NCBI GenBank assembly: GCA_038062895.1
Contig: JBBTWJ010000005.1
Span: 3,715-67,714, forward strand
Length of the DNA stretch: 64,000 bases
Origin: Patescibacteria group bacterium
GTDB lineage: Bacteria > Patescibacteriota > Microgenomatia > UBA10105 > UBA927
Direction of reading: 5' to 3'
In this document: positions 1-64,000 of the stretch, piece after piece
Layout of the letters: each line of letters begins with the position of its first letter
How positions within the stretch are numbered: the stretch's first letter is position 1
Position numbers and translations under genes: made by a program
The notes under the pieces: generated by a model
Database searches by the model: none
Seen by the model: the letters and a program-made list of their open reading frames with translations, nothing else
What the model was told of the DNA's origin: nothing

Positions 1-436
1 AAAGCTTTTGATACTCCATCCCAAGAAGCGACGCTATCCCCATAGATGCAGCCCACGTTCTGATGACTTCCTTCGGTTTCTTTACCTGATAGAGCATTGC
101 CATGATGAGTAAATTTTCCATGATGGTCATTCTGGGTACCATATCCATATACGCGGATGCAAAATTAACCCGTTGTAATATCTTTTCCCGATCATCCCTG
201 TACCGCATGCCAAACATCGTCAAGTCGCCGGACGTGGGAGTAATAAGGTCAAGAAGCATAAAGAGCGTTGTGGTCTTACCGGCACCATTAGGTCCTAAAA
301 TGCCCAACACCTCCCCCTCCTCCAAGGTAAAGGAGATATGATCAACAGCGGTAAACTCGCCTCGATTCGATCGAGTCGAAGCGGGCTCGCCAAAGGTCTT
401 CGTCAGACCCTGTGCGGATAGCACGATCTTATTCAT
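1..436 (-). CDS. ABC transporter ATP-binding protein (partial; C-terminus beyond window start)
   Basis: Minus-strand translation from ATG at 434-436 gives MNKIVLSAQGLTKTFGE...GILGPNGAGKTTTL (Walker A). The ORF runs off the window edge. Confidence 0.8.
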   Translation of the reverse strand, partial: MNKIVLSAQGLTKTFGEPASTRSNRGEFTAVDHISFTLEEGEVLGILGPNGAGKTTTLFMLLDLITPTSGDLTMFGMRYRDDREKILQRVNFASAYMDMVPRMTIMENLLIMAMLYQVKKPKEVIRTWAASMGIASLLGMEYQKL

Positions 437-665
437 AAATATGACTCCAAAGGGCCTGTCCATAAATAGCTTCTTAGATATTTATGGATACAGCCCTTTG
501 TGCCGCATCATCAAGTGAAAAAGGATTTATATTAATCCCGGATGCGGCCTTACAAGTGTACCTAAACGGGAGATCTCCTGGTCGCAGCAGACAAAGAGGA
601 TTCTAGCGAGGTAAAGACACTATACCACAATTATTTCTGCGTGTAAATCGTGGTGTACGGCGCTA

Positions 666-1538
666 TTACCAGCTACTGCTGGATCCTCCGCCGCCGGAAC
701 TGCCGCCGGAGAAACCGCCAAATGATCCGGAAGATCCACCACTTCCACCGCTCCAGAATCCCCCGCCGGTATGAAAGAATCCATTTTTTCCACCGGATTT
801 TTTGGTGACCTCATAATTTCTGGAGAGAATAGCATCCAATAGAAGCCCGACCAATGATAAAAATATCGCCAGTACCACGCTCATACTCACGCTTCCCAAC
901 CATGAACCAAAACCCACACCGGCAATCGCTCCAGCTGCCCCACCTAACCAGACGGTTTTACTTCTCGCCATAAAAGAACACAGATAGATAAAAAGAAAAA
1001 TCATCATCCAAAAGGGAATGGGAAATTGCTCTGCTGTCGGGGTTGGTTTATTTGCTTCTCCTGCGGATCCGGAAAGCTCTTTTTCTATGGATGCTAACGC
1101 GTTGCTGACTCCTAGGCCATACTTGCCTTCACGAAACGCCGGCGTCACATCATTTCTCAATATCTCTCCAGCATCCCCATCCGTAAGATACGGCTCTAAC
1201 CCGTATCCCACTTCGATGCGCATTTTGCGGTCGTCAATTGCGGCCAAAAATAATACACCATTATCTTTCCCTTTTTTCCCAATCTTCCACTCCTCGAAAA
1301 GACGTACTGCCTTCTCTTCTACGGTGTCTCCCTCAAGCGAACGGATTAGCGCTACGGCGATTTCATTGCCCGAAGACTCCTGGTAGGACACAAGGGTTTG
1401 TTCAATCGACTGCTTTTCCTCAATACGTAACACTCCCGCAAAATCGTTGATATGACCTGTGGGAGCGGGAATGCCGGTTGCGGCAAATATACGCACCGCA
1501 AAAGCTAGAGAGGCGATCACTACAAAAAGACGTGACAT
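666..1538 (-). CDS. TPM-domain (TLP18.3/Psb32/MOLO-1-like) protein with Gly/Ser-rich C-terminal tail
   Basis: 290 aa with signal peptide, TPM-like core (GVLFLAAIDDRKMRIEVGYGLE), a TM segment, then a GGSGGSSGS-rich tail. Confidence 0.75.
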   Translation of the reverse strand: MSRLFVVIASLAFAVRIFAATGIPAPTGHINDFAGVLRIEEKQSIEQTLVSYQESSGNEIAVALIRSLEGDTVEEKAVRLFEEWKIGKKGKDNGVLFLAAIDDRKMRIEVGYGLEPYLTDGDAGEILRNDVTPAFREGKYGLGVSNALASIEKELSGSAGEANKPTPTAEQFPIPFWMMIFLFIYLCSFMARSKTVWLGGAAGAIAGVGFGSWLGSVSMSVVLAIFLSLVGLLLDAILSRNYEVTKKSGGKNGFFHTGGGFWSGGSGGSSGSFGGFSGGSSGGGGSSSSW

Positions 1539-1547
1539 ACGGTGGGA

Positions 1548-2102
1548 TTAAAATTGAACTTTTGGAGCTGACTCACTTCCCTCGGCAGATTCAAAGTACG
1601 CCCTCCGGGTAAATCCGAATATGCCCGCGAGCATATTGCCGGGGATAATGGAAAGTGATGTGTTGTAACTTTGAACAAGTTCATTGTAACGCCTGCGTTC
1701 TACAGCGACTCTGTTTTCCGTGCCACTAAGCTCATCCATCAGGCGCGAGACCGCCACATCGCTTTTGATCTCCGGATAATTTTCCATGATGACCAAAAGT
1801 CTGCCTAACGCAGATTCCATTTGACTTGCTGCTGCTGCTTTTTGATCCACTGAAGATGCGCCACTGTATCGGGTACGCGCTTCGGCGATATCACCGAATA
1901 CTTTCTGTTCCTGTTTCTGCAAACCCTTGACGGACTCGACGAGATTGGGAATAAGATCAAACCGGCGCTGGTACTGCACCTCCACCTGCTTCCATTGTCC
2001 GTCAATGGCATTGCTTTGTGTCGCAAATCCGTTGTAACTGCCCACAAGCCATGCTCCAAGAAGAAGAACAACGCCGACAATCGCAAGAGCTATTTTATTC
2101 AT
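1548..2102 (-). CDS. LemA family protein
   Basis: N-terminal TM then a LemA-like core (NAIDGQWKQVEVQYQRRFDLIPNLVE...YPEIK). Start moved to the internal Met MNKIALAIV at 2102. Confidence 0.85.
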   Translation of the reverse strand: MNKIALAIVGVVLLLGAWLVGSYNGFATQSNAIDGQWKQVEVQYQRRFDLIPNLVESVKGLQKQEQKVFGDIAEARTRYSGASSVDQKAAAASQMESALGRLLVIMENYPEIKSDVAVSRLMDELSGTENRVAVERRRYNELVQSYNTSLSIIPGNMLAGIFGFTRRAYFESAEGSESAPKVQF

Positions 2103-2151
2103 ATTCAATAATCTACTATACCACATCCTGTCTCGTCTGTATGCTGCATTA

Positions 2152-3246
2152 CTAAACCTTAAAATATGCAAATACTTCTGCCATAGCCTCAAGTCCCCGA
2201 GCGAGATTTCTCATGGTCTGTTCGGAGCTGTCCACAGTAGAACGTTTTTTGCGCAAATGAAGCTTGGATACGAGATACCGGAGCTTAAACAACTCAAACT
2301 TTTCCTTCCAATCGCCCAATTTCCTCACTTCTTCATACCCACGAACAAACCAGCTCATCCGGGGCTCGCCAAAAAACAAACTGTACGCCGCAAGCTCCAT
2401 GATGGGATCGCCGCCCACGCATTCATCCCAATCCATCATCGCAGTAATTTCTTTGCCGTCTGTAAGGATGTTCCAATCAGCAATGTCGTTGTGAATGACG
2501 ACAGGATTATTGATCGTAAGAAGATCTTCGTGTTTCGCAAACACCGCCTCGATAATTTTTCTTTGCCTCGGGGTAATCGTCTCTGAATCCTGAAGGTACC
2601 CGAGATCTTCTTCTAGTCCTGCTCTCACATGTTCTGATAAATTGTTGTACTGGCCCACTAATCGTCCTTCATTTTTTGCAATGTCGTTTCGGAAAAAACC
2701 AAATCCCTTGGGCGTCATCGTGTGAATGCGTGCGGCATAGCGGCCGGTTTGGATCACTAACTGTTCTTCTAAATCCGAAGATAATGGCCAAAAATCCTGC
2801 ATGGGTTTCCCCGACTCGCGCGTCATGATCATATAGTCAAACGGCACACGTTTGCGCGTATCATCAACCACGAGGCATGTATACGTCGGGACACCCGCGG
2901 CGCGGGCAAGATTGGTCGCCACAGACTCCACCCAAAAGTACCCGTTTTTCACTTCCGGCGGATGCATCCGAATGACGATCTCCCTGCCGCTTTTTAGGAT
3001 AACCGGAACGACCGTATTGATGAGTCCTCGTGCGATGAATGGCTCGACGCGAGCAACCTCTGTATCAACGCCAGAAAAACCCGCACGAATCATGCCAAAT
3101 ACGACTGCTCTTCGCAGTAAACGCTCGTCAAACCGTTCATGACGGGTGAGGAAGATCTCTTTATCCTGCTGAGCGGAAATGCGCCTGTTCACCTGCCAGT
3201 AGAACATGTTGGACCGGTCAGAAAGATCGAGTATTTGAGAAGTCAT
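2152..3246 (-). CDS. Phosphotransferase-family kinase (APH/CotS/choline-kinase-like fold)
   Basis: 364 aa with Brenner motif HNDIADWNIL and a DWDE metal-binding motif, typical of the aminoglycoside phosphotransferase / protein-kinase-like superfamily. Confidence 0.7.
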   Translation of the reverse strand: MTSQILDLSDRSNMFYWQVNRRISAQQDKEIFLTRHERFDERLLRRAVVFGMIRAGFSGVDTEVARVEPFIARGLINTVVPVILKSGREIVIRMHPPEVKNGYFWVESVATNLARAAGVPTYTCLVVDDTRKRVPFDYMIMTRESGKPMQDFWPLSSDLEEQLVIQTGRYAARIHTMTPKGFGFFRNDIAKNEGRLVGQYNNLSEHVRAGLEEDLGYLQDSETITPRQRKIIEAVFAKHEDLLTINNPVVIHNDIADWNILTDGKEITAMMDWDECVGGDPIMELAAYSLFFGEPRMSWFVRGYEEVRKLGDWKEKFELFKLRYLVSKLHLRKKRSTVDSSEQTMRNLARGLEAMAEVFAYFKV

Positions 3247-3247
3247 A

Positions 3248-4006
3248 TCATTGTTTTGGGAATATTCGCCGCCATGTATGTCGAATATTCATGCGAAGCC
3301 GCATAAAAGGAGTGATATGACCGCCTTCCAAGGGAATTCGAATCTCGAGATAAAATCGCTGAAGATGGTGGAGGAGGCACAGAAATAGTTCATCTTTCCC
3401 TTTTGTTTTTCCGCGACAAATGTGATGATGTGCGCCTATGGCAACCGTCTGAATCGGCACGGTAAGTGTAATGTTTGTCATGTCATCCCGGTCCAGAGCG
3501 CCATCTTCTTTATCCTTCGCTTCCACCTGCATCGCAGCATAACGCGCTTCCAGCTTATCCTCGCTGTACTGGGTGTATCGCATAGCGATCAACTTGTCCC
3601 AGAGATCCAAATACTGCTTCTCGATCCCGTACCCGCGGAGTGTCTCCCGATGAGCATTGGGAATTTCTTCCCGAACCAGAGAAAAAAACTCTCCCATTTC
3701 TTCAACGGTCCGAAGATCTTTTGCATCAAGCGTGAGCATGATAAGCGTGATAGTCGCAACTACAAGTTCATTAAATACCCTATCTTGTTCGACTTTTTCC
3801 AGGCTTTCAAACCCCAACAGTTTTCTGTATGTATTGTCTTGATAGATCCGAAATGCAAAGCTGCTTGCGGCCTGATCAAAAGAAGCTGCGAGAATCTTTG
3901 CCGTTTTTGCAGGTGGCAACGGCCGGTTGGACCCTCGAATTTTCATTCTTTTCATTTCTTCATCTAAATCCATAGGTGTTATCTTTTTTTTCGGTTTTCC
4001 CGCCAT
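3248..4006 (-). CDS. Hypothetical protein
   Basis: 252-aa ORF. Its stop abuts the start of the kinase-like gene and there is a palindromic element in its upstream region. No recognisable domain. Confidence 0.5.
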   Translation of the reverse strand: MAGKPKKKITPMDLDEEMKRMKIRGSNRPLPPAKTAKILAASFDQAASSFAFRIYQDNTYRKLLGFESLEKVEQDRVFNELVVATITLIMLTLDAKDLRTVEEMGEFFSLVREEIPNAHRETLRGYGIEKQYLDLWDKLIAMRYTQYSEDKLEARYAAMQVEAKDKEDGALDRDDMTNITLTVPIQTVAIGAHHHICRGKTKGKDELFLCLLHHLQRFYLEIRIPLEGGHITPFMRLRMNIRHTWRRIFPKQ

Positions 4007-4073
4007 ATGTTGTGAACAGTAATATCAAATATTAGCATATAACTACTTCCCCAACCTCATTTTTTCAGTAAAT

Positions 4074-4120
4074 ACTTGTACGTTATACGTTGCGACCGCA
4101 ACTTGCAACATACATGTCTC
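4074..4120. repeat. 38-bp near-perfect palindrome, copy 1 (upstream of hypothetical gene 3248..4006)
   Basis: cgttatacgttgcgaccgcaacttgcaacatacatg, with inverted arms TGTATGTTGCAAGT/ACTTGCAACATACA around a GCGACCGC core. Confidence 0.8.
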
Positions 4121-4136
4121 GATAAAAAAATCTTCT

Positions 4137-4952
4137 CTAGCTGGTTGCTTTTCGTAAATTCCGTACCGCTCGCCGAGCATTCATCGCCGGCCAATCGGCT
4201 GACAATAATTCTTTAGGCAAACACGGGTCAGACAAAAGCGCTTCGATATATCGTTGTCGAACCTTCCTCTCCCTCTGTGTCACATTCGCCTCTTTTGCCT
4301 CTGTATGTTGTAAGTGGCGACCGCTACTTGCAACATACATGTCTGTCAGTTGCGTCGCTTCTTCAATAATTTCTCGGTACGCTTCCTCAAGAGCATCGAG
4401 GTTCCAAATTTTTCTAACCAACAGCGCCTGATCCCCTGCAAGAATAGCTGATACTTCAAGCACAAACGCTGTGTCTCCCAAATCCTGGCTTTCTAAATAT
4501 TCCCGTAGGTCAATACTCACATCGTGAGGCGTAATCCAAACCGACTCTTGAAGCATCCCCAACCCGAGTTGCCGTAACTTATCCCGCAAGAGTTCTCTTG
4601 TACTTTTATCAATTTCGACAATATCAAAAATCACCAAGCGCCACCGTTTGTCCCACGGCATATTGGCAAGACGCAATAAGGGAAAAACTCTGGTCATCCT
4701 CTCTTTTCCTTCAGACGTCAAACGAAGATATATCTCGTCTCCCTTGATCACTTTTTCGATATCACCCGTCTTAAGTTGTCGTCCGACCACGCGGGAAAAG
4801 TTATGGCGACGATATCGTGTCGGTACCCACCCATAGAGGCTATGACAGCCGCGAGCCATCACCCCAAATGGATCCTTCACTTCCTCAAATACATCCAGAG
4901 CGCCAGCAATCCCTAACAACAGCACGTCGCCTGGTCTCAAAAGTTTTTTCAT
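4137..4952 (-). CDS. PaaX-family transcriptional regulator
   Basis: 271 aa. The pattern ...WDKRWRLVIFDI...LRQLGLGMLQESVWITP and the C-terminal ELLSADWP..NARR match the PaaX middle and C-terminal regions. Confidence 0.7.
   Translation of the reverse strand: MKKLLRPGDVLLLGIAGALDVFEEVKDPFGVMARGCHSLYGWVPTRYRRHNFSRVVGRQLKTGDIEKVIKGDEIYLRLTSEGKERMTRVFPLLRLANMPWDKRWRLVIFDIVEIDKSTRELLRDKLRQLGLGMLQESVWITPHDVSIDLREYLESQDLGDTAFVLEVSAILAGDQALLVRKIWNLDALEEAYREIIEEATQLTDMYVASSGRHLQHTEAKEANVTQRERKVRQRYIEALLSDPCLPKELLSADWPAMNARRAVRNLRKATS
4300..4348. repeat. 38-bp palindrome, copy 2 (inside PaaX-like CDS, translated as DMYVASSGRHLQHT)
   Basis: tgtatgttgtaagtggcgaccgctacttgcaacataca. Confidence 0.8.
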
Positions 4953-4979
4953 ACAGTCAAAAAAGTCACTCCCCGCTCG

Positions 4980-5030
4980 CTTATATGTATGTTATAAGTT
5001 GCGACCGCGTCTTGCAACATACAGGTTTTT
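4980..5030. repeat. 38-bp palindrome, copy 3 (promoter region of PaaX-like gene)
   Basis: tatgtatgttataagttgcgaccgcgtcttgcaacatacag. Confidence 0.8.
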
Positions 5031-5120
5031 CAATGAAAACAAAGGGAGTTTCACAAATCAGGGAGAAAGATTGACTGTGTTTCAGTTATTCAAGTCGTAA
5101 ATAACTCTATCTAATAACTC

Positions 5121-6938
5121 CTACTTTCGCTCCGCGCGGGTGCGGTCAAGCTTCGTGAGGTATTTTTTCCGAAGCCTCAAGTTAAGTGGGGTGATTTCCA
5201 GAAGTTCATCCTCTTCCAAAAAATCCAAACACTGTTCCAAGGAGAGCACGACGGGTGGATCCAGCTGTATGGCGATATCGGCGTTCGCTGAATGGATGTT
5301 GGTGAGTTTTTTAAACTTACACACATTAATATCAATATCTTCCTGACGGTTATTGAGCCCTATGATCATACCCTCATACACCGGCACTCCGGGACCGATG
5401 AGCGCTTTCCCCCGGTCCTGCACCGTCGTGAGCGCGTACCCAGATGATTTGCCGGTTTCAAACGCAACGAGCACCCCGTTTCGAAGCTTGGGCACCCGAG
5501 GCATCTCGGGAAAATAGCCAATGATCCGTGTCGAAAAAATTCCGTTTCCCCGCGTTTTGGTCAGGATATCGCCGCGAAACCCTAAGAGATTTCTACTTGA
5601 CACTTTATACACCATCCGGGTCGTCCCCCGATCATCCGTATGGGTATCCAAAAGCTCGGCCTTGCGTCTTCCTAAATCTTCGGTCACCACGCCGACGAAG
5701 GATGAATCAATATCAATCGTTATTTCTTCAAATGGCTCGGATACGACTCCGTCAATCGTTTTGAGAATGACTTCCGGCTTACCGACTTGCATTTCATACC
5801 CTTCACGCCGGAGCGTTTCTAAAAGTATTGCCAAATGGAGTTCACCGCGGCCAGCTACAACGAAACTACTTCCACCACCATTTTCTTCGATGATGAGTCC
5901 GATATTCGTCTGTTTTTCGCGCATGAGCCTCTCTCCAATTTGACGCGCGGTACAAAATTTCCCCTCCCGACCGGCAAACGGGGAGGTGTTGGCGGAAAGC
6001 GTGATCTTGAGTGTCGGGGGCTCCAAATGAATAGCCGGATAGCCGGTCGGATCAGAGGGATCGGCGATCGTGTTGCCAATTGCTGCCTCCGAAACGCCGG
6101 TCATGGCAATAATGTCGCCGGAATCTCCACTCGTTACAGGAGCTCTGGCCAGTCCCACACTCGTAAATACCTCATCGATACGAAAAGTTCCAAGTTTTTC
6201 ATTCTCGTTGAGAAGTACGATCGACTGACCGGGTCTCACAGTACCTTGACTCACTTTTCCGATAGCAAATGTTCCTTTGTGCGCATCAAAATCCAACGTC
6301 GATACCAACATTTTAAACGGCATATCCGTGTGGACTTCCGGCACCGGAATGTTTTTTACAATTGCGTCAAACAACGGCTCGAGTGATCCGGGGGCCTCCA
6401 TATCCGCGGGGTACGTGGCCCACGCCTTCCCTTGCCGCCCAACGGCATACACGACCGGAAACGCCAAATGATCTTCATGGTGCGCTAAATGAAGAAACAG
6501 ACTTTCTATTTCACGAAGAACTGCATCCGGACGAGCGTCCTTGCGGTCAATCTTATTAATAACGACGATAACTTTTAAATTGAGTTCCATCGCTTTTTGC
6601 AGCACAAATTGTGTCTGCGGCAAAGGGCCTTCGGCTGCGTCAACGACCAGAAGCGCTCCGTCGGCCATATTGATGACACGCTCGACTTCGCCCCCGAAAT
6701 CCGCGTGTCCCGGAGTGTCAATGATATTGATCTTCGTCCCGTGGTACATAACTGCGGTGTTTTTGGCGAGTATCGTAATCCCTTTTTCCCGCTCCAGGTC
6801 ATTGGCGTCCAAAATAGTGGTTTGCCCCATCTCTGCCTGGTTGTCGCGGAATGTATGGGTCTGTTTGAGCATCCCGTCTACGAGGGTCGTTTTTCCATGA
6901 TCGACATGGGCGATGATAGCGACGTTTCTGATATCCAT
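5121..6938 (-). CDS. typA: Translational GTPase TypA/BipA
   Basis: MDIRNVAIIAHVDHGKTTLVDGML..DSNDLEREKGITI... The G-domain motifs and EF-G-like architecture across ~605 aa are clear. Start taken at the MDIRN Met. Confidence 0.95.
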   Translation of the reverse strand: MDIRNVAIIAHVDHGKTTLVDGMLKQTHTFRDNQAEMGQTTILDANDLEREKGITILAKNTAVMYHGTKINIIDTPGHADFGGEVERVINMADGALLVVDAAEGPLPQTQFVLQKAMELNLKVIVVINKIDRKDARPDAVLREIESLFLHLAHHEDHLAFPVVYAVGRQGKAWATYPADMEAPGSLEPLFDAIVKNIPVPEVHTDMPFKMLVSTLDFDAHKGTFAIGKVSQGTVRPGQSIVLLNENEKLGTFRIDEVFTSVGLARAPVTSGDSGDIIAMTGVSEAAIGNTIADPSDPTGYPAIHLEPPTLKITLSANTSPFAGREGKFCTARQIGERLMREKQTNIGLIIEENGGGSSFVVAGRGELHLAILLETLRREGYEMQVGKPEVILKTIDGVVSEPFEEITIDIDSSFVGVVTEDLGRRKAELLDTHTDDRGTTRMVYKVSSRNLLGFRGDILTKTRGNGIFSTRIIGYFPEMPRVPKLRNGVLVAFETGKSSGYALTTVQDRGKALIGPGVPVYEGMIIGLNNRQEDIDINVCKFKKLTNIHSANADIAIQLDPPVVLSLEQCLDFLEEDELLEITPLNLRLRKKYLTKLDRTRAERK

Positions 6939-7034
6939 AAAAAAATACGCCCGCATGCCGGACTAAGCGCATTGCGGGTCGCGTTCTGACTATATATATA
7001 TTATACTACATCGAGTCATTTTACGCTCATCACC

Positions 7035-7790
7035 ATGCCAATACTGCTTTTCTATAGTTTAATTGCGGGTCTTTTTTCGCTTGCGGGCGGCGCATTACTT
7101 TTGGTTCTGGGTACGAGAATACGGCAGGCCATCACTACATCACTTCTCTCTTTTGCCGCGGGAGCCTTTATAGCAACCAGCCTCACGGACCTTATTCCCG
7201 AAGCTATCGAACAAGCCGATGATCCGCATCCTATCCTCATGGCAGTCATGGTCGGGCTCGTAGCATTTTTTATCCTCGAACGTTTCCTTATGCGTTATGG
7301 ATCCCGCAGCGATAGACACGAACATGCCGATCACACGGAAACGCTTCCGACGCTTCTCATCCTGGGAGACACCATCCACAACTTTCTGGACGGAGTCGTC
7401 ATTGCAATAGCCTTTGTCGCTAACCCCGCGTTAGGACTGACCACTACGCTTGCCATCGCAGCACACGAATTACCACAGGAAATCGGCGACTTCAGCGTGC
7501 TTCTCAATCACGGATGGTCACGCATGAAAGTCCTTCTGGTCAATGTACTCCAATCTCTGGCCACGATTCCGGGAGTCATTGTCGGATTTACGGCGGGCAA
7601 TGTATTTACCCCGCACCTTCCGAGCTTTTTGGGGGTTGCCGGTGGTATATTTCTCTATCTGGGAGCCTCTGACCTCATCCCCGAACTGCATCACCGCGCC
7701 GGACACAAGCACGTCCTGCGGGTCGTCGTGCCGTTTATCGCAAGCATCTTCCTCGTCACCATCCTCGTGCGGCTCACGCATGGGGGGTAA
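7035..7790 (+). CDS. ZIP-family zinc/metal transporter
   Basis: 251 aa, multi-TM, with HNFLDG and AHELPQEIGDF metal-binding motifs. Confidence 0.85.
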   Translation: MPILLFYSLIAGLFSLAGGALLLVLGTRIRQAITTSLLSFAAGAFIATSLTDLIPEAIEQADDPHPILMAVMVGLVAFFILERFLMRYGSRSDRHEHADHTETLPTLLILGDTIHNFLDGVVIAIAFVANPALGLTTTLAIAAHELPQEIGDFSVLLNHGWSRMKVLLVNVLQSLATIPGVIVGFTAGNVFTPHLPSFLGVAGGIFLYLGASDLIPELHHRAGHKHVLRVVVPFIASIFLVTILVRLTHGG

Positions 7791-7794
7791 TAAT

Positions 7795-8799
7795 TTACTG
7801 CAAAGATACAAGTATTCTATCCACCAATACAGTGGTCTTCACATTATCTTCAGCGGAAGTCATCGGTTGTTTATGTTCTAATAAACACCGCAGAAAATGC
7901 TCAAGTTCATACACGTACCCATTCATATAAAGCGCCTGCAACCCGCCGGAGCCGCTGGTATCTATGGAAGTGGAGACTTCCGTTTTCTCATTCAACTGCT
8001 GCCAGCCGGGCGACGGATTAACCGGTTCGTAGGAAGACCGTACCACAAGTTTGGAAATATTTTCGACTTTGAGAAATCCGTGCGTTCCCGTAATGGTCAT
8101 CTCCTCGAAGTGTCTTCCCCATGACGGAAGTCCGGCAAAATAGAAAAGCCCGTTCTTCCCGCTCACAAAACGAAAGTTGCACGTTAAACTCACTCCCTGA
8201 TCGGTATTGGCGGCAAAACTTTGCACCTCGGATACCTCGCCCATGTAATAACGAAGCAAATCTATCGTATGGATCGCGCCATACCGGAGGTACGCCTCGA
8301 TATCCGTCCCAAAATTCCGAACCCCGAACATCCCGTGCATAGTGAGAATATCCCCAAAGTCTTTTTTGCTTTCCATGCGCTCGTGCATAATTTTATATGA
8401 CGGCGCAAACCGTTTCATGTATCCCACCATCACGGTTTTACCCGTTTTTTTAGAAACGTCGGCGACATCTCTCGCCTCCTTTTCGTTCCATCCAAGCGGC
8501 TTTTCGACAAATACCGGGACTCCCGCCAAAAGACAATTCTTCACGATCCCCGCATGCCGGTCTCCGGTTGTGACGATCACTACTGCATCAAGTTTTTCCT
8601 TCTCGAGCATCGTCCGGTAGTCATCATGAGAGGATTGGGCATGAAATCGCCGAGCTGCCGCCTCTGCGCTTTCCTTGTGCTGCGTCGCGATACTTTGGAT
8701 GCGCGCGCCAAGAAGTTCCAGAGATGGGTACATGTTTGCCGTCGCATGCCGTCCGGCGCCGATACATCCCAATCGAAGATCACTTACATTTTTATTCAT
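7795..8799 (-). CDS. Gfo/Idh/MocA family NAD(P)-dependent oxidoreductase
   Basis: N-terminal Rossmann LGCIGAGRHA..., the EKP motif (VFVEKPLG) and a C-terminal alpha/beta domain. Confidence 0.85.
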   Translation of the reverse strand: MNKNVSDLRLGCIGAGRHATANMYPSLELLGARIQSIATQHKESAEAAARRFHAQSSHDDYRTMLEKEKLDAVVIVTTGDRHAGIVKNCLLAGVPVFVEKPLGWNEKEARDVADVSKKTGKTVMVGYMKRFAPSYKIMHERMESKKDFGDILTMHGMFGVRNFGTDIEAYLRYGAIHTIDLLRYYMGEVSEVQSFAANTDQGVSLTCNFRFVSGKNGLFYFAGLPSWGRHFEEMTITGTHGFLKVENISKLVVRSSYEPVNPSPGWQQLNEKTEVSTSIDTSGSGGLQALYMNGYVYELEHFLRCLLEHKQPMTSAEDNVKTTVLVDRILVSLQ

Positions 8800-8865
8800 A
8801 AGATCTATCTAAAATATCACATACGCTCATTATGATACATGTATATTACTATCACAATGATACGG

Positions 8866-9774
8866 TTATTTAACTGTGAATGAGTATTCATCCGACCAGA
8901 TATTTTTTCCGCTAATGAAGGCAAGCGCACGGAAATAATATACGCCGGGATCCGTAATGCTCGCATTTCCGATGAACCGGAGCGGGACGGCGATGCTACC
9001 ACTGGTGAAATCCTGCGTGAGGATCGCATACGGCGTCTGAGGGAGATCGACTGTTGCCTCGAGCTTTCCGGGTTTGGATGTTTTTCCTCCGGCGATAGCC
9101 GTAAATCCAATAGTGGCCGCCGGACCGTATATATCCCACGTAAACGCTGCGTTTTCTCCCAAGGTGACGACGGTTGGAAAATTCGATACTTTTATATCGT
9201 GCTTTAGTTTTGATGTTACGGCAAAATTCCGCTCGCTGCTCCAGTAATGCTTTTCTCCGATGCGGGCATACCCCCGGTAAAAGTATGTACCCGCGGTACT
9301 CATGGGCATACTTCCTACAAACCGCAGCGGCACACCATATGTCCCATCCATAAAATCCTGAAGCGCACGGGTATACTGTGTCTGTTCGGGAGAGGCTTGG
9401 GTCACGAGTACTCCCGGATCGCTTGTCGTGCCATAATACACGGTCGTCGTGCGGATGGTCGTTGGTGGAGCATCCACGTGCCAGGTAAATGATGCGATGT
9501 CCCCTTCAATGATATCTCCCGGTCCATCAATCACGGTAACCAGAGGCATCTGTATAGATGGTGTAGGGGATGAAAATAGTGGACTGGGTGTCGGAGATTG
9601 CGTCGTCTTTTCGGTGGAAATATTGAGCGCATCAAAGTGTGTTTGATCGGAAACAGCTGTACTTCCAAGCACCTTGGGAGCATCCGGTGGTGATGCTGGA
9701 CGGGCATACTTCCATCCGACGATCCCCACGGAAACAATCACCATACCGGAAAACAAAACAAAGAGGCGGTTCAT
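8866..9774 (-). CDS. Membrane-anchored/secreted protein with two tandem ~100-aa repeat domains
   Basis: N-terminal TM, a Pro/Ser/Thr linker, then a duplicated module (..FTW.....VPLRF.G..........YFYR..A.I.GK..WS.E..F.V). Confidence 0.6.
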   Translation of the reverse strand: MNRLFVLFSGMVIVSVGIVGWKYARPASPPDAPKVLGSTAVSDQTHFDALNISTEKTTQSPTPSPLFSSPTPSIQMPLVTVIDGPGDIIEGDIASFTWHVDAPPTTIRTTTVYYGTTSDPGVLVTQASPEQTQYTRALQDFMDGTYGVPLRFVGSMPMSTAGTYFYRGYARIGEKHYWSSERNFAVTSKLKHDIKVSNFPTVVTLGENAAFTWDIYGPAATIGFTAIAGGKTSKPGKLEATVDLPQTPYAILTQDFTSGSIAVPLRFIGNASITDPGVYYFRALAFISGKNIWSDEYSFTVK

Positions 9775-10136
9775 GTCTTGGGTTGTGTCTGCCTGCCTTT
9801 AATTTTTTCGAGCGAATACATGATCCGGTCATGGAGATTAATATTTTTCACTCTGGCAAACCGGAGGATGGCAACGAGGATATCTCCTAATTCCTGCTGG
9901 TATGTTTCGTCGCGCTGGGCCGCAAGATTGGTCTTTTTTCGTCCGTGTTCTGCGAGGTATGCCCGGGCCATCTCCCCGATTTCCTCGACAAGTGTCAGGA
10001 TGAGGATCGATCCAAACTCTTTGGAGTCGCGCGATCCCTTATCCACATCGCTTAAAATGTTGAAGTATTCCCGGAAGGGCGATTTTTGGTACGTGGGTTT
10101 ATGCGGCGTGATCATTTCTAGGAGAAAGTATACCAC
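9771..10136 (-). CDS. MazG-like nucleotide pyrophosphohydrolase
   Basis: All-alpha NTP-PPase signature (FREYFNILSDVDKGSRDSKEFGSILILTLVEEIGEMARAY). The start could be the Met at 10115. Confidence 0.7.
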   Translation of the reverse strand: MVYFLLEMITPHKPTYQKSPFREYFNILSDVDKGSRDSKEFGSILILTLVEEIGEMARAYLAEHGRKKTNLAAQRDETYQQELGDILVAILRFARVKNINLHDRIMYSLEKIKGRQTQPKT

Positions 10137-10689
10137 TATTACGTAATCGTATTACCTTCTCCACCATCCGAAGAAACTCTGGCCGGGCATTATAATCTGC
10201 CGCATCCTCAAGCCGGATCCAGGCCAAATCGTTTGATTCCTGACTGACCGTCAGCGGTTCCTGTGCGTTGGCTGTAAACAAAAAACGCACATCGTAATGG
10301 GTGTGCTCGGGGCTTGTACCATGGACCGGAATCGTGTGGACATCGATATCAAATATGGTATTCCCCAAAATCGAATACCGGATATCTTCAAGTCCCGACT
10401 CTTCCCGCGCCTCCCTCATAGCCGTTTCCGATACGATCGGGTGATCGTCGCTGTGTCCGCCAAACTGAAGCCACATGCTCATCTTTTTGTGATGCGTGAG
10501 GAGTGTATATGCATAGTCACGGTCAACGACAAACGCGGAACCGGTGACATGCCCGGGCAACACAGAGTGACCAAAACAATCCGGGTGGGTAAGAACAAAG
10601 TCTTTGACTTTTTGTAACGATTCGTTTTCCTGGTTATCGTAAGACACAAACGATGCGAGAAGATCGAGGAGGGATTGTCTCGGATCCAT
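10099..10689 (-). CDS. NUDIX hydrolase
   Basis: Nudix box GGHSDDHPIVSETAMREAREESGL. Start moved to the internal Met MDPRQS at 10689, which leaves a short divergent intergenic region with hflX. Confidence 0.8.
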   Translation of the reverse strand: MDPRQSLLDLLASFVSYDNQENESLQKVKDFVLTHPDCFGHSVLPGHVTGSAFVVDRDYAYTLLTHHKKMSMWLQFGGHSDDHPIVSETAMREAREESGLEDIRYSILGNTIFDIDVHTIPVHGTSPEHTHYDVRFLFTANAQEPLTVSQESNDLAWIRLEDAADYNARPEFLRMVEKVIRLRNSGILSPRNDHAA

Positions 10690-10725
10690 AGAGAGAGTAT
10701 ATCCTAATAGACTATAATCAGTCCT

Positions 10726-11847
10726 ATGCGAGAAACAGCTCATCCTATTTCCATGCTTTTTGTGTGTCTGGCTGACGCCAAGCTTGCCCAGTCGGAGATA
10801 GAAAAAGATATTACCGAACTTTGGAATCTCGCCTCCGCATTGGGGGGAGCAACAGTCGTCGACATCATCCTTCAAAAAGGAGTGCCGCAACGGCCGCTCT
10901 ACATCGGTCCCGGAAAAGCGCAGGAGGTGGCGAGCTACATTAAAAACCATTCAGTCGATGTCATCGTTGTGGGTGGCATGCTCACCCCGAACCAAAAATT
11001 TAATCTGACGAAAATGTACTGGGACACGAATCCCACCATAGAAGTGTGGGACCGGATGGATCTCATCCTCTCAATTTTTTCCCGCCACGCACGCACCACG
11101 GAGGCCAAACTCCAGATCGAAATGGCGCGTATGCGCCATATGGGACCGAGTATATTCGGCATGGGCATGATCCTCTCGCGCCAAGCCGGAGGCATCGGGA
11201 CACGAGGGATAGGAGAAACCAATACCGAACTCATGAAACGGCACTGGAAGCACGAAATGAAACGCGTGACGGATGAGCTTGGTAAGCTGCGGGGTGTCCG
11301 GGAAAGACAAATCGAACACCGGAGAAACGCCGGATTATCGACCGTTTCCCTGGTGGGATACACCAACGCGGGCAAGACGTCTCTCTTTAACGCCCTTACT
11401 CACAAAAAAAACCTCGTAGAAAACGTGTTATTTGCGACCCTTGATAGCGCTGTTGGAGAAATTTATATTCAGGAATTAGGCAAATCCGTTGTCATATCCG
11501 ATACCATCGGATTTATTAAAGATCTTCCGCCGGAACTTATCGAGGCGTTCACATCGACGCTTCTTGAATCCATAAGCGCTGATGTGGTCCTTCATATCAT
11601 CGATGCATCCGATCCTGACATATTTGGAAAAATCGATGTAGTTGAGGATATCCTCCATCAGCTTGAGATTCCCGAGGAAAAAGTTGTGCTGGTGTTTAAT
11701 AAAATTGACGCAGTCCCCAATCTCGATCGCGAAAAAATCATGACACGGACCGTCCCCTACCCCCACGTATTTCTCTCAGCCGCCACCCGGGATGGGATAG
11801 ACGCGCTTCTGGCGCTTCTTCTTCCGAGATTAACGAAGGAGGGTTAG
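10726..11847 (+). CDS. hflX: GTPase HflX
   Basis: HflX N-domain, then G-domain motifs GYTNAGKTSLFNAL, DTIGF and NKID. Confidence 0.9.
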   Translation: MRETAHPISMLFVCLADAKLAQSEIEKDITELWNLASALGGATVVDIILQKGVPQRPLYIGPGKAQEVASYIKNHSVDVIVVGGMLTPNQKFNLTKMYWDTNPTIEVWDRMDLILSIFSRHARTTEAKLQIEMARMRHMGPSIFGMGMILSRQAGGIGTRGIGETNTELMKRHWKHEMKRVTDELGKLRGVRERQIEHRRNAGLSTVSLVGYTNAGKTSLFNALTHKKNLVENVLFATLDSAVGEIYIQELGKSVVISDTIGFIKDLPPELIEAFTSTLLESISADVVLHIIDASDPDIFGKIDVVEDILHQLEIPEEKVVLVFNKIDAVPNLDREKIMTRTVPYPHVFLSAATRDGIDALLALLLPRLTKEG

Positions 11848-11852
11848 AGCTT

Positions 11853-12608
11853 CTAGCGCAGATAGAGCATCAACAAACTTACGGCGCTCAGGATGGTCCA
11901 AAAAATAGCGGGGAGGGCGCCAATCATTGCCATTTTTTTATTAAGACGGAATAGGAGTTGTGAATTTTTGATAAACGATCCATAAAAAAGAATGGGCAAC
12001 AGAAAAAGAAGGTTAAATGATATGTGACCCGGCGGTTCAAATAAACTATAGAGAAGTGTGCCGACCAGTCCCACCGCGTACCATCCCAAAAAGTTCCGGA
12101 TGGGAATACCAAAATACGCACTTCCCTTTTCCCATGTCCAGTGTTTTTTAATATTCACGGCGACGGGGTCCAGAATTAAATCCAGAGACACAAGTATCAG
12201 CGGTGTGCCGAATATCACGGCATAATACGGCAAGCCAAACGCAGTAACGATAAGTATCGCGAGGCAAAAAGAAAGATATTTAAGTATCACCCACGCGAGA
12301 GCAATTTCCAACGGATACACGCCCAAGAATAGTATACGGGAAGAAAAAAACCAGTGGTTAGTATTGTATTTGTATTTGGCCCCGAATATCCCGACCGGCG
12401 TTTTGAGACTCACGAGTTCCGCAATAGTGCTGACGATATACGTTATGAGGAGTAGGTAGAGGATTCCGGGTCCAAATAGGTAGGTTCCATGGATAATAAC
12501 GGCGACTATTGCCAGTAGCGCAAACGAGACGAACGATCCGGAAAACTGGAGGACGAGGATGGGCAAAAGCGAGATGATGACAATAATGATGGCGTTTGCG
12601 TCCAACAT
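11853..12608 (-). CDS. Polytopic membrane protein (hypothetical)
   Basis: 251 aa with 7-8 predicted TM helices. No confident family assignment. Confidence 0.55.
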   Translation of the reverse strand: MLDANAIIIVIISLLPILVLQFSGSFVSFALLAIVAVIIHGTYLFGPGILYLLLITYIVSTIAELVSLKTPVGIFGAKYKYNTNHWFFSSRILFLGVYPLEIALAWVILKYLSFCLAILIVTAFGLPYYAVIFGTPLILVSLDLILDPVAVNIKKHWTWEKGSAYFGIPIRNFLGWYAVGLVGTLLYSLFEPPGHISFNLLFLLPILFYGSFIKNSQLLFRLNKKMAMIGALPAIFWTILSAVSLLMLYLR

Positions 12609-12765
12609 GACAAAACGTATGATACCAGATTCGGGAGTCTTGTCTTATGCCGTGGGGCGTTCACCCTCCGCGTTTTTTGCTCTGAAATTCAAAGAAATTT
12701 GAGGTCAAATATATTTGAGCTCCCTGTTCCAAGTTTTGCTCTGACCAATGCTTTGAAATCAGTTA

Positions 12766-13413
12766 TCAAGGTTTTTCAGTACCCTGTTTGAGCCGAACAA
12801 GCAAGACAGAGATTGAACGAAATTTCGCTTCTAACCACTTCAATGGTTTAATGTTTAATATGTGTTTAAATAATTTAGAAAATATTGAAAATCTATATTC
12901 ATTCAAGTTAGATTTTATATTTTGAATCACTAAAATATCTACCAACAACATTTTCTTCACTGCATTTGCATTCTTTATTACCGTTTTTTTATTCTCTTGA
13001 GCATCACCGTTACCGTTCCTTATGTTGTTAAGTAATTCGTTATCTACTTCCAAGATTCTATTAAGCAGAATTCTAATATTTCTATAAGCATCATCGTTAT
13101 CTATTGGTCTTTGGTATAAAAAGTCTTCAATTGCTCTTGTTTTATAGCTTGCATAAGTAATTTTATTAGATTTGAGATACTCATCTTTTTTCTCAATAAG
13201 CTCATTAGCTAACCATGTATCAAACTCTAAATCACCAAGAAGATTATTAATCATTCTAATTTTTTCATTTAGATTGATGCTATTTCTTAAACGACTCTCG
13301 ATGAATAGAAATACGAGAAAAGTAGCAATGAAACCACCAATAATATTGGCAATAAACTGTCCATTTAACAAATCCCAAATCAGATGAGGAATTTTGGTGA
13401 GATTAAGATACAT
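12766..13413 (-). CDS. Hypothetical protein, AT-rich (likely horizontally acquired)
   Basis: 215-aa ORF in a ~30% GC stretch with Asn/Lys/Ile-rich composition. Its start abuts the 3' end of tRNA-Asn. Confidence 0.45.
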   Translation of the reverse strand: MYLNLTKIPHLIWDLLNGQFIANIIGGFIATFLVFLFIESRLRNSINLNEKIRMINNLLGDLEFDTWLANELIEKKDEYLKSNKITYASYKTRAIEDFLYQRPIDNDDAYRNIRILLNRILEVDNELLNNIRNGNGDAQENKKTVIKNANAVKKMLLVDILVIQNIKSNLNEYRFSIFSKLFKHILNIKPLKWLEAKFRSISVLLVRLKQGTEKP

Positions 13414-13416
13414 TCA

Positions 13417-13489
13417 GCTCCCCCGACAGGACTCGAACCTGTAACCTGCCGATTAACAGTCGGACGCTCTACCGTTGAGCTACAGGGGA
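13417..13489 (-). tRNA. tRNA-Asn (GTT)
   Basis: The reverse complement folds as a cloverleaf: TCCCCTG-TA-GCTCAACGGTAGAGC-...CTGTTAA...-ACAGGTTCGAGTCCTGT-CGGGGGA, with anticodon GTT. Confidence 0.9.
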
Positions 13490-13516
13490 ATGATATTTCT
13501 TCCCCTGTCTACTCTA

Positions 13517-13558
13517 CCAACAGGAAGCCGTCCACCGACTGGCGGACTACAGGGGAAT
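13517..13558. repeat. Direct repeat DR1 (hairpin + copy of tRNA-Asn 5' end)
   Basis: caggaagccgtccaccgactggcggactacaggggaat. It ends with ctacagggga, identical to the 5' end of tRNA-Asn, and overlaps the GIY-YIG stop. Confidence 0.7.
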
Positions 13559-13795
13559 TAGTTTTTTAATGAACTGTCTACCTTGATAACTTTTTAATTG
13601 TTTTTCTCTTATCAGAGCACTCGTTTTGTCTGCACAATCCTCGCGATATATTAATTCCCACATTCCTTTTGCTTTTGCAGTAAAGTGGTTGCCACGTTTT
13701 TGATTGTGTTCAAAGATTCTTCTTTTTAGATTATTTGTTTGACCAATATAAATTTTCCCAGCCTCCTGATTATAAAGTGCATAAATAGTCCACAT
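13547..13795 (-). CDS. GIY-YIG nuclease family protein (small, UPF0213-like)
   Basis: 82 aa: YALYNQEAGKIYIGQTNNLKRRIFEHN, a GIY-YIG motif. Confidence 0.85.
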   Translation of the reverse strand: MWTIYALYNQEAGKIYIGQTNNLKRRIFEHNQKRGNHFTAKAKGMWELIYREDCADKTSALIREKQLKSYQGRQFIKKLIPL

Positions 13796-13803
13796 AGCCT
13801 TAT

Positions 13804-13846
13804 TCTACAGGAAGCCGTCCGCCGACTGGCGGACTACAGGGGAATG
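13804..13846. repeat. Direct repeat DR2
   Basis: tacaggaagccgtccgccgactggcggactacaggggaat, a near-identical copy of DR1 sitting 8 bp upstream of the GIY-YIG start. Confidence 0.7.
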
Positions 13847-13985
13847 TAAAGGAACTATTTATTATACCATGGCTTTTGGAGAATACCACCAATCCATCCC
13901 ATAAATTCACCCATATCACGGGGGTGTGTAATGGTCTACCCACGGAGCAAATTATCCTAATAATTTCTTCTGATATAATCATTTC

Positions 13986-14828
13986 ATGAGAAAAACTCAT
14001 ACAACACCCTATCCAGAATTAGATGTAGTTCTTGAAAGCCATGCAGAAAAAATACAACAAGCGCTTGGCGATAATATTATTGGATTTTACTCGCAGGGCT
14101 CCTTGGCTATTGGAGATTTTGATTTAACTTCAGATGTAGATTTTGTTGTCATTACGAAAGAGGATCTAAAGGAAGATCAGGTTCATGCTGTGCAAAAAGT
14201 GCACACGCAAACATGTTCGCAAGATAGTAGATGGGTGAAGCATCTGGAATATTCATTTTTCCCACTGCAATTATTCAGAACGCATTCGTCTCCCTATACA
14301 GACGGAAGCGCTGATACATCTGAAGAAAGGAAGCTTTGGTACTTTGATAATGGAAGTCCAGTTATTGAAAAATCAGATCATGATAATACCCTCGTGACCC
14401 GATGGACAGTAAGAAAGAAAGGTAAAGCGGTAATGGGACCAGACCCAAAGATATTATTGAGTCCTATTCATCCAGATGATTTGCGAAGAGAGATAAGAGG
14501 AACGCTCATTGGATGGGGATCCGAAGTGGTTAAAAATCCGGATCCATTTAAAAATAGATTTTATCAAGCTTATTTTGTGCTAAATTACTGTCGCGTATTG
14601 CAGGATTTAGAAGAGGGTAGAATCACCTCTAAGCTTGAAGGAGTTAATTGGGCAAAGCAACATGTAGACCCTACATGGATACCGCTTATTGATTATTGCT
14701 GGAAGGAAAGACAAGACCCAGACATTTCTATTGGGCAACCGGCGGATTCGGAAATTTATGATCAAGTTATAGATTTTGTTCAATATGCTATTGATAAAGG
14801 AATGAACTTTCAAATAGGTATAAAATAG
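13986..14828 (+). CDS. Nucleotidyltransferase-domain protein (ANT/AadA-like, with DUF4111-like C-terminal domain)
   Basis: Pol-beta-type NTase motif GSLAIGDFDLTSDVDFVV with an alpha-helical C-terminal domain. Lies in the low-GC region. Confidence 0.65.
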   Translation: MRKTHTTPYPELDVVLESHAEKIQQALGDNIIGFYSQGSLAIGDFDLTSDVDFVVITKEDLKEDQVHAVQKVHTQTCSQDSRWVKHLEYSFFPLQLFRTHSSPYTDGSADTSEERKLWYFDNGSPVIEKSDHDNTLVTRWTVRKKGKAVMGPDPKILLSPIHPDDLRREIRGTLIGWGSEVVKNPDPFKNRFYQAYFVLNYCRVLQDLEEGRITSKLEGVNWAKQHVDPTWIPLIDYCWKERQDPDISIGQPADSEIYDQVIDFVQYAIDKGMNFQIGIK

Positions 14829-14890
14829 GTCCGAACACCGTCGATGGTGCGGAGCCAGTTGGCACTTCATACGCCAAATGATAAATTAGA

Positions 14891-15133
14891 TTGGAGGTGA
14901 AAATTATGGAAGAGACAAAAAAATGCCCAACATGTGATATTCAAATGGAAATGGGGAGAATGTTAAACAATGCTATGGTGTGGACAGGAAGCACGTCATT
15001 TAAGGATAGTAAAGAATTCTATGATACATGTGTAAAGGGGTGTGAGGCACACCCAGCATACGGTGTAGCGGCTTATAGGTGTCCTACGTGTAATATCATT
15101 GAACTTTATACTGTTGAGAATGAAAAAGCATAA
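14891..15133 (+). CDS. Small zinc-ribbon protein (hypothetical)
   Basis: 80 aa with two CPTC motifs (CPTCD...CPTCN). Confidence 0.5.
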   Translation: MEVKIMEETKKCPTCDIQMEMGRMLNNAMVWTGSTSFKDSKEFYDTCVKGCEAHPAYGVAAYRCPTCNIIELYTVENEKA

Positions 15134-15298
15134 ATAGAGCAGTAGTAGGTCCAAACACCGTCCATTGCGCCGAACAAATGCCTTTTGTTTCAAGATTTTT
15201 CCAACGACTCTATACCCAGAGAGGATTCGGGTTCATTAATGCAGTCTATAATTCCTGCTTCTTTTGCATTACTTTTTTTCTAATGAGATAATCAATAC

Positions 15299-16030
15299 AT
15301 GCTAAAGAGCATCATTCGGATTGCAATACTTGCAGCCATCGGCGGAACTATCATTGTTTTGCTTGTAGTGGGGTTTGTACGCACCGATGGATTTACAAAT
15401 TTTAGCAAAATTAAGGACGGTTTATCTTTTAATGAAGCATTTGTTCCAGGGGAAGTCCTTATAACGTTGCACCCGTATATCGATGTGACGGCGCTTGATG
15501 AATATCTCTTCAAATATCCTGAACTTAACAGAGATAGAAAACGAGGCAAAACTCTTTATCTTCCTTCTTTCGGAACATTGAGTTTGAAGGGATATAAACA
15601 GCTGACGCAAAAAGTTATTACGTTAAAGGATGAAGCAAAAAACGATTCTGATCTCCTCGTTGCTCAAGAGAAGCTCCGGAGTATATATGAACTCTTAAAA
15701 AGTAATCCTTTTTTAACCAATTCAAATATCTGGGATACGTTTTATAAAAATACGAAGCCGGAAGAAAGTAATTTTTCGGTTATTCACTATTTTTTCAAGC
15801 CAGGAATATCCCAGGCTGACCGTGATAATTTCTTTCGCTCATATCCCGAACTTGAAATCGTTGATGACAGGCAAGAATCACAAACGTTTACCGTCTTTGT
15901 TCCGAAAGGAAAAGAACAGTATTGGGTGCAACAGTTTTCCAAACAGCCGTTTGTGAAGGTAGCTTGGTTAAACAATATAATAAAATTAAATAAAGCTGGT
16001 AGCGAGATTCATCAGATGCTTGAAGAATAA
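15299..16030 (+). CDS. Hypothetical membrane-anchored protein
   Basis: 243 aa with a single N-terminal TM (IAILAAIGGTIIVLLVVGFV). Low GC. Confidence 0.5.
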   Translation: MLKSIIRIAILAAIGGTIIVLLVVGFVRTDGFTNFSKIKDGLSFNEAFVPGEVLITLHPYIDVTALDEYLFKYPELNRDRKRGKTLYLPSFGTLSLKGYKQLTQKVITLKDEAKNDSDLLVAQEKLRSIYELLKSNPFLTNSNIWDTFYKNTKPEESNFSVIHYFFKPGISQADRDNFFRSYPELEIVDDRQESQTFTVFVPKGKEQYWVQQFSKQPFVKVAWLNNIIKLNKAGSEIHQMLEE

Positions 16031-16246
16031 AAGGATTCGAAATCCATTCCATTTTTTCAAATAGTAATTTAGACCGTGCTGACATGAAAAATTTCCATTA
16101 AAGAGCTAACCTATATAGTAACTGATATCACTTTAAAACTAATTTTTACAAAGCCATTTTTCTGTCCGTGTGCAATCCCATTGAGGGAGCATAAACATTC
16201 TATCTACAAATTTCTTCAATCTTACTGTATCGAATATAATGACGTC

Positions 16247-16756
16247 ATGAAACAATTCCGGTTCAGTCCCATAAAAAACAAGGCACAATTCTTTGGGGCT
16301 ATAGCGTATATCCATTTCGCCTGCCATAAGCTCTGTAAGCAGACTATGGGGAACTATCTGCCCGTCGCCGGAAATATCGGTGTGTTTTGCCACTTCGATG
16401 ATGAATATACGTATCTCAAAAAGCTCCAATCGGAGCTCGCGGATTTATCTCAAAGTGTATACGGCAAATACTTCAAACTTCACAAGCCCTTCGTTGTCCC
16501 CGAGAAAGGTGATGTTCCGGAGACTACATACAGCTACCTCTATATCCGCAAACCTAACCCAAACAAAGATCAGGTGGGTGATGTAGATTTTTATCTGGAA
16601 CCTGAAAAATACGCAGTGCTCAAACAGGCGCTGTTAAACGGAAAAGTCATCAAAGGGGCACGGATTCTCCCCAACCGCCCCGAGCTGGATTTCATCGAAA
16701 TATACGATCCGGAAGTCGACGCGTGGGGCTATATCGGTAAAAAAATTTGGCAGTAA
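16247..16756 (+). CDS. Hypothetical protein
   Basis: ORF 16181..16756 on the same strand as its neighbours. Start placed at the internal Met MKQFRF. It overlaps an antisense 96-aa ORF that is considered spurious. Confidence 0.45.
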   Translation: MKQFRFSPIKNKAQFFGAIAYIHFACHKLCKQTMGNYLPVAGNIGVFCHFDDEYTYLKKLQSELADLSQSVYGKYFKLHKPFVVPEKGDVPETTYSYLYIRKPNPNKDQVGDVDFYLEPEKYAVLKQALLNGKVIKGARILPNRPELDFIEIYDPEVDAWGYIGKKIWQ

Positions 16757-16780
16757 ATATTCAAAATATTCTCATAGATA

Positions 16781-17380
16781 TTGATGAAGGAAAAATCTAA
16801 CATTATTGCCCTCTTTGGTGCAAGCGGCAGGACCGGTCAGGCGATACATGCTCAGGCACTCACCCGAGGCATAATCGTCAGGCCGTTTAACAAAAAAAAT
16901 CCCTCCCCGCAAGATTTACGCAAGGCCATCAAAGGATCATACAGCGTCATCATTGTATTCGGACCCAGAGCGCCGTATACAGATGTTTTTTGCGCAGAAA
17001 CAACGGAGAAAATTGTCACCGCGATGAAAAAAACAGGCGTTCGTCGCCTCATCTGCCAAACAGGTGCGATGATCGGAGATTATCCCAAAAACCGGTCATT
17101 TTTCTTCGAACTATTCAGTGGGAAATTCCGAAGCAGTAATCCCATCGGGTACAATGATCGGGTACAACAGGAAAAAATCGTCGCATCTTCATCGCTGGAT
17201 TGGACGATCGTCAAGCCACCGCGGCTCACTGACACGACGGATAACACGACGGTTCAGGCAGGAGTCCATGTCAAGGTCGGACTTCTCTCATCCGTTTCCC
17301 GAAAAAGCTTGGCGCGATTTCTCCTTGACGAACTATTAACACCCCATCACATCCGCCAGGCAGTATTTGTGAAAAATTGA
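16781..17380 (+). CDS. NAD(P)H-binding / NmrA-like (atypical SDR) protein
   Basis: N-terminal LFGASGRTGQ (GxxGxxG Rossmann). Confidence 0.8.
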   Translation: MMKEKSNIIALFGASGRTGQAIHAQALTRGIIVRPFNKKNPSPQDLRKAIKGSYSVIIVFGPRAPYTDVFCAETTEKIVTAMKKTGVRRLICQTGAMIGDYPKNRSFFFELFSGKFRSSNPIGYNDRVQQEKIVASSSLDWTIVKPPRLTDTTDNTTVQAGVHVKVGLLSSVSRKSLARFLLDELLTPHHIRQAVFVKN

Positions 17381-17401
17381 GCAGGAGAATATTATACGAC
17401 T

Positions 17402-17764
17402 ATGAATGGATCATTCCTAAAAGATACCTTTGGCTGGGGATTTCTCCTGTGGCTCGTGGGGTACATCCTCGGGATCCTTCTTTTTATGCTCGTGCCGCCT
17501 TCCATGATCGGATGGATCATCATGCCAGTGGGGACAATCATCACGGTATGGATTCTCCGAAAAAAGATCGAGGGGTCAACGTTTTACTATTATCTCCTGG
17601 TCGGGGGTGTATGGACGATGATAGCGATACTGTGCGACTATCTATTCCTCGTAAAGGTATTTAAACCCACCGACGGTTACTACAAGCTGGATGTCTATCT
17701 CTACTATCTGCTCACCTTTCTGCTTCCCCCGTTTATCGGTTGGAAAAAATTAAAATCAAAGTAA
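17402..17764 (+). CDS. Small membrane protein (hypothetical)
   Basis: 120 aa with 3-4 hydrophobic helices. Confidence 0.5.
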   Translation: MNGSFLKDTFGWGFLLWLVGYILGILLFMLVPPSMIGWIIMPVGTIITVWILRKKIEGSTFYYYLLVGGVWTMIAILCDYLFLVKVFKPTDGYYKLDVYLYYLLTFLLPPFIGWKKLKSK

Positions 17765-17832
17765 ACCAAGGGTTAAAAACGGCATAACATTCACAACAAT
17801 GAAATGGAGGCCCCTGTGGTACTATCTAATTT

Positions 17833-18678
17833 ATGAATTGGTTCTTTCTCACGATTATCAGCGCCGTGGCCTACGCAGCTGCCGAAATCATCGGCAAATA
17901 CATATCCGATAAAAAGTCAGAACCTGTCTTCATAGGCATCATTGCGGCCGGATTTACAGCAGCCGTCTCACTGTTGTTTGCCGTATGGGAATCCCCTGCC
18001 ATCCCCACCAACATCTGGGCCATTACCGGTCTTGTGTCCTCCGGTGCCCTCGTCGCCGTGGGCGTCATGACGTATTACGAGGGACTCAAACATTCCGACG
18101 TATCAGAGTTTAGCCTTTTCAGCCGAAGCCGGATGCTCATCATCGTCATCGGCGGACTGGTGTTTTTCCAAGAACGCTTCACGTTTCTTCAGGCGGCCGG
18201 CGGGCTCCTTGTTCTCTGTGGTGTATTTTTTCTTTCCTGGGAAGGAAAAGGTATCCATTTTGGAAAAGGGGCAAAATTTGCATTGGCAACCGCCGTATTA
18301 TTCGGACTCGGTGCCCTCATTGATAAAGCGGTCATCCCTTACTTTACCGCCATGATGTATACGTTTCTGATCTATCTTTTCACGGTGCTATTCATGATTC
18401 CGCTTGTTCTTGTGCGACTGAAAAAAGGCGCGCCACTACCAAAGCGTTCTACGGTTGGAATTCTAAGCATCGTGGGAATACTGTATGGCGCATCCGCCTA
18501 CTGCATCTATGCGGCGTACCTTCAGAGCGGACCAGCGTCGCTTGTCACGCTCGTCAGTCAATTGGAAATACCTATCGCCGTCCTCTGGGGAATCTTTGTC
18601 ATGAAAGAACAAAAAAAGATATTTCCAAAGCTCATGAGCATGGCCCTCCTCATCCTGGGCATTGTGTTATTGAAGTGA
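17833..18678 (+). CDS. EamA/DMT-family transporter
   Basis: 281 aa, 10 TM, with duplicated EamA-like halves. Confidence 0.8.
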   Translation: MNWFFLTIISAVAYAAAEIIGKYISDKKSEPVFIGIIAAGFTAAVSLLFAVWESPAIPTNIWAITGLVSSGALVAVGVMTYYEGLKHSDVSEFSLFSRSRMLIIVIGGLVFFQERFTFLQAAGGLLVLCGVFFLSWEGKGIHFGKGAKFALATAVLFGLGALIDKAVIPYFTAMMYTFLIYLFTVLFMIPLVLVRLKKGAPLPKRSTVGILSIVGILYGASAYCIYAAYLQSGPASLVTLVSQLEIPIAVLWGIFVMKEQKKIFPKLMSMALLILGIVLLK

Positions 18679-19713
18679 TGATTCATCCTTCAATATATAG
18701 TATGTAGCTTTCCCTTTGCCTTTCCTTTTAATATATCCGAGGGAAAGCAGTCTCTTGAAATCTTTAGTTCTCGTCGCTTTGGCTCGGGTGACGAGCGCGG
18801 CATATCTTTTATCCGTGATAAAACCTTGTTCTTTCATGTGCTTTAGAAGTTTCCGGTCATGCTCTTGTAATTCTGTCCGTGGATCAATCCCTGCTTCCGC
18901 TAACAGCTTTTGAACACGGAGAAGTTCATCAATAATTCCCTCGGTAAAGTATTCTAGCCACACGGTGAAATCAATCTTGTTTTTTAACTCATAATAGTCT
19001 CCATACTCTCCCACAGTTTGGAAATATCGAGAGACGTTCTGATTATAATAATTTTCAAAACTAAATAGATTAAAGGTGTTCAGGCCCATTTGCGCTAACA
19101 ATATTTTTGTTGCTAACCGTGTTGTCCGTCCATTACCATCCATAAATGGATGAATGATGACCATCTGTTTATGAAAAATTCCAGCTATAATTAACGGATC
19201 TATATGACCTTTATTTTGATGGATATATTGGACCAACTCTAACATCAACGGTTTCACATCTTGAACATCGGGAGGTAAAAATGCCACTTGATGCGTTTTG
19301 GGGTTGTTGACGACTACTGGTTTCTGCCGAAGGCTACCGGATTCAAACGCCGGCAGTAATCCGCTTGTGACTTGTTTTTGTATATGCAAAATGTACTCAA
19401 AAGACAGCAATGAAAATTGTTTACCCTGCTGCTTCTGTAATGTAATCAATGCTTGATTATAGTTTAAAACTTCCCGTTCGCTATCCCTGATGTGTTCTGG
19501 CTTGGACTTAAGAATCTTTTTCACTTCCGTCAAAGGCAACGGATTGCCCTCGATACTGGTTGAGGCATGCGTCGATAAACTTCGTGCCGACTTTTCAAGA
19601 GCTATCAATACCACAGAGGAGAATCGGCGATTATTGAGCTCTCCAATCAGCGTATTAATCCGTTTAATGTTTGCAAGCAGCTGATTGGTGATAGTGTAAC
19701 GGGGTTGAAACAT
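18667..19713 (-). CDS. fic: Fic family protein (AMPylation/Fido domain) with C-terminal wHTH
   Basis: Fic motif HPFMDGNGRTTR. Confidence 0.9.
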   Translation of the reverse strand: MFQPRYTITNQLLANIKRINTLIGELNNRRFSSVVLIALEKSARSLSTHASTSIEGNPLPLTEVKKILKSKPEHIRDSEREVLNYNQALITLQKQQGKQFSLLSFEYILHIQKQVTSGLLPAFESGSLRQKPVVVNNPKTHQVAFLPPDVQDVKPLMLELVQYIHQNKGHIDPLIIAGIFHKQMVIIHPFMDGNGRTTRLATKILLAQMGLNTFNLFSFENYYNQNVSRYFQTVGEYGDYYELKNKIDFTVWLEYFTEGIIDELLRVQKLLAEAGIDPRTELQEHDRKLLKHMKEQGFITDKRYAALVTRAKATRTKDFKRLLSLGYIKRKGKGKATYYILKDESSLQ

Positions 19714-19715
19714 AG

Positions 19716-19748
19716 TAGTCGAATTATAGTCGAATTATAGTCGATTGG
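19716..19748. repeat. 11-bp tandem repeat (agtcgaattat x ~2.7) in the divergent Fic/SDR promoter region
   Basis: tagtcgaattatagtcgaattatagtcgattgg. Confidence 0.7.
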
Positions 19749-19779
19749 CAAGAGTATATAAACTTGATATGATCAAGGT

Positions 19780-20535
19780 ATGACCAAACAAAATATCGCC
19801 CTTATCACGGGATCTTCAAGCGGCATCGGCGCAGGAATTGCCAAGGTGTTAGCTCGCCACGAATATCTGGTGATAATTACGTATAAGGATCATAAAAAAT
19901 GGGGCGAAGATGTCGTTGCTGCCATCAAAAAAGAGAACGGCAAAGCAGTCCTCCGCGAGCTCGATGTCACGGATGAAGAAAGTGTGAAGGCGTGTTTTGA
20001 TTTCGTCATGAAAGAATACGGCTACCTCAATGTCCTCGTCAATAATGCCGCTGTCGATGGCATAGCTCCCATAGAAACCTGTACGTTTGATAGGTGGAAA
20101 AACATTACGAGAACAAAAATCGATGGAAATTTCCTTTGTACCAAATACGCGCTCCCGCTTCTGAAAATCCCCGGCAAGGCTGACCTGATCGTCATCATGT
20201 CCAGCATGGGCGAGAGACCGGATTCTGATGATGTCCCTTACTGTGTAGGAACAGCGGGGACGATCGCCTTCGTCAAAGCTATGGCAAAGGGTCTGGCAAA
20301 ATACGGCATCAGAACAAACGGCATTGGTCCGGGAGAAACAAAAACACATAACGGATACTGGGCTGAGGCAGGCCTTATGACCGATGACGCGTGGGATAAA
20401 TTCGCAAAAGGCAATCCTCTCGGAAGAGTCACAACGCCTGAAGACGTCGGTGAGACAGCCCTTGCCATCATTGAAAACAAAACAGCTTTCTGGAACGGAA
20501 ACTTCATCTACGTCAACGGCGGTGGCCACCTGTAA
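19780..20535 (+). CDS. SDR family oxidoreductase (FabG-like)
   Basis: TGSSSGIGAGIA, NNAAV and a Y..K catalytic region. Confidence 0.9.
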   Translation: MTKQNIALITGSSSGIGAGIAKVLARHEYLVIITYKDHKKWGEDVVAAIKKENGKAVLRELDVTDEESVKACFDFVMKEYGYLNVLVNNAAVDGIAPIETCTFDRWKNITRTKIDGNFLCTKYALPLLKIPGKADLIVIMSSMGERPDSDDVPYCVGTAGTIAFVKAMAKGLAKYGIRTNGIGPGETKTHNGYWAEAGLMTDDAWDKFAKGNPLGRVTTPEDVGETALAIIENKTAFWNGNFIYVNGGGHL

Positions 20536-20609
20536 TTCCTCCGCCCTACTAACCATGTGTGCAATCCTTGCCAGTTTCTAAAAACCCTCTCACACTATCA
20601 ACGGAACAA

Positions 20610-21350
20610 TCAAATAAATAACCACGCGGTAAAAATCGAAATAGTGAGGAACGAAAGCTGGGTGATGACGCGGGCTGACTGACTCCCAAAAAGCTCGCTT
20701 AAACGAACAACGAGAACAAATAGAAAAAAAACGGCAGCAAGAATCGAAATTGGTGGAAGCCATAATGCTCCCACCGCCCCCCCAGCTCCCCGTTTCATAA
20801 ACCACTCAGCCATTCCTTGATTTTTAAGAACGATAAAATGAACGGCAATCGCAATAAACGCCAGGCGCGCGCCCCAGTACTGGAGCTTCCACCAAACTCT
20901 CGTCCCGATTGCCCGCTCCACGGCTGCGCCGGAGAGCAGAAGAAGGATAAACATGATCACTAAACCTGCAAGTCCCGAGTATGCCGAGACTGGTTGAGCA
21001 GTATAAAATCCCCACGGACCGCGGCGGGCAAGCGGAAACATGGAAAGGTACACGTGGGCCACTCCGGTAAAAAATGTAAGGACTCCCAGTTCTTTGCGGT
21101 ATTTGAGAGCGTGATCAAACAGAGTAAAGAGTCGGGAAAGAGGTCCAAGCAGTAAAACAATCCCAAGGAGAAACAACGTACTCGTTGCTAGACTTTTGTT
21201 CAGCGTTGATAACCCTTCCACTCCATAGCGCACCGCGGCGTACCGGTATACCAGCCAAACCGTGATCGCAGTGACAACTAGCGCTACTGCGTATTGTCGA
21301 ATGTTTTCCCCATTTGCCGATACCATCGGTTTCACCCGTTTCTTTGCCAT
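20610..21350 (-). CDS. Membrane protein, ferric-reductase-like TM domain (MsrQ/YedZ-like)
   Basis: 246 aa, 6 TM, with conserved His residues in the TM helices (GVAHVYLSM; AVHFIVL). Confidence 0.5.
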   Translation of the reverse strand: MAKKRVKPMVSANGENIRQYAVALVVTAITVWLVYRYAAVRYGVEGLSTLNKSLATSTLFLLGIVLLLGPLSRLFTLFDHALKYRKELGVLTFFTGVAHVYLSMFPLARRGPWGFYTAQPVSAYSGLAGLVIMFILLLLSGAAVERAIGTRVWWKLQYWGARLAFIAIAVHFIVLKNQGMAEWFMKRGAGGAVGALWLPPISILAAVFFLFVLVVRLSELFGSQSARVITQLSFLTISIFTAWLFI

Positions 21351-21407
21351 ACCGTATTTAGTATAAGCCCACAGAGAGAAACTGCAAGAAGCTGATATAA
21401 TAAACTT

Positions 21408-21890
21408 ATGAACATCGAGTGGTGTACGTTCTTAGGTAAAAAAGGAAAACGCGGCGTGATCACGCTTAAGCCGCTTGGGGTTGCAAGAAACGACGTGAAG
21501 AAACCCTCGCTTTCCGGATGGAGCGATCTCGTCACTGATATCGTCATCAGCAAAAAATACGAACGGGGACTTGATGGCATGGAGGACTATTCCCACATCA
21601 TCGTCCTTTACTGGTTGGATCAGGAAAAAGAGTGCCACCTCAAGCACCACCCGCAAGGAAGAGCGGATATCCCCTACATCGGCATATTTGCCTGCCGCTG
21701 CCCCCAGCGGCCAAATCCCATCGGTATGTCCACAGTGCCATTGATTTCCCGTAAAGGAAATGTTTTGAAAGTGAAGGGTCTGGATATTCTGGACGGGACG
21801 CCCATTTTAGACGTCAAACCCTATTGGCCGGTGTATGATAAGGTAGAAAAAACCGTCATCCCTCCGTGGGTTAATAAGCTCGTTTTTTGA
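21408..21890 (+). CDS. trmO: tRNA (adenine37-N6)-methyltransferase TrmO/TsaA family
   Basis: GLDILDGTPILDVKPY with the YaeB-like fold signature. Confidence 0.85.
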   Translation: MNIEWCTFLGKKGKRGVITLKPLGVARNDVKKPSLSGWSDLVTDIVISKKYERGLDGMEDYSHIIVLYWLDQEKECHLKHHPQGRADIPYIGIFACRCPQRPNPIGMSTVPLISRKGNVLKVKGLDILDGTPILDVKPYWPVYDKVEKTVIPPWVNKLVF

Positions 21891-21891
21891 G

Positions 21892-23016
21892 CTATTCGAG
21901 GTAATCGCGCAATTTTTTACTTCTACTTGGGTGCCTTAATTTCCGGAGTGCCTTGGCTTCTATCTGCCGGATGCGCTCACGGGTGACGCCAAACTGCGCG
22001 CCCACTTCCTCAAGCGTCCGGGGCCGACCGTCTTCAAGTCCAAATCGTAAAATGAGCACTTTCTTCTCGCGGTCGGAAAGCGTCGCTAATACTTCTTCCA
22101 TGTGCTCTTTGAGGAGTTGCCGGCTGGTCTGATCATAGGGCGTGGGACCCGGATCGGAAATGAAGTCGCCTAAGTGGCTGTCTTCCTCATCGCCTACCGG
22201 CGTCTCAAGACTGGTCGGCTCCTGGGAAACTTTTTGAATCTCGCGCACTTTGGAGACGTCTATCTCCATGACCTTGGCTACCTCCTCGGGGGTCGGCTCC
22301 CGCCCCAATTCCTGCATGAGGCGGCGGCTCGCGCGGACAAAACGATTGATCGTCTCCACCATATGGACGGGAATGCGAATCGTGCGGGCCTGATCGGCAA
22401 TCGCCCGCGTAATCGCCTGACGGATCCACCAGGTGGCGTAAGTCGAAAACTTAAATCCTTTACGCCAGTCGTACTTTTCTACTGCACGAATCAGTCCCTG
22501 GTTTCCCTCCTGGATAAGGTCAAGGAGGCTCATGCCCCGACCGATATATTTTTTGGCGATGGAAACGACCAACCGAAGATTACTTTCCGTGAGCTTTTTC
22601 TTGGCGCGTTTGTCACCTTTTTCGTAGCGTTTGGCGAGGCTCATCTCGTCCTCAAACTTGAGAAGCGGCACCCGGCCGATTTCCTTAAGATACATACGGA
22701 CCGGATCAGACACGCCCTCATCCCCCGCGCGGGCAAGTGCTTCAATTTCTTTTTCCAGGTCAGCGATACTTTTACTGGCTTCCTTTTCTATATCCTGGCT
22801 CGTCGTCTCAAACACATCCACCCCGGCCCTGATGAGCTGGTCGTAAAGGTGATCAAGTTCCGGTATATGGTCTTCGGGTTTGGGAAAAAGAGTGAGGATA
22901 TCATCCTGTGTCACGAAGCCGTTGTCTTTGCCTTCCTTCAGAAGGTCGCTTATCGATGCCACGGAAGAGTGAGGTTTGGTAGCCATTGTGTTCGAACGTT
23001 CCCGCCTCTTGTTCAT
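21892..23016 (-). CDS. rpoD: RNA polymerase sigma factor RpoD (sigma-70)
   Basis: Regions 1.2 through 4 are present ([27 protein letters not shown], and a region-4 HTH). The start may be the Met at 22986. Confidence 0.95.
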
Positions 23017-23080
23017 CTCAATAAAGAAAAACGGAGACAGTAGTAAACGTCGCGTACTTCAAGGATCAAGTATAACAGGT

Positions 23081-24862
23081 TTAGCGTGGCTTTTCCAGAG
23101 TGTTAAGAGATTCCGTCAGACTCCGAAGCTCTTCCTGCAGAGCACTCTCCCGATCAGAGGGCGTATCCCCAACCAGTTCACGCGAAATTTCCGTCATCCG
23201 GCGCCGAAGGTTGGCGCGTTTAAGGGCAAACAAGGCCTTGGTCCAATCTTTACTCAAGCGTTCTGCGTCGTCCAAAAGATCCCCTATGTCCCACAAAAAT
23301 GCTTCATCAAGTGTCGCTACGAGCTCCTGGGGCAACTGGTCGGCAAAATCTTTGATAAGAAAAATCGTGTGATCGTTAAGATAATGGTCTAATTGTTCAA
23401 TGATCTGCCGGACTGATGAGATCGTGAGGTCTGAAGGATGCAACATCCCGTTAAACTCTTCATAAAGCTCTGTCGTTTTTCCCTGCAAAAGAATCGCTAA
23501 TATGTAGAGCTCTAAATTCTCCTCCAGGCCACGGCCTTTTTTCGTCGCTTGATTTCCACGTTCCTCCTCTTTGCGGCCCGTTACTTGTTGACGCGCTTGC
23601 CTCCGCATCCCATCGTTGATAGCATCCTCCGAAACCTCCAACACACCGCTTAGTTTTTTGATGTAATGCCCCTGCACGATAGGGTTTTCGATTTTGGCAA
23701 TGATGGGCAGAAGCTCATCGCTAATTTTTCGTTTACTGAAGGAATCGTTCGTATCGTACCGTTTGAGGGCCGACGCGATGAAGTAATCATATATAGGTTC
23801 TGCCGCTTTGAGTGCTTTTTTAAAAAGTGCGGGATTCTCCCGCGCCGCGTCATCGGGATCTTTGCCGGTGGGCATCGAAGCGACCCGCAAATCCAGTCCC
23901 GCCCGATCGGCTATCTCAATCCCCCGCCGGGCCGCAGCGTCTCCTGCCAGATCGCTATCGAGTGCCAACACGAGCCGGTCGGCAAAACGCCGGAGGAGGT
24001 TGACGTGTCCCTCGGTAAGAGCCGATCCTTTTATCGCCACCACGTTTCCCACTCCGGCTTGAAACGAGGAAATCACGTCAAACTCTCCTTCCATGACAAT
24101 GGCCTCGCTTTCTTTTTGGATAGCCGATTTGGTGACATCTAGTCCATAGAGCACATTGCTCTTGCTATACACGAGCGTTTCAGACGTGTTGATATATTTG
24201 GCTTCCTTAGCCTCCGGATCCAAAAGCCGACCGGAAAATCCGACGACGTTGCCGCGGTGATCCTTGAGCGTAAACATGATCCGACCACGGAACCGGTCAT
24301 ACCCACCGCGATTGGAGGGGATCATGAGCCCCGCCTGATCGAGGACTGATTCATCATATCCTTTCTTTTTGAGGTATTTCAGGAGTCCATCCCAACTGTT
24401 GGGACTGTAGCCCAGACCAAATGTTTTGATGGTTTTGTCCGTCACTCCACGGGTTTTGAGGTAATCGCGGGCTTTCTGACCTATCGTGTGTTTTGTGAGA
24501 AGAAATTGATAATACTCGCTTGCCAGATGGTTGGCAGCATATATTTTTTCCTTGAGTTTGGCCTCCGGCGTATCCCCCATCCGGCGTTCCAGTTTGACCC
24601 CTGCTTTCTCCGCTAAGCTCTCCAGAGCTTCCACAAAGTCGACGCGCTCGTACTCCATCACAAAATCGATGACACTTCCGCCCTTCCCGCAGCCGAAACA
24701 CTTCCATGAGGCGCGCTCCGGAGACACGATAAATGATGGTGTTTTTTCACTATGAAACGGGCACAGCGCCTTCCAATGCCGGCCAGCTTTTTTAAGATTC
24801 ACGCGGCCGCCGATCACATCAATAATATTCGTCCTGGTTTTGACTTCATCTATGTCACTCAT
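23081..24862 (-). CDS. dnaG: DNA primase DnaG
   Basis: CHC2 zinc finger (CPFHSEKTPSF..CFGCGKGG), a TOPRIM domain and a C-terminal helicase-interaction region. Located upstream of rpoD. Confidence 0.95.
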   Translation of the reverse strand: MSDIDEVKTRTNIIDVIGGRVNLKKAGRHWKALCPFHSEKTPSFIVSPERASWKCFGCGKGGSVIDFVMEYERVDFVEALESLAEKAGVKLERRMGDTPEAKLKEKIYAANHLASEYYQFLLTKHTIGQKARDYLKTRGVTDKTIKTFGLGYSPNSWDGLLKYLKKKGYDESVLDQAGLMIPSNRGGYDRFRGRIMFTLKDHRGNVVGFSGRLLDPEAKEAKYINTSETLVYSKSNVLYGLDVTKSAIQKESEAIVMEGEFDVISSFQAGVGNVVAIKGSALTEGHVNLLRRFADRLVLALDSDLAGDAAARRGIEIADRAGLDLRVASMPTGKDPDDAARENPALFKKALKAAEPIYDYFIASALKRYDTNDSFSKRKISDELLPIIAKIENPIVQGHYIKKLSGVLEVSEDAINDGMRRQARQQVTGRKEEERGNQATKKGRGLEENLELYILAILLQGKTTELYEEFNGMLHPSDLTISSVRQIIEQLDHYLNDHTIFLIKDFADQLPQELVATLDEAFLWDIGDLLDDAERLSKDWTKALFALKRANLRRRMTEISRELVGDTPSDRESALQEELRSLTESLNTLEKPR

Positions 24863-24909
24863 GGTAAATCGGACTATAACACGAAGGGGTTGAGAGGTCT
24901 AACAACGGA

Positions 24910-26088
24910 CTATGATATCGCTTTTTGATTCCCAACAAGCACGATAGAAAGCGGCAATACGGTAATCAAGGTAAGCACGCCAAGAATCGTATAGATCATC
25001 CGCACGCCGTAGGAGGCGATGATAGGGCCAGACAGAGAAGTAATCACGACGTAAACAACTCCCACGATCATGGAGAGGGCGGATATGGCCGTCGCCCGGT
25101 ATTTGCTATCAAATTGCTCATTGGTATAGCGCGTTAGGACAATCCAACGCCCAGTACCCACCATAACCGCACCCGCAATAAACGGCACGGCCCACCATCC
25201 TTGGAAAAGAATTCCGGGCAAAAAACAAAGGAGCATCATAGCCGGAAAAAAGTATATCAATCGCTTCCGCGTAAAAATGTGATTGTTTTTCAAAAAAGCC
25301 GTCAGCACAAAGACATTAAACAACCGGATGCCGCCAATCAGGTATCCGCGCATCGCGTCGGCAAACCCGAGCTCCACGAGGATAAAATCGAAAAAATAAA
25401 GATTATTCGTCCAGGTAATGCCGGCGACAGCAATATAAAAAAGTGACATGAATGCAGCACTTTTTGACTTAAATGCTTCGAGTAACCCACGCTTCATCTG
25501 AAAAAAATAACTCCTGATGGTAAACCTCGCGGAGTCAATCGCCGGTTCGATAAAAAACAGTGCGATGATCCCACCCACGACACTCGTCGCCGCCCATCCC
25601 ACGTACGGTAGTCCTTGCCAAATTCCGTACAACACCCCGCCGGAGGCGACGGCTACGACAAGGCCGATCTGATACCAGAAACTGTTGCGGGCAGTCACCT
25701 TACTATACGTTTGCTCCAACCCATCCTGTTTATGCGAATCATATACAAGCGCCTCAAGCGCCCCGGAAACAAGTGCATCGCCTAAGCCCCAAATGATGAC
25801 AGCGATAAGCATCTCGGCAAATCCATGACTCGTAAGGAGTAAAATTGCCGCCAGAGCCCACGCGATATGGCCAGCGACGACCGACCATTTCCGGCCAAAA
25901 ATATCCGCAAGCGCGCCTGTGGGAAGTTCGAGAATAAGCTGAGACGCATACTGAACGGCAACAAGAAGAGATATCTGCACGGTCGTAATGCGCTGTTGAT
26001 AAAAAACGATCCAGATGGGGATAGTGAATATGAGGGCGCTGAAGAACTGGGATACAATAAATATGGTGTCGTTGCGTTTGGAGATCAT
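24910..26088 (-). CDS. MFS transporter
   Basis: 12-TM MFS pattern. Start at the internal Met MISKRN. Confidence 0.8.
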   Translation of the reverse strand: MISKRNDTIFIVSQFFSALIFTIPIWIVFYQQRITTVQISLLVAVQYASQLILELPTGALADIFGRKWSVVAGHIAWALAAILLLTSHGFAEMLIAVIIWGLGDALVSGALEALVYDSHKQDGLEQTYSKVTARNSFWYQIGLVVAVASGGVLYGIWQGLPYVGWAATSVVGGIIALFFIEPAIDSARFTIRSYFFQMKRGLLEAFKSKSAAFMSLFYIAVAGITWTNNLYFFDFILVELGFADAMRGYLIGGIRLFNVFVLTAFLKNNHIFTRKRLIYFFPAMMLLCFLPGILFQGWWAVPFIAGAVMVGTGRWIVLTRYTNEQFDSKYRATAISALSMIVGVVYVVITSLSGPIIASYGVRMIYTILGVLTLITVLPLSIVLVGNQKAIS

Positions 26089-26093
26089 ATGCG

Positions 26094-26387
26094 TCACCCT
26101 ATCGTGACTCCCACGAAGTCGATCTTGGGGAAAACTTTTTTGACCTCTGCCCAAAACTTCTCGGAGAGCTTTGCCGAAAACTGACCAAACTTACCGGTCG
26201 CCATATTGGCACAAAGCCGTCGTTCGTACTCGCGGATTACTTCAACAACCTCCGCGCCGTACTGATTAAATAACTTCTGCCACTGGGTGGGGTTCATGGC
26301 ATACTCCCTATGGATATCCGCGAAGTTATCAAAGAGCTCTTTGTGCTCTTCCATCATTTTCGCCATCATTTTTTGATACTCACTCAT
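26094..26387 (-). CDS. Hypothetical protein
   Basis: Roughly a 97-aa acidic helical ORF starting at MSEYQKMM. Confidence 0.4.
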   Translation of the reverse strand: MSEYQKMMAKMMEEHKELFDNFADIHREYAMNPTQWQKLFNQYGAEVVEVIREYERRLCANMATGKFGQFSAKLSEKFWAEVKKVFPKIDFVGVTIG

Positions 26388-26530
26388 ACCAGGTAGTAAA
26401 ATTTCGCTGTTCCTTGCGGAACAAAAACTCATCCTCGATGAACGTATAATCTCCCCATATACCAGATAATTCAATTTCACGATGTGTCATCACGTCGTGC
26501 GAAATTTCACTACCTGGCATAATTTTTCAC

Positions 26531-27394
26531 TCATGAAAACAATAATAATGCGATCCCTACGGTCATGCCGCCAACAGCAGCGAACTTTTTCCATGACAGA
26601 TGATCTCCAAAGAGGAGGGCAACGAGCACCGTATACACGGCGTTGGATGCGGCGTTGATGGTGCCCACGTATCCCAAGTTGGGGGCGGCGATTTCCGCGG
26701 ATAATTTGAAAAAATAGAATCCGGAAACCGATATGCCCAAAAGACCAAGCAGCCCCAATATTTTTGCGTCCATCTTCTGTCTTTTTGTCTGCACTCGCAC
26801 AATATCCACACCCGTCAGGCCAAGGGTGGCGATACAAACCCAAAAAAGCTGCGGAATGGTTCCGATCCCCTGTTGAGCGAAATATTTTCCAGAAAGAGAG
26901 GTCGTCCCAAAACACACCATGGCAACGACTGCGTAGATGACCCATTCATAATTGATTCTATTCATCTTCTTTCCCCGCTGATACGCAACCAGTGCCGCGC
27001 AGACAAGGATGAGACCCGAAAGAGTAAATTTATACCAAGATATTTCGGACCCATAGAGAATGACTGCGGCAAACAAGGTATAGACGGCATAACTTTTTTG
27101 GATGATCAAGCTGTAGCCGGCGTTGGGTGCGCCTTCCATCGATTTGTATCCGGCAATTGTTCCAATGTAATTGAGGACCGCCCGGAAGACAATAAACGAA
27201 ACAAGCAAAACGACCGGATACATCAGGGGCAATTTGTTGATAACGGCAAGAACAAAAAATACGACGGTGGGAAATGCATAGTTTGCGATGGTGTAGATCC
27301 GTTTATCGACCCCAAGCATCTGCAACTTTTTTACCGAAAGGTAAAAAATGATAGAGCATACAAACATGAGAAGGCTTGAAATGATCCAAGACAT
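26531..27394 (-). CDS. DMT-superfamily membrane transporter (EamA-like)
   Basis: About 10 TM helices in two duplicated halves. Confidence 0.6.
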   Translation of the reverse strand: MSWIISSLLMFVCSIIFYLSVKKLQMLGVDKRIYTIANYAFPTVVFFVLAVINKLPLMYPVVLLVSFIVFRAVLNYIGTIAGYKSMEGAPNAGYSLIIQKSYAVYTLFAAVILYGSEISWYKFTLSGLILVCAALVAYQRGKKMNRINYEWVIYAVVAMVCFGTTSLSGKYFAQQGIGTIPQLFWVCIATLGLTGVDIVRVQTKRQKMDAKILGLLGLLGISVSGFYFFKLSAEIAAPNLGYVGTINAASNAVYTVLVALLFGDHLSWKKFAAVGGMTVGIALLLFS

Positions 27395-27398
27395 AGTC

Positions 27399-27650
27399 CT
27401 AATTATATACAACAGACCGGTGTCCCGCAGTGATAACAGTTATGATCCCATCTGTTTTATCTACCGTATAAATAATTCTATACACCCCAACGCGCAAGGA
27501 AAATCTACCGGTTAACTCACGAGTAAGCGGTTTGCCGATAAACGGGTCTTCTGAAATTTCTCCTAATGCTTCCAATACGGCTTTCTGGTGGTCAATCTTC
27601 AATCTTTTTAACCCTTTTCCTGCTTTAGGTGAAATGCGAAGTTTATACAT
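27399..27650 (-). CDS. Type II toxin, RelE/ParE family
   Basis: 83 aa (...RFSLRVGVYRIIYTVDKTDGIITVITAGHR), overlapping the upstream antitoxin gene by 8 nt. Confidence 0.85.
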   Translation of the reverse strand: MYKLRISPKAGKGLKRLKIDHQKAVLEALGEISEDPFIGKPLTRELTGRFSLRVGVYRIIYTVDKTDGIITVITAGHRSVVYN

Positions 27651-27918
27651 GAAGCTTCAGATCCTTTTTCAGCTGTGGAAAGGTGATATATCTGCCTTTT
27701 TTAATATCTTCTTCTCCTTCTCTAATGGCCTTCATGAGCTTTGGGTCACTTAAAATTTCTAACGTTTCTTTCCATGATTCAAATTCAGCAACAGACATAA
27801 GCACTGCCGCGGGGTACCCGTTGACGGTAATAATATACTCATCGAGACGCAACCTCGCGTTATCCACAAGCGTGGTTAATTCTTCTCGTACTTTTGTGAT
27901 AGGAAGTGTTTGGATCAT
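27643..27918 (-). CDS. Type II antitoxin, Phd/YefM family
   Basis: 91 aa (MIQTLPITKVREELTTLVDNA..ITVNGYPAAVLMSVAEFESWKETLEIL). Confidence 0.85.
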   Translation of the reverse strand: MIQTLPITKVREELTTLVDNARLRLDEYIITVNGYPAAVLMSVAEFESWKETLEILSDPKLMKAIREGEEDIKKGRYITFPQLKKDLKLHV

Positions 27919-27949
27919 ATCATGATATTACATAATTCTGTACAGAGTG

Positions 27950-28819
27950 TCAATATGCATGTAATCCAAAATGATTAAATATATCCAATACCCCATTCTC
28001 ATTGACGTCCGGACCTATATAATAGGTTCCTTTTGGTCTTCCCGCAACAAGCTTTTTGAGATCTTCACTTGCATTTCCCATAGCGCTGGCAAAGCCGCAA
28101 ACCTCAAGAAAGTTCCAGTCCGTCAACCCGTCCCCGACGCCCAACGTTTGAGCAAGGGGTATGCCTGTGTGTCTGGCAATGGTGAGCGCTGCGCTCTTTT
28201 TCGAAATGCCGGGAGCCGTAACAATTCCAAAACGATATGGTATTGCAGTCGGATGAAGTCCCCACTGAAGCGAAATTGTATTTCCATAAGGAGCAAGCGC
28301 ATCGATAATTTCCTGCTTATCGTTCTCATCTTTGGAAACCGGCATGATTTTGACGACGTCACTCGTCACGACTACATCAGAAAGGGAATCGACGAGAGCG
28401 GGCTGGCGACCCAGTATCACTGTGTGTTTGGTCGTGATATCAGATGCAGCATCCTTGGCTATGAAGTACCCGTCAACGGTATAAAGTTCGACATACGTCC
28501 CACGAGACAAAAGTACTTCTAGTATCTTTTTTGCAATAGTTCTCGCGATACCATGCTTTTCGATCACGGCATTATTGAAAAAATCCATCACCACCGCCCC
28601 TCCATCACCGATATGAAGATTGTTGAGATGTGCGGCTTTTACAATTTCTTTAATGGCAAATGTGCCTTTGCCGGTACAGAGGCTCACGGGTATACCCTTC
28701 TCCCGAAGATGTTTGAGGGCCGCGATGACATGAGGGTGCGGCATCGGATTATTGATACCTTTTTTGCTACCGACGATCACTCCATCCACATCAAGAATAA
28801 TGCCTTTAATCATACCCAT
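27950..28819 (-). CDS. HAD-IIB (Cof-type) phosphatase
   Basis: Motif I ILDVDGV and motif IV GVGDGLTD. Confidence 0.85.
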   Translation of the reverse strand: MGMIKGIILDVDGVIVGSKKGINNPMPHPHVIAALKHLREKGIPVSLCTGKGTFAIKEIVKAAHLNNLHIGDGGAVVMDFFNNAVIEKHGIARTIAKKILEVLLSRGTYVELYTVDGYFIAKDAASDITTKHTVILGRQPALVDSLSDVVVTSDVVKIMPVSKDENDKQEIIDALAPYGNTISLQWGLHPTAIPYRFGIVTAPGISKKSAALTIARHTGIPLAQTLGVGDGLTDWNFLEVCGFASAMGNASEDLKKLVAGRPKGTYYIGPDVNENGVLDIFNHFGLHAY

Positions 28820-28842
28820 GATAAATGTTTCTATCCAATTCT

Positions 28843-29361
28843 CTATTTATCTTTCTTCACCCTATATTTCACTTGTAACAAATCATCGTTTATCTTCTCA
28901 AAACTTACGAGCTCCAACTGCATATAGGGAAAATCTGCTTCAAACAGATGGATACCTTTTGCCATTATTAGGGGATGAATATCGAGGATGATGTCATCGA
29001 TGAGTCCGACTTTGAGAAACGACCCGTTCACGTGGCCGCCGCCGATAATAAGTACGCGATCTAATCCTCGTTGTTCAACAAGTTTTAATACTCCTTGCGG
29101 TGTCGCATCGGTGAAGATGACGTCTCCCTTTGATTGAGTCAACAGCGCTTTGTCATGTGTCATGACGATATTGAGAGCGCCTTTGTACGGGAATGCGTTA
29201 TATTTGACGCACTCATCATACGTCCGCTTCCCCATGATGGCCACCCCTGCCTTCGCCGTCATGGCATACAACGCATCAATATCTTTGACCCACTCCGTAT
29301 CGTCATTGGGGCCGGCAACAAATCCATTGATCGTGATAGCCATGAGTAAGGTGACACGCAT
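28843..29361 (-). CDS. Dihydrofolate reductase-like (RibD C-terminal domain family) protein
   Basis: ...LLMAITINGFVAGPNDDTEW...VAIMGKRTYD..LIIGGGHVNGSFLK. Confidence 0.8.
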   Translation of the reverse strand: MRVTLLMAITINGFVAGPNDDTEWVKDIDALYAMTAKAGVAIMGKRTYDECVKYNAFPYKGALNIVMTHDKALLTQSKGDVIFTDATPQGVLKLVEQRGLDRVLIIGGGHVNGSFLKVGLIDDIILDIHPLIMAKGIHLFEADFPYMQLELVSFEKINDDLLQVKYRVKKDK

Positions 29362-29377
29362 AGTCTGTAGTATAACC

Positions 29378-30673
29378 TCACGAACCGGATCTTGGTACTG
29401 TTTGCATCTTCCCTGCTACCCAACCACTTGCCCATGCCCATGAAAGATTAAACCCACCCACCATGCCATCGACATTGAGAATTTCCCCGGCAAAATAGAG
29501 TCCGTTCGCTTTCCGGGACGCAAGGGTCTGCGGATCCACCTCTGCCGTGTCTACGCCACCGGCCGTAAACTCCGCTTCGTTCCATCCTCGAGTCTCCGTC
29601 ACATCCGCCGTAAAGGCGATAAGCGTTTTGACGAGTCGGTCAATTTCCCCCCGGGTGATCTCTCCTGATAGCCGTTCCTTGGGAATCTCTGCCACTGCAC
29701 AGGCTGCTCCGGATGCTTTTTGCGTGAGCAGTCCCCATAAGCTGTGAGCCACGGGATACGACGGGTGACGTTGCCACCGCTCCGACAAAATTTTTCTCAC
29801 GCCATCAACGGGCGCATTTGGGAAAAAAGACAATCGCACGGATGTATCCGTTTTCTTTTCACGATTAATCCGCACAGAGAAATCGAAACTAATATCCAAT
29901 ATTGCCGGACCGGAAAATCCATACTGGGTAAACATGACATCTCCGACGGCAGTCGTCCGGTCTTGTCCACCCACAACGGACGTCGCCTGCATCACCATTT
30001 TTTCTCCCTGGAGGAAATGCGATAGAAAATTTTTGGAAACAATAGGGACGGCGCTGACCACAGGAGGAATAATGGTGTGACCGATACTTGCGGCTAAGTC
30101 ATATCCTGAACCATCAGATCCCAGGGATGGATATGTTTTTCCGCCGGAGGAAAGAATAATTATCCGGGCAGCATAGTCTCCTTTATCAGAAACGATTTTC
30201 CATGCGACTCCATTTTTGACAATCGCTGAAACAGACGTAGTACAAAAAATGCTGATCCCTTTTTCCACTAACGCGTCCACCAGCATATCGCGGACGGTCT
30301 TGGCGTGATCAATAACCGGAAATATTTTTCCTTTGTTCGTTTTCCTTTCTTCATAGACCGGCACGCCCAAATCATCAAAAAACTTCATGATATCCATGTA
30401 TCCGAATTGGTTAAAGACAGACGAAATGAATGGCATGTCCCCATGAAAAAAGCCATCGGGACCCTTATCCAGATTCCTATTGGTCAAATTTCCCCGACCG
30501 GCCCCGGCGGTCAAAAATTTCCGTCCCAATTCTGTCGTCCGGTCAATAATGGCAACGGAAAAAGTGGGGTGATGATGTTTCACGGAAAGGGCGGCCATGA
30601 TCCCCGCCGCACCCCCACCGATAATTGCGACATCAAATGATGTGTGTTGTGGTGCCATAAAATTCAGGATCAA
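29378..30673 (-). CDS. NAD(P)/FAD-dependent oxidoreductase, HI0933/BaiN family
   Basis: FAD-binding motif DVAIIGGGAAG plus the HI0933-like insert domain. Confidence 0.85.
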   Translation of the reverse strand: MILNFMAPQHTSFDVAIIGGGAAGIMAALSVKHHHPTFSVAIIDRTTELGRKFLTAGAGRGNLTNRNLDKGPDGFFHGDMPFISSVFNQFGYMDIMKFFDDLGVPVYEERKTNKGKIFPVIDHAKTVRDMLVDALVEKGISIFCTTSVSAIVKNGVAWKIVSDKGDYAARIIILSSGGKTYPSLGSDGSGYDLAASIGHTIIPPVVSAVPIVSKNFLSHFLQGEKMVMQATSVVGGQDRTTAVGDVMFTQYGFSGPAILDISFDFSVRINREKKTDTSVRLSFFPNAPVDGVRKILSERWQRHPSYPVAHSLWGLLTQKASGAACAVAEIPKERLSGEITRGEIDRLVKTLIAFTADVTETRGWNEAEFTAGGVDTAEVDPQTLASRKANGLYFAGEILNVDGMVGGFNLSWAWASGWVAGKMQTVPRSGS

Positions 30674-30688
30674 TCGGGGTCTTTATAT

Positions 30689-31660
30689 TTATCCAGCAGA
30701 TGGAGTCGGCTTTCGATCCCAACGATGAGCCCTTAATTTTTTTATTAATTCAGAATGCAATGAGCCTTTTTCACTCGCTTTTGCATTGGCATCAACATTA
30801 ATGACCTTCCGCATGCCGGGGATAACAGTACTCACATCAGGATTAGAAAGAATAAACTGAAGTGCCATTTCCGGTAATGTCACATCTTTTGGTAAAAGTT
30901 TTTGTAGCTGTTGGGCCCGCTCGACGCTTGCCTTGAGATTATTGGGGCCAAAATAGCTATTGCGCCAGTCGCCTTCCGGCCAGTGACTTTCTAAACTCAG
31001 TGTTCCAGTCAACGTTCCTTCATCAAACGGGACCCGCGCAATGACCCCAACGTTTAACTCGCGGCATGCCGGAAAAAGTTTTTCTTCGGGAGCCTGATCA
31101 AAAATGTTATAGATTACCTCTACCACGTCGATGAGCCCCGTCCGCATGGCGCGGATGGCGTTCTCCGGTTCCCACCGGTCAATGCTTATACCAAATGCCT
31201 GGATGAGTCCATCGCGCTTCAGCTCTTCCACGGCTTTTTGCCACACCTCATCGTCCGCCCAAACATCATCCCATCCATGGAGCAATACGAGATCAAGCCT
31301 ATCCAATCCTAAATTCGTCAAACTTTTCTTTGTGTATTCTAGGAGATGTTCTGACGGAAATTCTTCGAGGAGTTTATATTCCGGTTTCATGGGATAACGG
31401 AAACTCTTTGGGGGGATTTTTGTCGCTGTATATAATCGTTGGTTTGGATAACTTTTCAGAAGCTGTCCCAATAATTTTTCACTCCGGCCATTGCCATAGA
31501 CCCACGCCGTATCAAAAAAAATTACTCCTAATTCTACAGATCGATGAAGTGCATCAAGCGATTCATTATCATCCGACCCCGTCCAACTCCCCATGCCCCA
31601 CATGCCATGGCCCAATTCACTTACCTTCCACCCTGTTTTTCCAAGCGTACGATAGGTCAT
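30689..31660 (-). CDS. Aldo/keto reductase (paralog A)
   Basis: RTLGKTGWKVSELGHGMWGMG...FDTAWVYGNG. Confidence 0.9.
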   Translation of the reverse strand: MTYRTLGKTGWKVSELGHGMWGMGSWTGSDDNESLDALHRSVELGVIFFDTAWVYGNGRSEKLLGQLLKSYPNQRLYTATKIPPKSFRYPMKPEYKLLEEFPSEHLLEYTKKSLTNLGLDRLDLVLLHGWDDVWADDEVWQKAVEELKRDGLIQAFGISIDRWEPENAIRAMRTGLIDVVEVIYNIFDQAPEEKLFPACRELNVGVIARVPFDEGTLTGTLSLESHWPEGDWRNSYFGPNNLKASVERAQQLQKLLPKDVTLPEMALQFILSNPDVSTVIPGMRKVINVDANAKASEKGSLHSELIKKLRAHRWDRKPTPSAG

Positions 31661-32037
31661 AATGGAAAAAAATTAAGCTGATGCTCTGGTATTCCGAGAG
31701 AAGTTCCATAGCGTTTCACTAAGCCATATTGCTCTTTGCTTTTTCGCTCTATATAGAAAATCTTATCACGAAAAATAATATAGTGATTGGTCTCATTTTT
31801 GAAATCTGCATACCATGAACCACCATGATTCCGGTCAAGGGACGCACTAATTGCTACGCTAATTTCTTTTGCCTTTCCATCCGGGACTTCCACTGTGTGA
31901 AGGGTCCACTGCGTAAGCCAAGGTGTTTTATGATACCTCGTCACCGCCTCAACATTCGTTGAGGTAATTTTTACCATCTTGAGAATATCGAGATTCTCAA
32001 GAGATTCCTCGATGATCACCCCATGAAAATATACCAT
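31657..32037 (-). CDS. Hypothetical protein
   Basis: 126-aa ORF in a low-GC stretch with no recognisable domain. Confidence 0.5.
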   Translation of the reverse strand: MVYFHGVIIEESLENLDILKMVKITSTNVEAVTRYHKTPWLTQWTLHTVEVPDGKAKEISVAISASLDRNHGGSWYADFKNETNHYIIFRDKIFYIERKSKEQYGLVKRYGTSLGIPEHQLNFFPL

Positions 32038-32058
32038 ATGAATTTAGGGATTTTATTA

Positions 32059-32526
32059 CTATTTCTTTCTAATACGAATTCGTCGCAAACCATACTTCTC
32101 AAATTCAATTTCATAAATAACAATGCATTCTGTTCTTTTTATAAATCGTTCATCCCGTGACATGTGCTTTATTTCCGCTTCTGTGTACTTTTCAAAAAAA
32201 TCCCTTTCTCCCAATCCTTCAGCCAACTTATCCCACATGCTTTCCTCATCGTATGCTTCATGCATCCTATGAACATCGGTATTTTCCTCAAATACCCGGG
32301 TTGGATAATAACGATCTCCATCGGACGCCTCATGAGCCATATATTTATCTAATCCAAACTTTGGTGCTTGAGAAAAAATATAATCTTCAACTTGCTCATA
32401 ATCTTTCCGCAAATCATCCACTCTATACCCATTAGCCATCCAGTTACCCAAAAACACTGCTTTCATAACAGTAAAAAACTGTTGCTTGGTAAATACGATG
32501 GAAATCGTAGGATTACTTTTTTTCAT
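32059..32526 (-). CDS. Hypothetical protein
   Basis: 155-aa ORF, low GC. Confidence 0.5.
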   Translation of the reverse strand: MKKSNPTISIVFTKQQFFTVMKAVFLGNWMANGYRVDDLRKDYEQVEDYIFSQAPKFGLDKYMAHEASDGDRYYPTRVFEENTDVHRMHEAYDEESMWDKLAEGLGERDFFEKYTEAEIKHMSRDERFIKRTECIVIYEIEFEKYGLRRIRIRKK

Positions 32527-32639
32527 ATCTTCGTTTTATACTCGCATCTCGCCCCCCTATTAGCTTCAGATTATTTGAAAAGAATTTGAACCCCTAATCC
32601 CACTTTGTCAAAAGCATGATAGTGCATAGAATTATTGTG

Positions 32640-33041
32640 TCACACGACGTAATCCTGTCTCAAATTGTCCGTCAAAAAGTTTTTGAGCGCTATCATGTCT
32701 TTTTTCTCTGGATCGTATAGATATGATGTGATACCAACCGACTCCGCGCTTTTTACAACCTTTGGATCATGCTCAAAATAAATAACGTCGTCTGGTTGTA
32801 ATCCGAATTGTCCAAGCATTATCTCATAATATGTTGGGTCTGTTTTCTCTGGATTATGTTTGAGTGTAAAAACTTCATACGGCGTATTTTTCAAACCAAA
32901 CTCCTCAAACTGTTCATCATTTGCTCCTGTCAATATAATTTTTCTGTTCGGAAATGTTTCAAGCAGATCGTACATTTCCTTAAAGACACCATCGCCCTCT
33001 ATTACAAACGTGTCTACCGCATCAACGAGAATTATTCTCAT
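32640..33041 (-). CDS. Small HAD-like hydrolase (putative)
   Basis: 133 aa with a motif-I-like N-terminus (ILVDAVDTF). Weak. Confidence 0.45.
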   Translation of the reverse strand: MRIILVDAVDTFVIEGDGVFKEMYDLLETFPNRKIILTGANDEQFEEFGLKNTPYEVFTLKHNPEKTDPTYYEIMLGQFGLQPDDVIYFEHDPKVVKSAESVGITSYLYDPEKKDMIALKNFLTDNLRQDYVV

Positions 33042-33061
33042 ATATCTAAATCTCTTAATAT

Positions 33062-34267
33062 CTATAACTTATTTTCTTCTTTCCAAATGTTGGCTACTGC
33101 TTTTGCAATAATATTAGGGACGCTTTTATCCAGCGGGGAAGGAAGAATGTTGGTGGCGGTTGGATGTTTGACGGTCGAGGCCAGAGCAAACGAGGCGGCG
33201 ATCTTCATGCTGTTGGTGATTGTCGTTGCCCGCGCTTGTATCGCTCCCAAAAAAACTCCGGGGAATGCCAAGACGTTGTTGACCTGATTAGGAAAATCAG
33301 ACCGCCCCGTTCCCATGATAAAAGCGCCGGCTTTCCGGCCCTCGTCCGGCATGATTTCCGGATTAGGATTTGCCATGGCAAACACAATGGGTTTTTCACT
33401 CATGAGTTTGATCCACTCCGGACGCAACACGCCGCCGGTGCTGACGCCGATAAAAACATCTGCGCCATGCATGGCATCTTTCAGACTCCCCTCTATATCA
33501 TTTCTGTTGGTAATCGCGGCGAGCCGCCTCTTCCAAGGGTTCTCTGCTATGTCCGTTCTCTTTTTAGAAAGTATTCCTTTGGAATCACACACAATAATTT
33601 CCCGGACGGGCTCGCACACGTTCGGATCATGCCCGACGCATAAGAGAAGTTGAGCTATCGCCGTCCCCGCCGCACCTGCACCACTTATGACGACCTTTAG
33701 ACTTCTCATGTCTTTTTGGGCTACCTTCGTTGCGTTGATGAGCGCCGCAAGAAGTACAATTGCCGTGCCGTGCTGATCATCATGAAATACAGGGATGCCG
33801 ATGTCCTGGAGCGCTTCTTCTATCTCAAAACACCGGGGTGCAGAAATGTCTTCGAGATTCACGCCTGCAAAAACCGGGGAAATATTTTTGACGAGATTAA
33901 TGATTTCAAAAGAGTTTTGCGTATGAACAGTGATGGGGAATGCATTGATCCCTGCGTATTCTTTAAAAAGAAGAGCTTTCCCTTCCATGACCGGAATGGC
34001 GGCATACGGTCCGATGTTTCCCAGTCCCAAAACCGCGCTTCCGTCAGACACAATGGCAATAGAATTTCCCTTCATCGTCAGGTCATAGGCTTTGAGCGGA
34101 TCCCTCGCTATGTCCCGGGACACTTGCGCGACACCAGGGGTATACACGAGCGCAAGATCATGTTTATTTTTGACCGCTACCTTTGCTTGTATCTCAATCT
34201 TACCTTTTAGTTTTTTGTGAAGCCTCACGGACTCCTGATAGATATCCATAGGTACTACGTAAGACAA
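33062..34267 (-). CDS. NAD(P)-dependent malic enzyme (short form)
   Basis: LALVYTPGVA...VSDGSAVLGLGNIG...VNLEDI...ISGAGAAGTA. Confidence 0.9.
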   Translation of the reverse strand: MSYVVPMDIYQESVRLHKKLKGKIEIQAKVAVKNKHDLALVYTPGVAQVSRDIARDPLKAYDLTMKGNSIAIVSDGSAVLGLGNIGPYAAIPVMEGKALLFKEYAGINAFPITVHTQNSFEIINLVKNISPVFAGVNLEDISAPRCFEIEEALQDIGIPVFHDDQHGTAIVLLAALINATKVAQKDMRSLKVVISGAGAAGTAIAQLLLCVGHDPNVCEPVREIIVCDSKGILSKKRTDIAENPWKRRLAAITNRNDIEGSLKDAMHGADVFIGVSTGGVLRPEWIKLMSEKPIVFAMANPNPEIMPDEGRKAGAFIMGTGRSDFPNQVNNVLAFPGVFLGAIQARATTITNSMKIAASFALASTVKHPTATNILPSPLDKSVPNIIAKAVANIWKEENKL

Positions 34268-34289
34268 TAACTCAATTCGGAAGAATTCA

Positions 34290-35237
34290 TTATCCTGCCG
34301 ATGGCGCCGGTTTCCGGTCCCAGCGGTGACTTCGTAATTGTTTCATTAATGCAGGAGGCAATGACCCTTTTTCACCCGTAATCACATTTAAGTCAACGTT
34401 TTTCATCTTTCGCATGCCGGGGATGACCGTGCTCACGTCAGGATTAGTCAGGATAAACCGGAGTGCCATTTCCGGCAAGGTCATGTCCTTGGGTAATACT
34501 TTCTTTAATGCTTCTGCCCGCGCGACGCTCGCTTTGAGATTTTCCGGTCCAAAATATATGTTTCGCCAATCGCCTTCCGGCCAATGACTATCGAGCGTGA
34601 GATTGCCCGTCAATGTTCCCTCGTCAAATGGAACACGCGCAATGACTCCGACGTTTAGCTCGCGGCACACAGGAAATAATTTGTCTTCAGGCGCTTGGTC
34701 AAAAACATTGTAAATAACCTCAACCACGTCTATGAGGCCCGTTCGGATAGCTTTGATAGCATTTTCCGGTTCCCAGCGGTCAATGCTTATTCCAAAGGCC
34801 TGAATCAATCCTTTGCGCTTGAGCTCTTGTACGGCCTTTTGCCACGCATCATCATCCGCCCACACGTCATCCCAACCATGAAGCAATACCAAATCAAGCT
34901 TTTCTAATCCTAAATTTTTTAAACTTTTCTTCACATATTCAATCAGATGATCACGAGGATATTCTTCAGTAAGTTTATATTCCGGCTTCATGGGATACCG
35001 GAAACTTTTCGGAGGAATTTTGGTAGCCGCATAGAGGCGTTTGTTTGGATACTTTTGTAAAAGTTTGCCAAGAAGTTTTTCGCTCCGGCCATTGCCATAT
35101 ACCCACGCCGTGTCAAAGAAATTAACTCCACGTTCCACTGAACGATGCAAGGCATGAAGTGATTCCTTGTCATCCGATCCCGTCCAACTCAATTCGCTCA
35201 CCTTCCATCCTGTTTTTCCTAGTGTACGATAGTGCAT
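34290..35237 (-). CDS. Aldo/keto reductase (paralog B, lacking the GHGMWGMG loop)
   Basis: About 85% identical to 30689..31660, with a 24-bp in-frame deletion near the N-terminus. Confidence 0.9.
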   Translation of the reverse strand: MHYRTLGKTGWKVSELSWTGSDDKESLHALHRSVERGVNFFDTAWVYGNGRSEKLLGKLLQKYPNKRLYAATKIPPKSFRYPMKPEYKLTEEYPRDHLIEYVKKSLKNLGLEKLDLVLLHGWDDVWADDDAWQKAVQELKRKGLIQAFGISIDRWEPENAIKAIRTGLIDVVEVIYNVFDQAPEDKLFPVCRELNVGVIARVPFDEGTLTGNLTLDSHWPEGDWRNIYFGPENLKASVARAEALKKVLPKDMTLPEMALRFILTNPDVSTVIPGMRKMKNVDLNVITGEKGSLPPALMKQLRSHRWDRKPAPSAG

Positions 35238-35300
35238 ATGTTTTGCTGAAGACTATTATATCAGGGTTAACCCCACGCTAGATGATATAATCCTTCCATT

Positions 35301-35386
35301 GGAGGAGTGGCCCAGCGGCTACGGCACACCCTTGGAAAGGGTGCGGGAGCAATCCCTCGCAGGTTCGAGTCCTGTCTCCTCCGCCA
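35301..35386 (+). tRNA. tRNA-Ser (GGA)
   Basis: GGAGGAG...CACCCTTGGAAAGGGTG (anticodon GGA), a long variable arm, a GGTTCGAGTCC T-arm and an encoded CCA. Confidence 0.9.
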
Positions 35387-35498
35387 TCACGTACAAAATA
35401 AATATCGGGTTATTCTGGCAATCCGGAGTGTTAGAAAAGCATGTTCTAACTGAAAAGTGAATTTGGCCTGAGAGGGGGCGGGATTAGAACCTAAAAAT

Positions 35499-36242
35499 AT
35501 GAATGACAGAGAATCATTGCCTACCTATCGTGTCGATGGGGATGTAGCTTGGTATGACCATTTTTTGCCAAAATTTGAGGGGAAGTCACTAATTGGCCTC
35601 ATAAATGGTATGACCAAGGAGGACACGGTTAAGGTTTTGGATCTTGGTGCTGGAGATTATACATTTGCCATCGATAGTCAGACCCGATGGAATGGAAAAG
35701 TAGCTATTACCGGTGTGAGCCGCGATAATTTTCTAACTCCAGAGCGGATGCGGACGATTGTTCAATTGGGAATTCAGACTATTCAGAGTGAAACGGTTGA
35801 TATACCACAGAAGCTTTCTCCCGATTATCAGCTTGCGGTATCAGTTCTAACTAATATTTATGACACGAAAGCAGATTACGTTGATATTATGTGGAGAATG
35901 CTAACAAATGGCGGCATTGGACTACTGGATAATTTACCCATAGCTTCTAAAATAAATGTTGCGGAATTAACAAGAACATTACGTCGGGAAGGATATGTGA
36001 TTGAGATCAAAAACGCTCATCAATTACTCCCAGATCGGATCATACATTCCAAGCCGCCTGCGACTCAACCGGTGCCTCAAAATGAACGTTTTGTATACCG
36101 TAAAGCATTGGAACAACTTCAGAATGAACAATCGAAACCGAGTAAGGAGCATGCTGTGCCGGTTACCGGCATAGCATTCCGGAAAGTTGATGGTAAGGGC
36201 AATTTAGGTAGGAGGATCCGGGAATTAACTCAGCGGCAGTAA
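35499..36242 (+). CDS. Hypothetical protein with SAM-MTase-like motif
   Basis: VLDLGAGDY resembles methyltransferase motif I. The remainder is not assignable. Confidence 0.5.
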   Translation: MNDRESLPTYRVDGDVAWYDHFLPKFEGKSLIGLINGMTKEDTVKVLDLGAGDYTFAIDSQTRWNGKVAITGVSRDNFLTPERMRTIVQLGIQTIQSETVDIPQKLSPDYQLAVSVLTNIYDTKADYVDIMWRMLTNGGIGLLDNLPIASKINVAELTRTLRREGYVIEIKNAHQLLPDRIIHSKPPATQPVPQNERFVYRKALEQLQNEQSKPSKEHAVPVTGIAFRKVDGKGNLGRRIRELTQRQ

Positions 36243-36518
36243 GGATTGATTTACGTTATAATTCAATTGCTTAGGATGAAGCACGGCAGTCTGGAAATAG
36301 GTTATAACTTTGTAAATGGTTCTCCGCATTGACGTTTCTTTGCGATCCTGAGAAAAGTCGAAGGAGAGCTTAGAAACGACAATGCCCTCCTAAATTTGCT
36401 CTTCGAGCCGCGCTACGAATAGTAAGTAAGGCGAGAAGTAAGAATGGAAGGGCAAGTTTGAATCGGAATTTAGCCTGAGCCCGACAGGAAGCGGGAATAG
36501 AACCCAACCTTAAATCAT

Positions 36519-36953
36519 ATGGAAATTGCGAAAGTTGACCATATACAGGAGGCAAAGGTATTGCTTGAACTGGATAATAAAGCATTCCACCGAGATTTTG
36601 ATTTACCCTCGAGAAACCTCCAAGAACAGATAGATTATTTGCAAGGAAGTGATGTTTATATTTTATACGATACTCATAAAGCTGTTGGATTTTTTGCTTT
36701 CAAGAAACAGGAGGATGGCATAGAGATTATGGCAATAGTGGTAACTCCGAAACAACAAAGAAAAGGATACGGAAAGACTATGATGAAAAAACTATTAGAA
36801 TTAACTACTGGTAATTCACTTCATTTAGTCACACATCCTAAAAATTCAGGTGCAATATCGTATTATCTAAAATCAGATTTTGAAATTTATGGATGGAAAG
36901 ATAACTATTATGGGGACGGTCAACCAAGGTTATTGTTGAAACGGACAAATTGA
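36519..36953 (+). CDS. GNAT family N-acetyltransferase
   Basis: QQRKGYGKTMM (acetyl-CoA-binding Q/RxxGxG/A motif). Confidence 0.8.
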   Translation: MEIAKVDHIQEAKVLLELDNKAFHRDFDLPSRNLQEQIDYLQGSDVYILYDTHKAVGFFAFKKQEDGIEIMAIVVTPKQQRKGYGKTMMKKLLELTTGNSLHLVTHPKNSGAISYYLKSDFEIYGWKDNYYGDGQPRLLLKRTN

Positions 36954-36997
36954 TATTGCGATGTTTTAAAATAGGTTCTGATTAGTCATGGTCCGCA

Positions 36998-37771
36998 TTG
37001 TTTTCTCCGCATATGAAATATAAAGCAGTAATTTTTGATCTCGACGGGACCGCTATTCCTGCTCTACCAAACGGTCTACCTTCCGACAGACTCATCAACA
37101 CGCTCAAGTCCAAAAAGGGTGCTCTGTATTTTTCCTGCGCAACCGGAAGAGCGTGGACGTTTTCTAAGCATGTGGTGCGGGCGCTTGACCTGCATGATCC
37201 GTGTATCATTTCAGCCGGTACGCAAATTGTTGATCCTCAAACAGGCAAAATCTTGTGGCAGGTGCTTATTGATCCGCCTGACGTGACACGAATTATTAAA
37301 TTACTGAAACCATACACCTATGAAATTTTAGTCAATGATGAATATCCGGGAGATGGTAAGTGTGCTGCAGACCGGGATCATAATTTTGCAATTAATTATA
37401 TTAATGCTCAAGCCGTCTCCATGACTGATGCGACGAAGATATGCAAGAAACTAGCAGCTGTAAAGGGAGTCACATCCACTAAGGTTCACAGTCAAACGCC
37501 CGGCCGGATCGATCTTCATATTACCCATAGTCAGGCAACAAAAAAACACGCAGTCCATAAACTTTGTGAAATGTTGGAGATTGCCACAAGCGAAACAATT
37601 GGTGTCGGAGACGGACTCAACGATCTTCATTTGTTTTCCGGAGTCGGATATAAAATAGCGATGGGGAACGCGGTACCAGAATTACAAAGCCAAGCTGATC
37701 GAATTATAGATTCCCTGGAACACGATGGGCTTGCCGCATATATTGAAGAATTGACAACGGAATACGTGTAA
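36998..37771 (+). CDS. HAD-IIB (Cof-type) phosphatase
   Basis: IFDLDGT and GVGDGLNDL. Confidence 0.85.
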   Translation: MFSPHMKYKAVIFDLDGTAIPALPNGLPSDRLINTLKSKKGALYFSCATGRAWTFSKHVVRALDLHDPCIISAGTQIVDPQTGKILWQVLIDPPDVTRIIKLLKPYTYEILVNDEYPGDGKCAADRDHNFAINYINAQAVSMTDATKICKKLAAVKGVTSTKVHSQTPGRIDLHITHSQATKKHAVHKLCEMLEIATSETIGVGDGLNDLHLFSGVGYKIAMGNAVPELQSQADRIIDSLEHDGLAAYIEELTTEYV

Positions 37772-37775
37772 TCCT

Positions 37776-38708
37776 ATGTCCTCCCGAACCAAAGCCATCA
37801 TTGCTATCATCATCGCATCCGTCTTGTGGGCTACGTCCGGAGTGTCTGCTAAGCTCCTCGTCCAGGTACTCAACCCTTTCGTCGCGGCATTTTACCGCTT
37901 CCTCATCGCATCGTTTTGCATACTTCCTTTCTTCTTGCGGGCAAAAAAACCAAAAGGATATCTCAAAAATCTCATACCGTTGGGACTCCTCGGTACCGCC
38001 AACATTATCTTTTTTTACATAGGCATGACGACCACGACAGCCAATGCCGCGGCCCTCGTCTACGCAGGGACACCACTTGCGACCGCGCTTCTGGCAAAGC
38101 TGCTCATCAAAGAAGACGTGTCGCGGAAAAAGTTTCTTGGGGTTTTGATCGGTCTCCTGGGAGTCGTCTTCATTGTCGTATTGCCGGTCTTGGACAAAAC
38201 GAACCAGCTCGTCGGTGATCTACGCGGAAATATATTTATATTGCTCGGACTCCTCTCCTGGGCGACCTATACGATATTTTCCCGAAAATATTTATCGAAC
38301 GGTACGTACACGCCATTTCTCATGGTCGGCGTGAACTTCTTCACTAATTGCGCCGTCACTCTGGTCATTGCCCTTGCTACCCGGCAGCAATTTCTTCCTC
38401 CGGAGGCTCTTACCTTCCGGTTTCTCTTAATCCTCATCTATACCGGTGTACTCCTTACCTTCGTGACGTATGGGCTTTTCCAATGGGCGATCCAACACAT
38501 ATCCGCGACAACCGCGTCGCTGAAAAACTATCTTGAGCCGGTTTTAGGAGTAGGTTTCAATTCCTTGTTGCTCGGAGAAACGATTACGGGGGGATTTCTC
38601 GCAGGAAGCATCCTCGTCATTATCGGCGTTATAATCACAACCGGGACAAAACTCATGGAGCAGGGTAAAAAATTACTTCAAAAACTCTTCGTGGATGGTG
38701 GCGCGTAG
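37776..38708 (+). CDS. EamA/DMT-family transporter
   Basis: 310 aa, 10 TM. Confidence 0.85.
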   Translation: MSSRTKAIIAIIIASVLWATSGVSAKLLVQVLNPFVAAFYRFLIASFCILPFFLRAKKPKGYLKNLIPLGLLGTANIIFFYIGMTTTTANAAALVYAGTPLATALLAKLLIKEDVSRKKFLGVLIGLLGVVFIVVLPVLDKTNQLVGDLRGNIFILLGLLSWATYTIFSRKYLSNGTYTPFLMVGVNFFTNCAVTLVIALATRQQFLPPEALTFRFLLILIYTGVLLTFVTYGLFQWAIQHISATTASLKNYLEPVLGVGFNSLLLGETITGGFLAGSILVIIGVIITTGTKLMEQGKKLLQKLFVDGGA

Positions 38709-39245
38709 ATTTTTCCACCAATCGTGGGAATCGGATGCTGCCAAATCCTTCGCGAGCTCAATGGCTTCCGGCAGTCGGAGGCGGGTCAGGTTACCGTCCA
38801 GCCACTCCCGCGCATGGGTGTTCCCTTTTTCCTCCAAAAGTTTAAGTTCAACGAGAAACGCAATCACGTTGGCTTCATAGGCGACACGCGCCTCAAGCGA
38901 CTCTTTTTTCTCAAACTCATCCAGCCGGGCTAAAAGCCCATCATCGATACCGGCAAAAATATCCCGGTTGGCTTTATCCTGATCCCGCGTCATGTAAAAC
39001 GTGGCGATTTTATCCAGGTCCCCCGTGCGGGCTTCATGGAAATCATGAAACACAGACATCACGAGCACTGTCTCGAGATTTGCTTTCAGTTCCTTAGCCA
39101 AAAAGTAGGCAATAACGCAGGTCATAAACGTATGCTCGCCGACCCCTTCCTGATTATCTCCCAGGATTTGCCAGCCGGTCCGCTGCATCCGTTTGACGAC
39201 GGCTGCTTCGTAGACGAGATTGGTGATAGATTTGGTATTTTTCAT
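38673..39245 (-). CDS. HD-domain phosphohydrolase (YfbR-like 5'-deoxynucleotidase family)
   Basis: HTFMT...VFHDFHEARTGD (H...HD...D). Confidence 0.85.
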   Translation of the reverse strand: MKNTKSITNLVYEAAVVKRMQRTGWQILGDNQEGVGEHTFMTCVIAYFLAKELKANLETVLVMSVFHDFHEARTGDLDKIATFYMTRDQDKANRDIFAGIDDGLLARLDEFEKKESLEARVAYEANVIAFLVELKLLEEKGNTHAREWLDGNLTRLRLPEAIELAKDLAASDSHDWWKNLRATIHEEFLK

Positions 39246-39286
39246 ATGTTGTTGCCCGCCACGTTTCCCGCCAACGCGGGATTACG

Positions 39287-39361
39287 TGGCGCACCTGGCG
39301 AGAATCGAACTCGCATCACCGGCTTCGGAGGCCAGTACTCTATCCGTTAAGCTACAGGTGC
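39287..39361 (-). tRNA. tRNA-Arg (CCG)
   Basis: The reverse complement is GCACCTG-TA-GCTTAACGGATAGAGT-A-CTGGC-CTCCGAA-GCCGG-..-GCGAGTTCGATTCTCGC-CAGGTGC-G-CCA. Confidence 0.85.
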
Positions 39362-39469
39362 TACAGGTGCAAAATTCGTACCCCGTAAGTATACCTCAAC
39401 TGCGTGATGAAATAGAAATTTTACCGTAATAGAATAGACAAAATACACCACGTGGTGTATTTTGTCTCA

Positions 39470-39883
39470 TCAGCGGATTTTTGTCAGGTCACTATCCAAA
39501 ACTACTGGCTGAAGAGCGTGCATTTCCGTCAAGTAATCCATTTGAGGAATTGGGTTTAGGAGAAATATCTTTTTGCCCAACCAAAATGCGATCCCCATTT
39601 CTAAAAAGGTGTTCCCGCCAATATATCCGGCAATCCCCTTCTTATCTAAATTGAGAACCAATATCGCATCAGACTCATGAATAAAGTTAAAGTGATCCCG
39701 GATGACATCATACTCAACTTTGATGAGTACTTTTTCCTCATCAGTGTCTTTGTATGACTCATTTTTGGTGATGTCGTAAACCCCCTTAGGAACAAAAACC
39801 ACGTGACCAAACTCCTCGAGCTTCTTTTTATACGCGAGCATCTCTTCGTGAAACTGCATGCTACCGCAAATTGTGATCGTCAT
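39470..39883 (-). CDS. Nucleoside 2-deoxyribosyltransferase-like protein (putative)
   Basis: C-terminal GGNTFLEMGIAFWLGKK resembles the NDT family catalytic Glu region. Confidence 0.5.
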   Translation of the reverse strand: MTITICGSMQFHEEMLAYKKKLEEFGHVVFVPKGVYDITKNESYKDTDEEKVLIKVEYDVIRDHFNFIHESDAILVLNLDKKGIAGYIGGNTFLEMGIAFWLGKKIFLLNPIPQMDYLTEMHALQPVVLDSDLTKIR

Positions 39884-40674
39884 AGGTGTATATCTTTCGT
39901 TTCAACCGCATTATAGACCTCATCAAAAAACATATTTTTCCGCCACGGTGTAATGGAGATGACATTCTCCATAAGTGCTCCAACTTCTTCACTCGCTTCG
40001 TGATCTCTCGATGAAGGAATGGTGCCGACGGAATACGTAAACCGGTGGCTCTTTCCATCTTTTTCTATTGGGTAGTTATAAAATGTCTGTACATTATCCA
40101 ATGGTTTCGTGATCCGAGCGTGCATCGTCGCTTTTTCAGGAAAATTAACGTTCACTATGGCCGCCCCCCATACATCGAGTGAAAATATTCTATTCAACAG
40201 CGATGAAAGCGTCTTGATGGGATACGGATCATAGCCATCAAGTGACTCGTTGACGTCGTGTGGACGTAAATAATGCTCCTGTCCCACGTGCCAAGAAAGA
40301 ATTATTGCTTTTGGCGCGATATGTAACGCGACTCCATGCACCGCTGCTGATATAGTGCCAGAAGGAATCCCTTGCCCTATGTTTGCACCGAGATTCATAC
40401 CGGAAATAATATAGTCAAACGGAGGATAATTTCCCGCGACGAACTCCATGACGTCTGCCGGATACCCATCTACCCATAACGCCTTCACCCCATCAACCAC
40501 ATCCTCTCCCCACGAAGCGCCGGTCTTGAGACTGACGTGACCGCCGACTCCGCTCATCTGCGATTTGGTCGCGGCTATCGTGATATCAGCGAGATCGCCA
40601 AGCGCGCGGATGACCAAGCGCGTACCGATTGATTGGTATCCATCATCTCCGGTGAGCAAAATCCGCTTTTTCAT
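39880..40674 (-). CDS. surE: 5'/3'-nucleotidase SurE
   Basis: ILLTGDDGY N-terminal motif over a SurE-length protein. Confidence 0.9.
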   Translation of the reverse strand: MKKRILLTGDDGYQSIGTRLVIRALGDLADITIAATKSQMSGVGGHVSLKTGASWGEDVVDGVKALWVDGYPADVMEFVAGNYPPFDYIISGMNLGANIGQGIPSGTISAAVHGVALHIAPKAIILSWHVGQEHYLRPHDVNESLDGYDPYPIKTLSSLLNRIFSLDVWGAAIVNVNFPEKATMHARITKPLDNVQTFYNYPIEKDGKSHRFTYSVGTIPSSRDHEASEEVGALMENVISITPWRKNMFFDEVYNAVETKDIHL

Positions 40675-41123
40675 AATTTGATCTTGTGTAATTCTATCTC
40701 ATAATCCACCCAACCGCTCGGACGAAACCCCATCTTTTTATACCATGATTTAGGAAATACTTGTCTATCATCTATCAAGAAATGTATTCCGTGAATACGT
40801 TTTTTCTTAACAAGCGACACGAGCGTTTGAAAAATAAGCTTTGCAACTCCCTGTCGTTTATACGGCTCAAATACCTGTAAAGAATCAACAAACAAATACT
40901 GCCCTTCATAATTTGGGTCCAACCGACAAAACACCCCACCCAAACAGACGCCTTCATCATTAACCACAGCAAAACACCAATCGGGAAAATTCGTAAGGCT
41001 TCTCCTTAAATAATCGTTTGATGTGGCGATCGTAAATCGGCGGCCTTTTTTCTCTGAATAAATTCTGGCGAAGTCGTGAACCAGAAGATCAAAATAATTT
41101 TTGGTAATGGAGACAATTTGCAT
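40671..41123 (-). CDS. GNAT family acetyltransferase
   Basis: EPYKRQGVAKLIF motif. Start set at the Met MQIVSITK to avoid overlap with the tRNA-Ser gene. Confidence 0.7.
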   Translation of the reverse strand: MQIVSITKNYFDLLVHDFARIYSEKKGRRFTIATSNDYLRRSLTNFPDWCFAVVNDEGVCLGGVFCRLDPNYEGQYLFVDSLQVFEPYKRQGVAKLIFQTLVSLVKKKRIHGIHFLIDDRQVFPKSWYKKMGFRPSGWVDYEIELHKIKL

Positions 41124-41126
41124 AAG

Positions 41127-41213
41127 CGGTGGGGGCGAGATTTGAACTCGCGTGGGCCTTTCGACCCCCATGGTTTTCGAGACCAGGCAGTTAAACCACT
41201 CCTGCACCCCACC
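41127..41213 (-). tRNA. tRNA-Ser (CGA)
   Basis: The reverse complement is GGTGGGG...CTGGT-CTCGAAA-ACCAT with a long variable arm and a GCGAGTTCAAATCTCGC T-arm. Confidence 0.85.
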
Positions 41214-41236
41214 TAAAACTGCCCTAGCAAAAAATG

Positions 41237-41309
41237 CGCACCCGGCGAGATTCGAACTCGCAACCGTCAGATCCGCAATCTGATGCTCTATCCATTAAGC
41301 TACGGGTGC
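41237..41309 (-). tRNA. tRNA-Arg (GCG)
   Basis: The reverse complement is GCACCCG-TA-GCTTAATGGATAGAGC-A-TCAGA-TTGCGGA-TCTGA-..-GCGAGTTCGAATCTCGC-CGGGTGC-G. Confidence 0.85.
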
Positions 41310-41370
41310 TTCTGGGACGAAACCCATATAATATGGACGTATTATACCTTGAACCCTAGGTAAACGTAAA

Positions 41371-41892
41371 TTACGCAGCGGGTTTATCCAGAGGAATTTT
41401 TTTAGAAAGCCAGGAGGCGGCGTTATCCGACCACGTCCGATCAGGCTCCGATCGGAAGGGTATGTGCTTGGCTATGATATCCCGTACCTTTTCCGGCTTC
41501 TCATTCCCGAGGAGTACAAATACCCTGGGAGAAAAATACGGATGCAGGACAACCATGTGCTGATCCCATTGTTCCTCCAGCCAAAAATCGATTATCTCCT
41601 CCCAACGGTAGAAATGCCCGGCGCTTTCTATCCCCAGGTTGGTAATCCGATGAGATACTTCCTCCGGCGGAACCGTCGAGAGGACGTAAATGAGAAATAC
41701 GATGGAGAGAACGGCGGCAATAAGAACAAACTCACGCGCAAAGACTAAAATAATGGTGAGTAAAAATACGATCGCCCCGATGTTGGTGAAGTACGCGCGG
41801 TCACGCCGCTTAAAAAGACGCGAGGGGCTCGTCCAGGAAAGGAAAACTTCCTCCTCGCGACTCTCACTCACCCGAGCAGACTGTTTATCCAT
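41371..41892 (-). CDS. Hypothetical membrane protein
   Basis: Two TM helices, then a ~90-aa soluble domain. Confidence 0.5.
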   Translation of the reverse strand: MDKQSARVSESREEEVFLSWTSPSRLFKRRDRAYFTNIGAIVFLLTIILVFAREFVLIAAVLSIVFLIYVLSTVPPEEVSHRITNLGIESAGHFYRWEEIIDFWLEEQWDQHMVVLHPYFSPRVFVLLGNEKPEKVRDIIAKHIPFRSEPDRTWSDNAASWLSKKIPLDKPAA

Positions 41893-41941
41893 GAAGTCAG
41901 TATACCATATCAAATTCTGCTATAATCAATGCGCTTCCTGA

Positions 41942-42026
41942 GGAGAGTGGGCCGGACGGTAAGGCACAAGTTTGCTAAACTTGCACCGTGAATAACGGTG
42001 AGTGGGTTCGACTCCCACACTCTCCG
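41942..42026 (+). tRNA. tRNA-Ser (GCT)
   Basis: GGAGAGT...CAAGT-TTGCTAA-ACTTG with a long variable arm and a GTGGGTTCGACTCCCAC T-arm. Confidence 0.85.
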
Positions 42027-42031
42027 CCCAG

Positions 42032-42113
42032 GGAGGGTGGGCAGGACGGTAATGCGCGAGTCTTGAAAACTCGTGGGCGCAAGCCCTAAGAGGTTCGACC
42101 CCTCTACCCTCCG
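42032..42113 (+). tRNA. tRNA-Ser (TGA)
   Basis: GGAGGGT...CGAGT-CTTGAAA-ACTCG with a variable arm and an AGAGGTTCGACCCCTCT T-arm. Confidence 0.85.
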
Positions 42114-42117
42114 CAGA

Positions 42118-42759
42118 TTAATCCCGACTCCGAATAAAAAGTGCTTTGCCACGATGAACATTGATCGTGGCAACATTCCCACGGATTTCGTTGCTGATGC
42201 CGAGTGTTTGTCCACGATGAATAATCGTATGGGTGAGGTTGTAGGCGAAACCAATAAGAGAAACCTCTATGGTTTCTGTGATTGCAAGAACGGAAACATA
42301 TCGAAAACGAGCTTCTTTTTTGATCGTCAAAACGTTCTCGACAACCATTACCTCATTGTTCTCATCCCGGATCACTCCCACAACCCCTTTATCATGTAAT
42401 CTCTCTAACAGATGAACGTTCGCCAGGGTGTGATCCAGCCTATCTCCAACGGCTCCATAGATAATCACTTCTTTTGCCCCAATCGTTATTGCGTGGTCCA
42501 CGGCAAGCTCCATATCCGACGCGTCTTTTTTCTGCGGGTGCTCTTCAATCCGCTTACTCTTCTGTTTAATGAACCGAAGCTCGCTTGCGTTCACTGAATC
42601 AAAATCACCGATGGCAATATCCGGAATGATGTTATATTTAATTAACCAATATGCCCCACGGTCAACACCGATGACGTAATCCGCACCACTAATCCCCGAA
42701 ATAAACTTTTCACTAAGCTCCCCGCCCCCAATAATTGTGATCGTTTTAATCTGTTTCAT
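42118..42759 (-). CDS. Thiamine pyrophosphokinase
   Basis: ITIIGGGE...GADYVIGVDRGA...IGDFDSV and a C-terminal thiamine-binding domain. Start at the Met MKQIKT. Confidence 0.85.
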   Translation of the reverse strand: MKQIKTITIIGGGELSEKFISGISGADYVIGVDRGAYWLIKYNIIPDIAIGDFDSVNASELRFIKQKSKRIEEHPQKKDASDMELAVDHAITIGAKEVIIYGAVGDRLDHTLANVHLLERLHDKGVVGVIRDENNEVMVVENVLTIKKEARFRYVSVLAITETIEVSLIGFAYNLTHTIIHRGQTLGISNEIRGNVATINVHRGKALFIRSRD

Positions 42760-42771
42760 TTTTAATTTTCT

Positions 42772-42806
42772 CAAGGCCACCCCTTGCAAACGCCAAGGGG
42801 TGGCCT
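42772..42806. repeat. Perfect 14-bp-stem hairpin (copy 1), a likely bidirectional terminator or REP-like element
   Basis: aaggccaccccttgcaaacgccaaggggtggcctt, identical to 60675..60709. Confidence 0.75.
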
Positions 42807-42817
42807 TTAACACGATA

Positions 42818-43504
42818 TTATCGGGCCATCGTAACAGCCCAGACGAAACGGGCTCCCGCGCGCTTGAGGGTCTCGGCTGCGGCCCGCATGGTCGCGCCAG
42901 TCGTAAAGACATCGTCAAAAAGTATTACATAGCTAGATGGTTTGATGGTTGGATGGTTATAAGAAAATACATCTTTCATATTTCGAAGTCTTTCCCGCCG
43001 GTCTTTCATTTCCACCTGCGGAGTAGTCGCCTTGACGCGCCTTAGAATATCGACTCGCATGGGGATATGCAACTGATCAGCAAGTAAACGACCTAACACT
43101 TCGGCTTGATTGAATCCGCGATCGCGGAAACGAGAGGGATGGAGGGGAATGGGGATAAGAGTAGCTTCGTTAATTCGTAGTTTCGTTGCTTCGTTAAAGA
43201 ATGAAGCAGGAATAAGCGATACAAACTCTTTGACGAGGTCAGTGACGCGGCGATATTTGAGGGTTTTGACAGCCTTCTTAATGATCCCGTCGTAACGGAA
43301 TATACTCGTGAGGCCATCAAGAGAATATTTACTCTGACACCGCGGGTGGGTGAGACCCCCTATCGCCGGGCGTTCACAGATGGGGCAAATAGTTTCCGAT
43401 GCCCCGATGACTCGAACGATGGAGGCACACCGGTTACAAAAATACTTACCGAACCGCCAACATGTGAGGCAGCGTTTGGGGAAAATGAGGTCGAGGATAT
43501 GCAT
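42818..43504 (-). CDS. comF: ComF family protein (phosphoribosyltransferase domain, ComFC-like)
   Basis: N-terminal Cys4 (CLTCWRFGKYFCNRC...CPICERP) and a C-terminal PRTase motif VILFDDVFTTGATM. Start at the Met MHILDL, because the upstream ORF extension overlaps the tmRNA. Confidence 0.85.
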   Translation of the reverse strand: MHILDLIFPKRCLTCWRFGKYFCNRCASIVRVIGASETICPICERPAIGGLTHPRCQSKYSLDGLTSIFRYDGIIKKAVKTLKYRRVTDLVKEFVSLIPASFFNEATKLRINEATLIPIPLHPSRFRDRGFNQAEVLGRLLADQLHIPMRVDILRRVKATTPQVEMKDRRERLRNMKDVFSYNHPTIKPSSYVILFDDVFTTGATMRAAAETLKRAGARFVWAVTMAR

Positions 43505-43555
43505 TTTCTTAAGGTACTTCCTTGCTTCTGCAAGGAAGTACCTTGTAAAACCCTG

Positions 43556-43978
43556 TGGAGACGGAGAGGAATGACCTCTCGTCCAAGAACTTGTTCTCAA
43601 CACATCTACAGGCGTAGTCAATCAATAGTTGTCATTCCTTCCGTAACCGATTGACAGGAAAGAAGAAATCAAGACGAATTGGGCTTGACCATCCTTGGAA
43701 CGTCATACCAGGGCGGCTGCATCCCGACTGTGTTTTCACCTCTTGATAGTCACCGGGCAAACAACTCAAGAGATGGCTGTATTAGGCCGCTAACGGTAAA
43801 GCCGCGTACCTACCAGCGAACCTTCGAGCAGAAAGCGCTTGCTCTGCAGCAGCAACTTGTGCCTCAAGTTCATCTAAAGCTTTATCAGCATTTAGGTTTT
43901 TTAAGCTTGTTTTACGACCACGCTCAAGGTCGGCCTGCAGTGTAAAAGAGCAAATTCCTGTCGAATCAATACGTCCCC
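43556..43978 (-). ncRNA. ssrA: tmRNA (ssrA)
   Basis: The 5' end (minus strand) GGGGACGUAUUGAUUCGACAGGAAUUUGC resembles E. coli GGGGCUGAUUCUGGAUUCGACGGGAUUUGCG. The 3' end GGACGAGAGGUCAUUCCUCUCCGUCUCCA has a T-arm plus an acceptor strand pairing with the 5' GGGGACG. An internal tag ORF ends ...AALPLAA-UAA. Located next to smpB. Confidence 0.8.
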
Positions 43979-44061
43979 ATTTTAATAAACGAATCGAATT
44001 TCAATAAATAAATACTTCTCATTCGTTTATTAGGTTATTCTATTATTTCCTTATTCGTTTA

Positions 44062-44505
44062 TTACTTCACTTTCCCCCGGAACTCGGTTTCCAGTTCTCT
44101 CTTTTGATCTTCCCGCTTCTTGATTTCGCGCTTTTCGTACTGCTTTTTTCCGCGCGCCAAGCCTACTTCGAGCTTCACCAGGGAGCCTTTAGTATACCAA
44201 AAGAGTGGCACGAGGGTCAAATTGGCGCTATCGAGCTTACTCTTGAGACTAATAATCTCTTTTTTGTGGATAAGGAGCTTGCGGGTCCGGGCCGGATCGT
44301 ATCCTTCCGGACGCGCATACATATACGGAAAAATCTGAGCACCAACCAGGAATAGTTCTGACCCGATCACTTTGACGTAAGACCCATCCAATTTTGCGTT
44401 TCCGTTACGCAGTGACTTGACCTCGCTCCCCACGAGGTGTATCCCCGCTTCAAAGCGGTCCAGTATTTCGTAATCAAACGTGGCTTTATGGTTGACGATT
44501 TTCAT
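44062..44505 (-). CDS. smpB: SsrA-binding protein SmpB
   Basis: HKATFDYEILDRFEAGIHLVGSEVKSLR...LLIHKKEI. Confidence 0.95.
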   Translation of the reverse strand: MKIVNHKATFDYEILDRFEAGIHLVGSEVKSLRNGNAKLDGSYVKVIGSELFLVGAQIFPYMYARPEGYDPARTRKLLIHKKEIISLKSKLDSANLTLVPLFWYTKGSLVKLEVGLARGKKQYEKREIKKREDQKRELETEFRGKVK

Positions 44506-46298
44506 TTCAGTTCCACAGAGTATATCTTTCCGTCAGCTAAAAGCAAAATACGCTTGAGCTTTTCAGAAACGAAGAGCTGGTTGGGGACCATGCTTCCGGC
44601 CCAAACGTATTGGGCCTGATACACGCCTTCTTTGTCCAAAACTACCACGCGTTTGTTGTCGCTATCTAAAACATAAAGAAGCTTATCCTCTTCCGTGGTG
44701 GCGACCACCAGTGTTTTTCCCAATGACGGCTCCACGCCACGGGGCGCAAACGTTTCTTCCTTCCCCTGCACAAAATGAATAATTCTCCTATCCCCGGTCC
44801 CCACCCAAATCCCACCATCCGCCGCCATACCCGTCCCCTGCGATAAATCCGGAAGTGTATCGGGATTGAGATACTCACGAATTTCAGAAAATCCCTTCTC
44901 TGTAGCAACATACTTCCAAATCCGACTCTTGCCGGTGTCCAAGAGATACAAATTGCCCCCATAGGAAACGACTGACGCAATAGTCCCCCATTGAGTATCC
45001 CCCCTTACCACTAATGGCGTGGTCTTCCCGTCGCTCGCTGACACACGATGAAGACCTCCATCTACAAGGACAAATATTGTATCCCCGTGTACAGCGAGAA
45101 GGCTAGCCCCACGATAACTTTCGCCGCCTCCGATGATCCGTCCATTCTTCGATTGAATGGCGACGACTGCCGCAGTCGGCCCACGCGTATCCAAAAGTGC
45201 GAGCGCATCACCATCTGATCCGAATGAAGAAATCGACGCCGACGCCTTGAGCAGGGTAAGGTCATAAAATAGTGAGGGTTCGCCGCGGTAAACCTGCATA
45301 GCAATGGTCAATTGATCCACGACGTCTTTATAAAGTTTTGCCACTGCTTTGCCTTCTATGCTGGAAGGGGCCAACCCTTCACGAAGCGGCGAAAGCAACG
45401 TCTTGGCATCGCTTAGCCGTTCCCGACCCTTAACCGGATTAAGCTCGAGAAGGGCAACTCCCTCATCAAAAGCGTGCTGCGACTGGGCGAGAACCTCCGC
45501 AACGTGCGTTTCCACTTTTTGCCCCATCTGTTTGACAATTCCCAATACGACGCTTAATAAAAACAGCAGAACAAGAATGGCGGTGATGGGCACCATTGGC
45601 CTCTGCCACGGGATAGGTACATTTTTCAGGCGGTCTTTGAGACGTCTCGGATGAAGCATATAGGTGGCTATGCGCCTCACGCGGGATAGCCGAACAATCC
45701 GGGAAGGAGGCGCTTCTTTTTCCACTGGCACAAGTCCCTTCACTCTCACGATGAGGGCTGCTCCTCCCAAGCTTGATCCGCCTTCCTCTGACGGATGCTC
45801 GTGGATGGCAAGGGTCATTTTTTCCGCAACGTCCGCTGCGTCTCCATCACCAAAAAGCGCATTGGTTTCTTCATGAGAGAGCGTCCGGGCAACGCTTTTT
45901 GTCATGAGAATAAGTGTATCGCCCTCCTCTACTTGCCCAGATATGGCACCCGGCTTATCCATAAGGGTCGCCAGGCTCGACCCTCGCTTGAGGGATACCC
46001 GTCCCTCTCCCAACAGCACCACATAGAGAACCGCTCCCACTGGCACCAGAAGAATGAGACTGGTCACCGGCTCCTCCATGGCGTGGATGGCGATTTCTTG
46101 AGCTGCCTTTAAACTTTTTGGTGGATCTGCAGTCTGCTCGCTTAACCGGGCCAATACCTTGACTCCCCAATCCCGGGCGCGTCCGTCGGGATCCTCGATC
46201 TCCACCACACCATAGGCCACGGGAGATGATAATACCTGTCCCCAATGGAAATCATCAGCCGGTCCGAGGACGAACCCAAGTGATGGCAATATCTTCAT
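44502..46298 (-). CDS. Membrane protein with C-terminal beta-propeller-like repeats (hypothetical)
   Basis: 598 aa: an N-terminal soluble domain, a TM (ITAILVLLFLLSVVLGIV), then repeats such as GNLYLLDTGKSRIWKY / LLYVLDSDNKRVVVLD (NHL/YVTN-like). Confidence 0.55.
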   Translation of the reverse strand: MKILPSLGFVLGPADDFHWGQVLSSPVAYGVVEIEDPDGRARDWGVKVLARLSEQTADPPKSLKAAQEIAIHAMEEPVTSLILLVPVGAVLYVVLLGEGRVSLKRGSSLATLMDKPGAISGQVEEGDTLILMTKSVARTLSHEETNALFGDGDAADVAEKMTLAIHEHPSEEGGSSLGGAALIVRVKGLVPVEKEAPPSRIVRLSRVRRIATYMLHPRRLKDRLKNVPIPWQRPMVPITAILVLLFLLSVVLGIVKQMGQKVETHVAEVLAQSQHAFDEGVALLELNPVKGRERLSDAKTLLSPLREGLAPSSIEGKAVAKLYKDVVDQLTIAMQVYRGEPSLFYDLTLLKASASISSFGSDGDALALLDTRGPTAAVVAIQSKNGRIIGGGESYRGASLLAVHGDTIFVLVDGGLHRVSASDGKTTPLVVRGDTQWGTIASVVSYGGNLYLLDTGKSRIWKYVATEKGFSEIREYLNPDTLPDLSQGTGMAADGGIWVGTGDRRIIHFVQGKEETFAPRGVEPSLGKTLVVATTEEDKLLYVLDSDNKRVVVLDKEGVYQAQYVWAGSMVPNQLFVSEKLKRILLLADGKIYSVELK

Positions 46299-46326
46299 TG
46301 AAGATATCGTACCACGAAAACAGAAA

Positions 46327-46545
46327 TCAGAGGATAATCACGGCGAGGATAAAAAGGCCCACGGCCGCCGCAAAATGGAGAATGGTCAGGATGCGAAGGA
46401 TGGGTTCAAATCCTTCCTCAAGGACGGCTGCCATGAGTTGTTCTTGCCGGATCATGATTCCAGCAAAAAGGCTATAGAGCCCCAAACCCACGAGCGTCAA
46501 TACTTTGATGATCGTCAGCGCGATGGTCATGATCGGTGGTGTCAT
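46327..46545 (-). CDS. Small membrane protein (hypothetical)
   Basis: 72 aa with 2 TM, overlapping the upstream gene's stop. Confidence 0.35.
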   Translation of the reverse strand: MTPPIMTIALTIIKVLTLVGLGLYSLFAGIMIRQEQLMAAVLEEGFEPILRILTILHFAAAVGLFILAVIIL

Positions 46546-47162
46546 ATAGATCCGGGCAAGTTCTCCGTGAGACTTCGTATCTTTTCAACGACTTTATCCG
46601 GACGCGGCACGGCAAGAAACTCCAGGTTAGGCATTTCCCCGGCCGTCTGAACATACACATTACCATAGTGAAACACCGTAGCAAAAATGCCGCCCGAAGT
46701 ATAGGAGATATCCTGAATGCGCTCAAGTTCCGCCTGAGAGAACCGCTTGAACAGGAGGTATTGGAAATCTATGTCAATGATGCGCTCGTTGGTGACGATG
46801 TAGATATTGAAAAACCAATGGAGAAAGTTCACAAGTGCAAATCCTAGCGTCACCAAATACCATGACAGCGTCCCGATCAGGACGTAGACAAACGGCAAAG
46901 GAGCAGGAAGACTTCGGAGTATCAGGGGAAAAAGCACAGACGGCGCCAGAAGAAATATGATGGTCACGGCAATCCACGGCACGTTGACGATGAGATGCTG
47001 CCGCAAGAATAAAGCAACCTGCTCTTCTGCTTCTTGCGTTTCAAACCGAACGCCATATGGATTGACGGCAAACGCGGTCAGCGGACTCATGCGGGCGTGG
47101 GCATGCGTCTTGATGGGTTTTTTGACTGGTTTGGTAACGGGAGCTTGGAAAAGTGTAGGCAT
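46542..47162 (-). CDS. Bacterial PH-domain (bPH_2/YdbT-like) membrane protein
   Basis: A 2-TM hairpin followed by a PH-like domain (NIYIVTNERIIDIDFQ...). Confidence 0.6.
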   Translation of the reverse strand: MPTLFQAPVTKPVKKPIKTHAHARMSPLTAFAVNPYGVRFETQEAEEQVALFLRQHLIVNVPWIAVTIIFLLAPSVLFPLILRSLPAPLPFVYVLIGTLSWYLVTLGFALVNFLHWFFNIYIVTNERIIDIDFQYLLFKRFSQAELERIQDISYTSGGIFATVFHYGNVYVQTAGEMPNLEFLAVPRPDKVVEKIRSLTENLPGSI

Positions 47163-47176
47163 TTCCCGCTATTCTA

Positions 47177-48982
47177 CTACTTTCGCTCTACATTAAACAA
47201 TGGTCCGACAATTTGAATGTTGGCCGGAGCGCGAAGGTTAAAAAAGTCTTTAAACTCGCTTCCGTCAAACGTAGAGGTCCCGGCATTCCCACTCACGCTT
47301 ACCTGTGTCACCCGCCCTCCTCCCCAGTCGACCCCGCTTGCGCGAATTTCAGAAACGGAGGTAAACGGAGTAACCCCACGGGAAGAAAGTTCCTGACGAA
47401 CTTTTTCGCGGCTCCACGAATCGGTGCCGGCAGGATTAGGTTTATCCGGCTGATAGAGGTGCTCCTTCGTGCCTCCGTCTTGACGCGCGAGAAGGATGAC
47501 ATTGACGATGTCAGCCACTTCTTCTTCTTTGAGCCATGCGGATTTGGCATACTCACCACGAAACCCCTGGGCGGCATAAAAACACGGCGAATCACGGTCG
47601 TACCCTTTGGACAACAAATCGTCAACGTTCCCCACATCCCCTGTTGTATCCCGAAGTCTTTTCGTCCAAGGCCTATGTGCGCTTCCCCACACATCATCGT
47701 TTCTAAATGTATATCCGCCAGCTGTAGACGCATACCACCCGGTGACCACTTGCCCGTCGCGCGTCATGACCTCTCCTTCGGTCTCCCGCACTGCTTTTTC
47801 CCAATCGCCTCCCTTGTTGCCGCCTTTATAAACCTGACAGGCTTGAGTCGTACAAATTTCTTTGGCGCCGTTGCCGGTATACGAGAGAGCATAGGAGCGA
47901 GCCGAGACAACTTGCGCTTTGAGCGCCGCCATGGGCCAGTCGCCGGGCATCTCATAAATACCAAGCATATACTCATCCAAAGCCATTTCGCCATAGCCCT
48001 GTACTTTAATCCGCATATTTTTATCCTTTTTCTCAAAACTAATACCGTCAAAGTATGCACGCAAAATATCCTGATAGGACTGACCTGCTTTTGCCCGGCC
48101 ATACGCTCCATACTGGCTCAATCCCACGCGGTGTGGGATGCCGAAGGTAAAAAACGCCCACGCCGGACGGAAACCGGGATCAAGCTTCCGGTCATCCGTA
48201 CAATACAGTGGTCCGGCCCCGAGACTGGTCGGCAAGCCCAAGCCTGAAAGCTTTTGCGCGAGAAAGGATTGTTGCTTAACCGTAAGACTCCCGATAATGC
48301 TCGTAAGCTTCCCCTGATACGCGCTTGCCTCGCCCACGAGCTTCCTCACAGATACAGCTCGCTTATCGGTTTCTTCTTTCAGATAGGAAAGCGAGGCTGC
48401 CTCCACTTCCAGTGTTTTTTTCCTATTTTCTAAATCTTTGACAGAGATGGCTGTCTGGGTTATGGCTTTTTTGTCTTCGTCCAGTGCCGCCATCTGATAA
48501 GCAAGGGACCGGAGGACCACCCCAATATTACTGCTCCCTAAAAACGTCACGAGTGGGTTATTGCTCTGTACGCGGATATAGAGCTGTCGGGCGCGCCGGG
48601 ATGCAAGCTCCAAAAGGCCTCCTATTTCTTTTTCTCCGGCGGCAATAGCTGCGACTTTCTTTGCTAAATCCGCTTCAAGCAGTTTAATCCTGCTTTGAAA
48701 TGCCGCGATATCCGACTCCATCTTACGAAGAGCGTCCACATGAGGTTTTTTGGCTGTCTCCATCTGATTCCAGGCTTCCTGACATTTGTCTATTTTAGCC
48801 TTGCACTCGCCGGGATTTCCACAGGTAGGATCGCACGATTGCGCAAGCACAATCGAATTATCCAATAATCCAATTATCCAATAAACCAATAATCCAATAA
48901 TCAAACCCTTCAAAACGGTTTTCATTTGTTGATGTATTCTACCATGCCCTGATCTTTCCTTTTCTTTCTCCCTTTGGTACAC
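47177..48982 (-). CDS. SpoIID/LytB-domain protein with N-terminal coiled coil
   Basis: C-terminal half has AALKAQVVSARSYAL...CTTQACQVYKG...TGWYASTAGGYT (SpoIID/LytB). N-terminal TM and coiled coil. The start may be the Met at 48925. Confidence 0.8.
   Translation of the reverse strand: MYQREKEKERSGHGRIHQQMKTVLKGLIIGLLVYWIIGLLDNSIVLAQSCDPTCGNPGECKAKIDKCQEAWNQMETAKKPHVDALRKMESDIAAFQSRIKLLEADLAKKVAAIAAGEKEIGGLLELASRRARQLYIRVQSNNPLVTFLGSSNIGVVLRSLAYQMAALDEDKKAITQTAISVKDLENRKKTLEVEAASLSYLKEETDKRAVSVRKLVGEASAYQGKLTSIIGSLTVKQQSFLAQKLSGLGLPTSLGAGPLYCTDDRKLDPGFRPAWAFFTFGIPHRVGLSQYGAYGRAKAGQSYQDILRAYFDGISFEKKDKNMRIKVQGYGEMALDEYMLGIYEMPGDWPMAALKAQVVSARSYALSYTGNGAKEICTTQACQVYKGGNKGGDWEKAVRETEGEVMTRDGQVVTGWYASTAGGYTFRNDDVWGSAHRPWTKRLRDTTGDVGNVDDLLSKGYDRDSPCFYAAQGFRGEYAKSAWLKEEEVADIVNVILLARQDGGTKEHLYQPDKPNPAGTDSWSREKVRQELSSRGVTPFTSVSEIRASGVDWGGGRVTQVSVSGNAGTSTFDGSEFKDFFNLRAPANIQIVGPLFNVERK
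48836..48905. repeat. 8-bp tandem repeat (~6 units, [at]atccaat) within the signal/TM-coding region of the SpoIID-like gene
   Basis: ttatccaataatccaattatccaataaaccaataatccaataatcaaac, encoding GLIIGLLVYWIIGLLDN. Confidence 0.7.
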
Positions 48983-48992
48983 TCATATATGT

Positions 48993-49373
48993 ATGCGGAG
49001 ACTATTTTGGATCATTCTGGCAATCTCTGTGTTTGTGTCTACGGGAACCGCGTATGCCGCGGATCCGTTCTGTCCCGGCAATAAACAGGGGATAAACACT
49101 GCGATCGGCTGCATTAACGCCGACGGCACCGGGGGTATCGTAAAAGAAATATTCCGATTGGGAACGGGTATTGCCGGAGGCATCGCGTTTCTTCTCATTC
49201 TTTTCGGTGGGTTTCAGATCATGACCAGCACCGGCAATCCCGAAAAGCTCAACGAGGGTAAAGAACTTATCGCCTCGGCCATCACCGGACTCCTCATGAT
49301 TCTTTTTTCCGTATTTCTCCTCAAGTTTATCGGTGTAGACTTACTCTGTATTCCCGGTTTCGGTTCGTGCTAA
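48993..49373 (+). CDS. Pilin-like small membrane protein (TrbC/VirB2-like, CPR 'T4SS pilin' type), paralog 1
   Basis: Signal peptide, then two hydrophobic helices flanking GGFQIMTSTGNPEKLNEGKELI. Confidence 0.7.
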   Translation: MRRLFWIILAISVFVSTGTAYAADPFCPGNKQGINTAIGCINADGTGGIVKEIFRLGTGIAGGIAFLLILFGGFQIMTSTGNPEKLNEGKELIASAITGLLMILFSVFLLKFIGVDLLCIPGFGSC

Positions 49374-49379
49374 ATCACT

Positions 49380-49721
49380 ATGGAATCCGTATTTGCTCAA
49401 AAACTTGAAATACCAGGCAATGGCCCAACTAAAGAACTTATCGAGGGGCCAACGGGGTTAACTATGAACTCCATCGGAGATATTATCAATAAAGCAATCC
49501 CCTACATCTTCTCGTTTGCCGGACTCGCTCTTCTTCTCATGCTCATCATGGCGGGATTTGACCTCCTCACAAGCGCCGGGGACGCAAAAAAACTGGAAAT
49601 GGGCAAGCAGCGCTTGACCTATGCGGTTGTCGGCATCATCCTGATCATCGTGGCCTATTGGCTGGTACAGATAGCCGGCATCATCTTCGGGGTTGCAGAG
49701 ATACAATCAGTGTTTAAATGA
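49380..49721 (+). CDS. Pilin-like small membrane protein, paralog 2
   Basis: AGFDLLTSAGDAKKLEMGKQRLTYAVVGIILIIVAYWLVQI motif. Confidence 0.7.
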   Translation: MESVFAQKLEIPGNGPTKELIEGPTGLTMNSIGDIINKAIPYIFSFAGLALLLMLIMAGFDLLTSAGDAKKLEMGKQRLTYAVVGIILIIVAYWLVQIAGIIFGVAEIQSVFK

Positions 49722-49789
49722 ACCAGATCCTTCGACTCTCCCTCGACATCGCTCGGGATCGCTCAGGATGATCGCGATTACTTTCGCGA

Positions 49790-50503
49790 TCATTTTCCAA
49801 ACCGTCGTTTTCGTTTTTGAAACTCTTCAATCGCCTCATCCAGTTTTTCCGGTGTAAATTCCGGCATAAACCACGTCGGAAAATACAGCTCGCTATACTC
49901 CGACTGCCACGGGAGAAATCCACTTAACCGCTGTTCTCCGCCGGTGCGGATGATAAGCTCGGGATCAGGAATACCATGCGTGTCTAAATACTGATGAAAA
50001 TCTTGTTCGGTCAACTTTAAACTTTTAACTTTAAACTTTAAACTTTCGCGCCATCTGTTGATGGCGCGTAGTATCTCATCTCTCCCACCGTAGTTGAGCG
50101 CAAAGACCGCCGTGATGGTCGTATTATTTTTCGTTTGGTGAGCGACGTCACTCAAGGATTTCTGGATATCAGCCGGAAACTTAGCCAGATCACCGATTGC
50201 GCGGACGCGGACGCCTTTCTCATGAAGACGGGCCCATCGGTTCTTGATCACATGACGGAATATCGTCATGATTCCGCGCACCTCTGGCGCTGCGCGGTTC
50301 CAATTCTCTGTAGAAAATGCCCAAAACGTCATATATTTGACTCCCCGCTTTGCGGCGTGTTCGATGAGGGGCTCAAGCACATCATTGGCCACCCGCCTGT
50401 GTCCTTCGAGAATCGGAAGTCCCCGTTCCTTTGCCCACCGGCGGTTGCCATCCATGATGACGGCGATATGGGTTGGAATATTCGTTGTATTTCCCATAAT
50501 CAT
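49790..50503 (-). CDS. uppS: Isoprenyl transferase (undecaprenyl diphosphate synthase, UppS)
   Basis: HIAVIMDGNRRWA...FSTENW...ELIIRTGGEQRLSGFLPWQ. Contains an in-frame heptamer repeat. Confidence 0.9.
   Translation of the reverse strand: MIMGNTTNIPTHIAVIMDGNRRWAKERGLPILEGHRRVANDVLEPLIEHAAKRGVKYMTFWAFSTENWNRAAPEVRGIMTIFRHVIKNRWARLHEKGVRVRAIGDLAKFPADIQKSLSDVAHQTKNNTTITAVFALNYGGRDEILRAINRWRESLKFKVKSLKLTEQDFHQYLDTHGIPDPELIIRTGGEQRLSGFLPWQSEYSELYFPTWFMPEFTPEKLDEAIEEFQKRKRRFGK
50013..50047. repeat. Heptanucleotide tandem repeat (aacttt[atc] x5) inside uppS CDS
   Basis: aactttaaacttttaactttaaactttaaactttc, translated as ..ESLKFKVKSLKLTE.. Confidence 0.85.
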
Positions 50504-50560
50504 TTTTTGTGTTTCCTACTCTTAATATATTTCTACACTTCTACATAGAAGTGTAGAATA

Positions 50561-51538
50561 TTAAAATAAATGATCTTTAATAAGATGCGCTCCGCGGGAG
50601 GGTTTGTTGACAATGACATCACGAATTTCGTCAATATCAGTTAATTTTGCTTTCAATGCGTCAACAGTGTTTGAATGACAAATAAGGTGAACATCCTGTC
50701 CGGTGTTAATAGTAAAATAGACTTCTATCCCTTCATCTCGCCACTTCTTAATAAGTCTTATAACCTGGAGCGTCCCCGGTGTCCAATAGATGAGTGGTGG
50801 TCTTGAAGTGAGCATCACCGCGTGCATCTCAAGAGCCTCTGCCTCAATAAGTTCTCCAAGGAGAGAAAAACGTTTTTCTGCCAACAGTTTTTTTGCCTGT
50901 ATTAATTTTTTTTTCATCCCTGCCAGACGCACCGGAAAAAAGGGGCTTGATGCAACGCGCGCCATTCCTTGAGTCGTGGGTACGGATTTTTTTCCTTCAT
51001 TAACGACTACCACGACATCAACGATATCCCACCAATCCGGCGGATAAAGGGAAACGCCGTAGGATGTATCACTCGTGTTGCCGTCGATCCACTCCACAAA
51101 CCCATCCGGAATAGATCTGCACGCAGAGCCGGAGCCCTGACGCGCGAGTATCGACAATTCTTTTTCATCAAGTTCTAACCCGGCTGCAGCAACTGCGGCA
51201 ACTGTTAGCGCCGCAAATCCAGAAGCAGAAGAGGATAATCCCGTACCAGAAGGAAAATTATTGACGGTGACGACTTTGGCGTAATCGTCCATACGCGCAA
51301 CCTTGCGAATCCGATCTAAATGCGTAATCGCTCTACTTCCATCAATTGCTTCCTGGATACCGTTAATCTCTATAACGTCCTCCTTATGCATTGGGCTGAA
51401 TTCCACGGTCGTTGTTGTCATCAAACCAGAAAGGTTCATTGATAAACTACCGTTTTCCGGCAAGCGTAATGCGTCATTTTTCTTTCCCCAATACTTGATA
51501 AATGCAATATTTGAGGGAGCAACAGCTGTAGCTTTCAT
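50561..51538 (-). CDS. mvaD: Diphosphomevalonate decarboxylase
   Basis: PSNIAFIKYWGK...GTGLSSSASGFAAL...SGSACRS. Start at the Met MKATAV, with a 4-nt ATGA overlap with the upstream gene. Confidence 0.9.
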   Translation of the reverse strand: MKATAVAPSNIAFIKYWGKKNDALRLPENGSLSMNLSGLMTTTTVEFSPMHKEDVIEINGIQEAIDGSRAITHLDRIRKVARMDDYAKVVTVNNFPSGTGLSSSASGFAALTVAAVAAAGLELDEKELSILARQGSGSACRSIPDGFVEWIDGNTSDTSYGVSLYPPDWWDIVDVVVVVNEGKKSVPTTQGMARVASSPFFPVRLAGMKKKLIQAKKLLAEKRFSLLGELIEAEALEMHAVMLTSRPPLIYWTPGTLQVIRLIKKWRDEGIEVYFTINTGQDVHLICHSNTVDALKAKLTDIDEIRDVIVNKPSRGAHLIKDHLF

Positions 51539-52983
51539 GATAAAATTCCTGCTTTTTTGAGCGAAACTTCTGCACATCTCGTAAGCACAATTTCCTTCGT
51601 TGCCACTTTAAATGGTATCTCCCGGGGAGAAAAAAATTCCACACGATCTACTTCCTCATGATTTATCCGAAACGGGCCATTGGATACCCCTCTATATAGC
51701 GCTGCCATTTCCGACTCCTGGTTATCTTGTACGACAAACCTGGAAAGCGGGGTAACTGGCATATCGACTCCCAGTTCTTCCTGAAGCTCGCGGTGAAGCG
51801 TCTCTTCGTACTCCTGACCTTTCCGCACATGGCCCGCGCAGGATATACCCCAAAGTCCCGCGCCCGTATCTTTAGAACTGCTCCTTTTTTGGAGAAGCAC
51901 ATTCCCTTTTTTATCAAAAATAACGGCTCCTACCGTGCGATGGATAAGTGACTTGTCATGATGGCAGTCATAGCGGCTGCGAAACCCAAGCACTCTGTCA
52001 TCTTTATCGACGACGATAAATTCTTCTTTCTGGTCATCGGTTGTCTCGATGCGGACACCTTGAGCGTTTGGGTGGACATCAATCGCTTCACCACCCGCAT
52101 CCGCTATCGCTTTTTGTATGGCTTCTCTCTTATCGCTCGGCCCAAGGGCGATCATACAATCTCCGCCCCCTGCACCGGAGAGCTTGGCGCCCCAAGCTCC
52201 TGCCTTTTTTGCCGCACTAATCATCGCTTCTAACTTTTCGCTGCTCACTCCCAAATCCCGCAGGTACTCATGATTAAAATCCATGAGTCTCCCCACCCGT
52301 TCCCAATCCCCTTCCAACATCCGCATTTTCGCTTCCTCAACCAATTTGGTTATCGCCTGAAAAATCCGCTCCACTTTCTCCGGATTCTTTTCCTTCTTTT
52401 CGGCCACTTGTTTTATAAGCATCGTCGTATCCGCTTTCACTCCCGTGTATCCAACAATGAGTGGCATTTCTGATACAGTTTGATCGTTTGATTCCCGGTA
52501 TTGAGCGTGGATTTCTTCAATAACTTTGCCGCCGGCAATGAAATAGAGGGTTCCCCCATACACGGCCGCTGCCACATCAAATCCGCTCCCCATCCCCTGC
52601 ACGGCTAACACCGTTTTATATGAAAGGTCAAAAAGCTCGCGCGACGTCACTTCTTTTTTGAAAAGCAAGGCAAGCGCCTTTACTACCCCCACCGTTACCG
52701 AGGCAGATGATCCGAAACCATATTTGCCCGAAAAGTTACTTTGTGTTTTGATCCGGAACCCAACCGATGGAATACCCCACCCTTTTTGTGCCTGCCGGAC
52801 CGCTTCATCCACAAAGCGGGTATCACCCGCTTGGGGCGCATCTACCACGACCTTACTTTCCTCAATTTTTTCCACTCCAACCGTAAGCCGCTCATCAATC
52901 GCGGTAACCAAAGAAGGATAGCCGTACACGACGGCGTGTTCACCCATTACCATTAATTTCCCTGGCGCGGAAATTAAAACCAT
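51535..52983 (-). CDS. Fusion protein: GHMP kinase (mevalonate/phosphomevalonate kinase-like) + isopentenyl-diphosphate isomerase type 1 (Nudix)
   Basis: N-terminus APGKLMVMGEHAVVYG..GFGSSAS (GHMP). The C-terminal ~160 aa has HRTVGAVIFDKKGNVLLQKRSSSKDTGAGLWGISCAGH...ELQEELGV, the IDI-1 pattern. Confidence 0.85.
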   Translation of the reverse strand: MVLISAPGKLMVMGEHAVVYGYPSLVTAIDERLTVGVEKIEESKVVVDAPQAGDTRFVDEAVRQAQKGWGIPSVGFRIKTQSNFSGKYGFGSSASVTVGVVKALALLFKKEVTSRELFDLSYKTVLAVQGMGSGFDVAAAVYGGTLYFIAGGKVIEEIHAQYRESNDQTVSEMPLIVGYTGVKADTTMLIKQVAEKKEKNPEKVERIFQAITKLVEEAKMRMLEGDWERVGRLMDFNHEYLRDLGVSSEKLEAMISAAKKAGAWGAKLSGAGGGDCMIALGPSDKREAIQKAIADAGGEAIDVHPNAQGVRIETTDDQKEEFIVVDKDDRVLGFRSRYDCHHDKSLIHRTVGAVIFDKKGNVLLQKRSSSKDTGAGLWGISCAGHVRKGQEYEETLHRELQEELGVDMPVTPLSRFVVQDNQESEMAALYRGVSNGPFRINHEEVDRVEFFSPREIPFKVATKEIVLTRCAEVSLKKAGILS

Positions 52984-53059
52984 AAATTGTTATTGGTTAG
53001 TTAGTTAATTAGTTACTTAGCTATAATTTATCTAACTAACAAAGTAACGAAATAACGAA
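52984..53059. repeat. Intergenic inverted-repeat spacer (module gttagttag/gttacttag/taactaac)
   Basis: ttggttagttagttaattagttacttagctataatttatctaactaacaaagtaacgaaataacgaactaac. Confidence 0.7.
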
Positions 53060-54031
53060 CTAACTTTTCTTCTCCAACCGTATCCCTTCTTCTCCTAATC
53101 TGATCGGTTGAATGGAAAATCCATATGGCTTGCTTATGGCAGATATCTTATCCGGGTCTTGGGTATAGCATAATAAAAATCCCACACCCTCCGCTTTTCC
53201 GCCGCCACCGAGGATCTTCGCTGCACCTCCGGCCTTTTCAATTTTCCTGATGAGCGGAATGACTTTCCTGCTTACCACTTCCATTCCCTCCAAGCTTCGC
53301 TGTCCGGCGGTCATTGCATCCATCAATTCTTTCTCATCCCCCTCCTTGATCGCCACCGCGATATTTCGAGTTTGTATTTCATTCTCATCAAATAATCTAT
53401 TCATTCTTGACGCCTGACGCCTGACGCCTGACGCTACCAAAGAAATCATCTCCCCTGTCGTCTCCTTCGGTTTCCCGGTATTGATGAGAAAAAAATGATT
53501 GAGACTTTCGGGTATCTTGAATGGCAACTGCCAGATGCTTTTGAGAAATTCAAGTTCCTTCCGAAACCAAATAAGTCCGCCCATGGTCACCGTCGTATTA
53601 TCTCCGCCGGAAGGATTCCCGTGCATTTTTTTCTCGACTTCATAGGCAATCTGGTTAATCGCAGCCGGATTCCAAACTTTTTTAAGATAATAGGTTAGGG
53701 CTCCGACGACTCCAACGGCTACTGCGGCCGATGAGCCCAAATGATAACCGGCAGGAATATCGGAAACAACCGTAATCTTCATCGGTGGAAGATTTGCAAG
53801 TTTATACTCCCGCTTGACCACCTCAACTACATGACGGATATAGTCGGACGGCTCACTGGAGTCGATAAGTATTTTTTCTCTGGATCCCCGCGTTCGCGGG
53901 GATGACAAAGAAAGCGACTCGACAGTCACACGCAAACGGAGGTTGATGGCGGCAAGAAGCGCGGGCTTACCATAAACAACCGCGTGTTCGCCCATTAAAT
54001 GCACTTTACCGGGAACGCTTACTGTAACCAT
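53060..54031 (-). CDS. mvk: Mevalonate kinase (GHMP kinase)
   Basis: VPGKVHLMGEHAVVYGKPALLAAI...GYHLGSSAAVAVG...KILGGGG. Contains a translated palindromic element and a heptamer repeat. Confidence 0.85.
   Translation of the reverse strand: MVTVSVPGKVHLMGEHAVVYGKPALLAAINLRLRVTVESLSLSSPRTRGSREKILIDSSEPSDYIRHVVEVVKREYKLANLPPMKITVVSDIPAGYHLGSSAAVAVGVVGALTYYLKKVWNPAAINQIAYEVEKKMHGNPSGGDNTTVTMGGLIWFRKELEFLKSIWQLPFKIPESLNHFFLINTGKPKETTGEMISLVASGVRRQASRMNRLFDENEIQTRNIAVAIKEGDEKELMDAMTAGQRSLEGMEVVSRKVIPLIRKIEKAGGAAKILGGGGKAEGVGFLLCYTQDPDKISAISKPYGFSIQPIRLGEEGIRLEKKS
53399..53428. repeat. Heptanucleotide tandem repeat ([ct]tgacgc x4) inside mvk CDS
   Basis: ttgacgcctgacgcctgacgcctgacgc, translated as ASGVRRQASR. 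Confidence 0.8.
53878..53908. repeat. Palindromic element family A' inserted in-frame in mvk (translated LSSPRTRGSRE)
   Basis: ctctggatccccgcgttcgcggggatgacaa, with arms GGATCCCCGCG/CGCGGGGATC. Confidence 0.8.
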
Positions 54032-54116
54032 AAATAGTTAGTTAGCAACGCTAGTTACTTCGTTACTTAGAAAAAATTTCTACCAAGTAACTAAATAACG
54101 CGCGTTGCTCGTGTTG
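54032..54116. repeat. Intergenic inverted-repeat spacer; left arm is the reverse complement of a segment in 54432..54508
   Basis: agttagcaacgctagttacttcgttacttag ... ctaagtaac...gttgctaac. Confidence 0.7.
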
Positions 54117-54431
54117 CTAACACGGTTTCACTTTTATCCCATACGGAATCACGCCCTCATTGTTTGGCTTAATGGTGCGGCGGACAACAGTAATAACCTT
54201 CATTCCCATAAGCTTTTCCTTCCCAGCCTGTCCGCCGGCTGGCGGATCTACAAGTTGTGCGGTTATTCTTTCTCCCCCACTAAGCTCGACAAGGACCACG
54301 GGATACGGAGCCTGATCGGAAAAATCAGCCGGAGGAACACGCACCATGGTCCACGAGATTATTTTCCCGATTTTCCCGAGCATTTTACCAACGTTCTTTT
54401 GATTTCTCCAAAGCTTGACCGGACTAAGCAT
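54117..54431 (-). CDS. DUF35 OB-fold/Zn-ribbon protein (thiolase/HMG-CoA synthase scaffold, archaeal type)
   Basis: 104 aa (...WTMVRVPPADFSDQAPYPVVLVELSGGERITAQLVD...) sitting between the thiolase and kinase genes. Confidence 0.7.
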   Translation of the reverse strand: MLSPVKLWRNQKNVGKMLGKIGKIISWTMVRVPPADFSDQAPYPVVLVELSGGERITAQLVDPPAGGQAGKEKLMGMKVITVVRRTIKPNNEGVIPYGIKVKPC

Positions 54432-54508
54432 AATTGTTACTTGGTTAGTTGGTTACTTAGTTATTAGTAAAAAATTTTTCTAAGTAACGAAGTAACTAGC
54501 GTTGCTAA
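54432..54508. repeat. Intergenic inverted-repeat spacer
   Basis: ttacttggttagttggttacttagttattag...ctaagtaacgaagtaactagcgttgctaactaac. Confidence 0.7.
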
Positions 54509-55663
54509 CTAACTTTTAAGTATATGAGCCACCGCGGTCGCTCCGCTTCCTCCGACGTTATGGGCAAGTCCCACGCGCGCGCCTTTCACTTGTCTGGCTC
54601 CTGCCACCCCCCGAAGTTGCGTCACCAATTCAACAACCTGCTTGACGCCCGTCGCGCCAATCGGATGACCACAGCCTTTCAGTCCCCCAGACGGATTGAC
54701 GACTAATTTTTTCGCTTTCCCCAGCGTCACTTCTCCCCGTGATATCGCTCGAGCTGCCATTCCCTTGCGATAAAATCCTATATCTTCCAGAGCTAAAATT
54801 TCTGCAATCGTAAAACAATCATGCACCTCGGCGATATCAATATCGCGAGGCCCGACGCCGGCAATCGCATAAGCGCGACGCGCAGCTTCTTGAGAAGCCG
54901 CAAGCTCGGTCAAGCTCTCTCTTTGGGCAAGTCCCAATGTGTCTGTTGCCACTGCGCTTGCGACAATTTCAATCTCCTTTTCCCTTTTTCCGTTTACCTT
55001 TTTCCTTGAAAGTATGAGTGCTGCTGCTCCGTCTGAAATCGGTGAGCAATCTAATAACTTCAGGGGGTCGGCGACAGCGTGGCTTCTTAGAACCTGCTCG
55101 ATGGTGAGAAGACTTCGAAATTGTGCGTTAGGGTTTAAACTCGCATGAAAATGATTTTTTACGGCAACTGCCGCCAGATCTTCTTGGGTCGTCCCATACT
55201 CCTGCATATGAATACGGGCAAGAATGGCGTAGAGCCCCGGAAACGTACAACCAGATGAACGCTCTTGAGCAGTCCCCGCGCCCATGAGCGCTGTCGCCAC
55301 ATCTTCTGGCTTGTGATCCGTCATCTTTTCGACCCCAAGTACGGCAACCGTCTCATACTGACCGGAGGCGATGGCGTTAAATGCGTTGTGAATAGCCAGG
55401 CCTCCCGACGCGCACGCGCCTTCAACCTTAAAAGCAGCAGCGTGAGTAAATCCCAGTTCCTCTGCAAAAAATGCCCCCAAATGCTCCTGTCCACCCAACA
55501 TGCCGGAGAGCATATTGCCTACGAATAACGCCTGAATGTCCCGCGGCTTCATAGCAGCATCTTTCAGCGCGCCGTCCATGGCCTCATGGGCGAGCGTCCT
55601 GGGAGAGACGCTCCAAAGCTCACCGAATTTAGTTGTAGAAGCACCGATGATAGATACATTCAT
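54509..55663 (-). CDS. Acetyl-CoA C-acetyltransferase (archaeal-type thiolase)
   Basis: MNVSIIGASTTKFGEL...ACASGGLAI.., a thiolase fold without the bacterial PhaA-type N-terminus. Confidence 0.9.
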   Translation of the reverse strand: MNVSIIGASTTKFGELWSVSPRTLAHEAMDGALKDAAMKPRDIQALFVGNMLSGMLGGQEHLGAFFAEELGFTHAAAFKVEGACASGGLAIHNAFNAIASGQYETVAVLGVEKMTDHKPEDVATALMGAGTAQERSSGCTFPGLYAILARIHMQEYGTTQEDLAAVAVKNHFHASLNPNAQFRSLLTIEQVLRSHAVADPLKLLDCSPISDGAAALILSRKKVNGKREKEIEIVASAVATDTLGLAQRESLTELAASQEAARRAYAIAGVGPRDIDIAEVHDCFTIAEILALEDIGFYRKGMAARAISRGEVTLGKAKKLVVNPSGGLKGCGHPIGATGVKQVVELVTQLRGVAGARQVKGARVGLAHNVGGSGATAVAHILKS

Positions 55664-55758
55664 AGTTGCTTGGTTAGTTGGTTACTTGGTTACTTAGAAA
55701 GAACTAAGTTGCTAAGTAACAGGTGTTGCTAACTAACAATCTAGCGAATTACCATTCG
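55664..55758. repeat. Intergenic inverted-repeat spacer
   Basis: ttgcttggttagttggttacttggttacttag...ctaagttgctaagtaacaggtgttgctaactaac, followed by a second palindrome ctagcgaattaccattcgctag. Confidence 0.7.
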
Positions 55759-56862
55759 CTAGATTTTGTGTGTCTGTTTCAAATATTGCACGTAATCAAT
55801 GTACGTTTTTTTCGCTATTTGCTGCTGCACTAAACTTTGACTTTTGACTTTTGACTTTTGACTTTTGACGAGCGCTTCTGTCGTCTCCCACACAAACCCG
55901 TCGCTGCCGGCTCCCGATCCGTAGGACACCATAAAAATCTTCTCTCCGGGTTTGGCGATATCCAATACCGCGGCAAGCCCCATCATGGTAGAAGCTGAAT
56001 AGGGATTTCCAATGGTGTCCACGACAAGTGAGGGCAGTATCTGATCAGGCGTAAACCCTAAGCGCTTCGCTGCGTCCCGGGGAAATCTCCCGTTGGGCAT
56101 ATGAAAAACACAATAGTCAATATCAGAAGGTTTACACTGAACCTTTTCAAAAAGGCGACGTGCGGCCCCTATAACATGCGCAAAATATGCCGGCTCTCCG
56201 GTGAACCTCCCTGCATGAGATGGATAGGCCACACCATCACGTCGCCAAAAGTCCGGCGTGTCCGAAGAATAGGAAGTGTAGGCAAGAAGTTTTGCAACGA
56301 TAGGTTTAGTTGTTCCTTGGGGATCAATTTTCTTGCGGCCGCTTTTGTTTTGATCCTCATCTCCTTTTCCCATTAAAAACGCGGCTCCGGCGGCGGCGGA
56401 CGTGTATTCCAACACGTCGTGGGGTTTGCTTTGGGCCGTATCAGCACCCACGGCCATACCATAGCGCATATGACCGGATCCCACGAGCCCTGCGATTGCC
56501 TGCATCCCCGCGGTCCCCGCTTTACAGGCAAACTCAAAATCTGCCGCCAGATAATTATTTCCTACGCCAAGAAGTTCTCCGACAATCGTGGACGTTGGAT
56601 TAACCGCATACGGATGACTTTCTGATCCCACAAATAGAGCTTCTATAGACTGGGGACTTAGCCCCTCTACTCCGCTCAAGGCGCTTCGGGCGGCTTCAAG
56701 GGCTATCGTCACTGCGTCCTCGTCTGGAGCCTGTACGGATTTTTCCGTAACGAGAAGCGATGAAGTGACGTCCTGTCCGTCCTTTTTCCACGCAGCAGCG
56801 ATATCGCTTAGACGGATGCGGTACTGCGGAATATAGGTGCCGTATGAAACAATTCCTACCAT
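55759..56862 (-). CDS. mvaS: Hydroxymethylglutaryl-CoA synthase (archaeal type)
   Basis: MVGIVSYGTYIPQYRI...AGTAGMQA (catalytic Cys region). A heptamer repeat lies near the C-terminus. Confidence 0.9.
   Translation of the reverse strand: MVGIVSYGTYIPQYRIRLSDIAAAWKKDGQDVTSSLLVTEKSVQAPDEDAVTIALEAARSALSGVEGLSPQSIEALFVGSESHPYAVNPTSTIVGELLGVGNNYLAADFEFACKAGTAGMQAIAGLVGSGHMRYGMAVGADTAQSKPHDVLEYTSAAAGAAFLMGKGDEDQNKSGRKKIDPQGTTKPIVAKLLAYTSYSSDTPDFWRRDGVAYPSHAGRFTGEPAYFAHVIGAARRLFEKVQCKPSDIDYCVFHMPNGRFPRDAAKRLGFTPDQILPSLVVDTIGNPYSASTMMGLAAVLDIAKPGEKIFMVSYGSGAGSDGFVWETTEALVKSQKSKVKSQSLVQQQIAKKTYIDYVQYLKQTHKI
55834..55868. repeat. Heptanucleotide tandem repeat ([ct]tttgac x5) inside HMG-CoA synthase CDS
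   Basis: ctttgacttttgacttttgacttttgacttttgac, translated as KSQKSKVKSQS. Confidence 0.85.
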
Positions 56863-56983
56863 ATATTTAAATCCAAAATCCTAATTTCTAAATTCTAAAC
56901 AATATCAAAATTCAAATATCCAATGCTCTAAACTGTTTTGTATTTTGAATTTTGGTCATTTGAATTTATTTTGAATTTAGGAT

Positions 56984-58147
56984 TTAGTGCTTAGAGCTTC
57001 CGCGCGCAAGACGTTGATGCGCGCGGGCTAAGGTTCCCTCCGACAACGACGCAAGAAGTGAAATTTCACCAGCGAGTACGGCGGCTGCAATAATCTCCGC
57101 AAGCCGTTGAGCGTTTTTCCCATTATCCCCACCGGCAACGCCAAGAATGTTCAAGGCTTCTTTTTGTGTCCCAAGCCCTGTCCCGCCACCAACCGTCCCG
57201 ACCATAAGATCCGGGAGACATACATTGATATATACATCGTGACCATCAACTACTTCCATCGTCGTTATCCCCACGCTACACTCTCCCACGTGTCCGAGGT
57301 CTTGCCCTGTCGCCAAAAACATCGCCGCGATAACGTTGGCGTATTGGGCGTTAAATCCCATGGATCCGCTTATCGCGCTTCCGATCATACATTTAGCGAG
57401 CCATACTTCATAAACCTTTTGTGCCGTTGTTTTAAGAACATTTTTAAGAACACTCGCAGGAATAGTCACTTCTGCCCACACCTTGATCCCGCGATTTTCT
57501 ATGAAGTTAAGCCACGCGGATTTTTTGTCTATGTCAAAATTCCCGGCAAGTGAAAGGCATTTCACCCCGGTTTCCTCTTCGATATATGAGGCAAGAGCGT
57601 CGCTTGCTATTGTTGCCATGTTCATGCCCATAGCATCCTCGGTGTCAAACGTAAATCGCACAAACCGATATCTCCCAACCCCACGGGTCAACAACTTCTT
57701 TAACGTTATATGACGTGATGTTTTGGCGGCTACCTCCTGTAGATCATTCAAGTGCTCATTCAAAAATTTATATAAACGGTCGCTCTGTGCAAGATCTTTC
57801 ACTTTAAATACCGGACCCCGTGTCGCTCCCACCCGATGACTATCAACCGTCGACCCACCGCTTTCGGTGATCGCTTTACACCCCCGGCTCACGGAAGCGA
57901 CGAGAGCGCCTTCGGTCGTGGCGAGGGGAATATACCCACTGAAAACTTTAAACTTTAAACTTTTAACTTTGAGGGGGCCGGCGATACCTAGTGGGACTTG
58001 TGCCGCTCCGACCATGTTTTCGCAGTTTTTCGTTGATGCAACGGACTGGTCCAGAGTAAAGCTGCCGATGTTGATTAAATCAACCTTCAACTGTTTCTCC
58101 AGGGCGCTTCTGCGGTCCGTAACTGTTTTGTAATCACGAAGATTCAT
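56984..58147 (-). CDS. mvaA: HMG-CoA reductase
   Basis: ENMVGAAQVPLGIAGPL...ATTEGALVAS...DAMGMNM...GTVGGGT. Start at the Met MNLRDYK (ATGA overlap with the upstream Yip1 gene). Confidence 0.9.
   Translation of the reverse strand: MNLRDYKTVTDRRSALEKQLKVDLINIGSFTLDQSVASTKNCENMVGAAQVPLGIAGPLKVKSLKFKVFSGYIPLATTEGALVASVSRGCKAITESGGSTVDSHRVGATRGPVFKVKDLAQSDRLYKFLNEHLNDLQEVAAKTSRHITLKKLLTRGVGRYRFVRFTFDTEDAMGMNMATIASDALASYIEEETGVKCLSLAGNFDIDKKSAWLNFIENRGIKVWAEVTIPASVLKNVLKTTAQKVYEVWLAKCMIGSAISGSMGFNAQYANVIAAMFLATGQDLGHVGECSVGITTMEVVDGHDVYINVCLPDLMVGTVGGGTGLGTQKEALNILGVAGGDNGKNAQRLAEIIAAAVLAGEISLLASLSEGTLARAHQRLARGSSKH
57943..57970. repeat. Heptanucleotide tandem repeat (aacttt[atg] x4) inside HMG-CoA reductase CDS
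   Basis: aactttaaactttaaacttttaactttg, translated as LKVKSLKFKV between GPL and ATTEG. Confidence 0.85.
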
Positions 58148-58923
58148 AAAAACGGTACTCGAAATATTCCCAACCGGTACATCCCCCAACTCCAAACTCC
58201 CATAACCGGACCGACTACACCAACAACTGCCAAAATCCGCCAAAGATCAAGCTTGAGTCCGAACCGGAGCGTAAGATACCCAAGCGTCAGCTTCCAAAAA
58301 AAGAGTGTCGTGCTCACGACCAGAAATAACACGCTAAACCCCGTGCCCGCAATACTCGCGGTCCTTGGTGGGGGCAGCAATATATAGAGAAGCGAGGTCA
58401 TAAAAAACCAACAAACCGTGGGAAGCATCGTATATCCCCAACCAACCGCAATTCCTTTCATTGTCCCCTTCCCGCCGAACTGCTTCCCCACAAGCCAAAC
58501 CACACAGACAACAAGCATATAGGTCACCAGTGCGGCGACGGCCAGCACGACCGCGTGCTTAGAGAGAAGAAAGGGTCGAAACGCTGCGACTTTGACCAGG
58601 CTTGCAAGAGAAAAGTAGACGATGGCCAACGCTGCGACATACACAAGCTCCCACGCGCCTCCCTTGCCTACAACCTTGCGATACGTTTCGTATGGACGGA
58701 CTACGAGACCAATGGTGGTACGACCAAATGCGATACCGGACATGATGAGCTGATCAAGCATAGTATGAAAAAGTAGTGGTATGAAGTTAGTCGAAGGATA
58801 AGGGCTAAAACCCGCGGTTAAAATCCTCTTTGGAGGAGAGTAACAAGAAGGGTGATGGTTGAACCGATCAGGAAGTACAGGATAAGCACACATGCCGCAG
58901 CCGACAAAACAAAATACGGCCAT
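58144..58923 (-). CDS. Yip1-family membrane protein
   Basis: 5 TM with a Yip1-like topology. The start may be the Met at 58761. Confidence 0.6.
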   Translation of the reverse strand: MAVFCFVGCGMCAYPVLPDRFNHHPSCYSPPKRILTAGFSPYPSTNFIPLLFHTMLDQLIMSGIAFGRTTIGLVVRPYETYRKVVGKGGAWELVYVAALAIVYFSLASLVKVAAFRPFLLSKHAVVLAVAALVTYMLVVCVVWLVGKQFGGKGTMKGIAVGWGYTMLPTVCWFFMTSLLYILLPPPRTASIAGTGFSVLFLVVSTTLFFWKLTLGYLTLRFGLKLDLWRILAVVGVVGPVMGVWSWGMYRLGIFRVPFL

Positions 58924-59048
58924 GGCATAACTTTCAGCCTGCGGATAAACGATTTATAGACAGGCGTGAACGGTCCCAACGTCTGTGGGGGGAGGTCTAC
59001 AACCTGCTCCCAACGGGTAAGAAATTTTTTGTAGGTGACGTCTTTCAT
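58818..59048 (-). CDS. Small membrane protein (possible anti-sigma factor)
   Basis: 76 aa with a single TM, immediately downstream of the ECF sigma factor. Confidence 0.4.
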   Translation of the reverse strand: MKDVTYKKFLTRWEQVVDLPPQTLGPFTPVYKSFIRRLKVMPWPYFVLSAAACVLILYFLIGSTITLLVTLLQRGF

Positions 59049-59126
59049 GATTTTGACGTCATTCTGGAAGCCGAAGGCTGATAGAATCTCCAGGGGATCC
59101 TATCGCTTCGCTCCAGGATGACATTT

Positions 59127-59666
59127 TTAAATAGAAAGGAATGCTTCTACGAACGCTTTTCTCGCTCGAAACAGTTGCGACTCTGCGCTTTTAAAGCTTA
59201 TGGTAAGTTTTTCTGCAATTTCTGAAACGCTAAATCCATCTGCGTATTTGAGAACGAGAACACTCTTATACATCGGCAGAAGCCGACCCAAGGCTCTATA
59301 AATTTTCTCCCGAAGCAGGCTCGCATCAAGCTCTTCCTCCGGTCCTAAAAGCGGAGCTACAAATGATTCAAGTTGCGGCACCGCAGAAAACACGACGTGA
59401 CGGATTTTCTTTCTCCTATACCAGTCAATCACCTTGTGGCTTGCGATCGCGTAAAGAAACGTCTTGAGCTTGGACGCTCCGGTAAAATCACGGATGGCCT
59501 CAAGAAACCCAAAAAGCGCATCTTGCAACACCTCTTCGGCATCATCGGGGTTGGCAATCTTCGCGCGGATAAAGAGACGAAGCTTCGGGGTATACATCCG
59601 GTAAAATACCGAAAGTGCCTGGCGATCGTGCGCGAGGATTTGAGTAATGAGTTCCTGGTCATTCAT
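59127..59666 (-). CDS. ECF-type RNA polymerase sigma factor (sigma-70 family)
   Basis: Region 2 (FYRMYTPKLRLFIRAKI...EEVLQDALFGFLEA) and a region-4 HTH (YADGFSVSEIAEKLTISFKSAESQLFRARKAF). Confidence 0.85.
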   Translation of the reverse strand: MNDQELITQILAHDRQALSVFYRMYTPKLRLFIRAKIANPDDAEEVLQDALFGFLEAIRDFTGASKLKTFLYAIASHKVIDWYRRKKIRHVVFSAVPQLESFVAPLLGPEEELDASLLREKIYRALGRLLPMYKSVLVLKYADGFSVSEIAEKLTISFKSAESQLFRARKAFVEAFLSI

Positions 59667-59697
59667 GAATTGAATGCAAAACGACTAAAAGACTATA

Positions 59698-60648
59698 TCA
59701 TGCTTGGCGGTTGAGCGCAAAACTTGCAAAGTCAGTAAGAAGCGCTCCCATGCCGACAGACGCATGAATCGCTTGGGTCGCCTGAGCCGTCTGCTTTCCA
59801 AGCTTCTTGGCCTGTGTGCGGAAAGCGTCCTCACCAACTTCACCATCAAGGAAATCATCGCGCAGTTGATATGCCTCTCCCACCGCCAGGCCGTACGGTA
59901 CAAACGATTCGAGCGTTTTCTCATCCGACCCGGCGATGCTCGCTCCGATCTGAAGAGGCCGGACGACGCTGTACCAAGCAGTTTTATAACGGTTAATCGT
60001 TGCCCTGTCGGCGCTGGGCAATCCAGCGGAGGCCAACACATCCAGGCTCTGACCCAAAATCACCTCTTGTTTCATTTTCTGATAATTTACCCACACGCTC
60101 GACCAATTCCGGGAATCCTTTGGATTCCCGGAATTAACGGCCCGGTTCATCAGTTCATCCGCCCACGCCAATGCGAGGTCGCCGGCGAGGATAGCCATGC
60201 TCTCGCCGAAACGCGAACTCCCCATCCGATTCCGGGAATCCAAAGGATTCCCGGAATCTAGCGCAACCTGCTTAAACTTTTCATGAACAGTGGGACTGCC
60301 GCGGCGCATCGCATCTTCGTCAATAATATCGTCATGGATGAGAGCAAACGACTGAAATAGTTCAATTCCCATCATGGCAGAGAGCACGTTGTCATCCCCG
60401 ACCCGATCGGGGATCCAGGTATTGCGCTGGATTCCCGCGTGCGCGGGAATGACAGACTGGTGCCCCAGCCATACCAGAAACGCCCGGGTCCGCTTGCCGC
60501 CGCGGGAGGTGAGATCGGCTATTTGGTCAACGAGTTGTATGGTCTGCGGATGGATGTTTTTCGCTTCACTGTGTTTGGTCGTAAAAAAGTGTTGAAGTTC
60601 ATGATCGACGTTCTTCTTGACATCATGAAGGGCTGTAGTGAGATCCAT
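59698..60648 (-). CDS. Polyprenyl diphosphate synthase (FPP/GGPP synthase family) carrying three translated palindromic insertions
   Basis: FARM motif LIHDDIIDEDAMRRG and SARM motif GEAYQLRDDFLD. Start at the Met MDLTTALHD; the longer ORF extension is encoded by an intergenic repeat copy. Confidence 0.9.
   Translation of the reverse strand: MDLTTALHDVKKNVDHELQHFFTTKHSEAKNIHPQTIQLVDQIADLTSRGGKRTRAFLVWLGHQSVIPAHAGIQRNTWIPDRVGDDNVLSAMMGIELFQSFALIHDDIIDEDAMRRGSPTVHEKFKQVALDSGNPLDSRNRMGSSRFGESMAILAGDLALAWADELMNRAVNSGNPKDSRNWSSVWVNYQKMKQEVILGQSLDVLASAGLPSADRATINRYKTAWYSVVRPLQIGASIAGSDEKTLESFVPYGLAVGEAYQLRDDFLDGEVGEDAFRTQAKKLGKQTAQATQAIHASVGMGALLTDFASFALNRQA
60105..60142. repeat. Palindromic element family B (14-bp arms) inside polyprenyl synthase CDS, translated NSGNPKDSRNW
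   Basis: aattccgggaatcc-ttt-ggattcccggaatt. Confidence 0.85.
60229..60262. repeat. Palindromic element family B, second copy, inside polyprenyl synthase CDS, translated DSGNPLDSRNR
   Basis: gattccgggaatcc-aaa-ggattcccggaatc. Confidence 0.85.
60427..60454. repeat. Palindromic element family A inside polyprenyl synthase CDS, translated SVIPAHAGIQ
   Basis: ctggattcccgcgtgcgcgggaatgaca. Confidence 0.85.
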
Positions 60649-60674
60649 GGGAGAAGTATACCAAATTTCATAAG

Positions 60675-60709
60675 GCCACCCCTTGCAAACGCCAAGGGGT
60701 GGCCTTGAA
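60675..60709. repeat. Perfect hairpin (copy 2), identical to 42772..42806
   Basis: aaggccaccccttgcaaacgccaaggggtggcctt. Confidence 0.75.
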
Positions 60710-60724
60710 AAACACATTTGAACT

Positions 60725-60752
60725 CTGGATTCCCGCCGTCGCGGGAATGACA
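60725..60752. repeat. Palindromic element family A, intergenic copy
   Basis: ctggattcccgccgtcgcgggaatgaca. Confidence 0.8.
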
Positions 60753-60804
60753 ATTCTTCGCATATTGTTGACAGTCGCCTTCAGCTTTCCGTACACTTAT
60801 ACTC

Positions 60805-61113
60805 ATGGAGCGTATCTTTGCCGTCGACCTTCAAAATACATCACCAACGTTTAGCGCGTATCCCACGTTCGGGGCATTAGTCACCATCATCGTGCGCAAC
60901 TCATTCGTGCTGGCTGGCATCATAAGCTTCCTGCTTTTGGTTTTCGGAGGATTTAGCGTTATAATGGCAGCAGGATCTGGCGACACGAAGGAGCTTGAGA
61001 AAGGTCAAAAGACGATCACGTATGCGATCCTGGGACTTATTCTCGTCGTCACGTCGTACTGGATCGTCCAGATTATCGAAAAAGTGTCGGGTGTCAAACT
61101 TATCACACCATAA
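60805..61113 (+). CDS. Pilin-like small membrane protein, paralog 3
   Basis: FGGFSVIMAAGSGDTKELEKGQKTITYAILGLILVVTSYWIVQII. Confidence 0.7.
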   Translation: MERIFAVDLQNTSPTFSAYPTFGALVTIIVRNSFVLAGIISFLLLVFGGFSVIMAAGSGDTKELEKGQKTITYAILGLILVVTSYWIVQIIEKVSGVKLITP

Positions 61114-61114
61114 T

Positions 61115-61492
61115 ATGTTCATGTTTACTTCTAAAATTTTTGCTCAAGGAAGCGCGGCAAACGACGTCGTCGGTAGTGTCACAAACCCCCTGGTGGCTTA
61201 CGGCAGCGTCACACAAGGGCTCATCCCGTTTTTTACCAATCTCATCCGCCTCATGTTTGTCGGAGCGGGTATATACGCCTTCATAAATTTCATTATTGCC
61301 GGATACCAGTATATGAGCGCGGGCGGCGATACCAAGGCGCTTGCTTCTGCCTGGGCGCGCATTTGGCAATCTCTGTTGGGGCTCGTCATCATCGTAGGTT
61401 CGTTTGCCCTGGCGGCACTTTTTGGATATCTTATATTCGGCAACGCGGGCTTTATTCTTAATCCGGTCATTTATGGACCGGGAGACAAATAA
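61115..61492 (+). CDS. Pilin-like small membrane protein, paralog 4
   Basis: Start at ATG 61115 just after the previous stop. IAGYQYMSAGGDTKALASAWARIWQSLLGLVIIVGSF. Confidence 0.65.
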   Translation: MFMFTSKIFAQGSAANDVVGSVTNPLVAYGSVTQGLIPFFTNLIRLMFVGAGIYAFINFIIAGYQYMSAGGDTKALASAWARIWQSLLGLVIIVGSFALAALFGYLIFGNAGFILNPVIYGPGDK

Positions 61493-61494
61493 CT

Positions 61495-61884
61495 ATGAAG
61501 GTGTTTGCTTCAGAACCACTTGGAACAATCGGGGGCGAGGGACTGGGACCCTGGGGCTTAATCGGAAAAAACCTTAGCGCTGATAACGGTGTTGCCGGAT
61601 TAAGAGCAGTTACCGCAACAATTTCCGGGGTCATCGGCGTCATGACGGTGGCTGCCGGCATCTGGTTTATCTTCCAAGTCCTCATCGGAGGCTTTTACTG
61701 GATCACATCAGCAGGCGACAAAACGAAACTCAATGAAGCACGCGACCGCATACAAAATGCGGCAATCGGACTCGTCGTCGTCGTCGCAGGATGGTCGATC
61801 CTCGCGCTCGCCGGACAATTCTTGGGGTACGATATTGTCATCAGCAATCCCGGAGAAGTAATAAAACAATTAAAAATACAATAA
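61495..61884 (+). CDS. Pilin-like small membrane protein, paralog 5
   Basis: IGGFYWITSAGDKTKLNEARDRIQNAAIGLVVVVAGWSILAL. Confidence 0.7.
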   Translation: MKVFASEPLGTIGGEGLGPWGLIGKNLSADNGVAGLRAVTATISGVIGVMTVAAGIWFIFQVLIGGFYWITSAGDKTKLNEARDRIQNAAIGLVVVVAGWSILALAGQFLGYDIVISNPGEVIKQLKIQ

Positions 61885-61893
61885 CAATTTACT

Positions 61894-61921
61894 CTGGATT
61901 CCCGCCTGCGCGGGAATGACA
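61894..61921. repeat. Palindromic element family A, copy overlapping the start region of the next pilin gene
   Basis: ctggattcccgcctgcgcgggaatgaca. Confidence 0.8.
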
Positions 61922-62266
61922 CACATGAATCGAACACTAGCTCAGCTTATCAATCCCGTCATCCCGGAGATCATCGGCAAGGGACCAGTCGAAAAAGGAA
62001 GTGTCGCCATCGGCATACTCCTCACACAAGTATTTAGCGCGCTTTTTTTATTCGCATTCATCACCGCATTTTTATATCTCATCACCGGAGCCATGCATTG
62101 GATCACAAGCGGTGGAGACAAAACCAAGCTTGAGGAAGCGAGAAACCGCATCATCCACTCAATCGTCGGCATCATCGTGGTGGCCTCATCATGGGCGATT
62201 ATCACGCTTATTGGTCAATTTATCGGATTGGATCTTGAAAATCTTCCGATCCCGACGATCAAATAG
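61916..62266 (+). CDS. Pilin-like small membrane protein, paralog 6
   Basis: TGAMHWITSGGDKTKLEEARNRIIHSIVGIIVVASSWAIITLI. The first ATG lies inside the repeat; the true start may be the ATG at 61925. Confidence 0.7.
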   Translation: MTHMNRTLAQLINPVIPEIIGKGPVEKGSVAIGILLTQVFSALFLFAFITAFLYLITGAMHWITSGGDKTKLEEARNRIIHSIVGIIVVASSWAIITLIGQFIGLDLENLPIPTIK

Positions 62267-62354
62267 ACCTAACCGTCTATTGACAAACAGCGTCCATTTG
62301 CAGAACAATAAGAAAGAGGATATAATCGATACTAGCTGATAAAGGAGGATCCAT

Positions 62355-62699
62355 ATGTTTGAACAAATTTTTGCCGCAGGAGAACCAACAATAACAATTT
62401 CCCGGGACAGAGCACAGTTTTTCAAAATCCAAAATTTGGGCGAGCTCATCAGTGCCGCTGTGGGCGCACTCTTGGTCATTGCCGCTCTCCTTGCGTTTTT
62501 CTTTCTTATCCTGGGTGGCATCCAGTGGATCACCTCCGGTGGAGATAAAACCGGCATGGAAGCAGCCCGCAATAAAATTACTCACGCCGTCGTGGGTCTC
62601 GTGATCGTCGGAGCCGCTTGGGCCATCATGATCCTCGTCCAGAACTTCCTGGGCGTCACGATCATCGGCGACACACTTACGCTTCCCAAGCCATTCTAA
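62355..62699 (+). CDS. Pilin-like small membrane protein, paralog 7
   Basis: Strong SD aaaggagg 6 nt upstream. LGGIQWITSGGDKTGMEAARNKITHAVVGLVIVGAAWAIMIL. Confidence 0.75.
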   Translation: MFEQIFAAGEPTITISRDRAQFFKIQNLGELISAAVGALLVIAALLAFFFLILGGIQWITSGGDKTGMEAARNKITHAVVGLVIVGAAWAIMILVQNFLGVTIIGDTLTLPKPF

Positions 62700-62787
62700 C
62701 AACTACGTGATGGGTGAATGAGGGATGAGTCAATACCATAACACTTCTGGACTTTGTTCTATAAACCCGCGATAATACAAGTATCGT

Positions 62788-63177
62788 ATGACTCGCAAAG
62801 CGTTTCCCTCATTCTATTATTCTCTTATTCCATTATTCGTTTATTTCTTTATTAGCTTGTCGCCCGTCAATGCCGCCCCGTGGGGCGGGTGTGTCATTGA
62901 GGAGGCGGCAACCCTCCAGTGTCTCGTCCCCATGTTTGAGCGCATCGTGCAGGGAATTCTTGCACTCTCCGGCGTTGCGCTCTTTGTGATGCTGGTCATC
63001 GGCGGATACAATTTTCTCCTCTCGGGAGGCGACCAAAAAAAGCTCGAGACGGCCCGTAGCACAATCACCACGGCGATCTTGGGGCTCGTGATCATGGTGA
63101 TTGCCTACCTCATCATCAAAACCATCGCAAACTTTACCGGTGTCCAGTCCGTCACTCAATTTAATATTCCGCAGTAG
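62788..63177 (+). CDS. Pilin-like small membrane protein, paralog 8
   Basis: IGGYNFLLSGGDQKKLETARSTITTAILGLVIMVIAYLII, with a Cys pair in the N-terminal region. Confidence 0.7.
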   Translation: MTRKAFPSFYYSLIPLFVYFFISLSPVNAAPWGGCVIEEAATLQCLVPMFERIVQGILALSGVALFVMLVIGGYNFLLSGGDQKKLETARSTITTAILGLVIMVIAYLIIKTIANFTGVQSVTQFNIPQ

Positions 63178-63209
63178 AAATAGAAACAAAGAGTGCCTAT
63201 ACTTATCGT

Positions 63210-64000
63210 ATGAAATCGTTTTTCGTTTCACTCTCGATTCTCATCTTCGCCTCGCTGTTCGGTCTGACCGTCTTGGCCAAACCCGTCCACGCCGCATCCT
63301 GGGCCATGCCCGGCGTCAACGATCTCCTTGATGCTATGTTTAAAACCGAAAACGGGGGAGTTAACGCAAATGGAGCTAATGTATTTGCCGGAAGAACCCA
63401 GATGACATGGCTAGTATGCGAAATCCTAGGATGCACTGATAAACTCGATGCCATTGGAGGCCCTGCAGTATTTCATTATAACAATAGCGCGGTCGCCGGA
63501 ATGGGGAACGCTATTGCAGGGCTTTATGATAAACCTCCTGCGTCAACGTATGCATTTGCCATTGAAGTGGGAGAAACTCTTGGGTTTATTCCTAAACAAA
63601 CATACGCTCAGGGCGTTGGATTCGCCGGCCTCCGACCGCTTTTGGGTATCTGGAAGGTGTTCCGAAACATCGCATACGGCATCATCGCTATCATCATCGT
63701 TATTGTTGGATTTATGGTCATGCTCCGGACGAAAATTGATCCTAAAACTGTCGTGTCCGTACAAAACGCCATACCAAAAATCGTCTGGGCGCTCATCCTT
63801 GTCACGTTTTCCTACGCCATTGTAGGATTTCTCATTGACATTATGTATGTACTTATGCTGCTTCTCGCAAACCTACTCATCGCCCCTTATAGCGAACTTT
63901 ATACTAATTGGGCGAACGCACAAAAATTCGTCTTCGTTCCGACAAATTGGGTCGATCAATTATTCCCCACCACAGCGGATAAATTTATCTCTAGTGGTTT
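63210..64000 (+). CDS. Secreted/polytopic membrane protein (partial; possibly VirB6/TrbL-like, accompanying the pilin array)
   Basis: ATG at 63210 with an uninterrupted frame to the window end. Signal peptide MKSFFVSLSILIFASLFGLTVLAKPVHA and several later TM helices. Absent from the ORF track because there is no stop within the window. Confidence 0.6.
   Translation, partial: MKSFFVSLSILIFASLFGLTVLAKPVHAASWAMPGVNDLLDAMFKTENGGVNANGANVFAGRTQMTWLVCEILGCTDKLDAIGGPAVFHYNNSAVAGMGNAIAGLYDKPPASTYAFAIEVGETLGFIPKQTYAQGVGFAGLRPLLGIWKVFRNIAYGIIAIIIVIVGFMVMLRTKIDPKTVVSVQNAIPKIVWALILVTFSYAIVGFLIDIMYVLMLLLANLLIAPYSELYTNWANAQKFVFVPTNWVDQLFPTTADKFISSG

Follow-up and report, generated by a model that had tools for sequence, protein, structure and literature searches.

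The PaaX-like locus and its palindromes

The window—the whole 64-kb stretch of DNA analysed here, from a Gottesmanbacteria-type (CPR) bacterium—holds a gene for a PaaX-family regulator that is flanked by two copies of a 38-bp palindrome and contains a third, all of them in one shared orientation (Table 1). These copies, termed UP, IN and DOWN, had been described in the original prediction as near-perfect palindromes, which is confirmed, with exact coordinates that are slightly tighter than those first given. The centre is the same in the three copies (GCGACCGC on the + strand, corresponding to GCGGTCGC in gene sense). Symmetry is highest in IN and lowest in DOWN, whose left arm on the + strand carries four mismatches to the consensus. 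The 14-nt half-site TGTATGTTGCAAGT, searched for with up to two mismatches, is matched five times in the window, every time inside one of the three copies. Since 0.29 matches are expected, and five were reached in 0 of 100 shuffles, chance is excluded as the source of these copies. No credible further copy was found in the 64 kb when three mismatches were allowed.

The window also contains other palindrome families, which are unrelated to the 38-bp one.

Table 1. Genes and palindrome copies of the PaaX-like locus in the window, and solitary copies in related genomes
Feature	Position	Strand	+ strand sequence	Gene-sense sequence	Description
APH-family phosphotransferase gene	2152..3246	(-)			start directly adjoins the hypothetical gene's stop codon
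Hypothetical gene	3248..4006	(-)			252 aa, no family match; first gene downstream of DOWN; candidate regulated target
Palindrome DOWN	4077..4114	(-)	TGTACGTTATACGT-TGCGACCGCA-ACTTGCAACATACA	TGTATGTTGCAAGT-TGCGGTCGCA-ACGTATAACGTACA	23 nt past the PaaX-like stop codon
PaaX-family regulator gene	4137..4952	(-)			encodes 271 aa, with a putative winged helix at the N-terminus, a Cas2-like domain in the centre and PaaX_C
Palindrome IN	4302..4339	(-)	TGTATGTTGTAAGT-GGCGACCGCT-ACTTGCAACATACA	TGTATGTTGCAAGT-AGCGGTCGCC-ACTTACAACATACA	within the PaaX-like CDS, codons 205–217
Palindrome UP	4986..5023	(-)	TGTATGTTATAAGT-TGCGACCGCG-TCTTGCAACATACA	TGTATGTTGCAAGA-CGCGGTCGCA-ACTTATAACATACA	34 nt from its end to the PaaX-like ATG
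Solitary copy L090					upstream of a phosphoglucomutase/phosphomannomutase-like gene, co-directional
Solitary copy L091					upstream of an M16-peptidase-like gene, co-directional
Solitary copy L092					upstream of the hypothetical gene, co-directional; no adjacent regulator gene

The regulator is a member of the PaaX family in the Pfam sense, as it matches both PaaX_M (PF20803, the Cas2-like central domain; 71.3 bits, cut-off 24) and PaaX_C (PF08223; 40.3 bits, cut-off 22) above their gathering scores. It is also homologous to the E. coli PaaX structure 8A39 (E 9e-9) and to 3KFW. PaaX proper, the repressor of the phenylacetate catabolon, was considered as an assignment and rejected, the regulator scoring 78.9 bits against the TIGR02277 equivalog, far under its cut-off of 264.55. 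No paa catabolic genes lie near the regulator, whose neighbours encode BipA, the hypothetical protein, the APH-like kinase, LemA, TPM and ZIP. The N-terminal part of the protein is less clear: no Pfam match to the PaaX winged-helix domain was obtained at E<=0.1, which counts against the palindromes being operators of this protein, and the alignments to TIGR02277 and 8A39 begin at residues 56 and 71, respectively. A putative helix-plus-wing motif (…FSRVVGRQLKTGDIEKV…YLRLTSEG) comes from alignment alone. The AlphaFold2 model built from a 27-sequence alignment is poor (mean pLDDT 58, with residues 1–65 below 50), and PADLOC returned Cas2 matches on residues 104–139, which were only weak. At E<=1e-3, the family comprises 3,508 sequences when each cluster at 50% identity is represented once, and homologues of the regulator are found in Gottesmanbacteria and other Patescibacteria.

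Downstream of the regulator, the contact between the APH start and the stop codon of the hypothetical gene suggests that both genes probably belong to one operon, and the LemA and TPM genes come after the APH-like kinase gene. In the orthologous loci L001 and L096, the APH gene directly follows DOWN, and in L004, L094 and L092 homologues of the hypothetical gene follow the palindrome.

Layout and copy number in related genomes

The three copies are all found in L001, L089, L094 and L096, and UP and IN are found together in L088, L005, L095, L093, L097 and L099. In L004, UP and DOWN are present and the IN copy has decayed. The UP position is occupied in L001, L089, L088, L094, L096, L095, L005 and L004; DOWN is absent in L095, L093 and L099, and none lies nearby in L097. 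The spacing between UP and IN ranges from 651 to 684 bp in most of the loci, with 637 bp in L099.

Copy number was assessed by scanning 185,579 species genomes—a set in which the genome of the window organism did not appear—with an exact degenerate pattern spanning all the copies then known, which misses diverged copies. Eight stretches matched, seven of them from Gottesmanbacteria-type metagenome-assembled genomes, with 1–4 copies per genome. According to the original prediction, a small number of copies restricted to promoters would point to operators. The copies are indeed few. One of the solitary copies, L086, is flanked by genes that converge on it, a position that counts against an operator role. 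Solitary copies located 28–75 nt upstream of co-directional genes are found in three cases (L090, L091 and L092), which suggests the existence of a small regulon in related genomes, predicted from these positions. Nevertheless, the presence of a palindrome in L092 with no regulator gene adjacent to it also counts against the operator reading.

The same-orientation repeats that bracket the regulator gene resemble lox, FRT or dif sites, which have a similar size (~34–38 bp), inverted arms around a core of 6–8 bp and copies in the same orientation at both sides of a gene. If the palindromes were recombination sites of the lox/dif type, the regulator gene would be an excisable or insertable cassette, and the arrangement of L092—BipA, a single palindrome and the hypothetical gene, with no regulator—would be the expected product of recombination between UP and DOWN, the deletion leaving a single site as in those systems. 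A tyrosine-recombinase gene just downstream in L095, an integrase-like ORF in L005, and the varied contexts of the homologues, one of them between mreB and mreC, would also fit. However, unlike in those systems, no recombinase is consistently adjacent to the regulator loci, the core is often fully symmetric or, in distant loci, oppositely oriented in UP and DOWN, the DOWN copy is missing from many loci, and a site inside the gene would yield gene-destroying deletions. Furthermore, synteny is stable within clades: the order BipA–regulator is shared by the window, L001, L004 and L096, as well as by L089 and L094 (partial upstream ORFs), and the order mreB–regulator–mreC is maintained in three diverged genomes of another clade, which argues against a promiscuous cassette. 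As for the deletion in L092, ordinary recombination between 38-bp direct repeats suffices to produce it. A role of the palindromes as dedicated recombination sites is thus considered very improbable.

The internal copy

IN is translated within the ORF 4137..4952(-) as (D)MYVASSGRHLQHT, residues 204–217, of which codons 205–217 correspond to the palindrome. The original prediction had proposed a comparison of this segment with PaaX-like orthologues, and the segment is found in them at the same codons, with no gap and conserved. In the 27-sequence alignment, the encoded peptide is gapless and follows the pattern MYV..GR..QHT, and Arg212 is invariant. The invariant [D/G]-R dipeptide is encoded by GAT-CGN or GGY-CGN, that is, by the core of the palindrome. 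IN has this codon position in 12 loci or more, and keeps it in orthologues down to ~42% identity. A highly variable insertion zone comes directly after the segment in the same alignment, and in the low-confidence AlphaFold2 model residues 205–217 form the end of a helix plus a loop. The copy would be embedded in a tolerant helix–loop linker of the protein.

Conservation in this segment reaches the level of the codons. Among eight orthologues, pairs sharing the same residue use an identical codon in 84% of the cases in the IN segment, compared to 42% in the rest of the gene, and the top-scoring sliding windows for synonymous constraint along the gene all fall within this segment, which together indicate that IN is a selected DNA element. 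Where the intergenic copies have TAA, IN has CAA; TAA at this position would be an in-frame stop. As judged from these alignments, IN is an ancient and integral part of the predicted set of sites rather than an exception to it.

The presence of a copy inside the gene had been taken in the original prediction as a sign of an ORF-invading element. Under that explanation, the palindromes would be a miniature mobile element, MITE-like or similar to the palindromic elements of Rickettsia (RPE), with two intergenic insertions and one in an ORF. IN shares with the latter the translation of a palindrome as part of a protein, and the unrelated palindrome families of the window would be in line with it. 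The internal copy does not bear this out, given its fixed codons in the orthologues, the invariance of Arg212, the synonymous constraint and the few copies per genome. Unlike in RPE or MITE families, there is no insertion with respect to the orthologues, no dispersal (the 64 kb contain only three copies, clustered at a single gene, and the exact-pattern scan gave 1–4 copies per genome) and no sharing by unrelated genes, and the sequence of the copies differs by lineage, matching only the local flanking copies. The mobile-element explanation is contradicted by the low copy number together with the conservation of the internal copy at the same codons, the outcome that the original prediction had named as refuting it, and can be regarded as extremely improbable.

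Arms and core across the family

Beyond the close orthologues, the loci of homologues with 27–60% identity hold palindromes of the same size at the same places, with wholly different arms. Family-wide, the centre is always CG(A/G)(T/C)CG and the arms are lineage-specific, as exemplified by CTTTAC…ACTACGATCGTAGT…GTAAAG, ATGTAACT…ACGGCCGT…AGTTAAAT and CCGGACAAC…TTCGATCGAG…GTTGTCCGG. Under a strict call (at least 13 of 19 symmetric pairs, a CG[AG][TC]CG centre and a location within -170 to +25 of the start), a palindrome is found near the regulator start in 41 of 81 homologue loci, against a background of 3 in 257 kb of distal flank. These three distal CG-core palindromes, located more than 400 bp from the gene, are unrelated to the copies of their own loci.

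The copies of one locus resemble each other much more than those of different loci, with a mean identity of 31.9/38 within a locus and 15.9/38 between loci. The same holds for the internal copy, which in most loci—L096 and L088 being the exceptions—is at least about as similar to its own flanking copies as to the orthologous IN copies (37 vs. 34 in L001, 35 vs. 29 in L005 and 31–32 vs. 22 in L007). That each lineage has its own arm sequence suggests that the specificity of a protein and all of its sites have co-evolved. In agreement with this, the putative recognition-helix region of the regulator (RYRRHNFSR in the window clade) varies among lineages with differing arms, which counts in favour of the operator reading. 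At the two central bases, the UP and DOWN copies of distant loci show independent differences, as expected of two half-sites read by a symmetric dimer.

In many distant homologue loci, the DOWN copy faces a convergent gene, so control of a downstream gene by DOWN cannot be general. The general rule is the bracketing of the regulator gene, and control of the hypothetical/APH operon would be at most a clade-specific addition.

Promoter likeness and direction

The two intergenic copies had been placed by the original prediction in promoter regions. This label describes their position, 34 nt (UP) and 70 nt (DOWN) upstream of the start codons of the regulator and hypothetical genes, respectively. 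A sigma-70 scan of positions 3900–5200 called neither copy a promoter (8 of 12 matches, with 9 needed), a result that counts against the operator reading. UP contains TTGCAA-N17-TAACAT, which resembles the -35/-10 promoter hexamers. Among the intergenic copies of the clade, 16 of 20 carry a T at position 30, creating TAAYAT 17 bp after TTGCAA or TTGTAA, with a G as the mirror base; T is found at this position in 0 of 10 IN copies. The core in the window clade is always CGGTCG in gene sense. The asymmetry at T30 alone, with the scan below its threshold, would point to an oriented promoter embedded in the predicted operator.

These features also bear on the possibility that the palindromes are bound by another factor, or are promoters of a shared architecture, the adjacent PaaX-like protein not being their reader. 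Both the oriented TTGCAA-N17-TAAYAT hexamers of the intergenic copies and the palindrome retained in L092 next to no regulator gene would be compatible with it. Nevertheless, IN is under strong DNA-level constraint even though it lacks the -10-like T, and a promoter function is excluded for those DOWN copies that have a convergent gene in front of them. Moreover, the association with the regulator gene family is tight and family-wide, at 27–100% identity, while the arms change, which would be difficult to account for if the sites were not specifically recognised by the protein encoded next to them. A different reader is therefore improbable.

Symmetry of the copies and folding

Another possibility is that the palindromes act in a folded state, either as hairpins in the mRNA of the regulator (in the 5' UTR, the coding sequence and the 3' UTR) or as single-stranded DNA or cruciforms, for instance in post-transcriptional autoregulation or processing, with recognition by shape and by an apical CG core. 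Arms that change freely from lineage to lineage but stay symmetric would be expected in that case, the Cas2-like nature of the central domain would be compatible with it, and the G9/T30 asymmetry of the intergenic copies corresponds to a G-U pair in the sense RNA. In addition, compensated differences between copies of the same locus, with clear cases in L021, L074, L033 and L059, amount to 22, compared to 6.4 ± 2.3 expected (P<0.001, the second copy having been chosen by similarity).

However, a test that does not condition on symmetry (21 vs. 4.4) overstates the effect, since both copies were picked for their symmetry, and under a symmetry-conditioned null the excess is reduced to 21 vs. 15.0 ± 2.5. 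Most differences between copies of the same locus break the symmetry (123 single vs. 22 compensated), and the non-Watson-Crick positions (78 sense G-U, 59 antisense and 142 other) have no clear sense bias. Folded as single-stranded DNA, neither of the intergenic copies of the window does better in energy than shuffles (z -1.5 and -1.2), Rfam gave 0 matches at E<=1, and 0 terminator-like sites (a stem followed by a T-run) were found in positions 3900–5200. In the genome GCA_030679255.1, the inner arms are no longer symmetric and the distal hexamers and the core are kept, as expected of a motif contacted by a protein. Template-switch "quasipalindrome correction", furthermore, may yield compensated changes without selection. 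Folding as the basis of the function of these palindromes is thus unlikely.

The excess of symmetry-preserving differences is real but modest, and its cause is ambiguous. Binding by a symmetric dimer requires no symmetry-preserving changes, so a dimer alone leaves this excess unaccounted for, which counts against the operator reading. The compensated changes would be explained by hairpin or cruciform formation and, equally, by template-switch correction of quasipalindromes. A more far-reaching idea, judged quite unlikely, is that the palindromes are more than passive operators and that their two-fold symmetry is actively maintained because they fold (as a single-stranded-DNA hairpin or cruciform) or recombine. 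The regulator with its Cas2-like domain and the bracketing sites would in that case form an autonomous unit, able to homogenise, delete or relocate itself by means of the palindromes. If this were true, such a unit would have left its traces in the "empty site" of L092 (BipA–palindrome–hypothetical gene) and in the location of the gene between mreB and mreC.

The palindromes as predicted operators and their relation to known systems

The preferred reading, to which a probability of roughly two in three is assigned, is that the palindromes are predicted cognate sites, bound by the PaaX-family protein whose gene they bracket. This operator reading, one of the two advanced in the original prediction, has gained support from the family-wide enrichment of the palindromes at fixed positions, the locus-specific co-variation of the copies and the match with the span of the PaaX operator. 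From the conservation of site position, the co-variation of the copies, the DNA-level constraint on IN, the low copy number and the homology to PaaX, all computed here, we infer binding, repression, looping and promoter overlap.

According to this model, a dimer of the regulator would contact the distal hexamers TGTATG and CATACA, separated by 26 bp, and also the family-wide central core CG(A/G)|(T/C)CG. UP would overlap or adjoin the regulator's own promoter, resulting in autoregulation. IN, located ~650–685 bp downstream, would be a second operator that probably binds cooperatively or forms a loop with UP, or serves as a roadblock to elongation. In the window clade, DOWN precedes the co-directional hypothetical–APH–LemA–TPM genes and would probably subject them to the same control. 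The original prediction had combined autoregulation with control of the downstream genes; of these, the bracketing of the regulator gene, with autoregulation presumed at UP, is the general feature, whereas control of the hypothetical and APH genes is not sustained as a general role and may at most be specific to the clade, given that DOWN often faces a convergent gene.

The published site of E. coli PaaX is TGATTC-N27-GAATCA, and this repressor autoregulates through its own promoter (PMC9493321). The predicted site located 34 nt upstream of the regulator ATG, TGTATG-N26-CATACA, has the operator geometry of the PaaX type, with a long palindromic span and distal inverted hexamers (N27 in E. coli and N26 here). 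The proteins are likewise homologous, the PaaX of E. coli and Pseudomonas, which have operators at the Pa, Pz, Px and pac promoters, sharing with the regulator the Cas2-like central domain and PaaX_C. Despite these similarities, there are clear differences with the E. coli system: the regulator described here is not an orthologue of E. coli PaaX and has no paa genes nearby, the whole 38 bp are palindromic with a conserved CG(A/G)(T/C)CG centre, and the sites bracket the regulator gene, one of them lying within its coding sequence.

Intragenic auxiliary operators are known for classical repressors, such as lac O2 in lacZ, gal OI in galE and the site in the coding region of purR itself. In these systems, a primary site near the promoter acts together with a second one located hundreds of bp downstream, by looping or as a roadblock. 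In purR, the second site also lies in the repressor's own gene. In contrast to lac, gal and purR, however, the intragenic site keeps the same codons here throughout a large and deeply diverged family, changes in step with the flanking sites and dictates a peptide that includes an invariant Arg codon.

Significance

To our knowledge, hardly anything is known about how transcription is controlled in Patescibacteria (CPR), and no paper linking PaaX with these bacteria or with Cas2 was found among the literature searched. What is new is a family-wide predicted operator at a fixed position in the regulator's own coding sequence, which changes in lock-step with the flanking sites and leaves an imprint on the protein. 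The regulator family thereby gains a predicted site and dozens of natural protein–site pairs of differing specificity, a ready-made collection from which a recognition code could be derived and regulons predicted. The peptide of residues 205–217, with its invariant Arg codon in the CG core, would be largely dictated by the predicted operator. The internal copy is thus an unusually clean case in which regulatory DNA would constrain the protein sequence it encodes and be constrained by it in turn, over 13 codons that include an invariant arginine, and it illustrates that a palindrome in an ORF need not mean an invading element.

Short homologues and loci without the regulator

One branch of the PaaX-like family consists of short genes of ~510-570 bp (L030, L048, L055, L058, L059, L066, L069, L076, and L077, among others), from which the C-terminal part is apparently missing. 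These genes are bracketed by palindrome copies upstream (UP) and downstream (DOWN), with a spacing of 560-775 bp, which approximates that between UP and the internal copy (IN) in the long clade, whose homologues carry IN at the same codons. A single CAA to TAA change in an IN copy would create a stop codon and a -10-like hexamer at once.

In L092, a Gottesmanbacteria locus, a single L001-type palindrome lies 3' of BipA; the gene that comes next is homologous to the window's hypothetical gene, and the PaaX-like gene is missing. This layout is what recombination between UP and DOWN would be expected to leave. In the CACGATCGTG / CGCGGCCGCG-core lineage, a convergent tyrosine-recombinase gene is found close behind the regulator gene (L095 and L005), and the DOWN copy is absent from both loci. 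Solitary palindromes, with no PaaX-like gene near, occur at three further loci, two of which (L086 and L090) belong to the same genome as L004.

Coordinates of palindromes and neighbouring genes
Feature	Locus	Position	Strand	Remarks
UP + IN, mreB/mreC clade	L093	2445-3133
UP + IN, mreB/mreC clade	L097	2444-3133
UP + IN, mreB/mreC clade	L099	2456-3130
Additional palindrome	L097	5610-5647		~2.3 kb downstream, at start of dprA-like gene
UP, BipA-regulator gap	L001	3960-4003
UP, BipA-regulator gap	L096	1522-1566
Tyrosine-recombinase gene	L095	3374-4234	-	Pfam-confirmed
Tyrosine-recombinase gene	L005	4450-5340	-	Identified from sequence only
L001-type palindrome	L092	3269-3306		JACQHE010000028.1
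Solitary palindrome	L086	1149-1186		Flanked by convergent nuclease-like gene and rpsI
Solitary palindrome	L090	5132-5169		28 nt 5' of phosphoglucomutase/phosphomannomutase-like gene
Solitary palindrome	L091	2900-2937		75 nt 5' of M16-peptidase-like gene
AAGGCCACCCCTTG-CAAACGC-CAAGGGGTGGCCTT	Window	42771-42809, 60670-60708		GC-rich, two copies
ATTCCGGGAATCC-N3-GGATTCCCGGAAT	Window	60103-60137, 60226-60260		Two copies, 123 bp apart
AAGGTACTTCCTTGC-TTCT-GCAAGGAAGTACCTT	Window	43510-43545		One copy
AGACAAAATACACCAC|GTGGTGTATTTTGTCT	Window	39436-39467		Perfect, 32 bp; directly 3' of stop codon, ORF 39470..39883(-)

Unrelated palindromes in the window

The GC-rich pair, unrelated to the 38-bp family, is probably the other palindromic family that the original prediction had placed in the isoprenoid genes. 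Two further unrelated palindromes were detected, ATTCCGGGAATCC-N3-GGATTCCCGGAAT and AAGGTACTTCCTTGC-TTCT-GCAAGGAAGTACCTT, at a threshold that returned no palindromes in shuffled sequence. The perfect 32-bp palindrome is not accompanied by a T-run.

Genomic contexts of the regulator

In L001 and L096, the intergenic space between BipA and the regulator is almost entirely taken up by the UP palindrome, which stops 3-4 nt short of the ATG and thus leaves no space for a ribosome-binding site. This arrangement hints that the regulator is either transcribed as a leaderless mRNA starting from the ATG or co-transcribed with bipA.

Three diverged genomes of another clade (53-56% identity) hold the PaaX-like gene, with UP and IN copies, between mreB and mreC-(mreD)-pbp2, a location suggesting that cell-shape genes may be under the control of the regulator in this clade.

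Follow-up and report, generated by a model that had tools for sequence, protein, structure and literature searches.

The 64,000-nt stretch of DNA analysed here (the window) carries on its reverse strand a small GIY-YIG nuclease gene that lies between two direct repeats next to a tRNA-Asn gene. This arrangement is best read as a selfish, site-specific nuclease cassette of the Slx1/UPF0213 type that is widespread in Patescibacteria; we consider this reading fairly probable, with a mechanism that we infer. Its architecture, site specificity and conservation, the existence of empty sites and the purifying selection on its catalytic core are directly supported. The following features were assigned.

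13417-13489 (-): functional tRNA-Asn(GTT), host gene of the element (ARAGORN; Rfam tRNA, 69.1 bits)
13490-13519 (-): remnant separating the tRNA from stub 1 (from sequence, fold and the ORF ends of other loci)
13520-13558 (-): repeat copy 1, carrying the last codons and the stop of the ORF
13558-13547 (-): repeat copy 1, AT plus tRNA nt 1-10
13546-13531 (-): repeat copy 1, palindrome TCCGCCAGTCGGTGGA with one G-U pair
13530-13520 (-): repeat copy 1, anticodon-stem relic CGGCTTCCTGT
13547-13795 (-): GIY-YIG nuclease gene, 82 aa, UPF0213/Slx1-like clade (Pfam PF01541, E = 7e-17)
13796-13806 (-): spacer from repeat copy 2 to the start codon (from sequence)
13807-13845 (-): repeat copy 2, dead stub of the tRNA 5' end
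13843-13834 (-): repeat copy 2, tRNA nt 1-10, with the AT leader at 13845-13844
13833-13818 (-): repeat copy 2, palindrome TCCGCCAGTCGGCGGA
13817-13807 (-): repeat copy 2, relic CGGCTTCCTGT
13861-13869 (-): extended -10 element TGGTATAAT, 17 nt upstream of tRNA nt 1 of the stub (13843)

The tRNA-Asn gene and the bracketing of the 82-aa gene by repeats, both reported in an earlier note on this DNA, were confirmed. One 39-nt copy lies on each side of the ORF (38/39 positions identical, spacing 287); the 28-nt core of the repeat occurs at two places only in the 64 kb (0 expected), and the tRNA-derived 12-mer CTACAGGGGAAT at exactly three, namely the tRNA 5' end and both repeats (0.18 expected). 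The tRNA piece in the repeats derives from the 5' end of the gene plus its leader, as had been proposed, and comprises 10 tRNA nt and 2 leader nt rather than 9 nt of the tRNA. Copy 1 also provides the terminus of the ORF, as noted earlier, of which the last four codons (ATT CCC CTG TAG) fall within the repeat. The relic of copy 2 showed no match to the local tRNA; it matched tRNA-Asn alleles of other CPR bacteria. Between the tRNA and copy 1, ACAGGGGAA (13508-13500) pairs with stub 1 in an acceptor-like stem of 9 bp (fold -29.3 kcal/mol, z = -3.8), and AAATATCAT (13498-13490) is similar to the usual 3' end of cassette ORFs at the other loci compared, AAATATATT. The remnant at 13490-13519 may thus be the scar of a second, deleted cassette. 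Six contigs from the window's own species all had the same layout, and no polymorphism was seen among them. An Rfam search revealed no intron in the window tRNA, and most of the other loci likewise have none.

Scanning one genome per species with a protein pattern yielded at least 482 relatives, of which the best 80 were kept; together with the window and locus L007 they make up the 82 CPR/Patescibacteria loci compared, all selected by protein search only. In every one of them a tRNA 5' end follows immediately downstream on the same strand (81 Asn, 1 Lys). The ORF terminates within the tRNA in 57/82 loci, and in 47/82 it does so in the identical register, with tRNA U8-A9-G10 as stop (TAG, nt 8-10). 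A TCCGCCAGCTGGCGGA-like palindrome was present in 82/82 loci, 27-85 nt before the ATG (27-63 in most), and matched the consensus exactly in 50/82; a scorable stub was found in 80/82. The search for other GIY-YIG genes next to the same hairpin and tRNA fragment, which the earlier note had suggested, was thus strongly positive (82/82), and its proposal of a small mobile GIY-YIG cassette is supported by this result. The first 8 nt of the stub equal the local tRNA in 67/80 loci, compared with 9.5% under random pairing. Across loci, 93.8% of the palindrome cells are paired, with compensatory changes at 4/7 pairs. The palindrome is limited to the tRNA locus: no other non-coding copy was found in the 64-kb window, and almost none occurred away from the tRNA locus in 361 kb of loci. 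The length of the repeated tRNA segment varies (8, 10, 13 nt or more), unlike that of a fixed target-site duplication. Distant members of the clade adjoin tRNA-Leu, -Gln, -Gly and -Ser genes and have different palindromes, with stubs evident at L180 (Leu), L182 (Gln) and L183 (Gly). A published account of this tRNA-dwelling family was not found in the literature searchable here.

The encoded protein has the features of a functional nuclease. Residues Y5, Y16, G18, R26, H30 and E64 were invariant among 120 homologues, and dN/dS values amounted to 0.03-0.16; the gene is under purifying selection with an intact catalytic core. The AF2 model (pLDDT 95.5) gave UPF0213 proteins and the Slx1 nuclease domain as top structural matches, ahead of I-TevI and UvrC. 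Judged from the invariant catalytic residues, the low dN/dS and the fold match, the product is probably a working enzyme.

Gain and loss of the cassette became evident from comparisons between loci. The empty locus L167 and the occupied locus L013 are syntenic and align through the promoter to tRNA nt 1; past this position, L013 continues with stub, palindrome, ORF and tRNA. The stub thus sits at the native tRNA start. Among the metagenome contigs with the tRNA allele of the window and enough upstream sequence, 12/14 were empty. Double-stub loci resembling the window were found at L009, L012, L015, L022, L034, L035 and L070, palindrome-bearing pseudo-tRNAs downstream of the real tRNA at L007 and L018, tRNA 3' fragments preceded by a palindrome at L054 and L074, and nested palindromes at L061, L074 and L083. 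At L176, a nonsense codon replaces the invariant W46. Foreign tRNA alleles were matched by the relic of L010 as well as by that of the window.

Two putative promoters flank the stub of copy 2. The extended -10 element TGGTATAAT is presumed from its sequence to be the native tRNA-Asn promoter P1; the block is conserved in L007, and 64/79 loci have a P1-like -10 element ahead of the stub. A -10-like TAGAAT (13807-13802) ends 6 nt before the ATG of the window ORF, which suggests a leaderless promoter P2. Such a hexamer before the ATG was found in 24/81 loci, compared with 7% in the control; the 6-nt gap between box and ATG recurs in 17 loci, and the distance of the box from the palindrome end is 10-11 nt in 14 loci. 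CTGT is the position at which the relic of window-type stubs terminates; a -10 box also starts at this boundary, so the coincidence may be trivial.

In the cassette reading, the inserted unit would consist of the 16-nt GC palindrome, a short tRNA-like relic, the -10 box and the ORF (~82 aa). In the tRNA gene, the unit would follow nt 8, 10 or 13, with the first tRNA nt duplicated on both sides, so that the native 5' end would be left as a dead stub behind its own promoter. The ORF would then read into the functional tRNA copy and usually stop at U8-A9-G10. The window would represent two tandem insertions, a promoter-proximal one that is intact and a tRNA-proximal one that lost its ORF and was reduced to stub, palindrome and scar; this arrangement would explain why the gene looks bracketed by direct repeats. 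Propagation may be homing-type or transposon-like, in that a break made by the nuclease would let the cassette copy into unoccupied tRNA genes. The palindrome may serve as the cognate site of the nuclease or, alternatively, as a hairpin or cruciform substrate; where a -10 box is present, the palindrome occupies about -38 to -23 relative to the promoter of the ORF itself, so that an operator is possible as well. If RNase P processed the co-transcribed tRNA, the ORF would lose its stop codon, and nuclease expression could be kept low. Some observations count against this reading. The functional tRNA copy adjoins the nuclease without obvious protection, and the 82-aa window protein is a catalytic domain alone; to our knowledge, all GIY-YIG homing endonucleases characterised so far bind DNA through a separate domain.

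Several known systems share individual traits with the cassette. By sequence profile and by structure, Slx1 and the UPF0213 proteins (EF2693, BH0048) matched best. Slx1 acts as a nuclease on branched and stem-loop DNA, so a palindrome or cruciform partner would fit; it differs in its need for Slx4 and in having a RING domain, and UPF0213 proteins are bacterial proteins without an assigned function. In the searchable literature, no report was found that connects UPF0213 or Slx1 with tRNA genes or with a cognate palindrome. REP/RAYT and IS200/IS605 are hairpin-dependent bacterial elements that use HUH tyrosine transposases and whose hairpins occur genome-wide. The likeness lies in a small nuclease gene with short GC-rich palindromes multiplying locally, here also nested and in neighbouring pseudo-tRNAs and introns, whereas the nuclease here is of the GIY-YIG type and the palindrome is restricted to the tRNA locus. 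SegB of phage T4 is a free-standing GIY-YIG homing endonuclease in a tRNA gene cluster (PMC2330249). Like the gene studied here, it lies alone among tRNA genes and not in an intron, targets tRNA gene DNA (a cleavage that is proposed for the cassette) and is co-inherited with the adjacent tRNA region. SegB is, however, encoded by a phage, has the normal size and includes a DNA-binding part, whereas the 82-aa catalytic domain belongs to a cellular, CPR-wide element that overlaps the tRNA, leaves a 5'-end stub and has a conserved palindrome. Mitochondrial mORFs duplicate a gene terminus (Allomyces atp6; Glomus atp6, atp9, cox2 and nad3; PMC3630166) and share the in-frame endonuclease ORF inside a host gene, the replacement copy of the gene end, the displaced, partly divergent duplicate left alongside and the foreign-looking gene fragments. 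In fungal mitochondria they occupy the 3' ends of protein-coding genes, and they encode full-size LAGLIDADG or GIY-YIG enzymes; in the present case the host gene is a bacterial tRNA, the 5' end is duplicated, and the duplicate has just 8-22 nt and is split by a palindrome.

The DNA around the cassette contains the following features.

12766-13413 (-): AT-rich hypothetical gene, 215 aa, 28-30% GC, starting 3 nt past the tRNA 3' end
13986-14828 (+): AadA_C/NTP_transf_2 nucleotidyltransferase (domain search)
14891-15133 (+): DUF6487 zinc ribbon (domain search)
15299-16030 (+): 243-aa ORF
16181-16756 (+): 191-aa ORF
14826-14853 and 15146-15173 (+): two copies of the TAGGTCCRAACACCGTC motif, each after a gene

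Similarity of the proteins to that of the window roughly tracks taxonomy (Microgenomates, then Saccharimonadia, then Parcubacteria), the window and L007 genes are 81% identical at the nucleotide level compared with 82% for the genomes, and thus diverged at about the pace of their genomes, and no two unrelated genomes were seen to share a near-identical element. Together with the strong purifying selection, the similarity ranks and the parallel divergence fit long vertical inheritance of a useful gene equally well as a selfish element. The gene might then be an ordinary host protein, e.g. an Slx1-like structure-specific repair nuclease, whose gene was joined to the tRNA-Asn transcription unit early in CPR ancestry and then passed on vertically; an old duplication at the locus would have left the stubs and palindromes as by-products, regulatory or neutral. 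The invariant catalytic residues, the common occurrence of single-domain UPF0213 proteins in bacteria and the lack of a close copy in viral contigs agree with such domestication. We nevertheless regard it as unlikely: 12 of the 14 same-allele contigs lack the gene, one syntenic empty site among them; tandem and decayed copies, the nonsense mutant, nested palindromes and palindrome-bearing pseudo-tRNAs point to repeated insertion and decay; five other tRNA species show the same architecture; and the relics match foreign tRNA alleles. A role at the RNA level, compatible with the cassette reading, appears quite improbable as the explanation of the repeats. Stub and hairpin would form a transcribed, tRNA-mimicking 5' leader whose structure governs how the ORF-tRNA transcript is processed, stabilised or translated, and the repeats in the DNA would follow from its need to resemble a tRNA. 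Compensatory changes keep the hairpin, the G-U pair of window copy 1 is on the sense strand, the stub follows the local acceptor sequence in most loci, the copy 1 fold is a stable acceptor-like stem, and most loci have a promoter upstream of the stub. However, a palindromic protein-binding site would give the same symmetric changes, and A-C mismatches (G-U on the other strand) are about as frequent as G-U pairs. A -10 box lies between hairpin and ATG in roughly 30% of loci, where transcripts of the ORF would lack the stub, and the hairpin occurs in at least three stub registers and also in downstream pseudo-tRNAs and introns.

A classical genomic island, for which a site-specific recombinase would have inserted 12620-16780 at tRNA-Asn and left the 39-nt repeats as attL/attR remnants, is already contradicted and highly improbable. 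The GC drop that had prompted this view is real (0.28-0.42 compared with ~0.48), with an extent of about 12650-16250 and not as far as 16780; the 215-aa ORF does abut the tRNA 3' end, and the nucleotidyltransferase and zinc-ribbon assignments were borne out by the domain search. Accessory-looking genes adjoin the tRNA, and gene content differs among relatives on both sides of the cassette. The repeats, however, derive from the tRNA 5' end and not the 3' end, which is unrepeated in 12000-17500; they bracket only 287 bp and enclose just the 249-nt ORF, no ORF of 11000-18500 has an integrase or recombinase domain, and stub and palindrome occur at 82 loci regardless of the neighbouring genes. Remnant att sites are therefore rejected. 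In the closest relative found (~82% nucleotide identity in the core that both share), the GIY-YIG/tRNA-Asn module occupies the same chromosomal location and is accompanied by different cargo, including DUF6487 and AbiEi/AbiEii where the window has the 215-aa gene, which points to a resident module within a gene-flux hotspot and not to one island. Of the accessory island described earlier, the low GC and the variable gene content remain, and the single insertion bounded by repeats does not. Downstream of the tRNA, the 215-aa gene represents variable cargo, the accessory genes at 13986-16756 (+), divergent from the cassette, are neighbours outside it, and the flanking low-GC genes as a whole are separate variable cargo at a recombination hotspot. 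The motif noted after two of these genes, TAGGTCCRAACACCGTC, was found at 14826 and 15146 only and is specific to the window's species.

The GIY-YIG gene of the window lies between two dead copies of the 5' end of the tRNA-Asn gene, here termed stubs, with the functional tRNA gene following on the same strand. The earlier note had described two direct repeats that bracket this gene, the downstream one supplying its end; what it gave for the repeats, the tRNA and the ORF was recovered throughout, in place or shifted by a few bases. The locus contains the following elements:

13417-13489, minus strand: tRNA-Asn(GTT), Rfam score 69 bits
13520-13558 and 13807-13845: direct repeat of 39 nt from the repeat search, 38/39 identical
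13547-13795, minus strand: GIY-YIG ORF of 82 aa between the repeats, domain E = 7e-17
13869-13861, minus strand: extended -10 box TGGTATAAT, the first element in coding-strand order
Stub 2, promoter-proximal, in coding-strand order: AT plus tRNA nt 1-10, the palindrome TCCGCCAGTCGGCGGA, then CGGCTTCCTGT
After stub 2, minus strand: TAGAAT, 6 nt, ATG and the GIY-YIG ORF
After the ORF, minus strand: stub 1 (tRNA-proximal, made up like stub 2), then a remnant of 30 nt and the real tRNA

Repeat copy 1 contains the final codons of the ORF (ATT CCC CTG TAG), and the repeat core has no third copy anywhere in the 64 kb. The 12-mer CTACAGGGGAAT, composed of two leader bases and tRNA nt 1-10, occurs exactly three times, in the tRNA and in both repeats. 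The tRNA-like relic behind the palindrome, CGGCTTCCTGT, resembles the 5' strand of an anticodon stem of tRNA-Asn followed by CTGT of the loop; it differs from the local tRNA allele (GTCCGACTGT) and matches tRNA-Asn of other CPR genomes. At the end of the 30-nt remnant, abutting the tRNA, is AAATATCAT, similar to AAATATATT, with which these ORFs usually end, and the remnant also holds ACAGGGGAA, which pairs with stub 1. We infer that the window carries two cassettes of palindrome, relic, -10 box and ORF in tandem, the second of which would have lost its ORF by deletion. A further palindrome-like site in the window (54231) lies within a coding gene and was put down to chance, and a promoter/terminator scan was set aside as evidence because its counts were at chance level.

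The ORF product matched the GIY-YIG domain PF01541 with 61.9 bits (cut-off 22.6, E = 7e-17). Y5, Y16, G18, R26, H30 and E64, with the catalytic Tyr, Arg, His and Glu among them, were invariant across 120 homologues, and dN/dS values of 0.03-0.16 were obtained. The AF2 model (pLDDT 95.5) has the topology E-E-H-H-E-H-H, a three-stranded sheet flanked by helices, and matches UPF0213, Slx1, I-TevI and UvrC domains. Profile searches against the PDB gave modest E-values (1ywl 3e-6, 1zg2 3e-5, I-TevI 2e-3), and Foldseek ranked 1zg2, Slx1 (7cq2, 6seh, 4xm5) and 1ywl above I-TevI and UvrC. The protein is a member of the GIY-YIG nuclease superfamily, closest to the UPF0213/Slx1 clade by sequence profile and fold. 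The family is large: at 50% identity it comprises 1,417 clusters with E below 1e-10. Annotation pipelines currently label the gene only as 'GIY-YIG nuclease family protein'. Viral contigs yielded only partial relatives of the N-terminal motif and no close full-length copy, which gives no support to a phage origin. The predicted protein P0228 (4,564 aa) matches the GIY-YIG profile in 24 stretches and may represent a tandem array taken for a single ORF.

An identical protein is annotated in a Patescibacteria MAG, the window matches a 224-kb contig from Hainich groundwater, and homologues of the flanking genes point to Gottesmanbacteria-like Microgenomates. Scanning one genome per species with a protein pattern yielded at least 482 relatives, the best 80 of which were fetched and, together with the window and L007 (the locus of the closest relative found), formed a set of 82 loci. 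The 5' end of a tRNA gene was found directly downstream of the ORF on the same strand in all 82 (81 Asn, one Lys). This association is not an artefact of selection, since nothing about tRNAs entered the protein search. The ORF terminates inside the tRNA in 57/82 loci, and 47/82 share an identical register, in which the stop codon is U8-A9-G10 of the tRNA; with tRNAs that have G9, the ORF continues to the TAA of the anticodon loop. Contig ends were unevenly placed: 18 of the 80 fetched contigs (L008-L087) stop less than or at 200 nt downstream of the ORF, whereas hardly any stop close upstream. Assemblies thus break at this tRNA or just behind it, as would fit repeats, or DNA that varies between strains, on the far side of the tRNA. 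Many MAGs with this Patescibacteria-type locus (L008, L011, L012, L015-L017, L021-L024 and others) are titled 'uncultured Gammaproteobacteria', 'Pseudomonadales' or 'Bdellovibrionales', and these taxonomy labels may be wrong.

The search for further GIY-YIG genes with hairpin and tRNA fragment, as proposed in the earlier note, returned a TCCGCCAGCTGGCGGA-like palindrome in 82/82 loci, located 27-85 nt (mostly 27-63) before the ATG and identical to the consensus in 50, and an ORF flanked by a displaced stub and the functional tRNA in 80/82. The palindrome is 93.8% paired over all cells, with both-side changes in four of seven pairs, values reached by no shuffle. The local tRNA 5' end is copied up to nt 8, 10 or 13-14, where the palindrome breaks in, and the sequence beyond it resumes at various tRNA positions. 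The first 8 nt of the stub are those of the local tRNA in 67/80 loci versus 9.5% on random pairing (21 different octamers). In the window, in L010 and in others, the relic that follows the palindrome is of a non-local type, the segments being too short for phylogeny. In 361 kb of loci, there were almost no palindrome copies away from the tRNA locus; the exceptional ones belong to pseudo-tRNA-Asn genes and tRNA 3' fragments that lie beyond the real tRNA (L007, L018, L054, L074), are nested (L061, L074, L083), or lie inside group I introns or intron-like sequence (L059, L082). G-U versus A-C mismatches, which bear on an RNA versus a DNA hairpin, amounted to few cases only. The palindrome could serve as an operator, as a structural substrate for the Slx1-like nuclease, or be a mobile unit of its own.

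A -10-like hexamer whose end lies 3-16 nt before the ATG is present in 24/81 loci versus 7% at control ATGs. In 17 loci, the window among them, this distance is exactly 6 nt, a spacing that, judged from sequence, suggests transcription without a leader. In 14 loci, the end of the palindrome lies 10-11 nt before the hexamer, corresponding to an operator-like position of about -38 to -23. A second promoter was predicted upstream of the stub in 64/79 loci. Because the co-transcribed tRNA overlaps the ORF, an RNase P cut at tRNA nt 1 would remove the stop codon of the ORF.

Occupied and empty sites were compared using a metagenome scan with the 5' 41-mer of the window tRNA, which gave 18 contigs, 14 of them with upstream sequence of at least 190 nt. 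Of these 14, twelve are empty, with a promoter directly before the tRNA and neither GIY-YIG gene nor palindrome; the remaining two have GIY-YIG genes of distant similarity (L176, 44% identity; L178, 28%), whose stubs follow the same logic and whose palindromes are different. The empty contig L167 aligns with the occupied locus L013 through the promoter to tRNA nt 1, from where L013 continues with stub, palindrome, ORF and tRNA. Thus, the stub is the native tRNA 5' end left at the native promoter. Occupied and empty alleles were seen between species only, and no polymorphism was seen within the species of the window. The L176 gene (reverse complement, about 4003-4233) has a TGA at the position of the invariant Trp46 and probably represents a copy in decay.

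Homologues of the L178 protein led to non-Asn loci of a more distant clade, situated at tRNA-Leu(GAG) (L180), tRNA-Ser(GCT) (L181), tRNA-Gln(CTG) (L182) and tRNA-Gly(TCC) (L183). At tRNA-Leu, there are three stubs of nt 1-23 plus CCTGCCTGCCGGCAGGCAGG, and the ORF stop lies in the D-loop of a stub; at tRNA-Gln, a stub is combined with a double hairpin. The arrangement is mirrored at tRNA-Gly, where two ORFs in tandem lie downstream of the tRNA; after each ORF come TCCGCCATTGGCGGA and the 3' part of the tRNA. At tRNA-Ser, the ORF lies near the tRNA and no obvious palindrome-bearing stub was found. The GC palindromes of the Leu, Gln and Gly stubs differ from the tRNA-Asn type.

The earlier note had read the surroundings as a low-GC accessory island and the repeats as possible att sites of an integrated element. 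The drop in GC is real (0.28-0.42 versus about 0.48 elsewhere), with an extent of about 12650-16250, and the cargo indeed differs between relatives: a 215-aa ORF stands in the window where the L007/L092 relative has DUF6487 and AbiE, and the window DUF6487 is inverted on the other side of the module. L007 overlaps contig L092 at 98%, and L092 is about 82% identical to window 8879-12494; their gene order (GIY-YIG, tRNA-Asn, pseudo-tRNA, DUF6487, AbiEi, AbiEii, Caroten_synth, HflX) indicates that the GIY-YIG/tRNA-Asn module is resident at this position. No tyrosine or serine recombinase, and thus none of the integrases that the note had suggested looking for, was found among the ORFs of 11000-18500, and 12000-17500 contains no direct repeat of the tRNA 3' end, the repeats found there being 5'-derived. 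An integrase-type genomic island at the tRNA was therefore rejected, and with it the att-site reading of the repeats. A group I intron with a homing endonuclease was likewise rejected: Rfam at E <= 1 over window 12000-17500 matched the tRNA alone, so no known RNA family or ribozyme, and no ribozyme core, surrounds the ORF. ORF-less group I introns (RF00028, 59-104 bits) are present at L019, L059, L065, L069, L076, L084 and L087, about 20-300 nt after the ORF end, where they split tRNA-Asn in the anticodon loop after CTGT; none of these introns contains the GIY-YIG ORF. Their presence at the same tRNA recalls collaborative homing (PMC3984707). A common boundary of stub and intron site was downgraded, as the CTGT boundary occurs in window-type stubs only and coincides with the start of a -10 box. 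A TCCGCC..GGCGGA-type palindrome occurs in the tRNA-interrupting sequence of L059 (degenerate, in an Rfam-called intron) and L082 (intron-like, without an Rfam call). A DNA transposon does not fit, since the duplicated tRNA segment varies in length (8, 10, 13, 14 nt or more) instead of forming a target-site duplication of fixed length, and no terminal inverted repeats were found, only the internal palindrome.

The best-supported reading, which we regard as likely, is that of a selfish, site-specific nuclease cassette of tRNA genes that works like a homing element. The insertion point is at a tRNA 5' end in all 82 loci, with one identical register in 47, and an endonuclease ORF lies between two ends of a host gene, one of which is displaced and dead. 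Closest in logic are free-standing homing endonucleases such as SegB of T4 (PMC2330249) and the mobile ORFs of mitochondria by which a gene terminus is duplicated (PMC3630166). Known GIY-YIG homing enzymes such as I-TevI and the Seg proteins have, as a defining feature, a DNA-binding domain joined to the catalytic domain, whereas the cassette protein has none: of its 82 aa, residues 1-70 are the Pfam domain, and the model consists of the catalytic fold alone. With regard to horizontal spread, relics match foreign tRNA alleles and alleles differ between close relatives, yet protein similarity follows taxonomy. The homing-like reading is regarded as likely rather than firm, and membership in the class of homing elements as unproven, because the DNA-binding domain is absent and the phylogenetic pattern allows long vertical inheritance.

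A more far-reaching proposal, which we put forward tentatively and consider rather improbable, is a mobile system of two parts, of a kind new to bacteria. In it, a minimal Slx1-like structure-specific nuclease without DNA-binding domain and its own short GC-rich palindrome, which differs by protein clade, would invade CPR tRNA genes (Asn, Lys, Leu, Gln, Gly, Ser). Each invasion would duplicate the tRNA gene end, the ORF would borrow its last codons and stop from the tRNA (U8-A9-G10), tRNA processing would destroy the nuclease mRNA, and rapid turnover of tRNA alleles would be driven.

In the literature searched, no description of this GIY-YIG/tRNA arrangement was found. If the reading as a selfish cassette is right, an overlooked class of selfish element resides in an essential tRNA gene of many CPR bacteria, composed of the smallest known kind of GIY-YIG nuclease and a cognate palindrome. 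The site specificity of a bare 80-aa catalytic domain becomes testable, with DNA structure, the palindrome and a co-transcribed RNA as candidate routes. The locus also offers a rare overlap, a clear bacterial protein gene that overlaps a tRNA gene and whose stop is the conserved U8-A9-G10. For CPR genomics, the cassette explains stubs and pseudo-tRNAs, and probably also contig breaks and strain-variable DNA beside tRNA-Asn.

Several further observations concern the surroundings. Relatives at 78-80% identity (L088-L091) are syntenic on the HflX side but lack a tRNA-Asn at that place and thus supply no empty site at this chromosomal position. EamA was discarded as a further anchor of synteny because the two proteins are unrelated (21% identity). 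Defence and phage libraries gave the island proteins weak GIY-YIG-motif matches and one weak NTase match only, and the 215-, 243- and 191-aa proteins no assignment. The neighbouring genes and the motif TAGGTCCRAACACCGTC were as the earlier note had described them; the motif follows two genes in the window (14826-14853 and 15146-15173) and was found only in contigs of this species, and a related motif, AAGTCCGAACATCGTCG, follows a gene in L007 (about 1078-1095). The tRNA-Asn genes of the window (13417-13489) and L007 (543-615) are only 79% identical, at about 82% for the genomes, with differences in the D, anticodon and T stems that suggest allele replacement at this locus. In L170 (4500-4700), tRNA-Asn and its promoter are inverted relative to the syntenic L013 and L167, between inverted repeats of ~30 bp (..TTCTTTATTTTCAAAC..). 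Other low-GC kilobases of the window (0.37-0.41) are 19001-20000, 27001-28000, 32001-33000 and 36001-37000; at 32-33 kb, GC skew is strongly negative as well (-0.27).

Follow-up and report, generated by a model that had tools for sequence, protein, structure and literature searches.

Does a tandem group of divergent pilin-like genes encode a repertoire of exchangeable surface variants, or a set of subunits with fixed roles? The question is raised by a 64,000-nucleotide stretch of DNA (the window) in which, according to a preliminary description made from its sequence, eight paralogous genes for small membrane proteins lie in two arrays flanking an isoprenoid operon and would provide antigenic or functional variation of a surface filament.

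Eight members of one pilin family

We find exactly eight such genes, at the positions first described: two genes occupy 48993-49721 and the other six 60805-63177, all on the + strand and encoding homologous two-helix membrane proteins of 102-129 aa (P1-P8; Table 1). A family HMM applied to the open reading frames of the window matched these eight and no others. The pairwise local identity among the paralogues is 26-44% (mean 33%), and their homology is far beyond chance, each giving E = 3e-17 to 2e-34 with a profile that excludes its own orthologue group. Their alignment bears out the core reported earlier, GG(F/I)xW(I)TSxGDxxKLxxARxxIxxAxxGL, with the second hydrophobic helix behind it. The proposed affiliation with T4SS pilins also holds, in that PF18895 (T4SS_pilin) matches all eight proteins; the gathering score is exceeded by five, two come within 1.3 bits of it, and P4 matches weakly. 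NF045849 is likewise matched by all eight over the full 80-residue model (E 8e-8 to 2e-3), and this Mycoplasma ICE pilin-like family is the best NCBIfam match of P2 (E 7.8e-8); since the scores of 17-32 bits do not reach the curated equivalog cut-off of 40, we regard it as a related family and not the same one. The suspected link to CPR bacteria is confirmed, the closest relatives of this ultrasmall bacterium being labelled Candidatus Gottesmanbacteria.

Two start codons deserve comment. For P4 the mechanical ORF begins at 60995, and the gene caller and the orthologues favour 61115. For P6 the first ATG, at 61916, overlaps a palindrome and would give 116 aa; we favour 61925 because the orthologues measure 113-114 aa.

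Table 1. Pilin-like genes, neighbouring genes and putative signals in the window
Feature	Coordinates	Strand	Length	PF18895 (bits)	Remarks
SpoIID-domain protein	47177..48982	-			membrane anchor and coiled coil; divergent from P1; PF08486 E 2.3e-17
GTACACT -10-like motif	48977..48983	+			9 nt before P1 ATG; same -10 type as P3
P1	48993..49373	+	126 aa	36.8	cleavable-looking signal peptide (…GTAYA/AD); Cys pair C27/C40; C-terminal Cys residues
P2	49380..49721	+	113 aa	36.4	starts 6 nt past P1; without signal peptide
76-aa single-TM protein	58818-59048	-	76 aa		beside ECF-type sigma factor
ECF-type sigma factor	59127-59666	-			Sigma70_r2/r4
Palindromic repeat CTCTGGATTCCCGC-N4-GCGGGAATGACA	60723..60752	.			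upstream of P3 promoter
P3 promoter-like site TTGACA-N18-TACACT	60768..60797	+			ends 7 nt before P3 ATG
P3	60805..61113	+	102 aa	25.7	opens six-gene array; leave-one-out profile E 1.5e-23
P4	61115..61492	+	125 aa	14.9	second in array; leave-one-out profile E 1.3e-22
P5	61495..61884	+	129 aa	25.3	third in array; N-tail motif LGxIGGxGLGPFG conserved
Palindromic repeat CTCTGGATTCCCGC-N4-GCGGGAATGACA, second copy	61892..61921	.			inserted in P5/P6 junction
P6	61925..62266	+	113 aa	33.3	fourth in array
P7 expression signals	62280..62350	+			TTGACA-N18-AACAAT, overlapping TTTGCA-N18-TATAAT, then SD AAAGGAGGA
P7	62355..62699	+	114 aa	38.1	fifth in array; best conserved paralogue
P8 promoter-like site TGGACT-N17-GATAAT	62748..62776	+			ends 11 nt before P8 ATG
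P8	62788..63177	+	129 aa	30.2	sixth in array; signal peptide (…SPVNA/AP)
VirB6-like candidate	63210..64000	+	N-terminal 263 aa		whole protein would end at window coordinate 64766

Predicted topology

The prediction for each of the eight proteins is a helical hairpin in the membrane, composed of an N-tail, TM1, a short K/R-containing loop (TSGGDKxKLExAR), TM2 and a C-tail. In the AF2 model of P7, a loop joins helices 25-60 and 65-99, both with pLDDT above 90; Foldseek searches with the pilin hairpin returned generic hairpins only, many unrelated hairpins being indistinguishable. The N-terminal hydrophobic or signal segment previously attributed to every paralogue is found in P1 (three hydrophobic segments by hydropathy) and P8, whereas P2-P7 have a hydrophilic N-tail of 25-45 residues and no signal peptide. 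Behind the signal-peptide-like segment of P1 and P8 lie conserved Cys pairs, in the motif P.C…TAIGCI of P1, kept in all 6 orthologues seen, and in the conserved motif W..C….VATI.CLEPLF of P8. Both hairpin termini would be outside and the loop cytoplasmic; we place the N-tail outside because P1 and P8 carry signal peptides and conserved Cys pairs, and outward translocation of the 25-45 residue N-tails is thus an assumption for the six proteins that lack a signal peptide.

Secretion genes and other neighbours

The pilin assignment had been made to depend in part on secretion genes downstream of position 64000. We read the genes past the window on the source contig, a 224-kb contig of a groundwater Patescibacteria MAG that agrees with the window without a difference over 11,213 nt, and such genes are present: directly downstream are predicted a VirB6-like candidate, a VirD4/TraG-type coupling protein (T4CP; domains TrwB_AAD_bind and TraG-D_C), PrgI/VirB3-like and TrsD-like proteins and a VirB4-like ATPase, and the neighbouring 233-aa protein matches TrsD and the N-terminal part of the corresponding VirB4 family from Mycoplasma. 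The larger polytopic membrane protein reported from 63210 proves to be 518 aa long, and its gene lies directly 3' of P8 in about 70 loci. It had no sequence match in Pfam, NCBIfam or PDB; its AF2 model (pLDDT 73) has R388 TrwI/VirB6 as top PDB Foldseek matches (prob 0.96, E 0.06, TM 0.22/0.34), and hhalign against MPF_T VirB6 gave 0.8%. From its position and this marginal fold match we consider the weakly VirB6-like protein a candidate VirB6 analogue.

On the other side of P1, the SpoIID-domain protein is a possible cell-wall-opening partner. The gene order SpoIID-P1-P2-UPPS is found again in one locus (L078), and another (L081) has genes with SLT and SpoIID domains placed between its pilin array and its VirB6-like gene. 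The ECF-type sigma factor and the 76-aa protein, possible regulators, are conserved divergent neighbours immediately upstream of P3 in most related loci. The placement of the isoprenoid genes (UPPS, mevalonate pathway, polyprenyl synthase) between the two arrays is conserved as well.

Expression signals

Spacing across the orthologues is tight within P3-P6 (median 2-4 nt) and wider around P7 (median 89 nt upstream of the gene, 58 nt downstream), and the promoter-like sites of P3, P7 and P8 are conserved in position. The P3 site, the sole occurrence of TTGAC-N17-20-TACACT in the window, is kept in the orthologous loci (72% score at least 9/12, with a modal distance to the ATG of 6-7 nt), and its closeness to the ATG implies a leaderless P3-P6 transcript. 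GTACACT occurs four times in the window, two of them at the starts of the P1 and P3 arrays. The P8 site, 11 nt from the ATG, implies a short-leader or leaderless transcript of P8 and the VirB6-like gene; P8 orthologues have a conserved xATAAT ending 6-9 nt before the ATG. The palindromic elements noted earlier in two of the spacers are indeed there, as ATTCCCGC-N4-GCGGGAAT at 60729-60748 and 61898-61917, with additional copies at 60431 and at 53884, the latter a variant, giving 5 matches where 0.04 would be expected; the P5/P6 junction, which holds one of them here, measures 2-4 nt in relatives.

P7 alone among the paralogues combines a strong SD, recognized already in the preliminary description (AAAGGAGGA, 62342-62350), with a promoter-like site of its own, conserved in 89% of P7 orthologues. 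An SD of at least 5 nt precedes 64% of the P7 orthologues, the long SD being absent from the remaining 36%, compared with 0-3% for P3-P6, P8 and the VirB6-like gene and 2-6% of 53 window genes. That these signals are confined to P7 suggests one major and several minor subunits, a division read from translation and promoter signals.

A probable set of one major and several minor subunits

We hypothesize that the eight genes are the pilin module of a chromosomal, monoderm-type T4SS typical of Patescibacteria, a fixed set in which P7 is the major subunit and the others are minor, and we consider this explanation probable. In such a system VirB4 would extract the pilin subunits from the membrane, and these would build a heteromeric pilus, or a conduit spanning the cell wall, with the VirB6-like protein as platform. 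P7 would be the abundant subunit. The low-copy ones would comprise P3-P6 (a leaderless operon with translational coupling), P8 (on one transcript with the VirB6-like gene) and P1-P2 (adjoining the SpoIID-type wall hydrolase gene); not being interchangeable, they may initiate, cap or anchor the structure.

The same proteins could instead be T4SS components without a pilus, hairpins in or just above the cytoplasmic membrane that form a heteromeric channel lining or a stalk, as the Mycoplasma ICE pilin-like proteins may do, and this we judge less likely. Monoderm T4SSs normally lack pili, and we know of no filament ever observed in a Patescibacterial T4SS. The best independent family match of all eight proteins, NF045849, comes from wall-less monoderms, signal peptides are missing in six of the eight, and a fixed six-subunit set fits a defined complex better than a homopolymer; moreover, the VirB4 lineage is monoderm-type (MPF_FATA, PMC12102498), and pilus formation is not known for such systems. 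However, the very strong SD on one member suggests a high-copy polymerising subunit, the conserved extracytoplasmic Cys pairs and the tail motifs suggest exposed parts, and there is a cell wall to be crossed, with wall hydrolase genes associated with the locus.

A fixed-order array under purifying selection

If the genes were interchangeable VirB2 variants, as the suggestion of antigenic variation implies, they would form a repertoire for antigenic or host-range variation, evading recognition or matching different host surfaces, a role already put forward for the VirB2 arrays of Bartonella and Anaplasma and, in PMC12102498, for Patescibacteria. Their tandem arrangement and the low identity within the array would fit, as would N- and C-tails less conserved than the TM core. 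The orthologues point the other way. P3-P8 form six orthologous groups, and in 54 related loci, all of which contain the position-1 group (P3), 322 of 324 best foreign matches fall on the corresponding array position; 50 loci, to which partial arrays can be added, preserve P3-P4-P5-P6-P7-P8 in collinear order, the entire neighbourhood is syntenic and the copy number is unchanged in most relatives. Cognate orthologues score 100-200 bits against 50-85 for the next-best paralogue, and every group has conserved tail motifs of its own, such as the C-terminal FILNPxIYGP specific to P4. We also compared divergence rates among the paralogues, a check proposed earlier: dN/dS is 0.05-0.21 for every member, values that are approximate because dS is near saturation (0.8-2.5), and P8, the fastest-evolving member, a trait that would fit variation, has 0.18-0.21. 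Median orthologue identity is 69% for P7 and 48-62% for the other array genes, and P7 is 69-90% identical between species whose VirB6-like proteins share 33-76%. In replicate assemblies of one population, finally, the pilin genes are identical.

Across a family- to order-level clade, then, the array keeps six ancient groups in fixed order under purifying selection. Variation for antigenic or host-range purposes is contradicted by these observations, largely refuted for the clade examined and in our view very improbable; of the earlier proposal, functional variation stands only in the sense of fixed, specialised roles. Least credible of all is that these are small membrane proteins unrelated to secretion (holin-like, or lipid- or isoprenoid-associated) beside T4SS genes through frozen gene order in a small genome: the conserved flanking of the isoprenoid genes, the generic Foldseek hairpins and a Pfam name that is annotation and not experiment are compatible with it, but the T4SS genes are directly adjacent on the same strand, P8 is apparently co-transcribed with the VirB6-like gene, an independent match links the proteins to a conjugation-linked family (NF045849), 1,135 Patescibacteria assemblies have pilin genes in the vicinity of virB4 (PMC12102498), and in Southlakia epibionticum both the array and the T4SS are essential (PMC10633639).

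Comparison with known systems

The logic of an abundant subunit encoded together with ordered, low-copy paralogous subunits is shared with type II secretion (GspG with GspH-K) and type IV pili (PilA with FimU/PilVWX). We stress that this is analogy and not homology, since type IV pilins have an unrelated fold (a single N-terminal helix, a globular head, prepilin peptidase cleavage) and unrelated assembly machinery.

Closer are the VirB2/TrbC/TraA pilins of T- and F-pili (PF04956), with which the present proteins share size (about 70-100 mature residues), a layout of two hydrophobic helices with a short charged loop, and VirB3, VirB4 and VirB6-type neighbours. Membership of this classical family, as first proposed, is not supported by sequence (Pfam E 0.07-0.35), and hhalign aligns the two in register through TM1, loop and TM2 with a probability of 10.7%. 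The systems also differ in that six of the eight present proteins lack a long cleavable leader, that no VirB5, VirB7, VirB9 or VirB10 genes are found here and the host is a monoderm, and that one major pilin there stands against eight obligate paralogues here.

The Mycoplasma family NF045849 (Mbov_0395 / MMCAP2_0565 family pilin-like conjugal transfer protein) belongs, like the present one, to monoderm T4SSs; Mycoplasma ICEs, however, are mobile elements that, so far as is known, have a single copy, whereas there are eight copies in the present, chromosomal locus. Bartonella and Anaplasma phagocytophilum likewise have T4SS loci with several divergent VirB2-type genes in tandem, and these arrays are proposed to vary between strains and under immune pressure; here, in contrast, each array position has its own conserved orthologues, and dN/dS does not exceed 0.21.

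The closest counterparts are the Patescibacterial arrays themselves, reviewed in PMC12857230, of which 441 with 2-11 pilin genes and about 25% mean identity have been described (Quinonero-Coronel et al. 2025, PMC12102498), most abundantly in Microgenomatia and Saccharimonadia. They share with the present locus PF18895, tandem genes, a monoderm-type VirB4, adjoining PrgI/VirB3 and TrsD, and no relaxase seen nearby. Like our six-gene array, the essential pilin series of the Saccharibacterium S. epibionticum ML1 (Wang et al. 2023, PMC10633639) has six pilins. Saccharibacteria require the homologous system to grow on their host. Unlike the arrays surveyed in PMC12102498, the present set is split 2 + 6 by the 11-kb isoprenoid operon; it also has a T4CP close to virB4, rare in that survey, and a candidate VirB6 from a family that HMMs fail to recognise. 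The survey interprets the arrays as a means of coping with different hosts; the present clade has a fixed, ordered set under purifying selection, with strong expression signals on only one member. Arrays of this kind have been published before, and our analysis adds that this one looks like a conserved set of fixed order, in which one subunit is probably the major one, and not like a variable repertoire.

The pilin-like paralogues belong to PF18895

The preliminary description had placed eight small paralogous ORFs in two arrays, 48993-49721 (P1 and P2) and 60805-63177 (P3 to P8), and all of them were found there; their alignment (A1) also contains the core GG(F/I)xW(I)TSxGDxxKLxxARxxIxxAxxGL and, behind it, a second hydrophobic helix. 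Local identity between pairs of paralogues is 26-44% (mean 33%), and despite these low values their homology is secure as judged from profile comparison, each paralogue being recovered at E = 3e-17 to 2e-34 by a profile from which its orthologue group had been left out. A family HMM run over the 64 kb matches these eight ORFs and no others.

Positions of the features discussed, in window coordinates unless the fetched locus L001 is named
Feature	Position	Strand	Description
P1	48993-49373	+	ORF; group tail motif P.C…TAIGCI
P2	49380-49721	+	ORF
P3	60805-61113	+	ORF
P4	61115-61492	+	ORF; mechanical start 60995 corrected to 61115; group tail motif …FILNPxIYGP
P5	61495-61884	+	ORF; group tail motif LGxIGGxGLGPFG
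P6	61916/61925-62266	+	ORF, two possible ATGs; group tail motif LAQIxNPVLP…LPIPT
P7	62355-62699	+	ORF
P8	62788-63177	+	ORF; group tail motif W..C….VATI.CLEPLF
SD sequence before P7	62342-62350		AAAGGAGGA
-10-like hexamers	48977-48995, 60768-60807, 62748-62790		before P1, P3 and P8
Short N-terminal motifs	49380-49400, 61115-61150, 61925-61950, 62355-62380		M-x(1-8)-[VIL]-[FL]-A-[QAS]
Palindromes in spacers	60729, 61898		ATTCCCGC-N4-GCGGGAAT
Palindromic repeat, full spans	60723-60752, 61892-61921		CTCTGGATTCCCGC-N4-GCGGGAATGACA
Palindromic repeat, coding copies	60423-60454, 53878-53907		
ECF-type sigma factor and 76-aa protein	58818-59666	-	
GHMP kinase-NUDIX fusion	51535-52983	-	482 aa
Low-G+C segment	12001-16000		
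1147-aa protein	L001 11987-15430	-	between VirB6-like and T4CP genes
VirD4/TraG-type coupling protein (T4CP)			730 aa; TrwB_AAD_bind, T4SS-DNA_transf and TraG-D_C domains
PrgI/VirB3-like protein	L001 17969-19309		446 aa; N-terminal PrgI 28.9 bits (gathering score 27)
TrsD-like protein			233 aa; matches TrsD and N-terminal part of VirB4_plasma
VirB4-like ATPase	downstream on contig		DUF87, AAA_10 and P-loop_TraG domains

All eight proteins match the T4SS_pilin family PF18895, as had been proposed, five of them above its gathering score of 26.6 bits (P1 36.8, P2 36.4, P6 33.3, P7 38.1 and P8 30.2), while P3 (25.7) and P5 (25.3) fall about 1 bit short of it and P4 (14.9) is weak; in a further alignment (A4) 42 of 42 members match. 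The ~70-residue two-helix hairpin of the family is seen in every paralogue as two hydrophobic segments, the signal peptide aside, and an AF2 model of P7 predicts a disordered stretch (residues 1-24) and two helices (residues 25-60 and 65-99, pLDDT 88-97) joined by a four-residue turn. Arrays of such genes have been published: when 3,035 genomes of Patescibacteria were searched with PF18895 and PF04956, 383 assemblies proved to contain 441 arrays with 2-11 VirB2-like genes each, above all in Microgenomatia and Saccharimonadia, and the members of an array were on average 25% identical (Quinonero-Coronel et al. 2025, PMC12102498). Where that study counts 2-11 pilin genes of low identity near virB4, either in tandem or interrupted by other genes, we find 2 + 6 genes and, about 10 kb past P8 on the contig described below, the start of virB4. 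The eight proteins are members of PF18895 and of this class, and since Patescibacterial pilin arrays are already in print, P1-P8 are a further example of a published phenomenon.

The preliminary description had also called the proteins TrbC/VirB2-like. The T4SS pilin family and the T4SS context stand; P1-P8 are like classical VirB2/TrbC in size, topology and context, but the sequence match is without significance. Of the eight, P2 and P4 alone have any match to PF04956 (TrbC/VirB2), at E = 0.073 and 0.35. When a 90-sequence CPR pilin profile is compared by hhalign with seven authentic VirB2/TrbC proteins of Ti, Ri and other MPF_T plasmids, the alignment is in register and the probability is 10.7% (P 0.003). 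Searched with Foldseek against the PDB, the P7 model retrieves generic helical hairpins (best E 1.3), an archaeal conjugation pilin appearing at rank 46 (E 7), which is uninformative. Profile searches of PDB sequences with the pilin alignment, and with that of the 518-aa protein family described below, gave no relevant match.

All eight paralogues also match NF045849, the Mycoplasma ICE Mbov_0395 family pilin-like conjugal transfer protein, at 17.5-31.9 bits (E 7.8e-8 to 2.3e-3), below the curated equivalog cut-off of 40 bits, i.e. they are relatives and not members. Because these sub-threshold matches are consistent, they suggest, as a lead, that hairpin "pilins" may already exist in some monoderm T4SSs. 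Whether the Patescibacterial pilins originated by co-option from diderm systems has been raised as a question (PMC12102498), on which the matches bear as a lead and not as a result.

T4SS genes follow the six-gene array

A 224,654-bp contig from the groundwater of Hainich well H41 (ENA ERZ1292633) is identical with the window along 11,213 nt and continues beyond the window's end. No secretion ATPase lies inside the window, its large ORFs having been identified as BipA, DnaG, an MFS transporter, an NHL-repeat protein and SpoIID. Just past the window, where VirB4/VirB6/VirD4-like genes had been anticipated, the order after P8 is the 518-aa protein, a 1147-aa protein on the opposite strand, the T4CP, the PrgI protein, the TrsD-like protein and the VirB4-like ATPase. 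VirB4, PrgI/VirB3 and TrsD-like genes are together the mark of a monoderm (MPF_FATA-like) Patescibacteria T4SS, and all are present. The T4SS reading was to be dropped if there were neither a pilin HMM match nor an ATPase nearby; with the PF18895 matches and the T4SS ATPases on the contig, that case does not arise. Within the window, the segment at 12001-16000 has a G+C content of 0.385-0.388, compared with 0.44-0.52 elsewhere, and could be foreign or otherwise atypical.

Two of the proteins encoded downstream are unusual in their own right. The PrgI/VirB3-like protein is unusually long, its N-terminal PrgI domain being followed by a long Pro/Ala/Ser-rich linker and by weak CarboxypepD_reg / Ig-like matches at the C terminus, a domain that is probably extracellular. 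The 1147-aa protein is mostly hydrophilic apart from a single hydrophobic segment in its C-terminal part, and it matches no family; it is kept in closer relatives, and more distant loci carry other large unmatched genes in its place, e.g. a 1031-aa ORF in locus L078.

The larger polytopic membrane protein seen to run off the window from 63210 is real, the ORF encoding the first 263 residues of the 518-aa protein. The proposed link to CPR bacteria likewise holds, since the closest homologues of this protein and P7 come from records labelled Candidatus Gottesmanbacteria, Woesebacteria or Microgenomates. We found over 500 homologues of the 518-aa protein, none of which has a name or a Pfam domain, and no match to it was found in Pfam, NCBIfam or PDB sequences, VirB6/TrbL/PrgH included; hhalign of its family against five MPF_T VirB6 proteins gives a probability of 0.8%, with VirB3, VirB8 and VirB10 controls at no more than 0.2%. 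Its AF2 model (pLDDT 73) is all-helical and polytopic, and the top three Foldseek matches of this model in the PDB are TrwI/VirB6 chains of R388, at a marginal E of 0.06 (probability 0.96, TM 0.22/0.34); six further matches among the top 12 are chains from the same R388 stalk-complex entries (TrwI/VirB6 and TrwJ/VirB5). The position of the gene directly after P8 is a conserved arrangement. VirB6 has been found scarce in Microgenomatia ("extreme sequence divergence"), and T4CP genes have been found seldom near virB4 (PMC12102498). We regard the 518-aa protein as a candidate for this "missing" VirB6, though not as a member of the VirB6 family.

A 601-aa SpoIID-domain protein is encoded divergently from P1, and in the distant locus L081 an SLT-domain gene and a SpoIID-domain gene separate the pilin array from the VirB6-like gene. 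These placements are suggestive, and the SpoIID-domain protein may supply a wall-opening function.

The paralogues form a fixed, orthologous set

With the alignment of the 518-aa family (A2) we fetched 80 loci from species-representative genomes and located their pilin genes by iterated HMM. In almost all loci with enough upstream sequence, six pilin genes directly precede the 518-aa homologue. Assigning each gene to its best window paralogue gives the collinear order P3-P4-P5-P6-P7-P8 in 50 loci, the rest being truncated or nearly identical in pattern, and the cognate paralogue scores 100-200 bits versus 50-85 for the runner-up. An independent all-against-all comparison of the 54 loci with six contiguous genes agrees, 322 of the 324 best foreign hits occupying the corresponding array position, and each orthologue group has conserved tail motifs of its own (see the table). 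Many of the loci (L008, L014-L018 and others) come from GTDB-representative MAG records titled "uncultured Gammaproteobacteria bacterium", and one from a record titled "Woesearchaeota archaeon"; these titles look mislabelled.

The dN/dS ratios (Nei-Gojobori, three relatives) are 0.05-0.21 across P3-P8 and similar, 0.10-0.13, for the VirB6-like gene, values that are approximate because dS is close to saturation. Pilin genes are 100% identical between replicate assemblies of the same population. P7 is the best conserved, with a median identity to the window copy of 69% versus 48-62% for the other array genes, and the 518-aa protein has 29-76% identity over the same loci.

Gene order is conserved well beyond the array: the mevalonate operon, Yip1, a 76-aa membrane protein, an ECF-type sigma factor and sometimes a polyprenyl synthase precede P3-P8, and the 518-aa protein, a large protein, the T4CP, PrgI, TrsD-like and VirB4 genes follow. 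The small array keeps its neighbours too, the order P1-P2-UPPS (UPPS, undecaprenyl pyrophosphate synthase) recurring in L048 and L080, P2-UPPS in L029, and SpoIID, P1, P2, UPPS in L078; in two of these loci UPPS and the polyprenyl synthase alone separate P2 from P3. The locus is chromosomal and vertically inherited, and its split into two arrays is old. For a functional tie between the pilins and the flanking isoprenoid genes we found no evidence beyond the conserved synteny, and we make no such claim. In the mevalonate operon we also observed a fusion of a GHMP kinase with a NUDIX domain, probably a phosphomevalonate kinase joined to an IDI-like domain.

It has been proposed that pilin variety may aid adaptation to different hosts, by analogy with Bartonella and Anaplasma (PMC12102498), and the many divergent paralogues had suggested antigenic variation of a surface filament in the preliminary description as well. 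A variable VirB2 array of the Bartonella/Anaplasma type would be expected to show rapid diversification or turnover of its paralogues between related strains and species, and we find neither here: fixed order (322/324 positions), group motifs, purifying selection (dN/dS 0.05-0.21), identical replicates and synteny contradict antigenic variation, and disfavour host-range variation, in this clade. We therefore favour the view that the eight paralogues are non-interchangeable subunits.

Signals unique to P7, and palindromic repeats

Across related loci the median gaps at P3|P4, P4|P5 and P5|P6 are 2-4 nt, with 89 nt before P7 and 58 nt after it. The strong Shine-Dalgarno (SD) sequence ascribed to one gene lies in the spacer before P7, and 64% of the 67 P7 orthologues have an SD of at least 5 nt, versus 0-3% of the orthologues of P3-P6, P8 and the VirB6-like gene; in the window as a whole such SDs occur at 2-6% of 53 long ORFs. 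Three promoter-like sites have positions conserved across loci: at P3, TTGACx-N17/18-TACACT ending 6-7 nt before the ATG; at P7, TTGACA-N18-AAxAAT about 44-52 nt ahead of the ATG; and at P8, xATAAT ending 6-9 nt ahead of the ATG. The heptamer GTACACT, the same as at P3, lies 9 nt before the ATG of P1 and has four copies in the window. In the window, the start codons of P1, P3 and P8 each follow the end of a -10-like hexamer at a distance of 7-11 nt, and this closeness, together with the small number of genes with an SD, suggests that leaderless or SD-independent initiation may be widespread in this organism.

Because of the consensus promoter matches and their conservation, we read the six-gene array as three putative transcription units: a leaderless P3-P6, a leadered P7 with its SD, and P8 with the VirB6-like gene, itself presumably leaderless or with a short leader. 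On this reading P7 would be the high-copy subunit. Rfam finds no RNA family over 48-64 kb, so that the P6|P7 spacer holds no known riboswitch or leader, and a terminator scan of the array gave two hits, within chance expectation, so that we claim no terminator after P7. In most related loci the ECF-type sigma factor and the 76-aa single-TM protein, possibly its anti-sigma factor, are immediately divergent from P3, and the promoters of GTACACT type at P1 and P3 may be under the control of this pair.

The palindromes noted earlier in two spacers are present, as part of a repeat of ~30 nt that also has two coding copies. We observed the repeat as an in-frame insertion in the polyprenyl synthase (…VIPAHAGIQ…) and in the mevalonate kinase (…SSPRTRGS…), whose orthologues are without the repeat-encoded residues, which is reminiscent of the palindromic elements of Rickettsia. 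The true start of P6 is most likely 61925, since its orthologues have 113-114 aa and the ATG at 61916 lies within the palindromic insertion.

N-terminal tails and topology

An N-terminal hydrophobic or signal segment had been ascribed to each paralogue. This is correct for P1 and P8, in which conserved Cys pairs lie behind a signal-peptide-like segment; P2-P7 instead have a hydrophilic N-tail of 25-45 residues, and we found no room for an in-frame upstream start in any of them. The long leader cleaved by signal peptidase that is typical of classical TrbC/VirB2 is thus absent from six of the eight. The N-termini of several of P2-P7 carry a short motif, M-x(1-8)-[VIL]-[FL]-A-[QAS] (MESVFAQ, …KIFAQ, …TLAQ, …QIFAA, MKVFAS; "xFAQ/LAQ" for short), which is kept among P2, P6 and P7 orthologues and is similar to the A-x-A-Q with which authentic VirB2 leaders end (PAAAQ, PALAQ, VAHAQ). 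We rejected the idea that these are vestigial signal-peptidase sites, because the 3-9 residues before the motif have no hydrophobic core and cannot form a signal peptide, and we keep the motif as a mere observation.

The hairpin loop is the segment with the highest K/R content. The predicted membrane topology would be N-out, loop-in, C-out, the N-tail being placed outside because P1 and P8 have signal peptides with conserved Cys pairs behind them.

Implications for the Patescibacterial T4SS

Southlakia epibionticum, the sole species tested, depends for its epibiotic growth on a T4SS cluster that includes a predicted pilin series (Wang et al. 2023, PMC10633639); this species has six divergent VirB2-like pilins, and a monoderm pilus has been raised as a possibility (2025 review, PMC12857230). 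The literature searched contains no report of an extracellular pilus of any Patescibacterial T4SS. Our additions are the orthologous set of fixed order, its one strongly signalled member, P7, and the candidate divergent VirB6, none of which we found in PMC12102498, PMC10633639, PMC12857230 or our literature searches.

If the arrays are fixed and have one abundant member, P7 would be the filament subunit to target, the other paralogues would be individually required parts, and a defined heteromeric complex would be expected on the VirB6-like platform of 518 aa, a protein that escapes standard HMMs in Microgenomatia. VirB4 would drive extraction of the pilins from the membrane, assembly would proceed on that platform, and most of a pilus or wall-spanning conduit would consist of P7, with the seven other paralogues as minor subunits. 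We hypothesize, tentatively and as something possible rather than probable, that the structure is an obligately heteromeric one of VirB2 type, in which seven fixed minor pilins serve the major pilin P7 as an initiation, tip or anchor complex that replaces the missing VirB5 and core-complex proteins. If the six Saccharibacteria pilins are orthologous to P3-P8, a heteromeric architecture would be ancestral to Patescibacteria. To our knowledge, pilin arrays set the Patescibacterial T4SS apart from every other monoderm T4SS, and a heteromeric T4SS assembly, if true, would resemble the logic of major and minor pilins in type II secretion and type IV pili.
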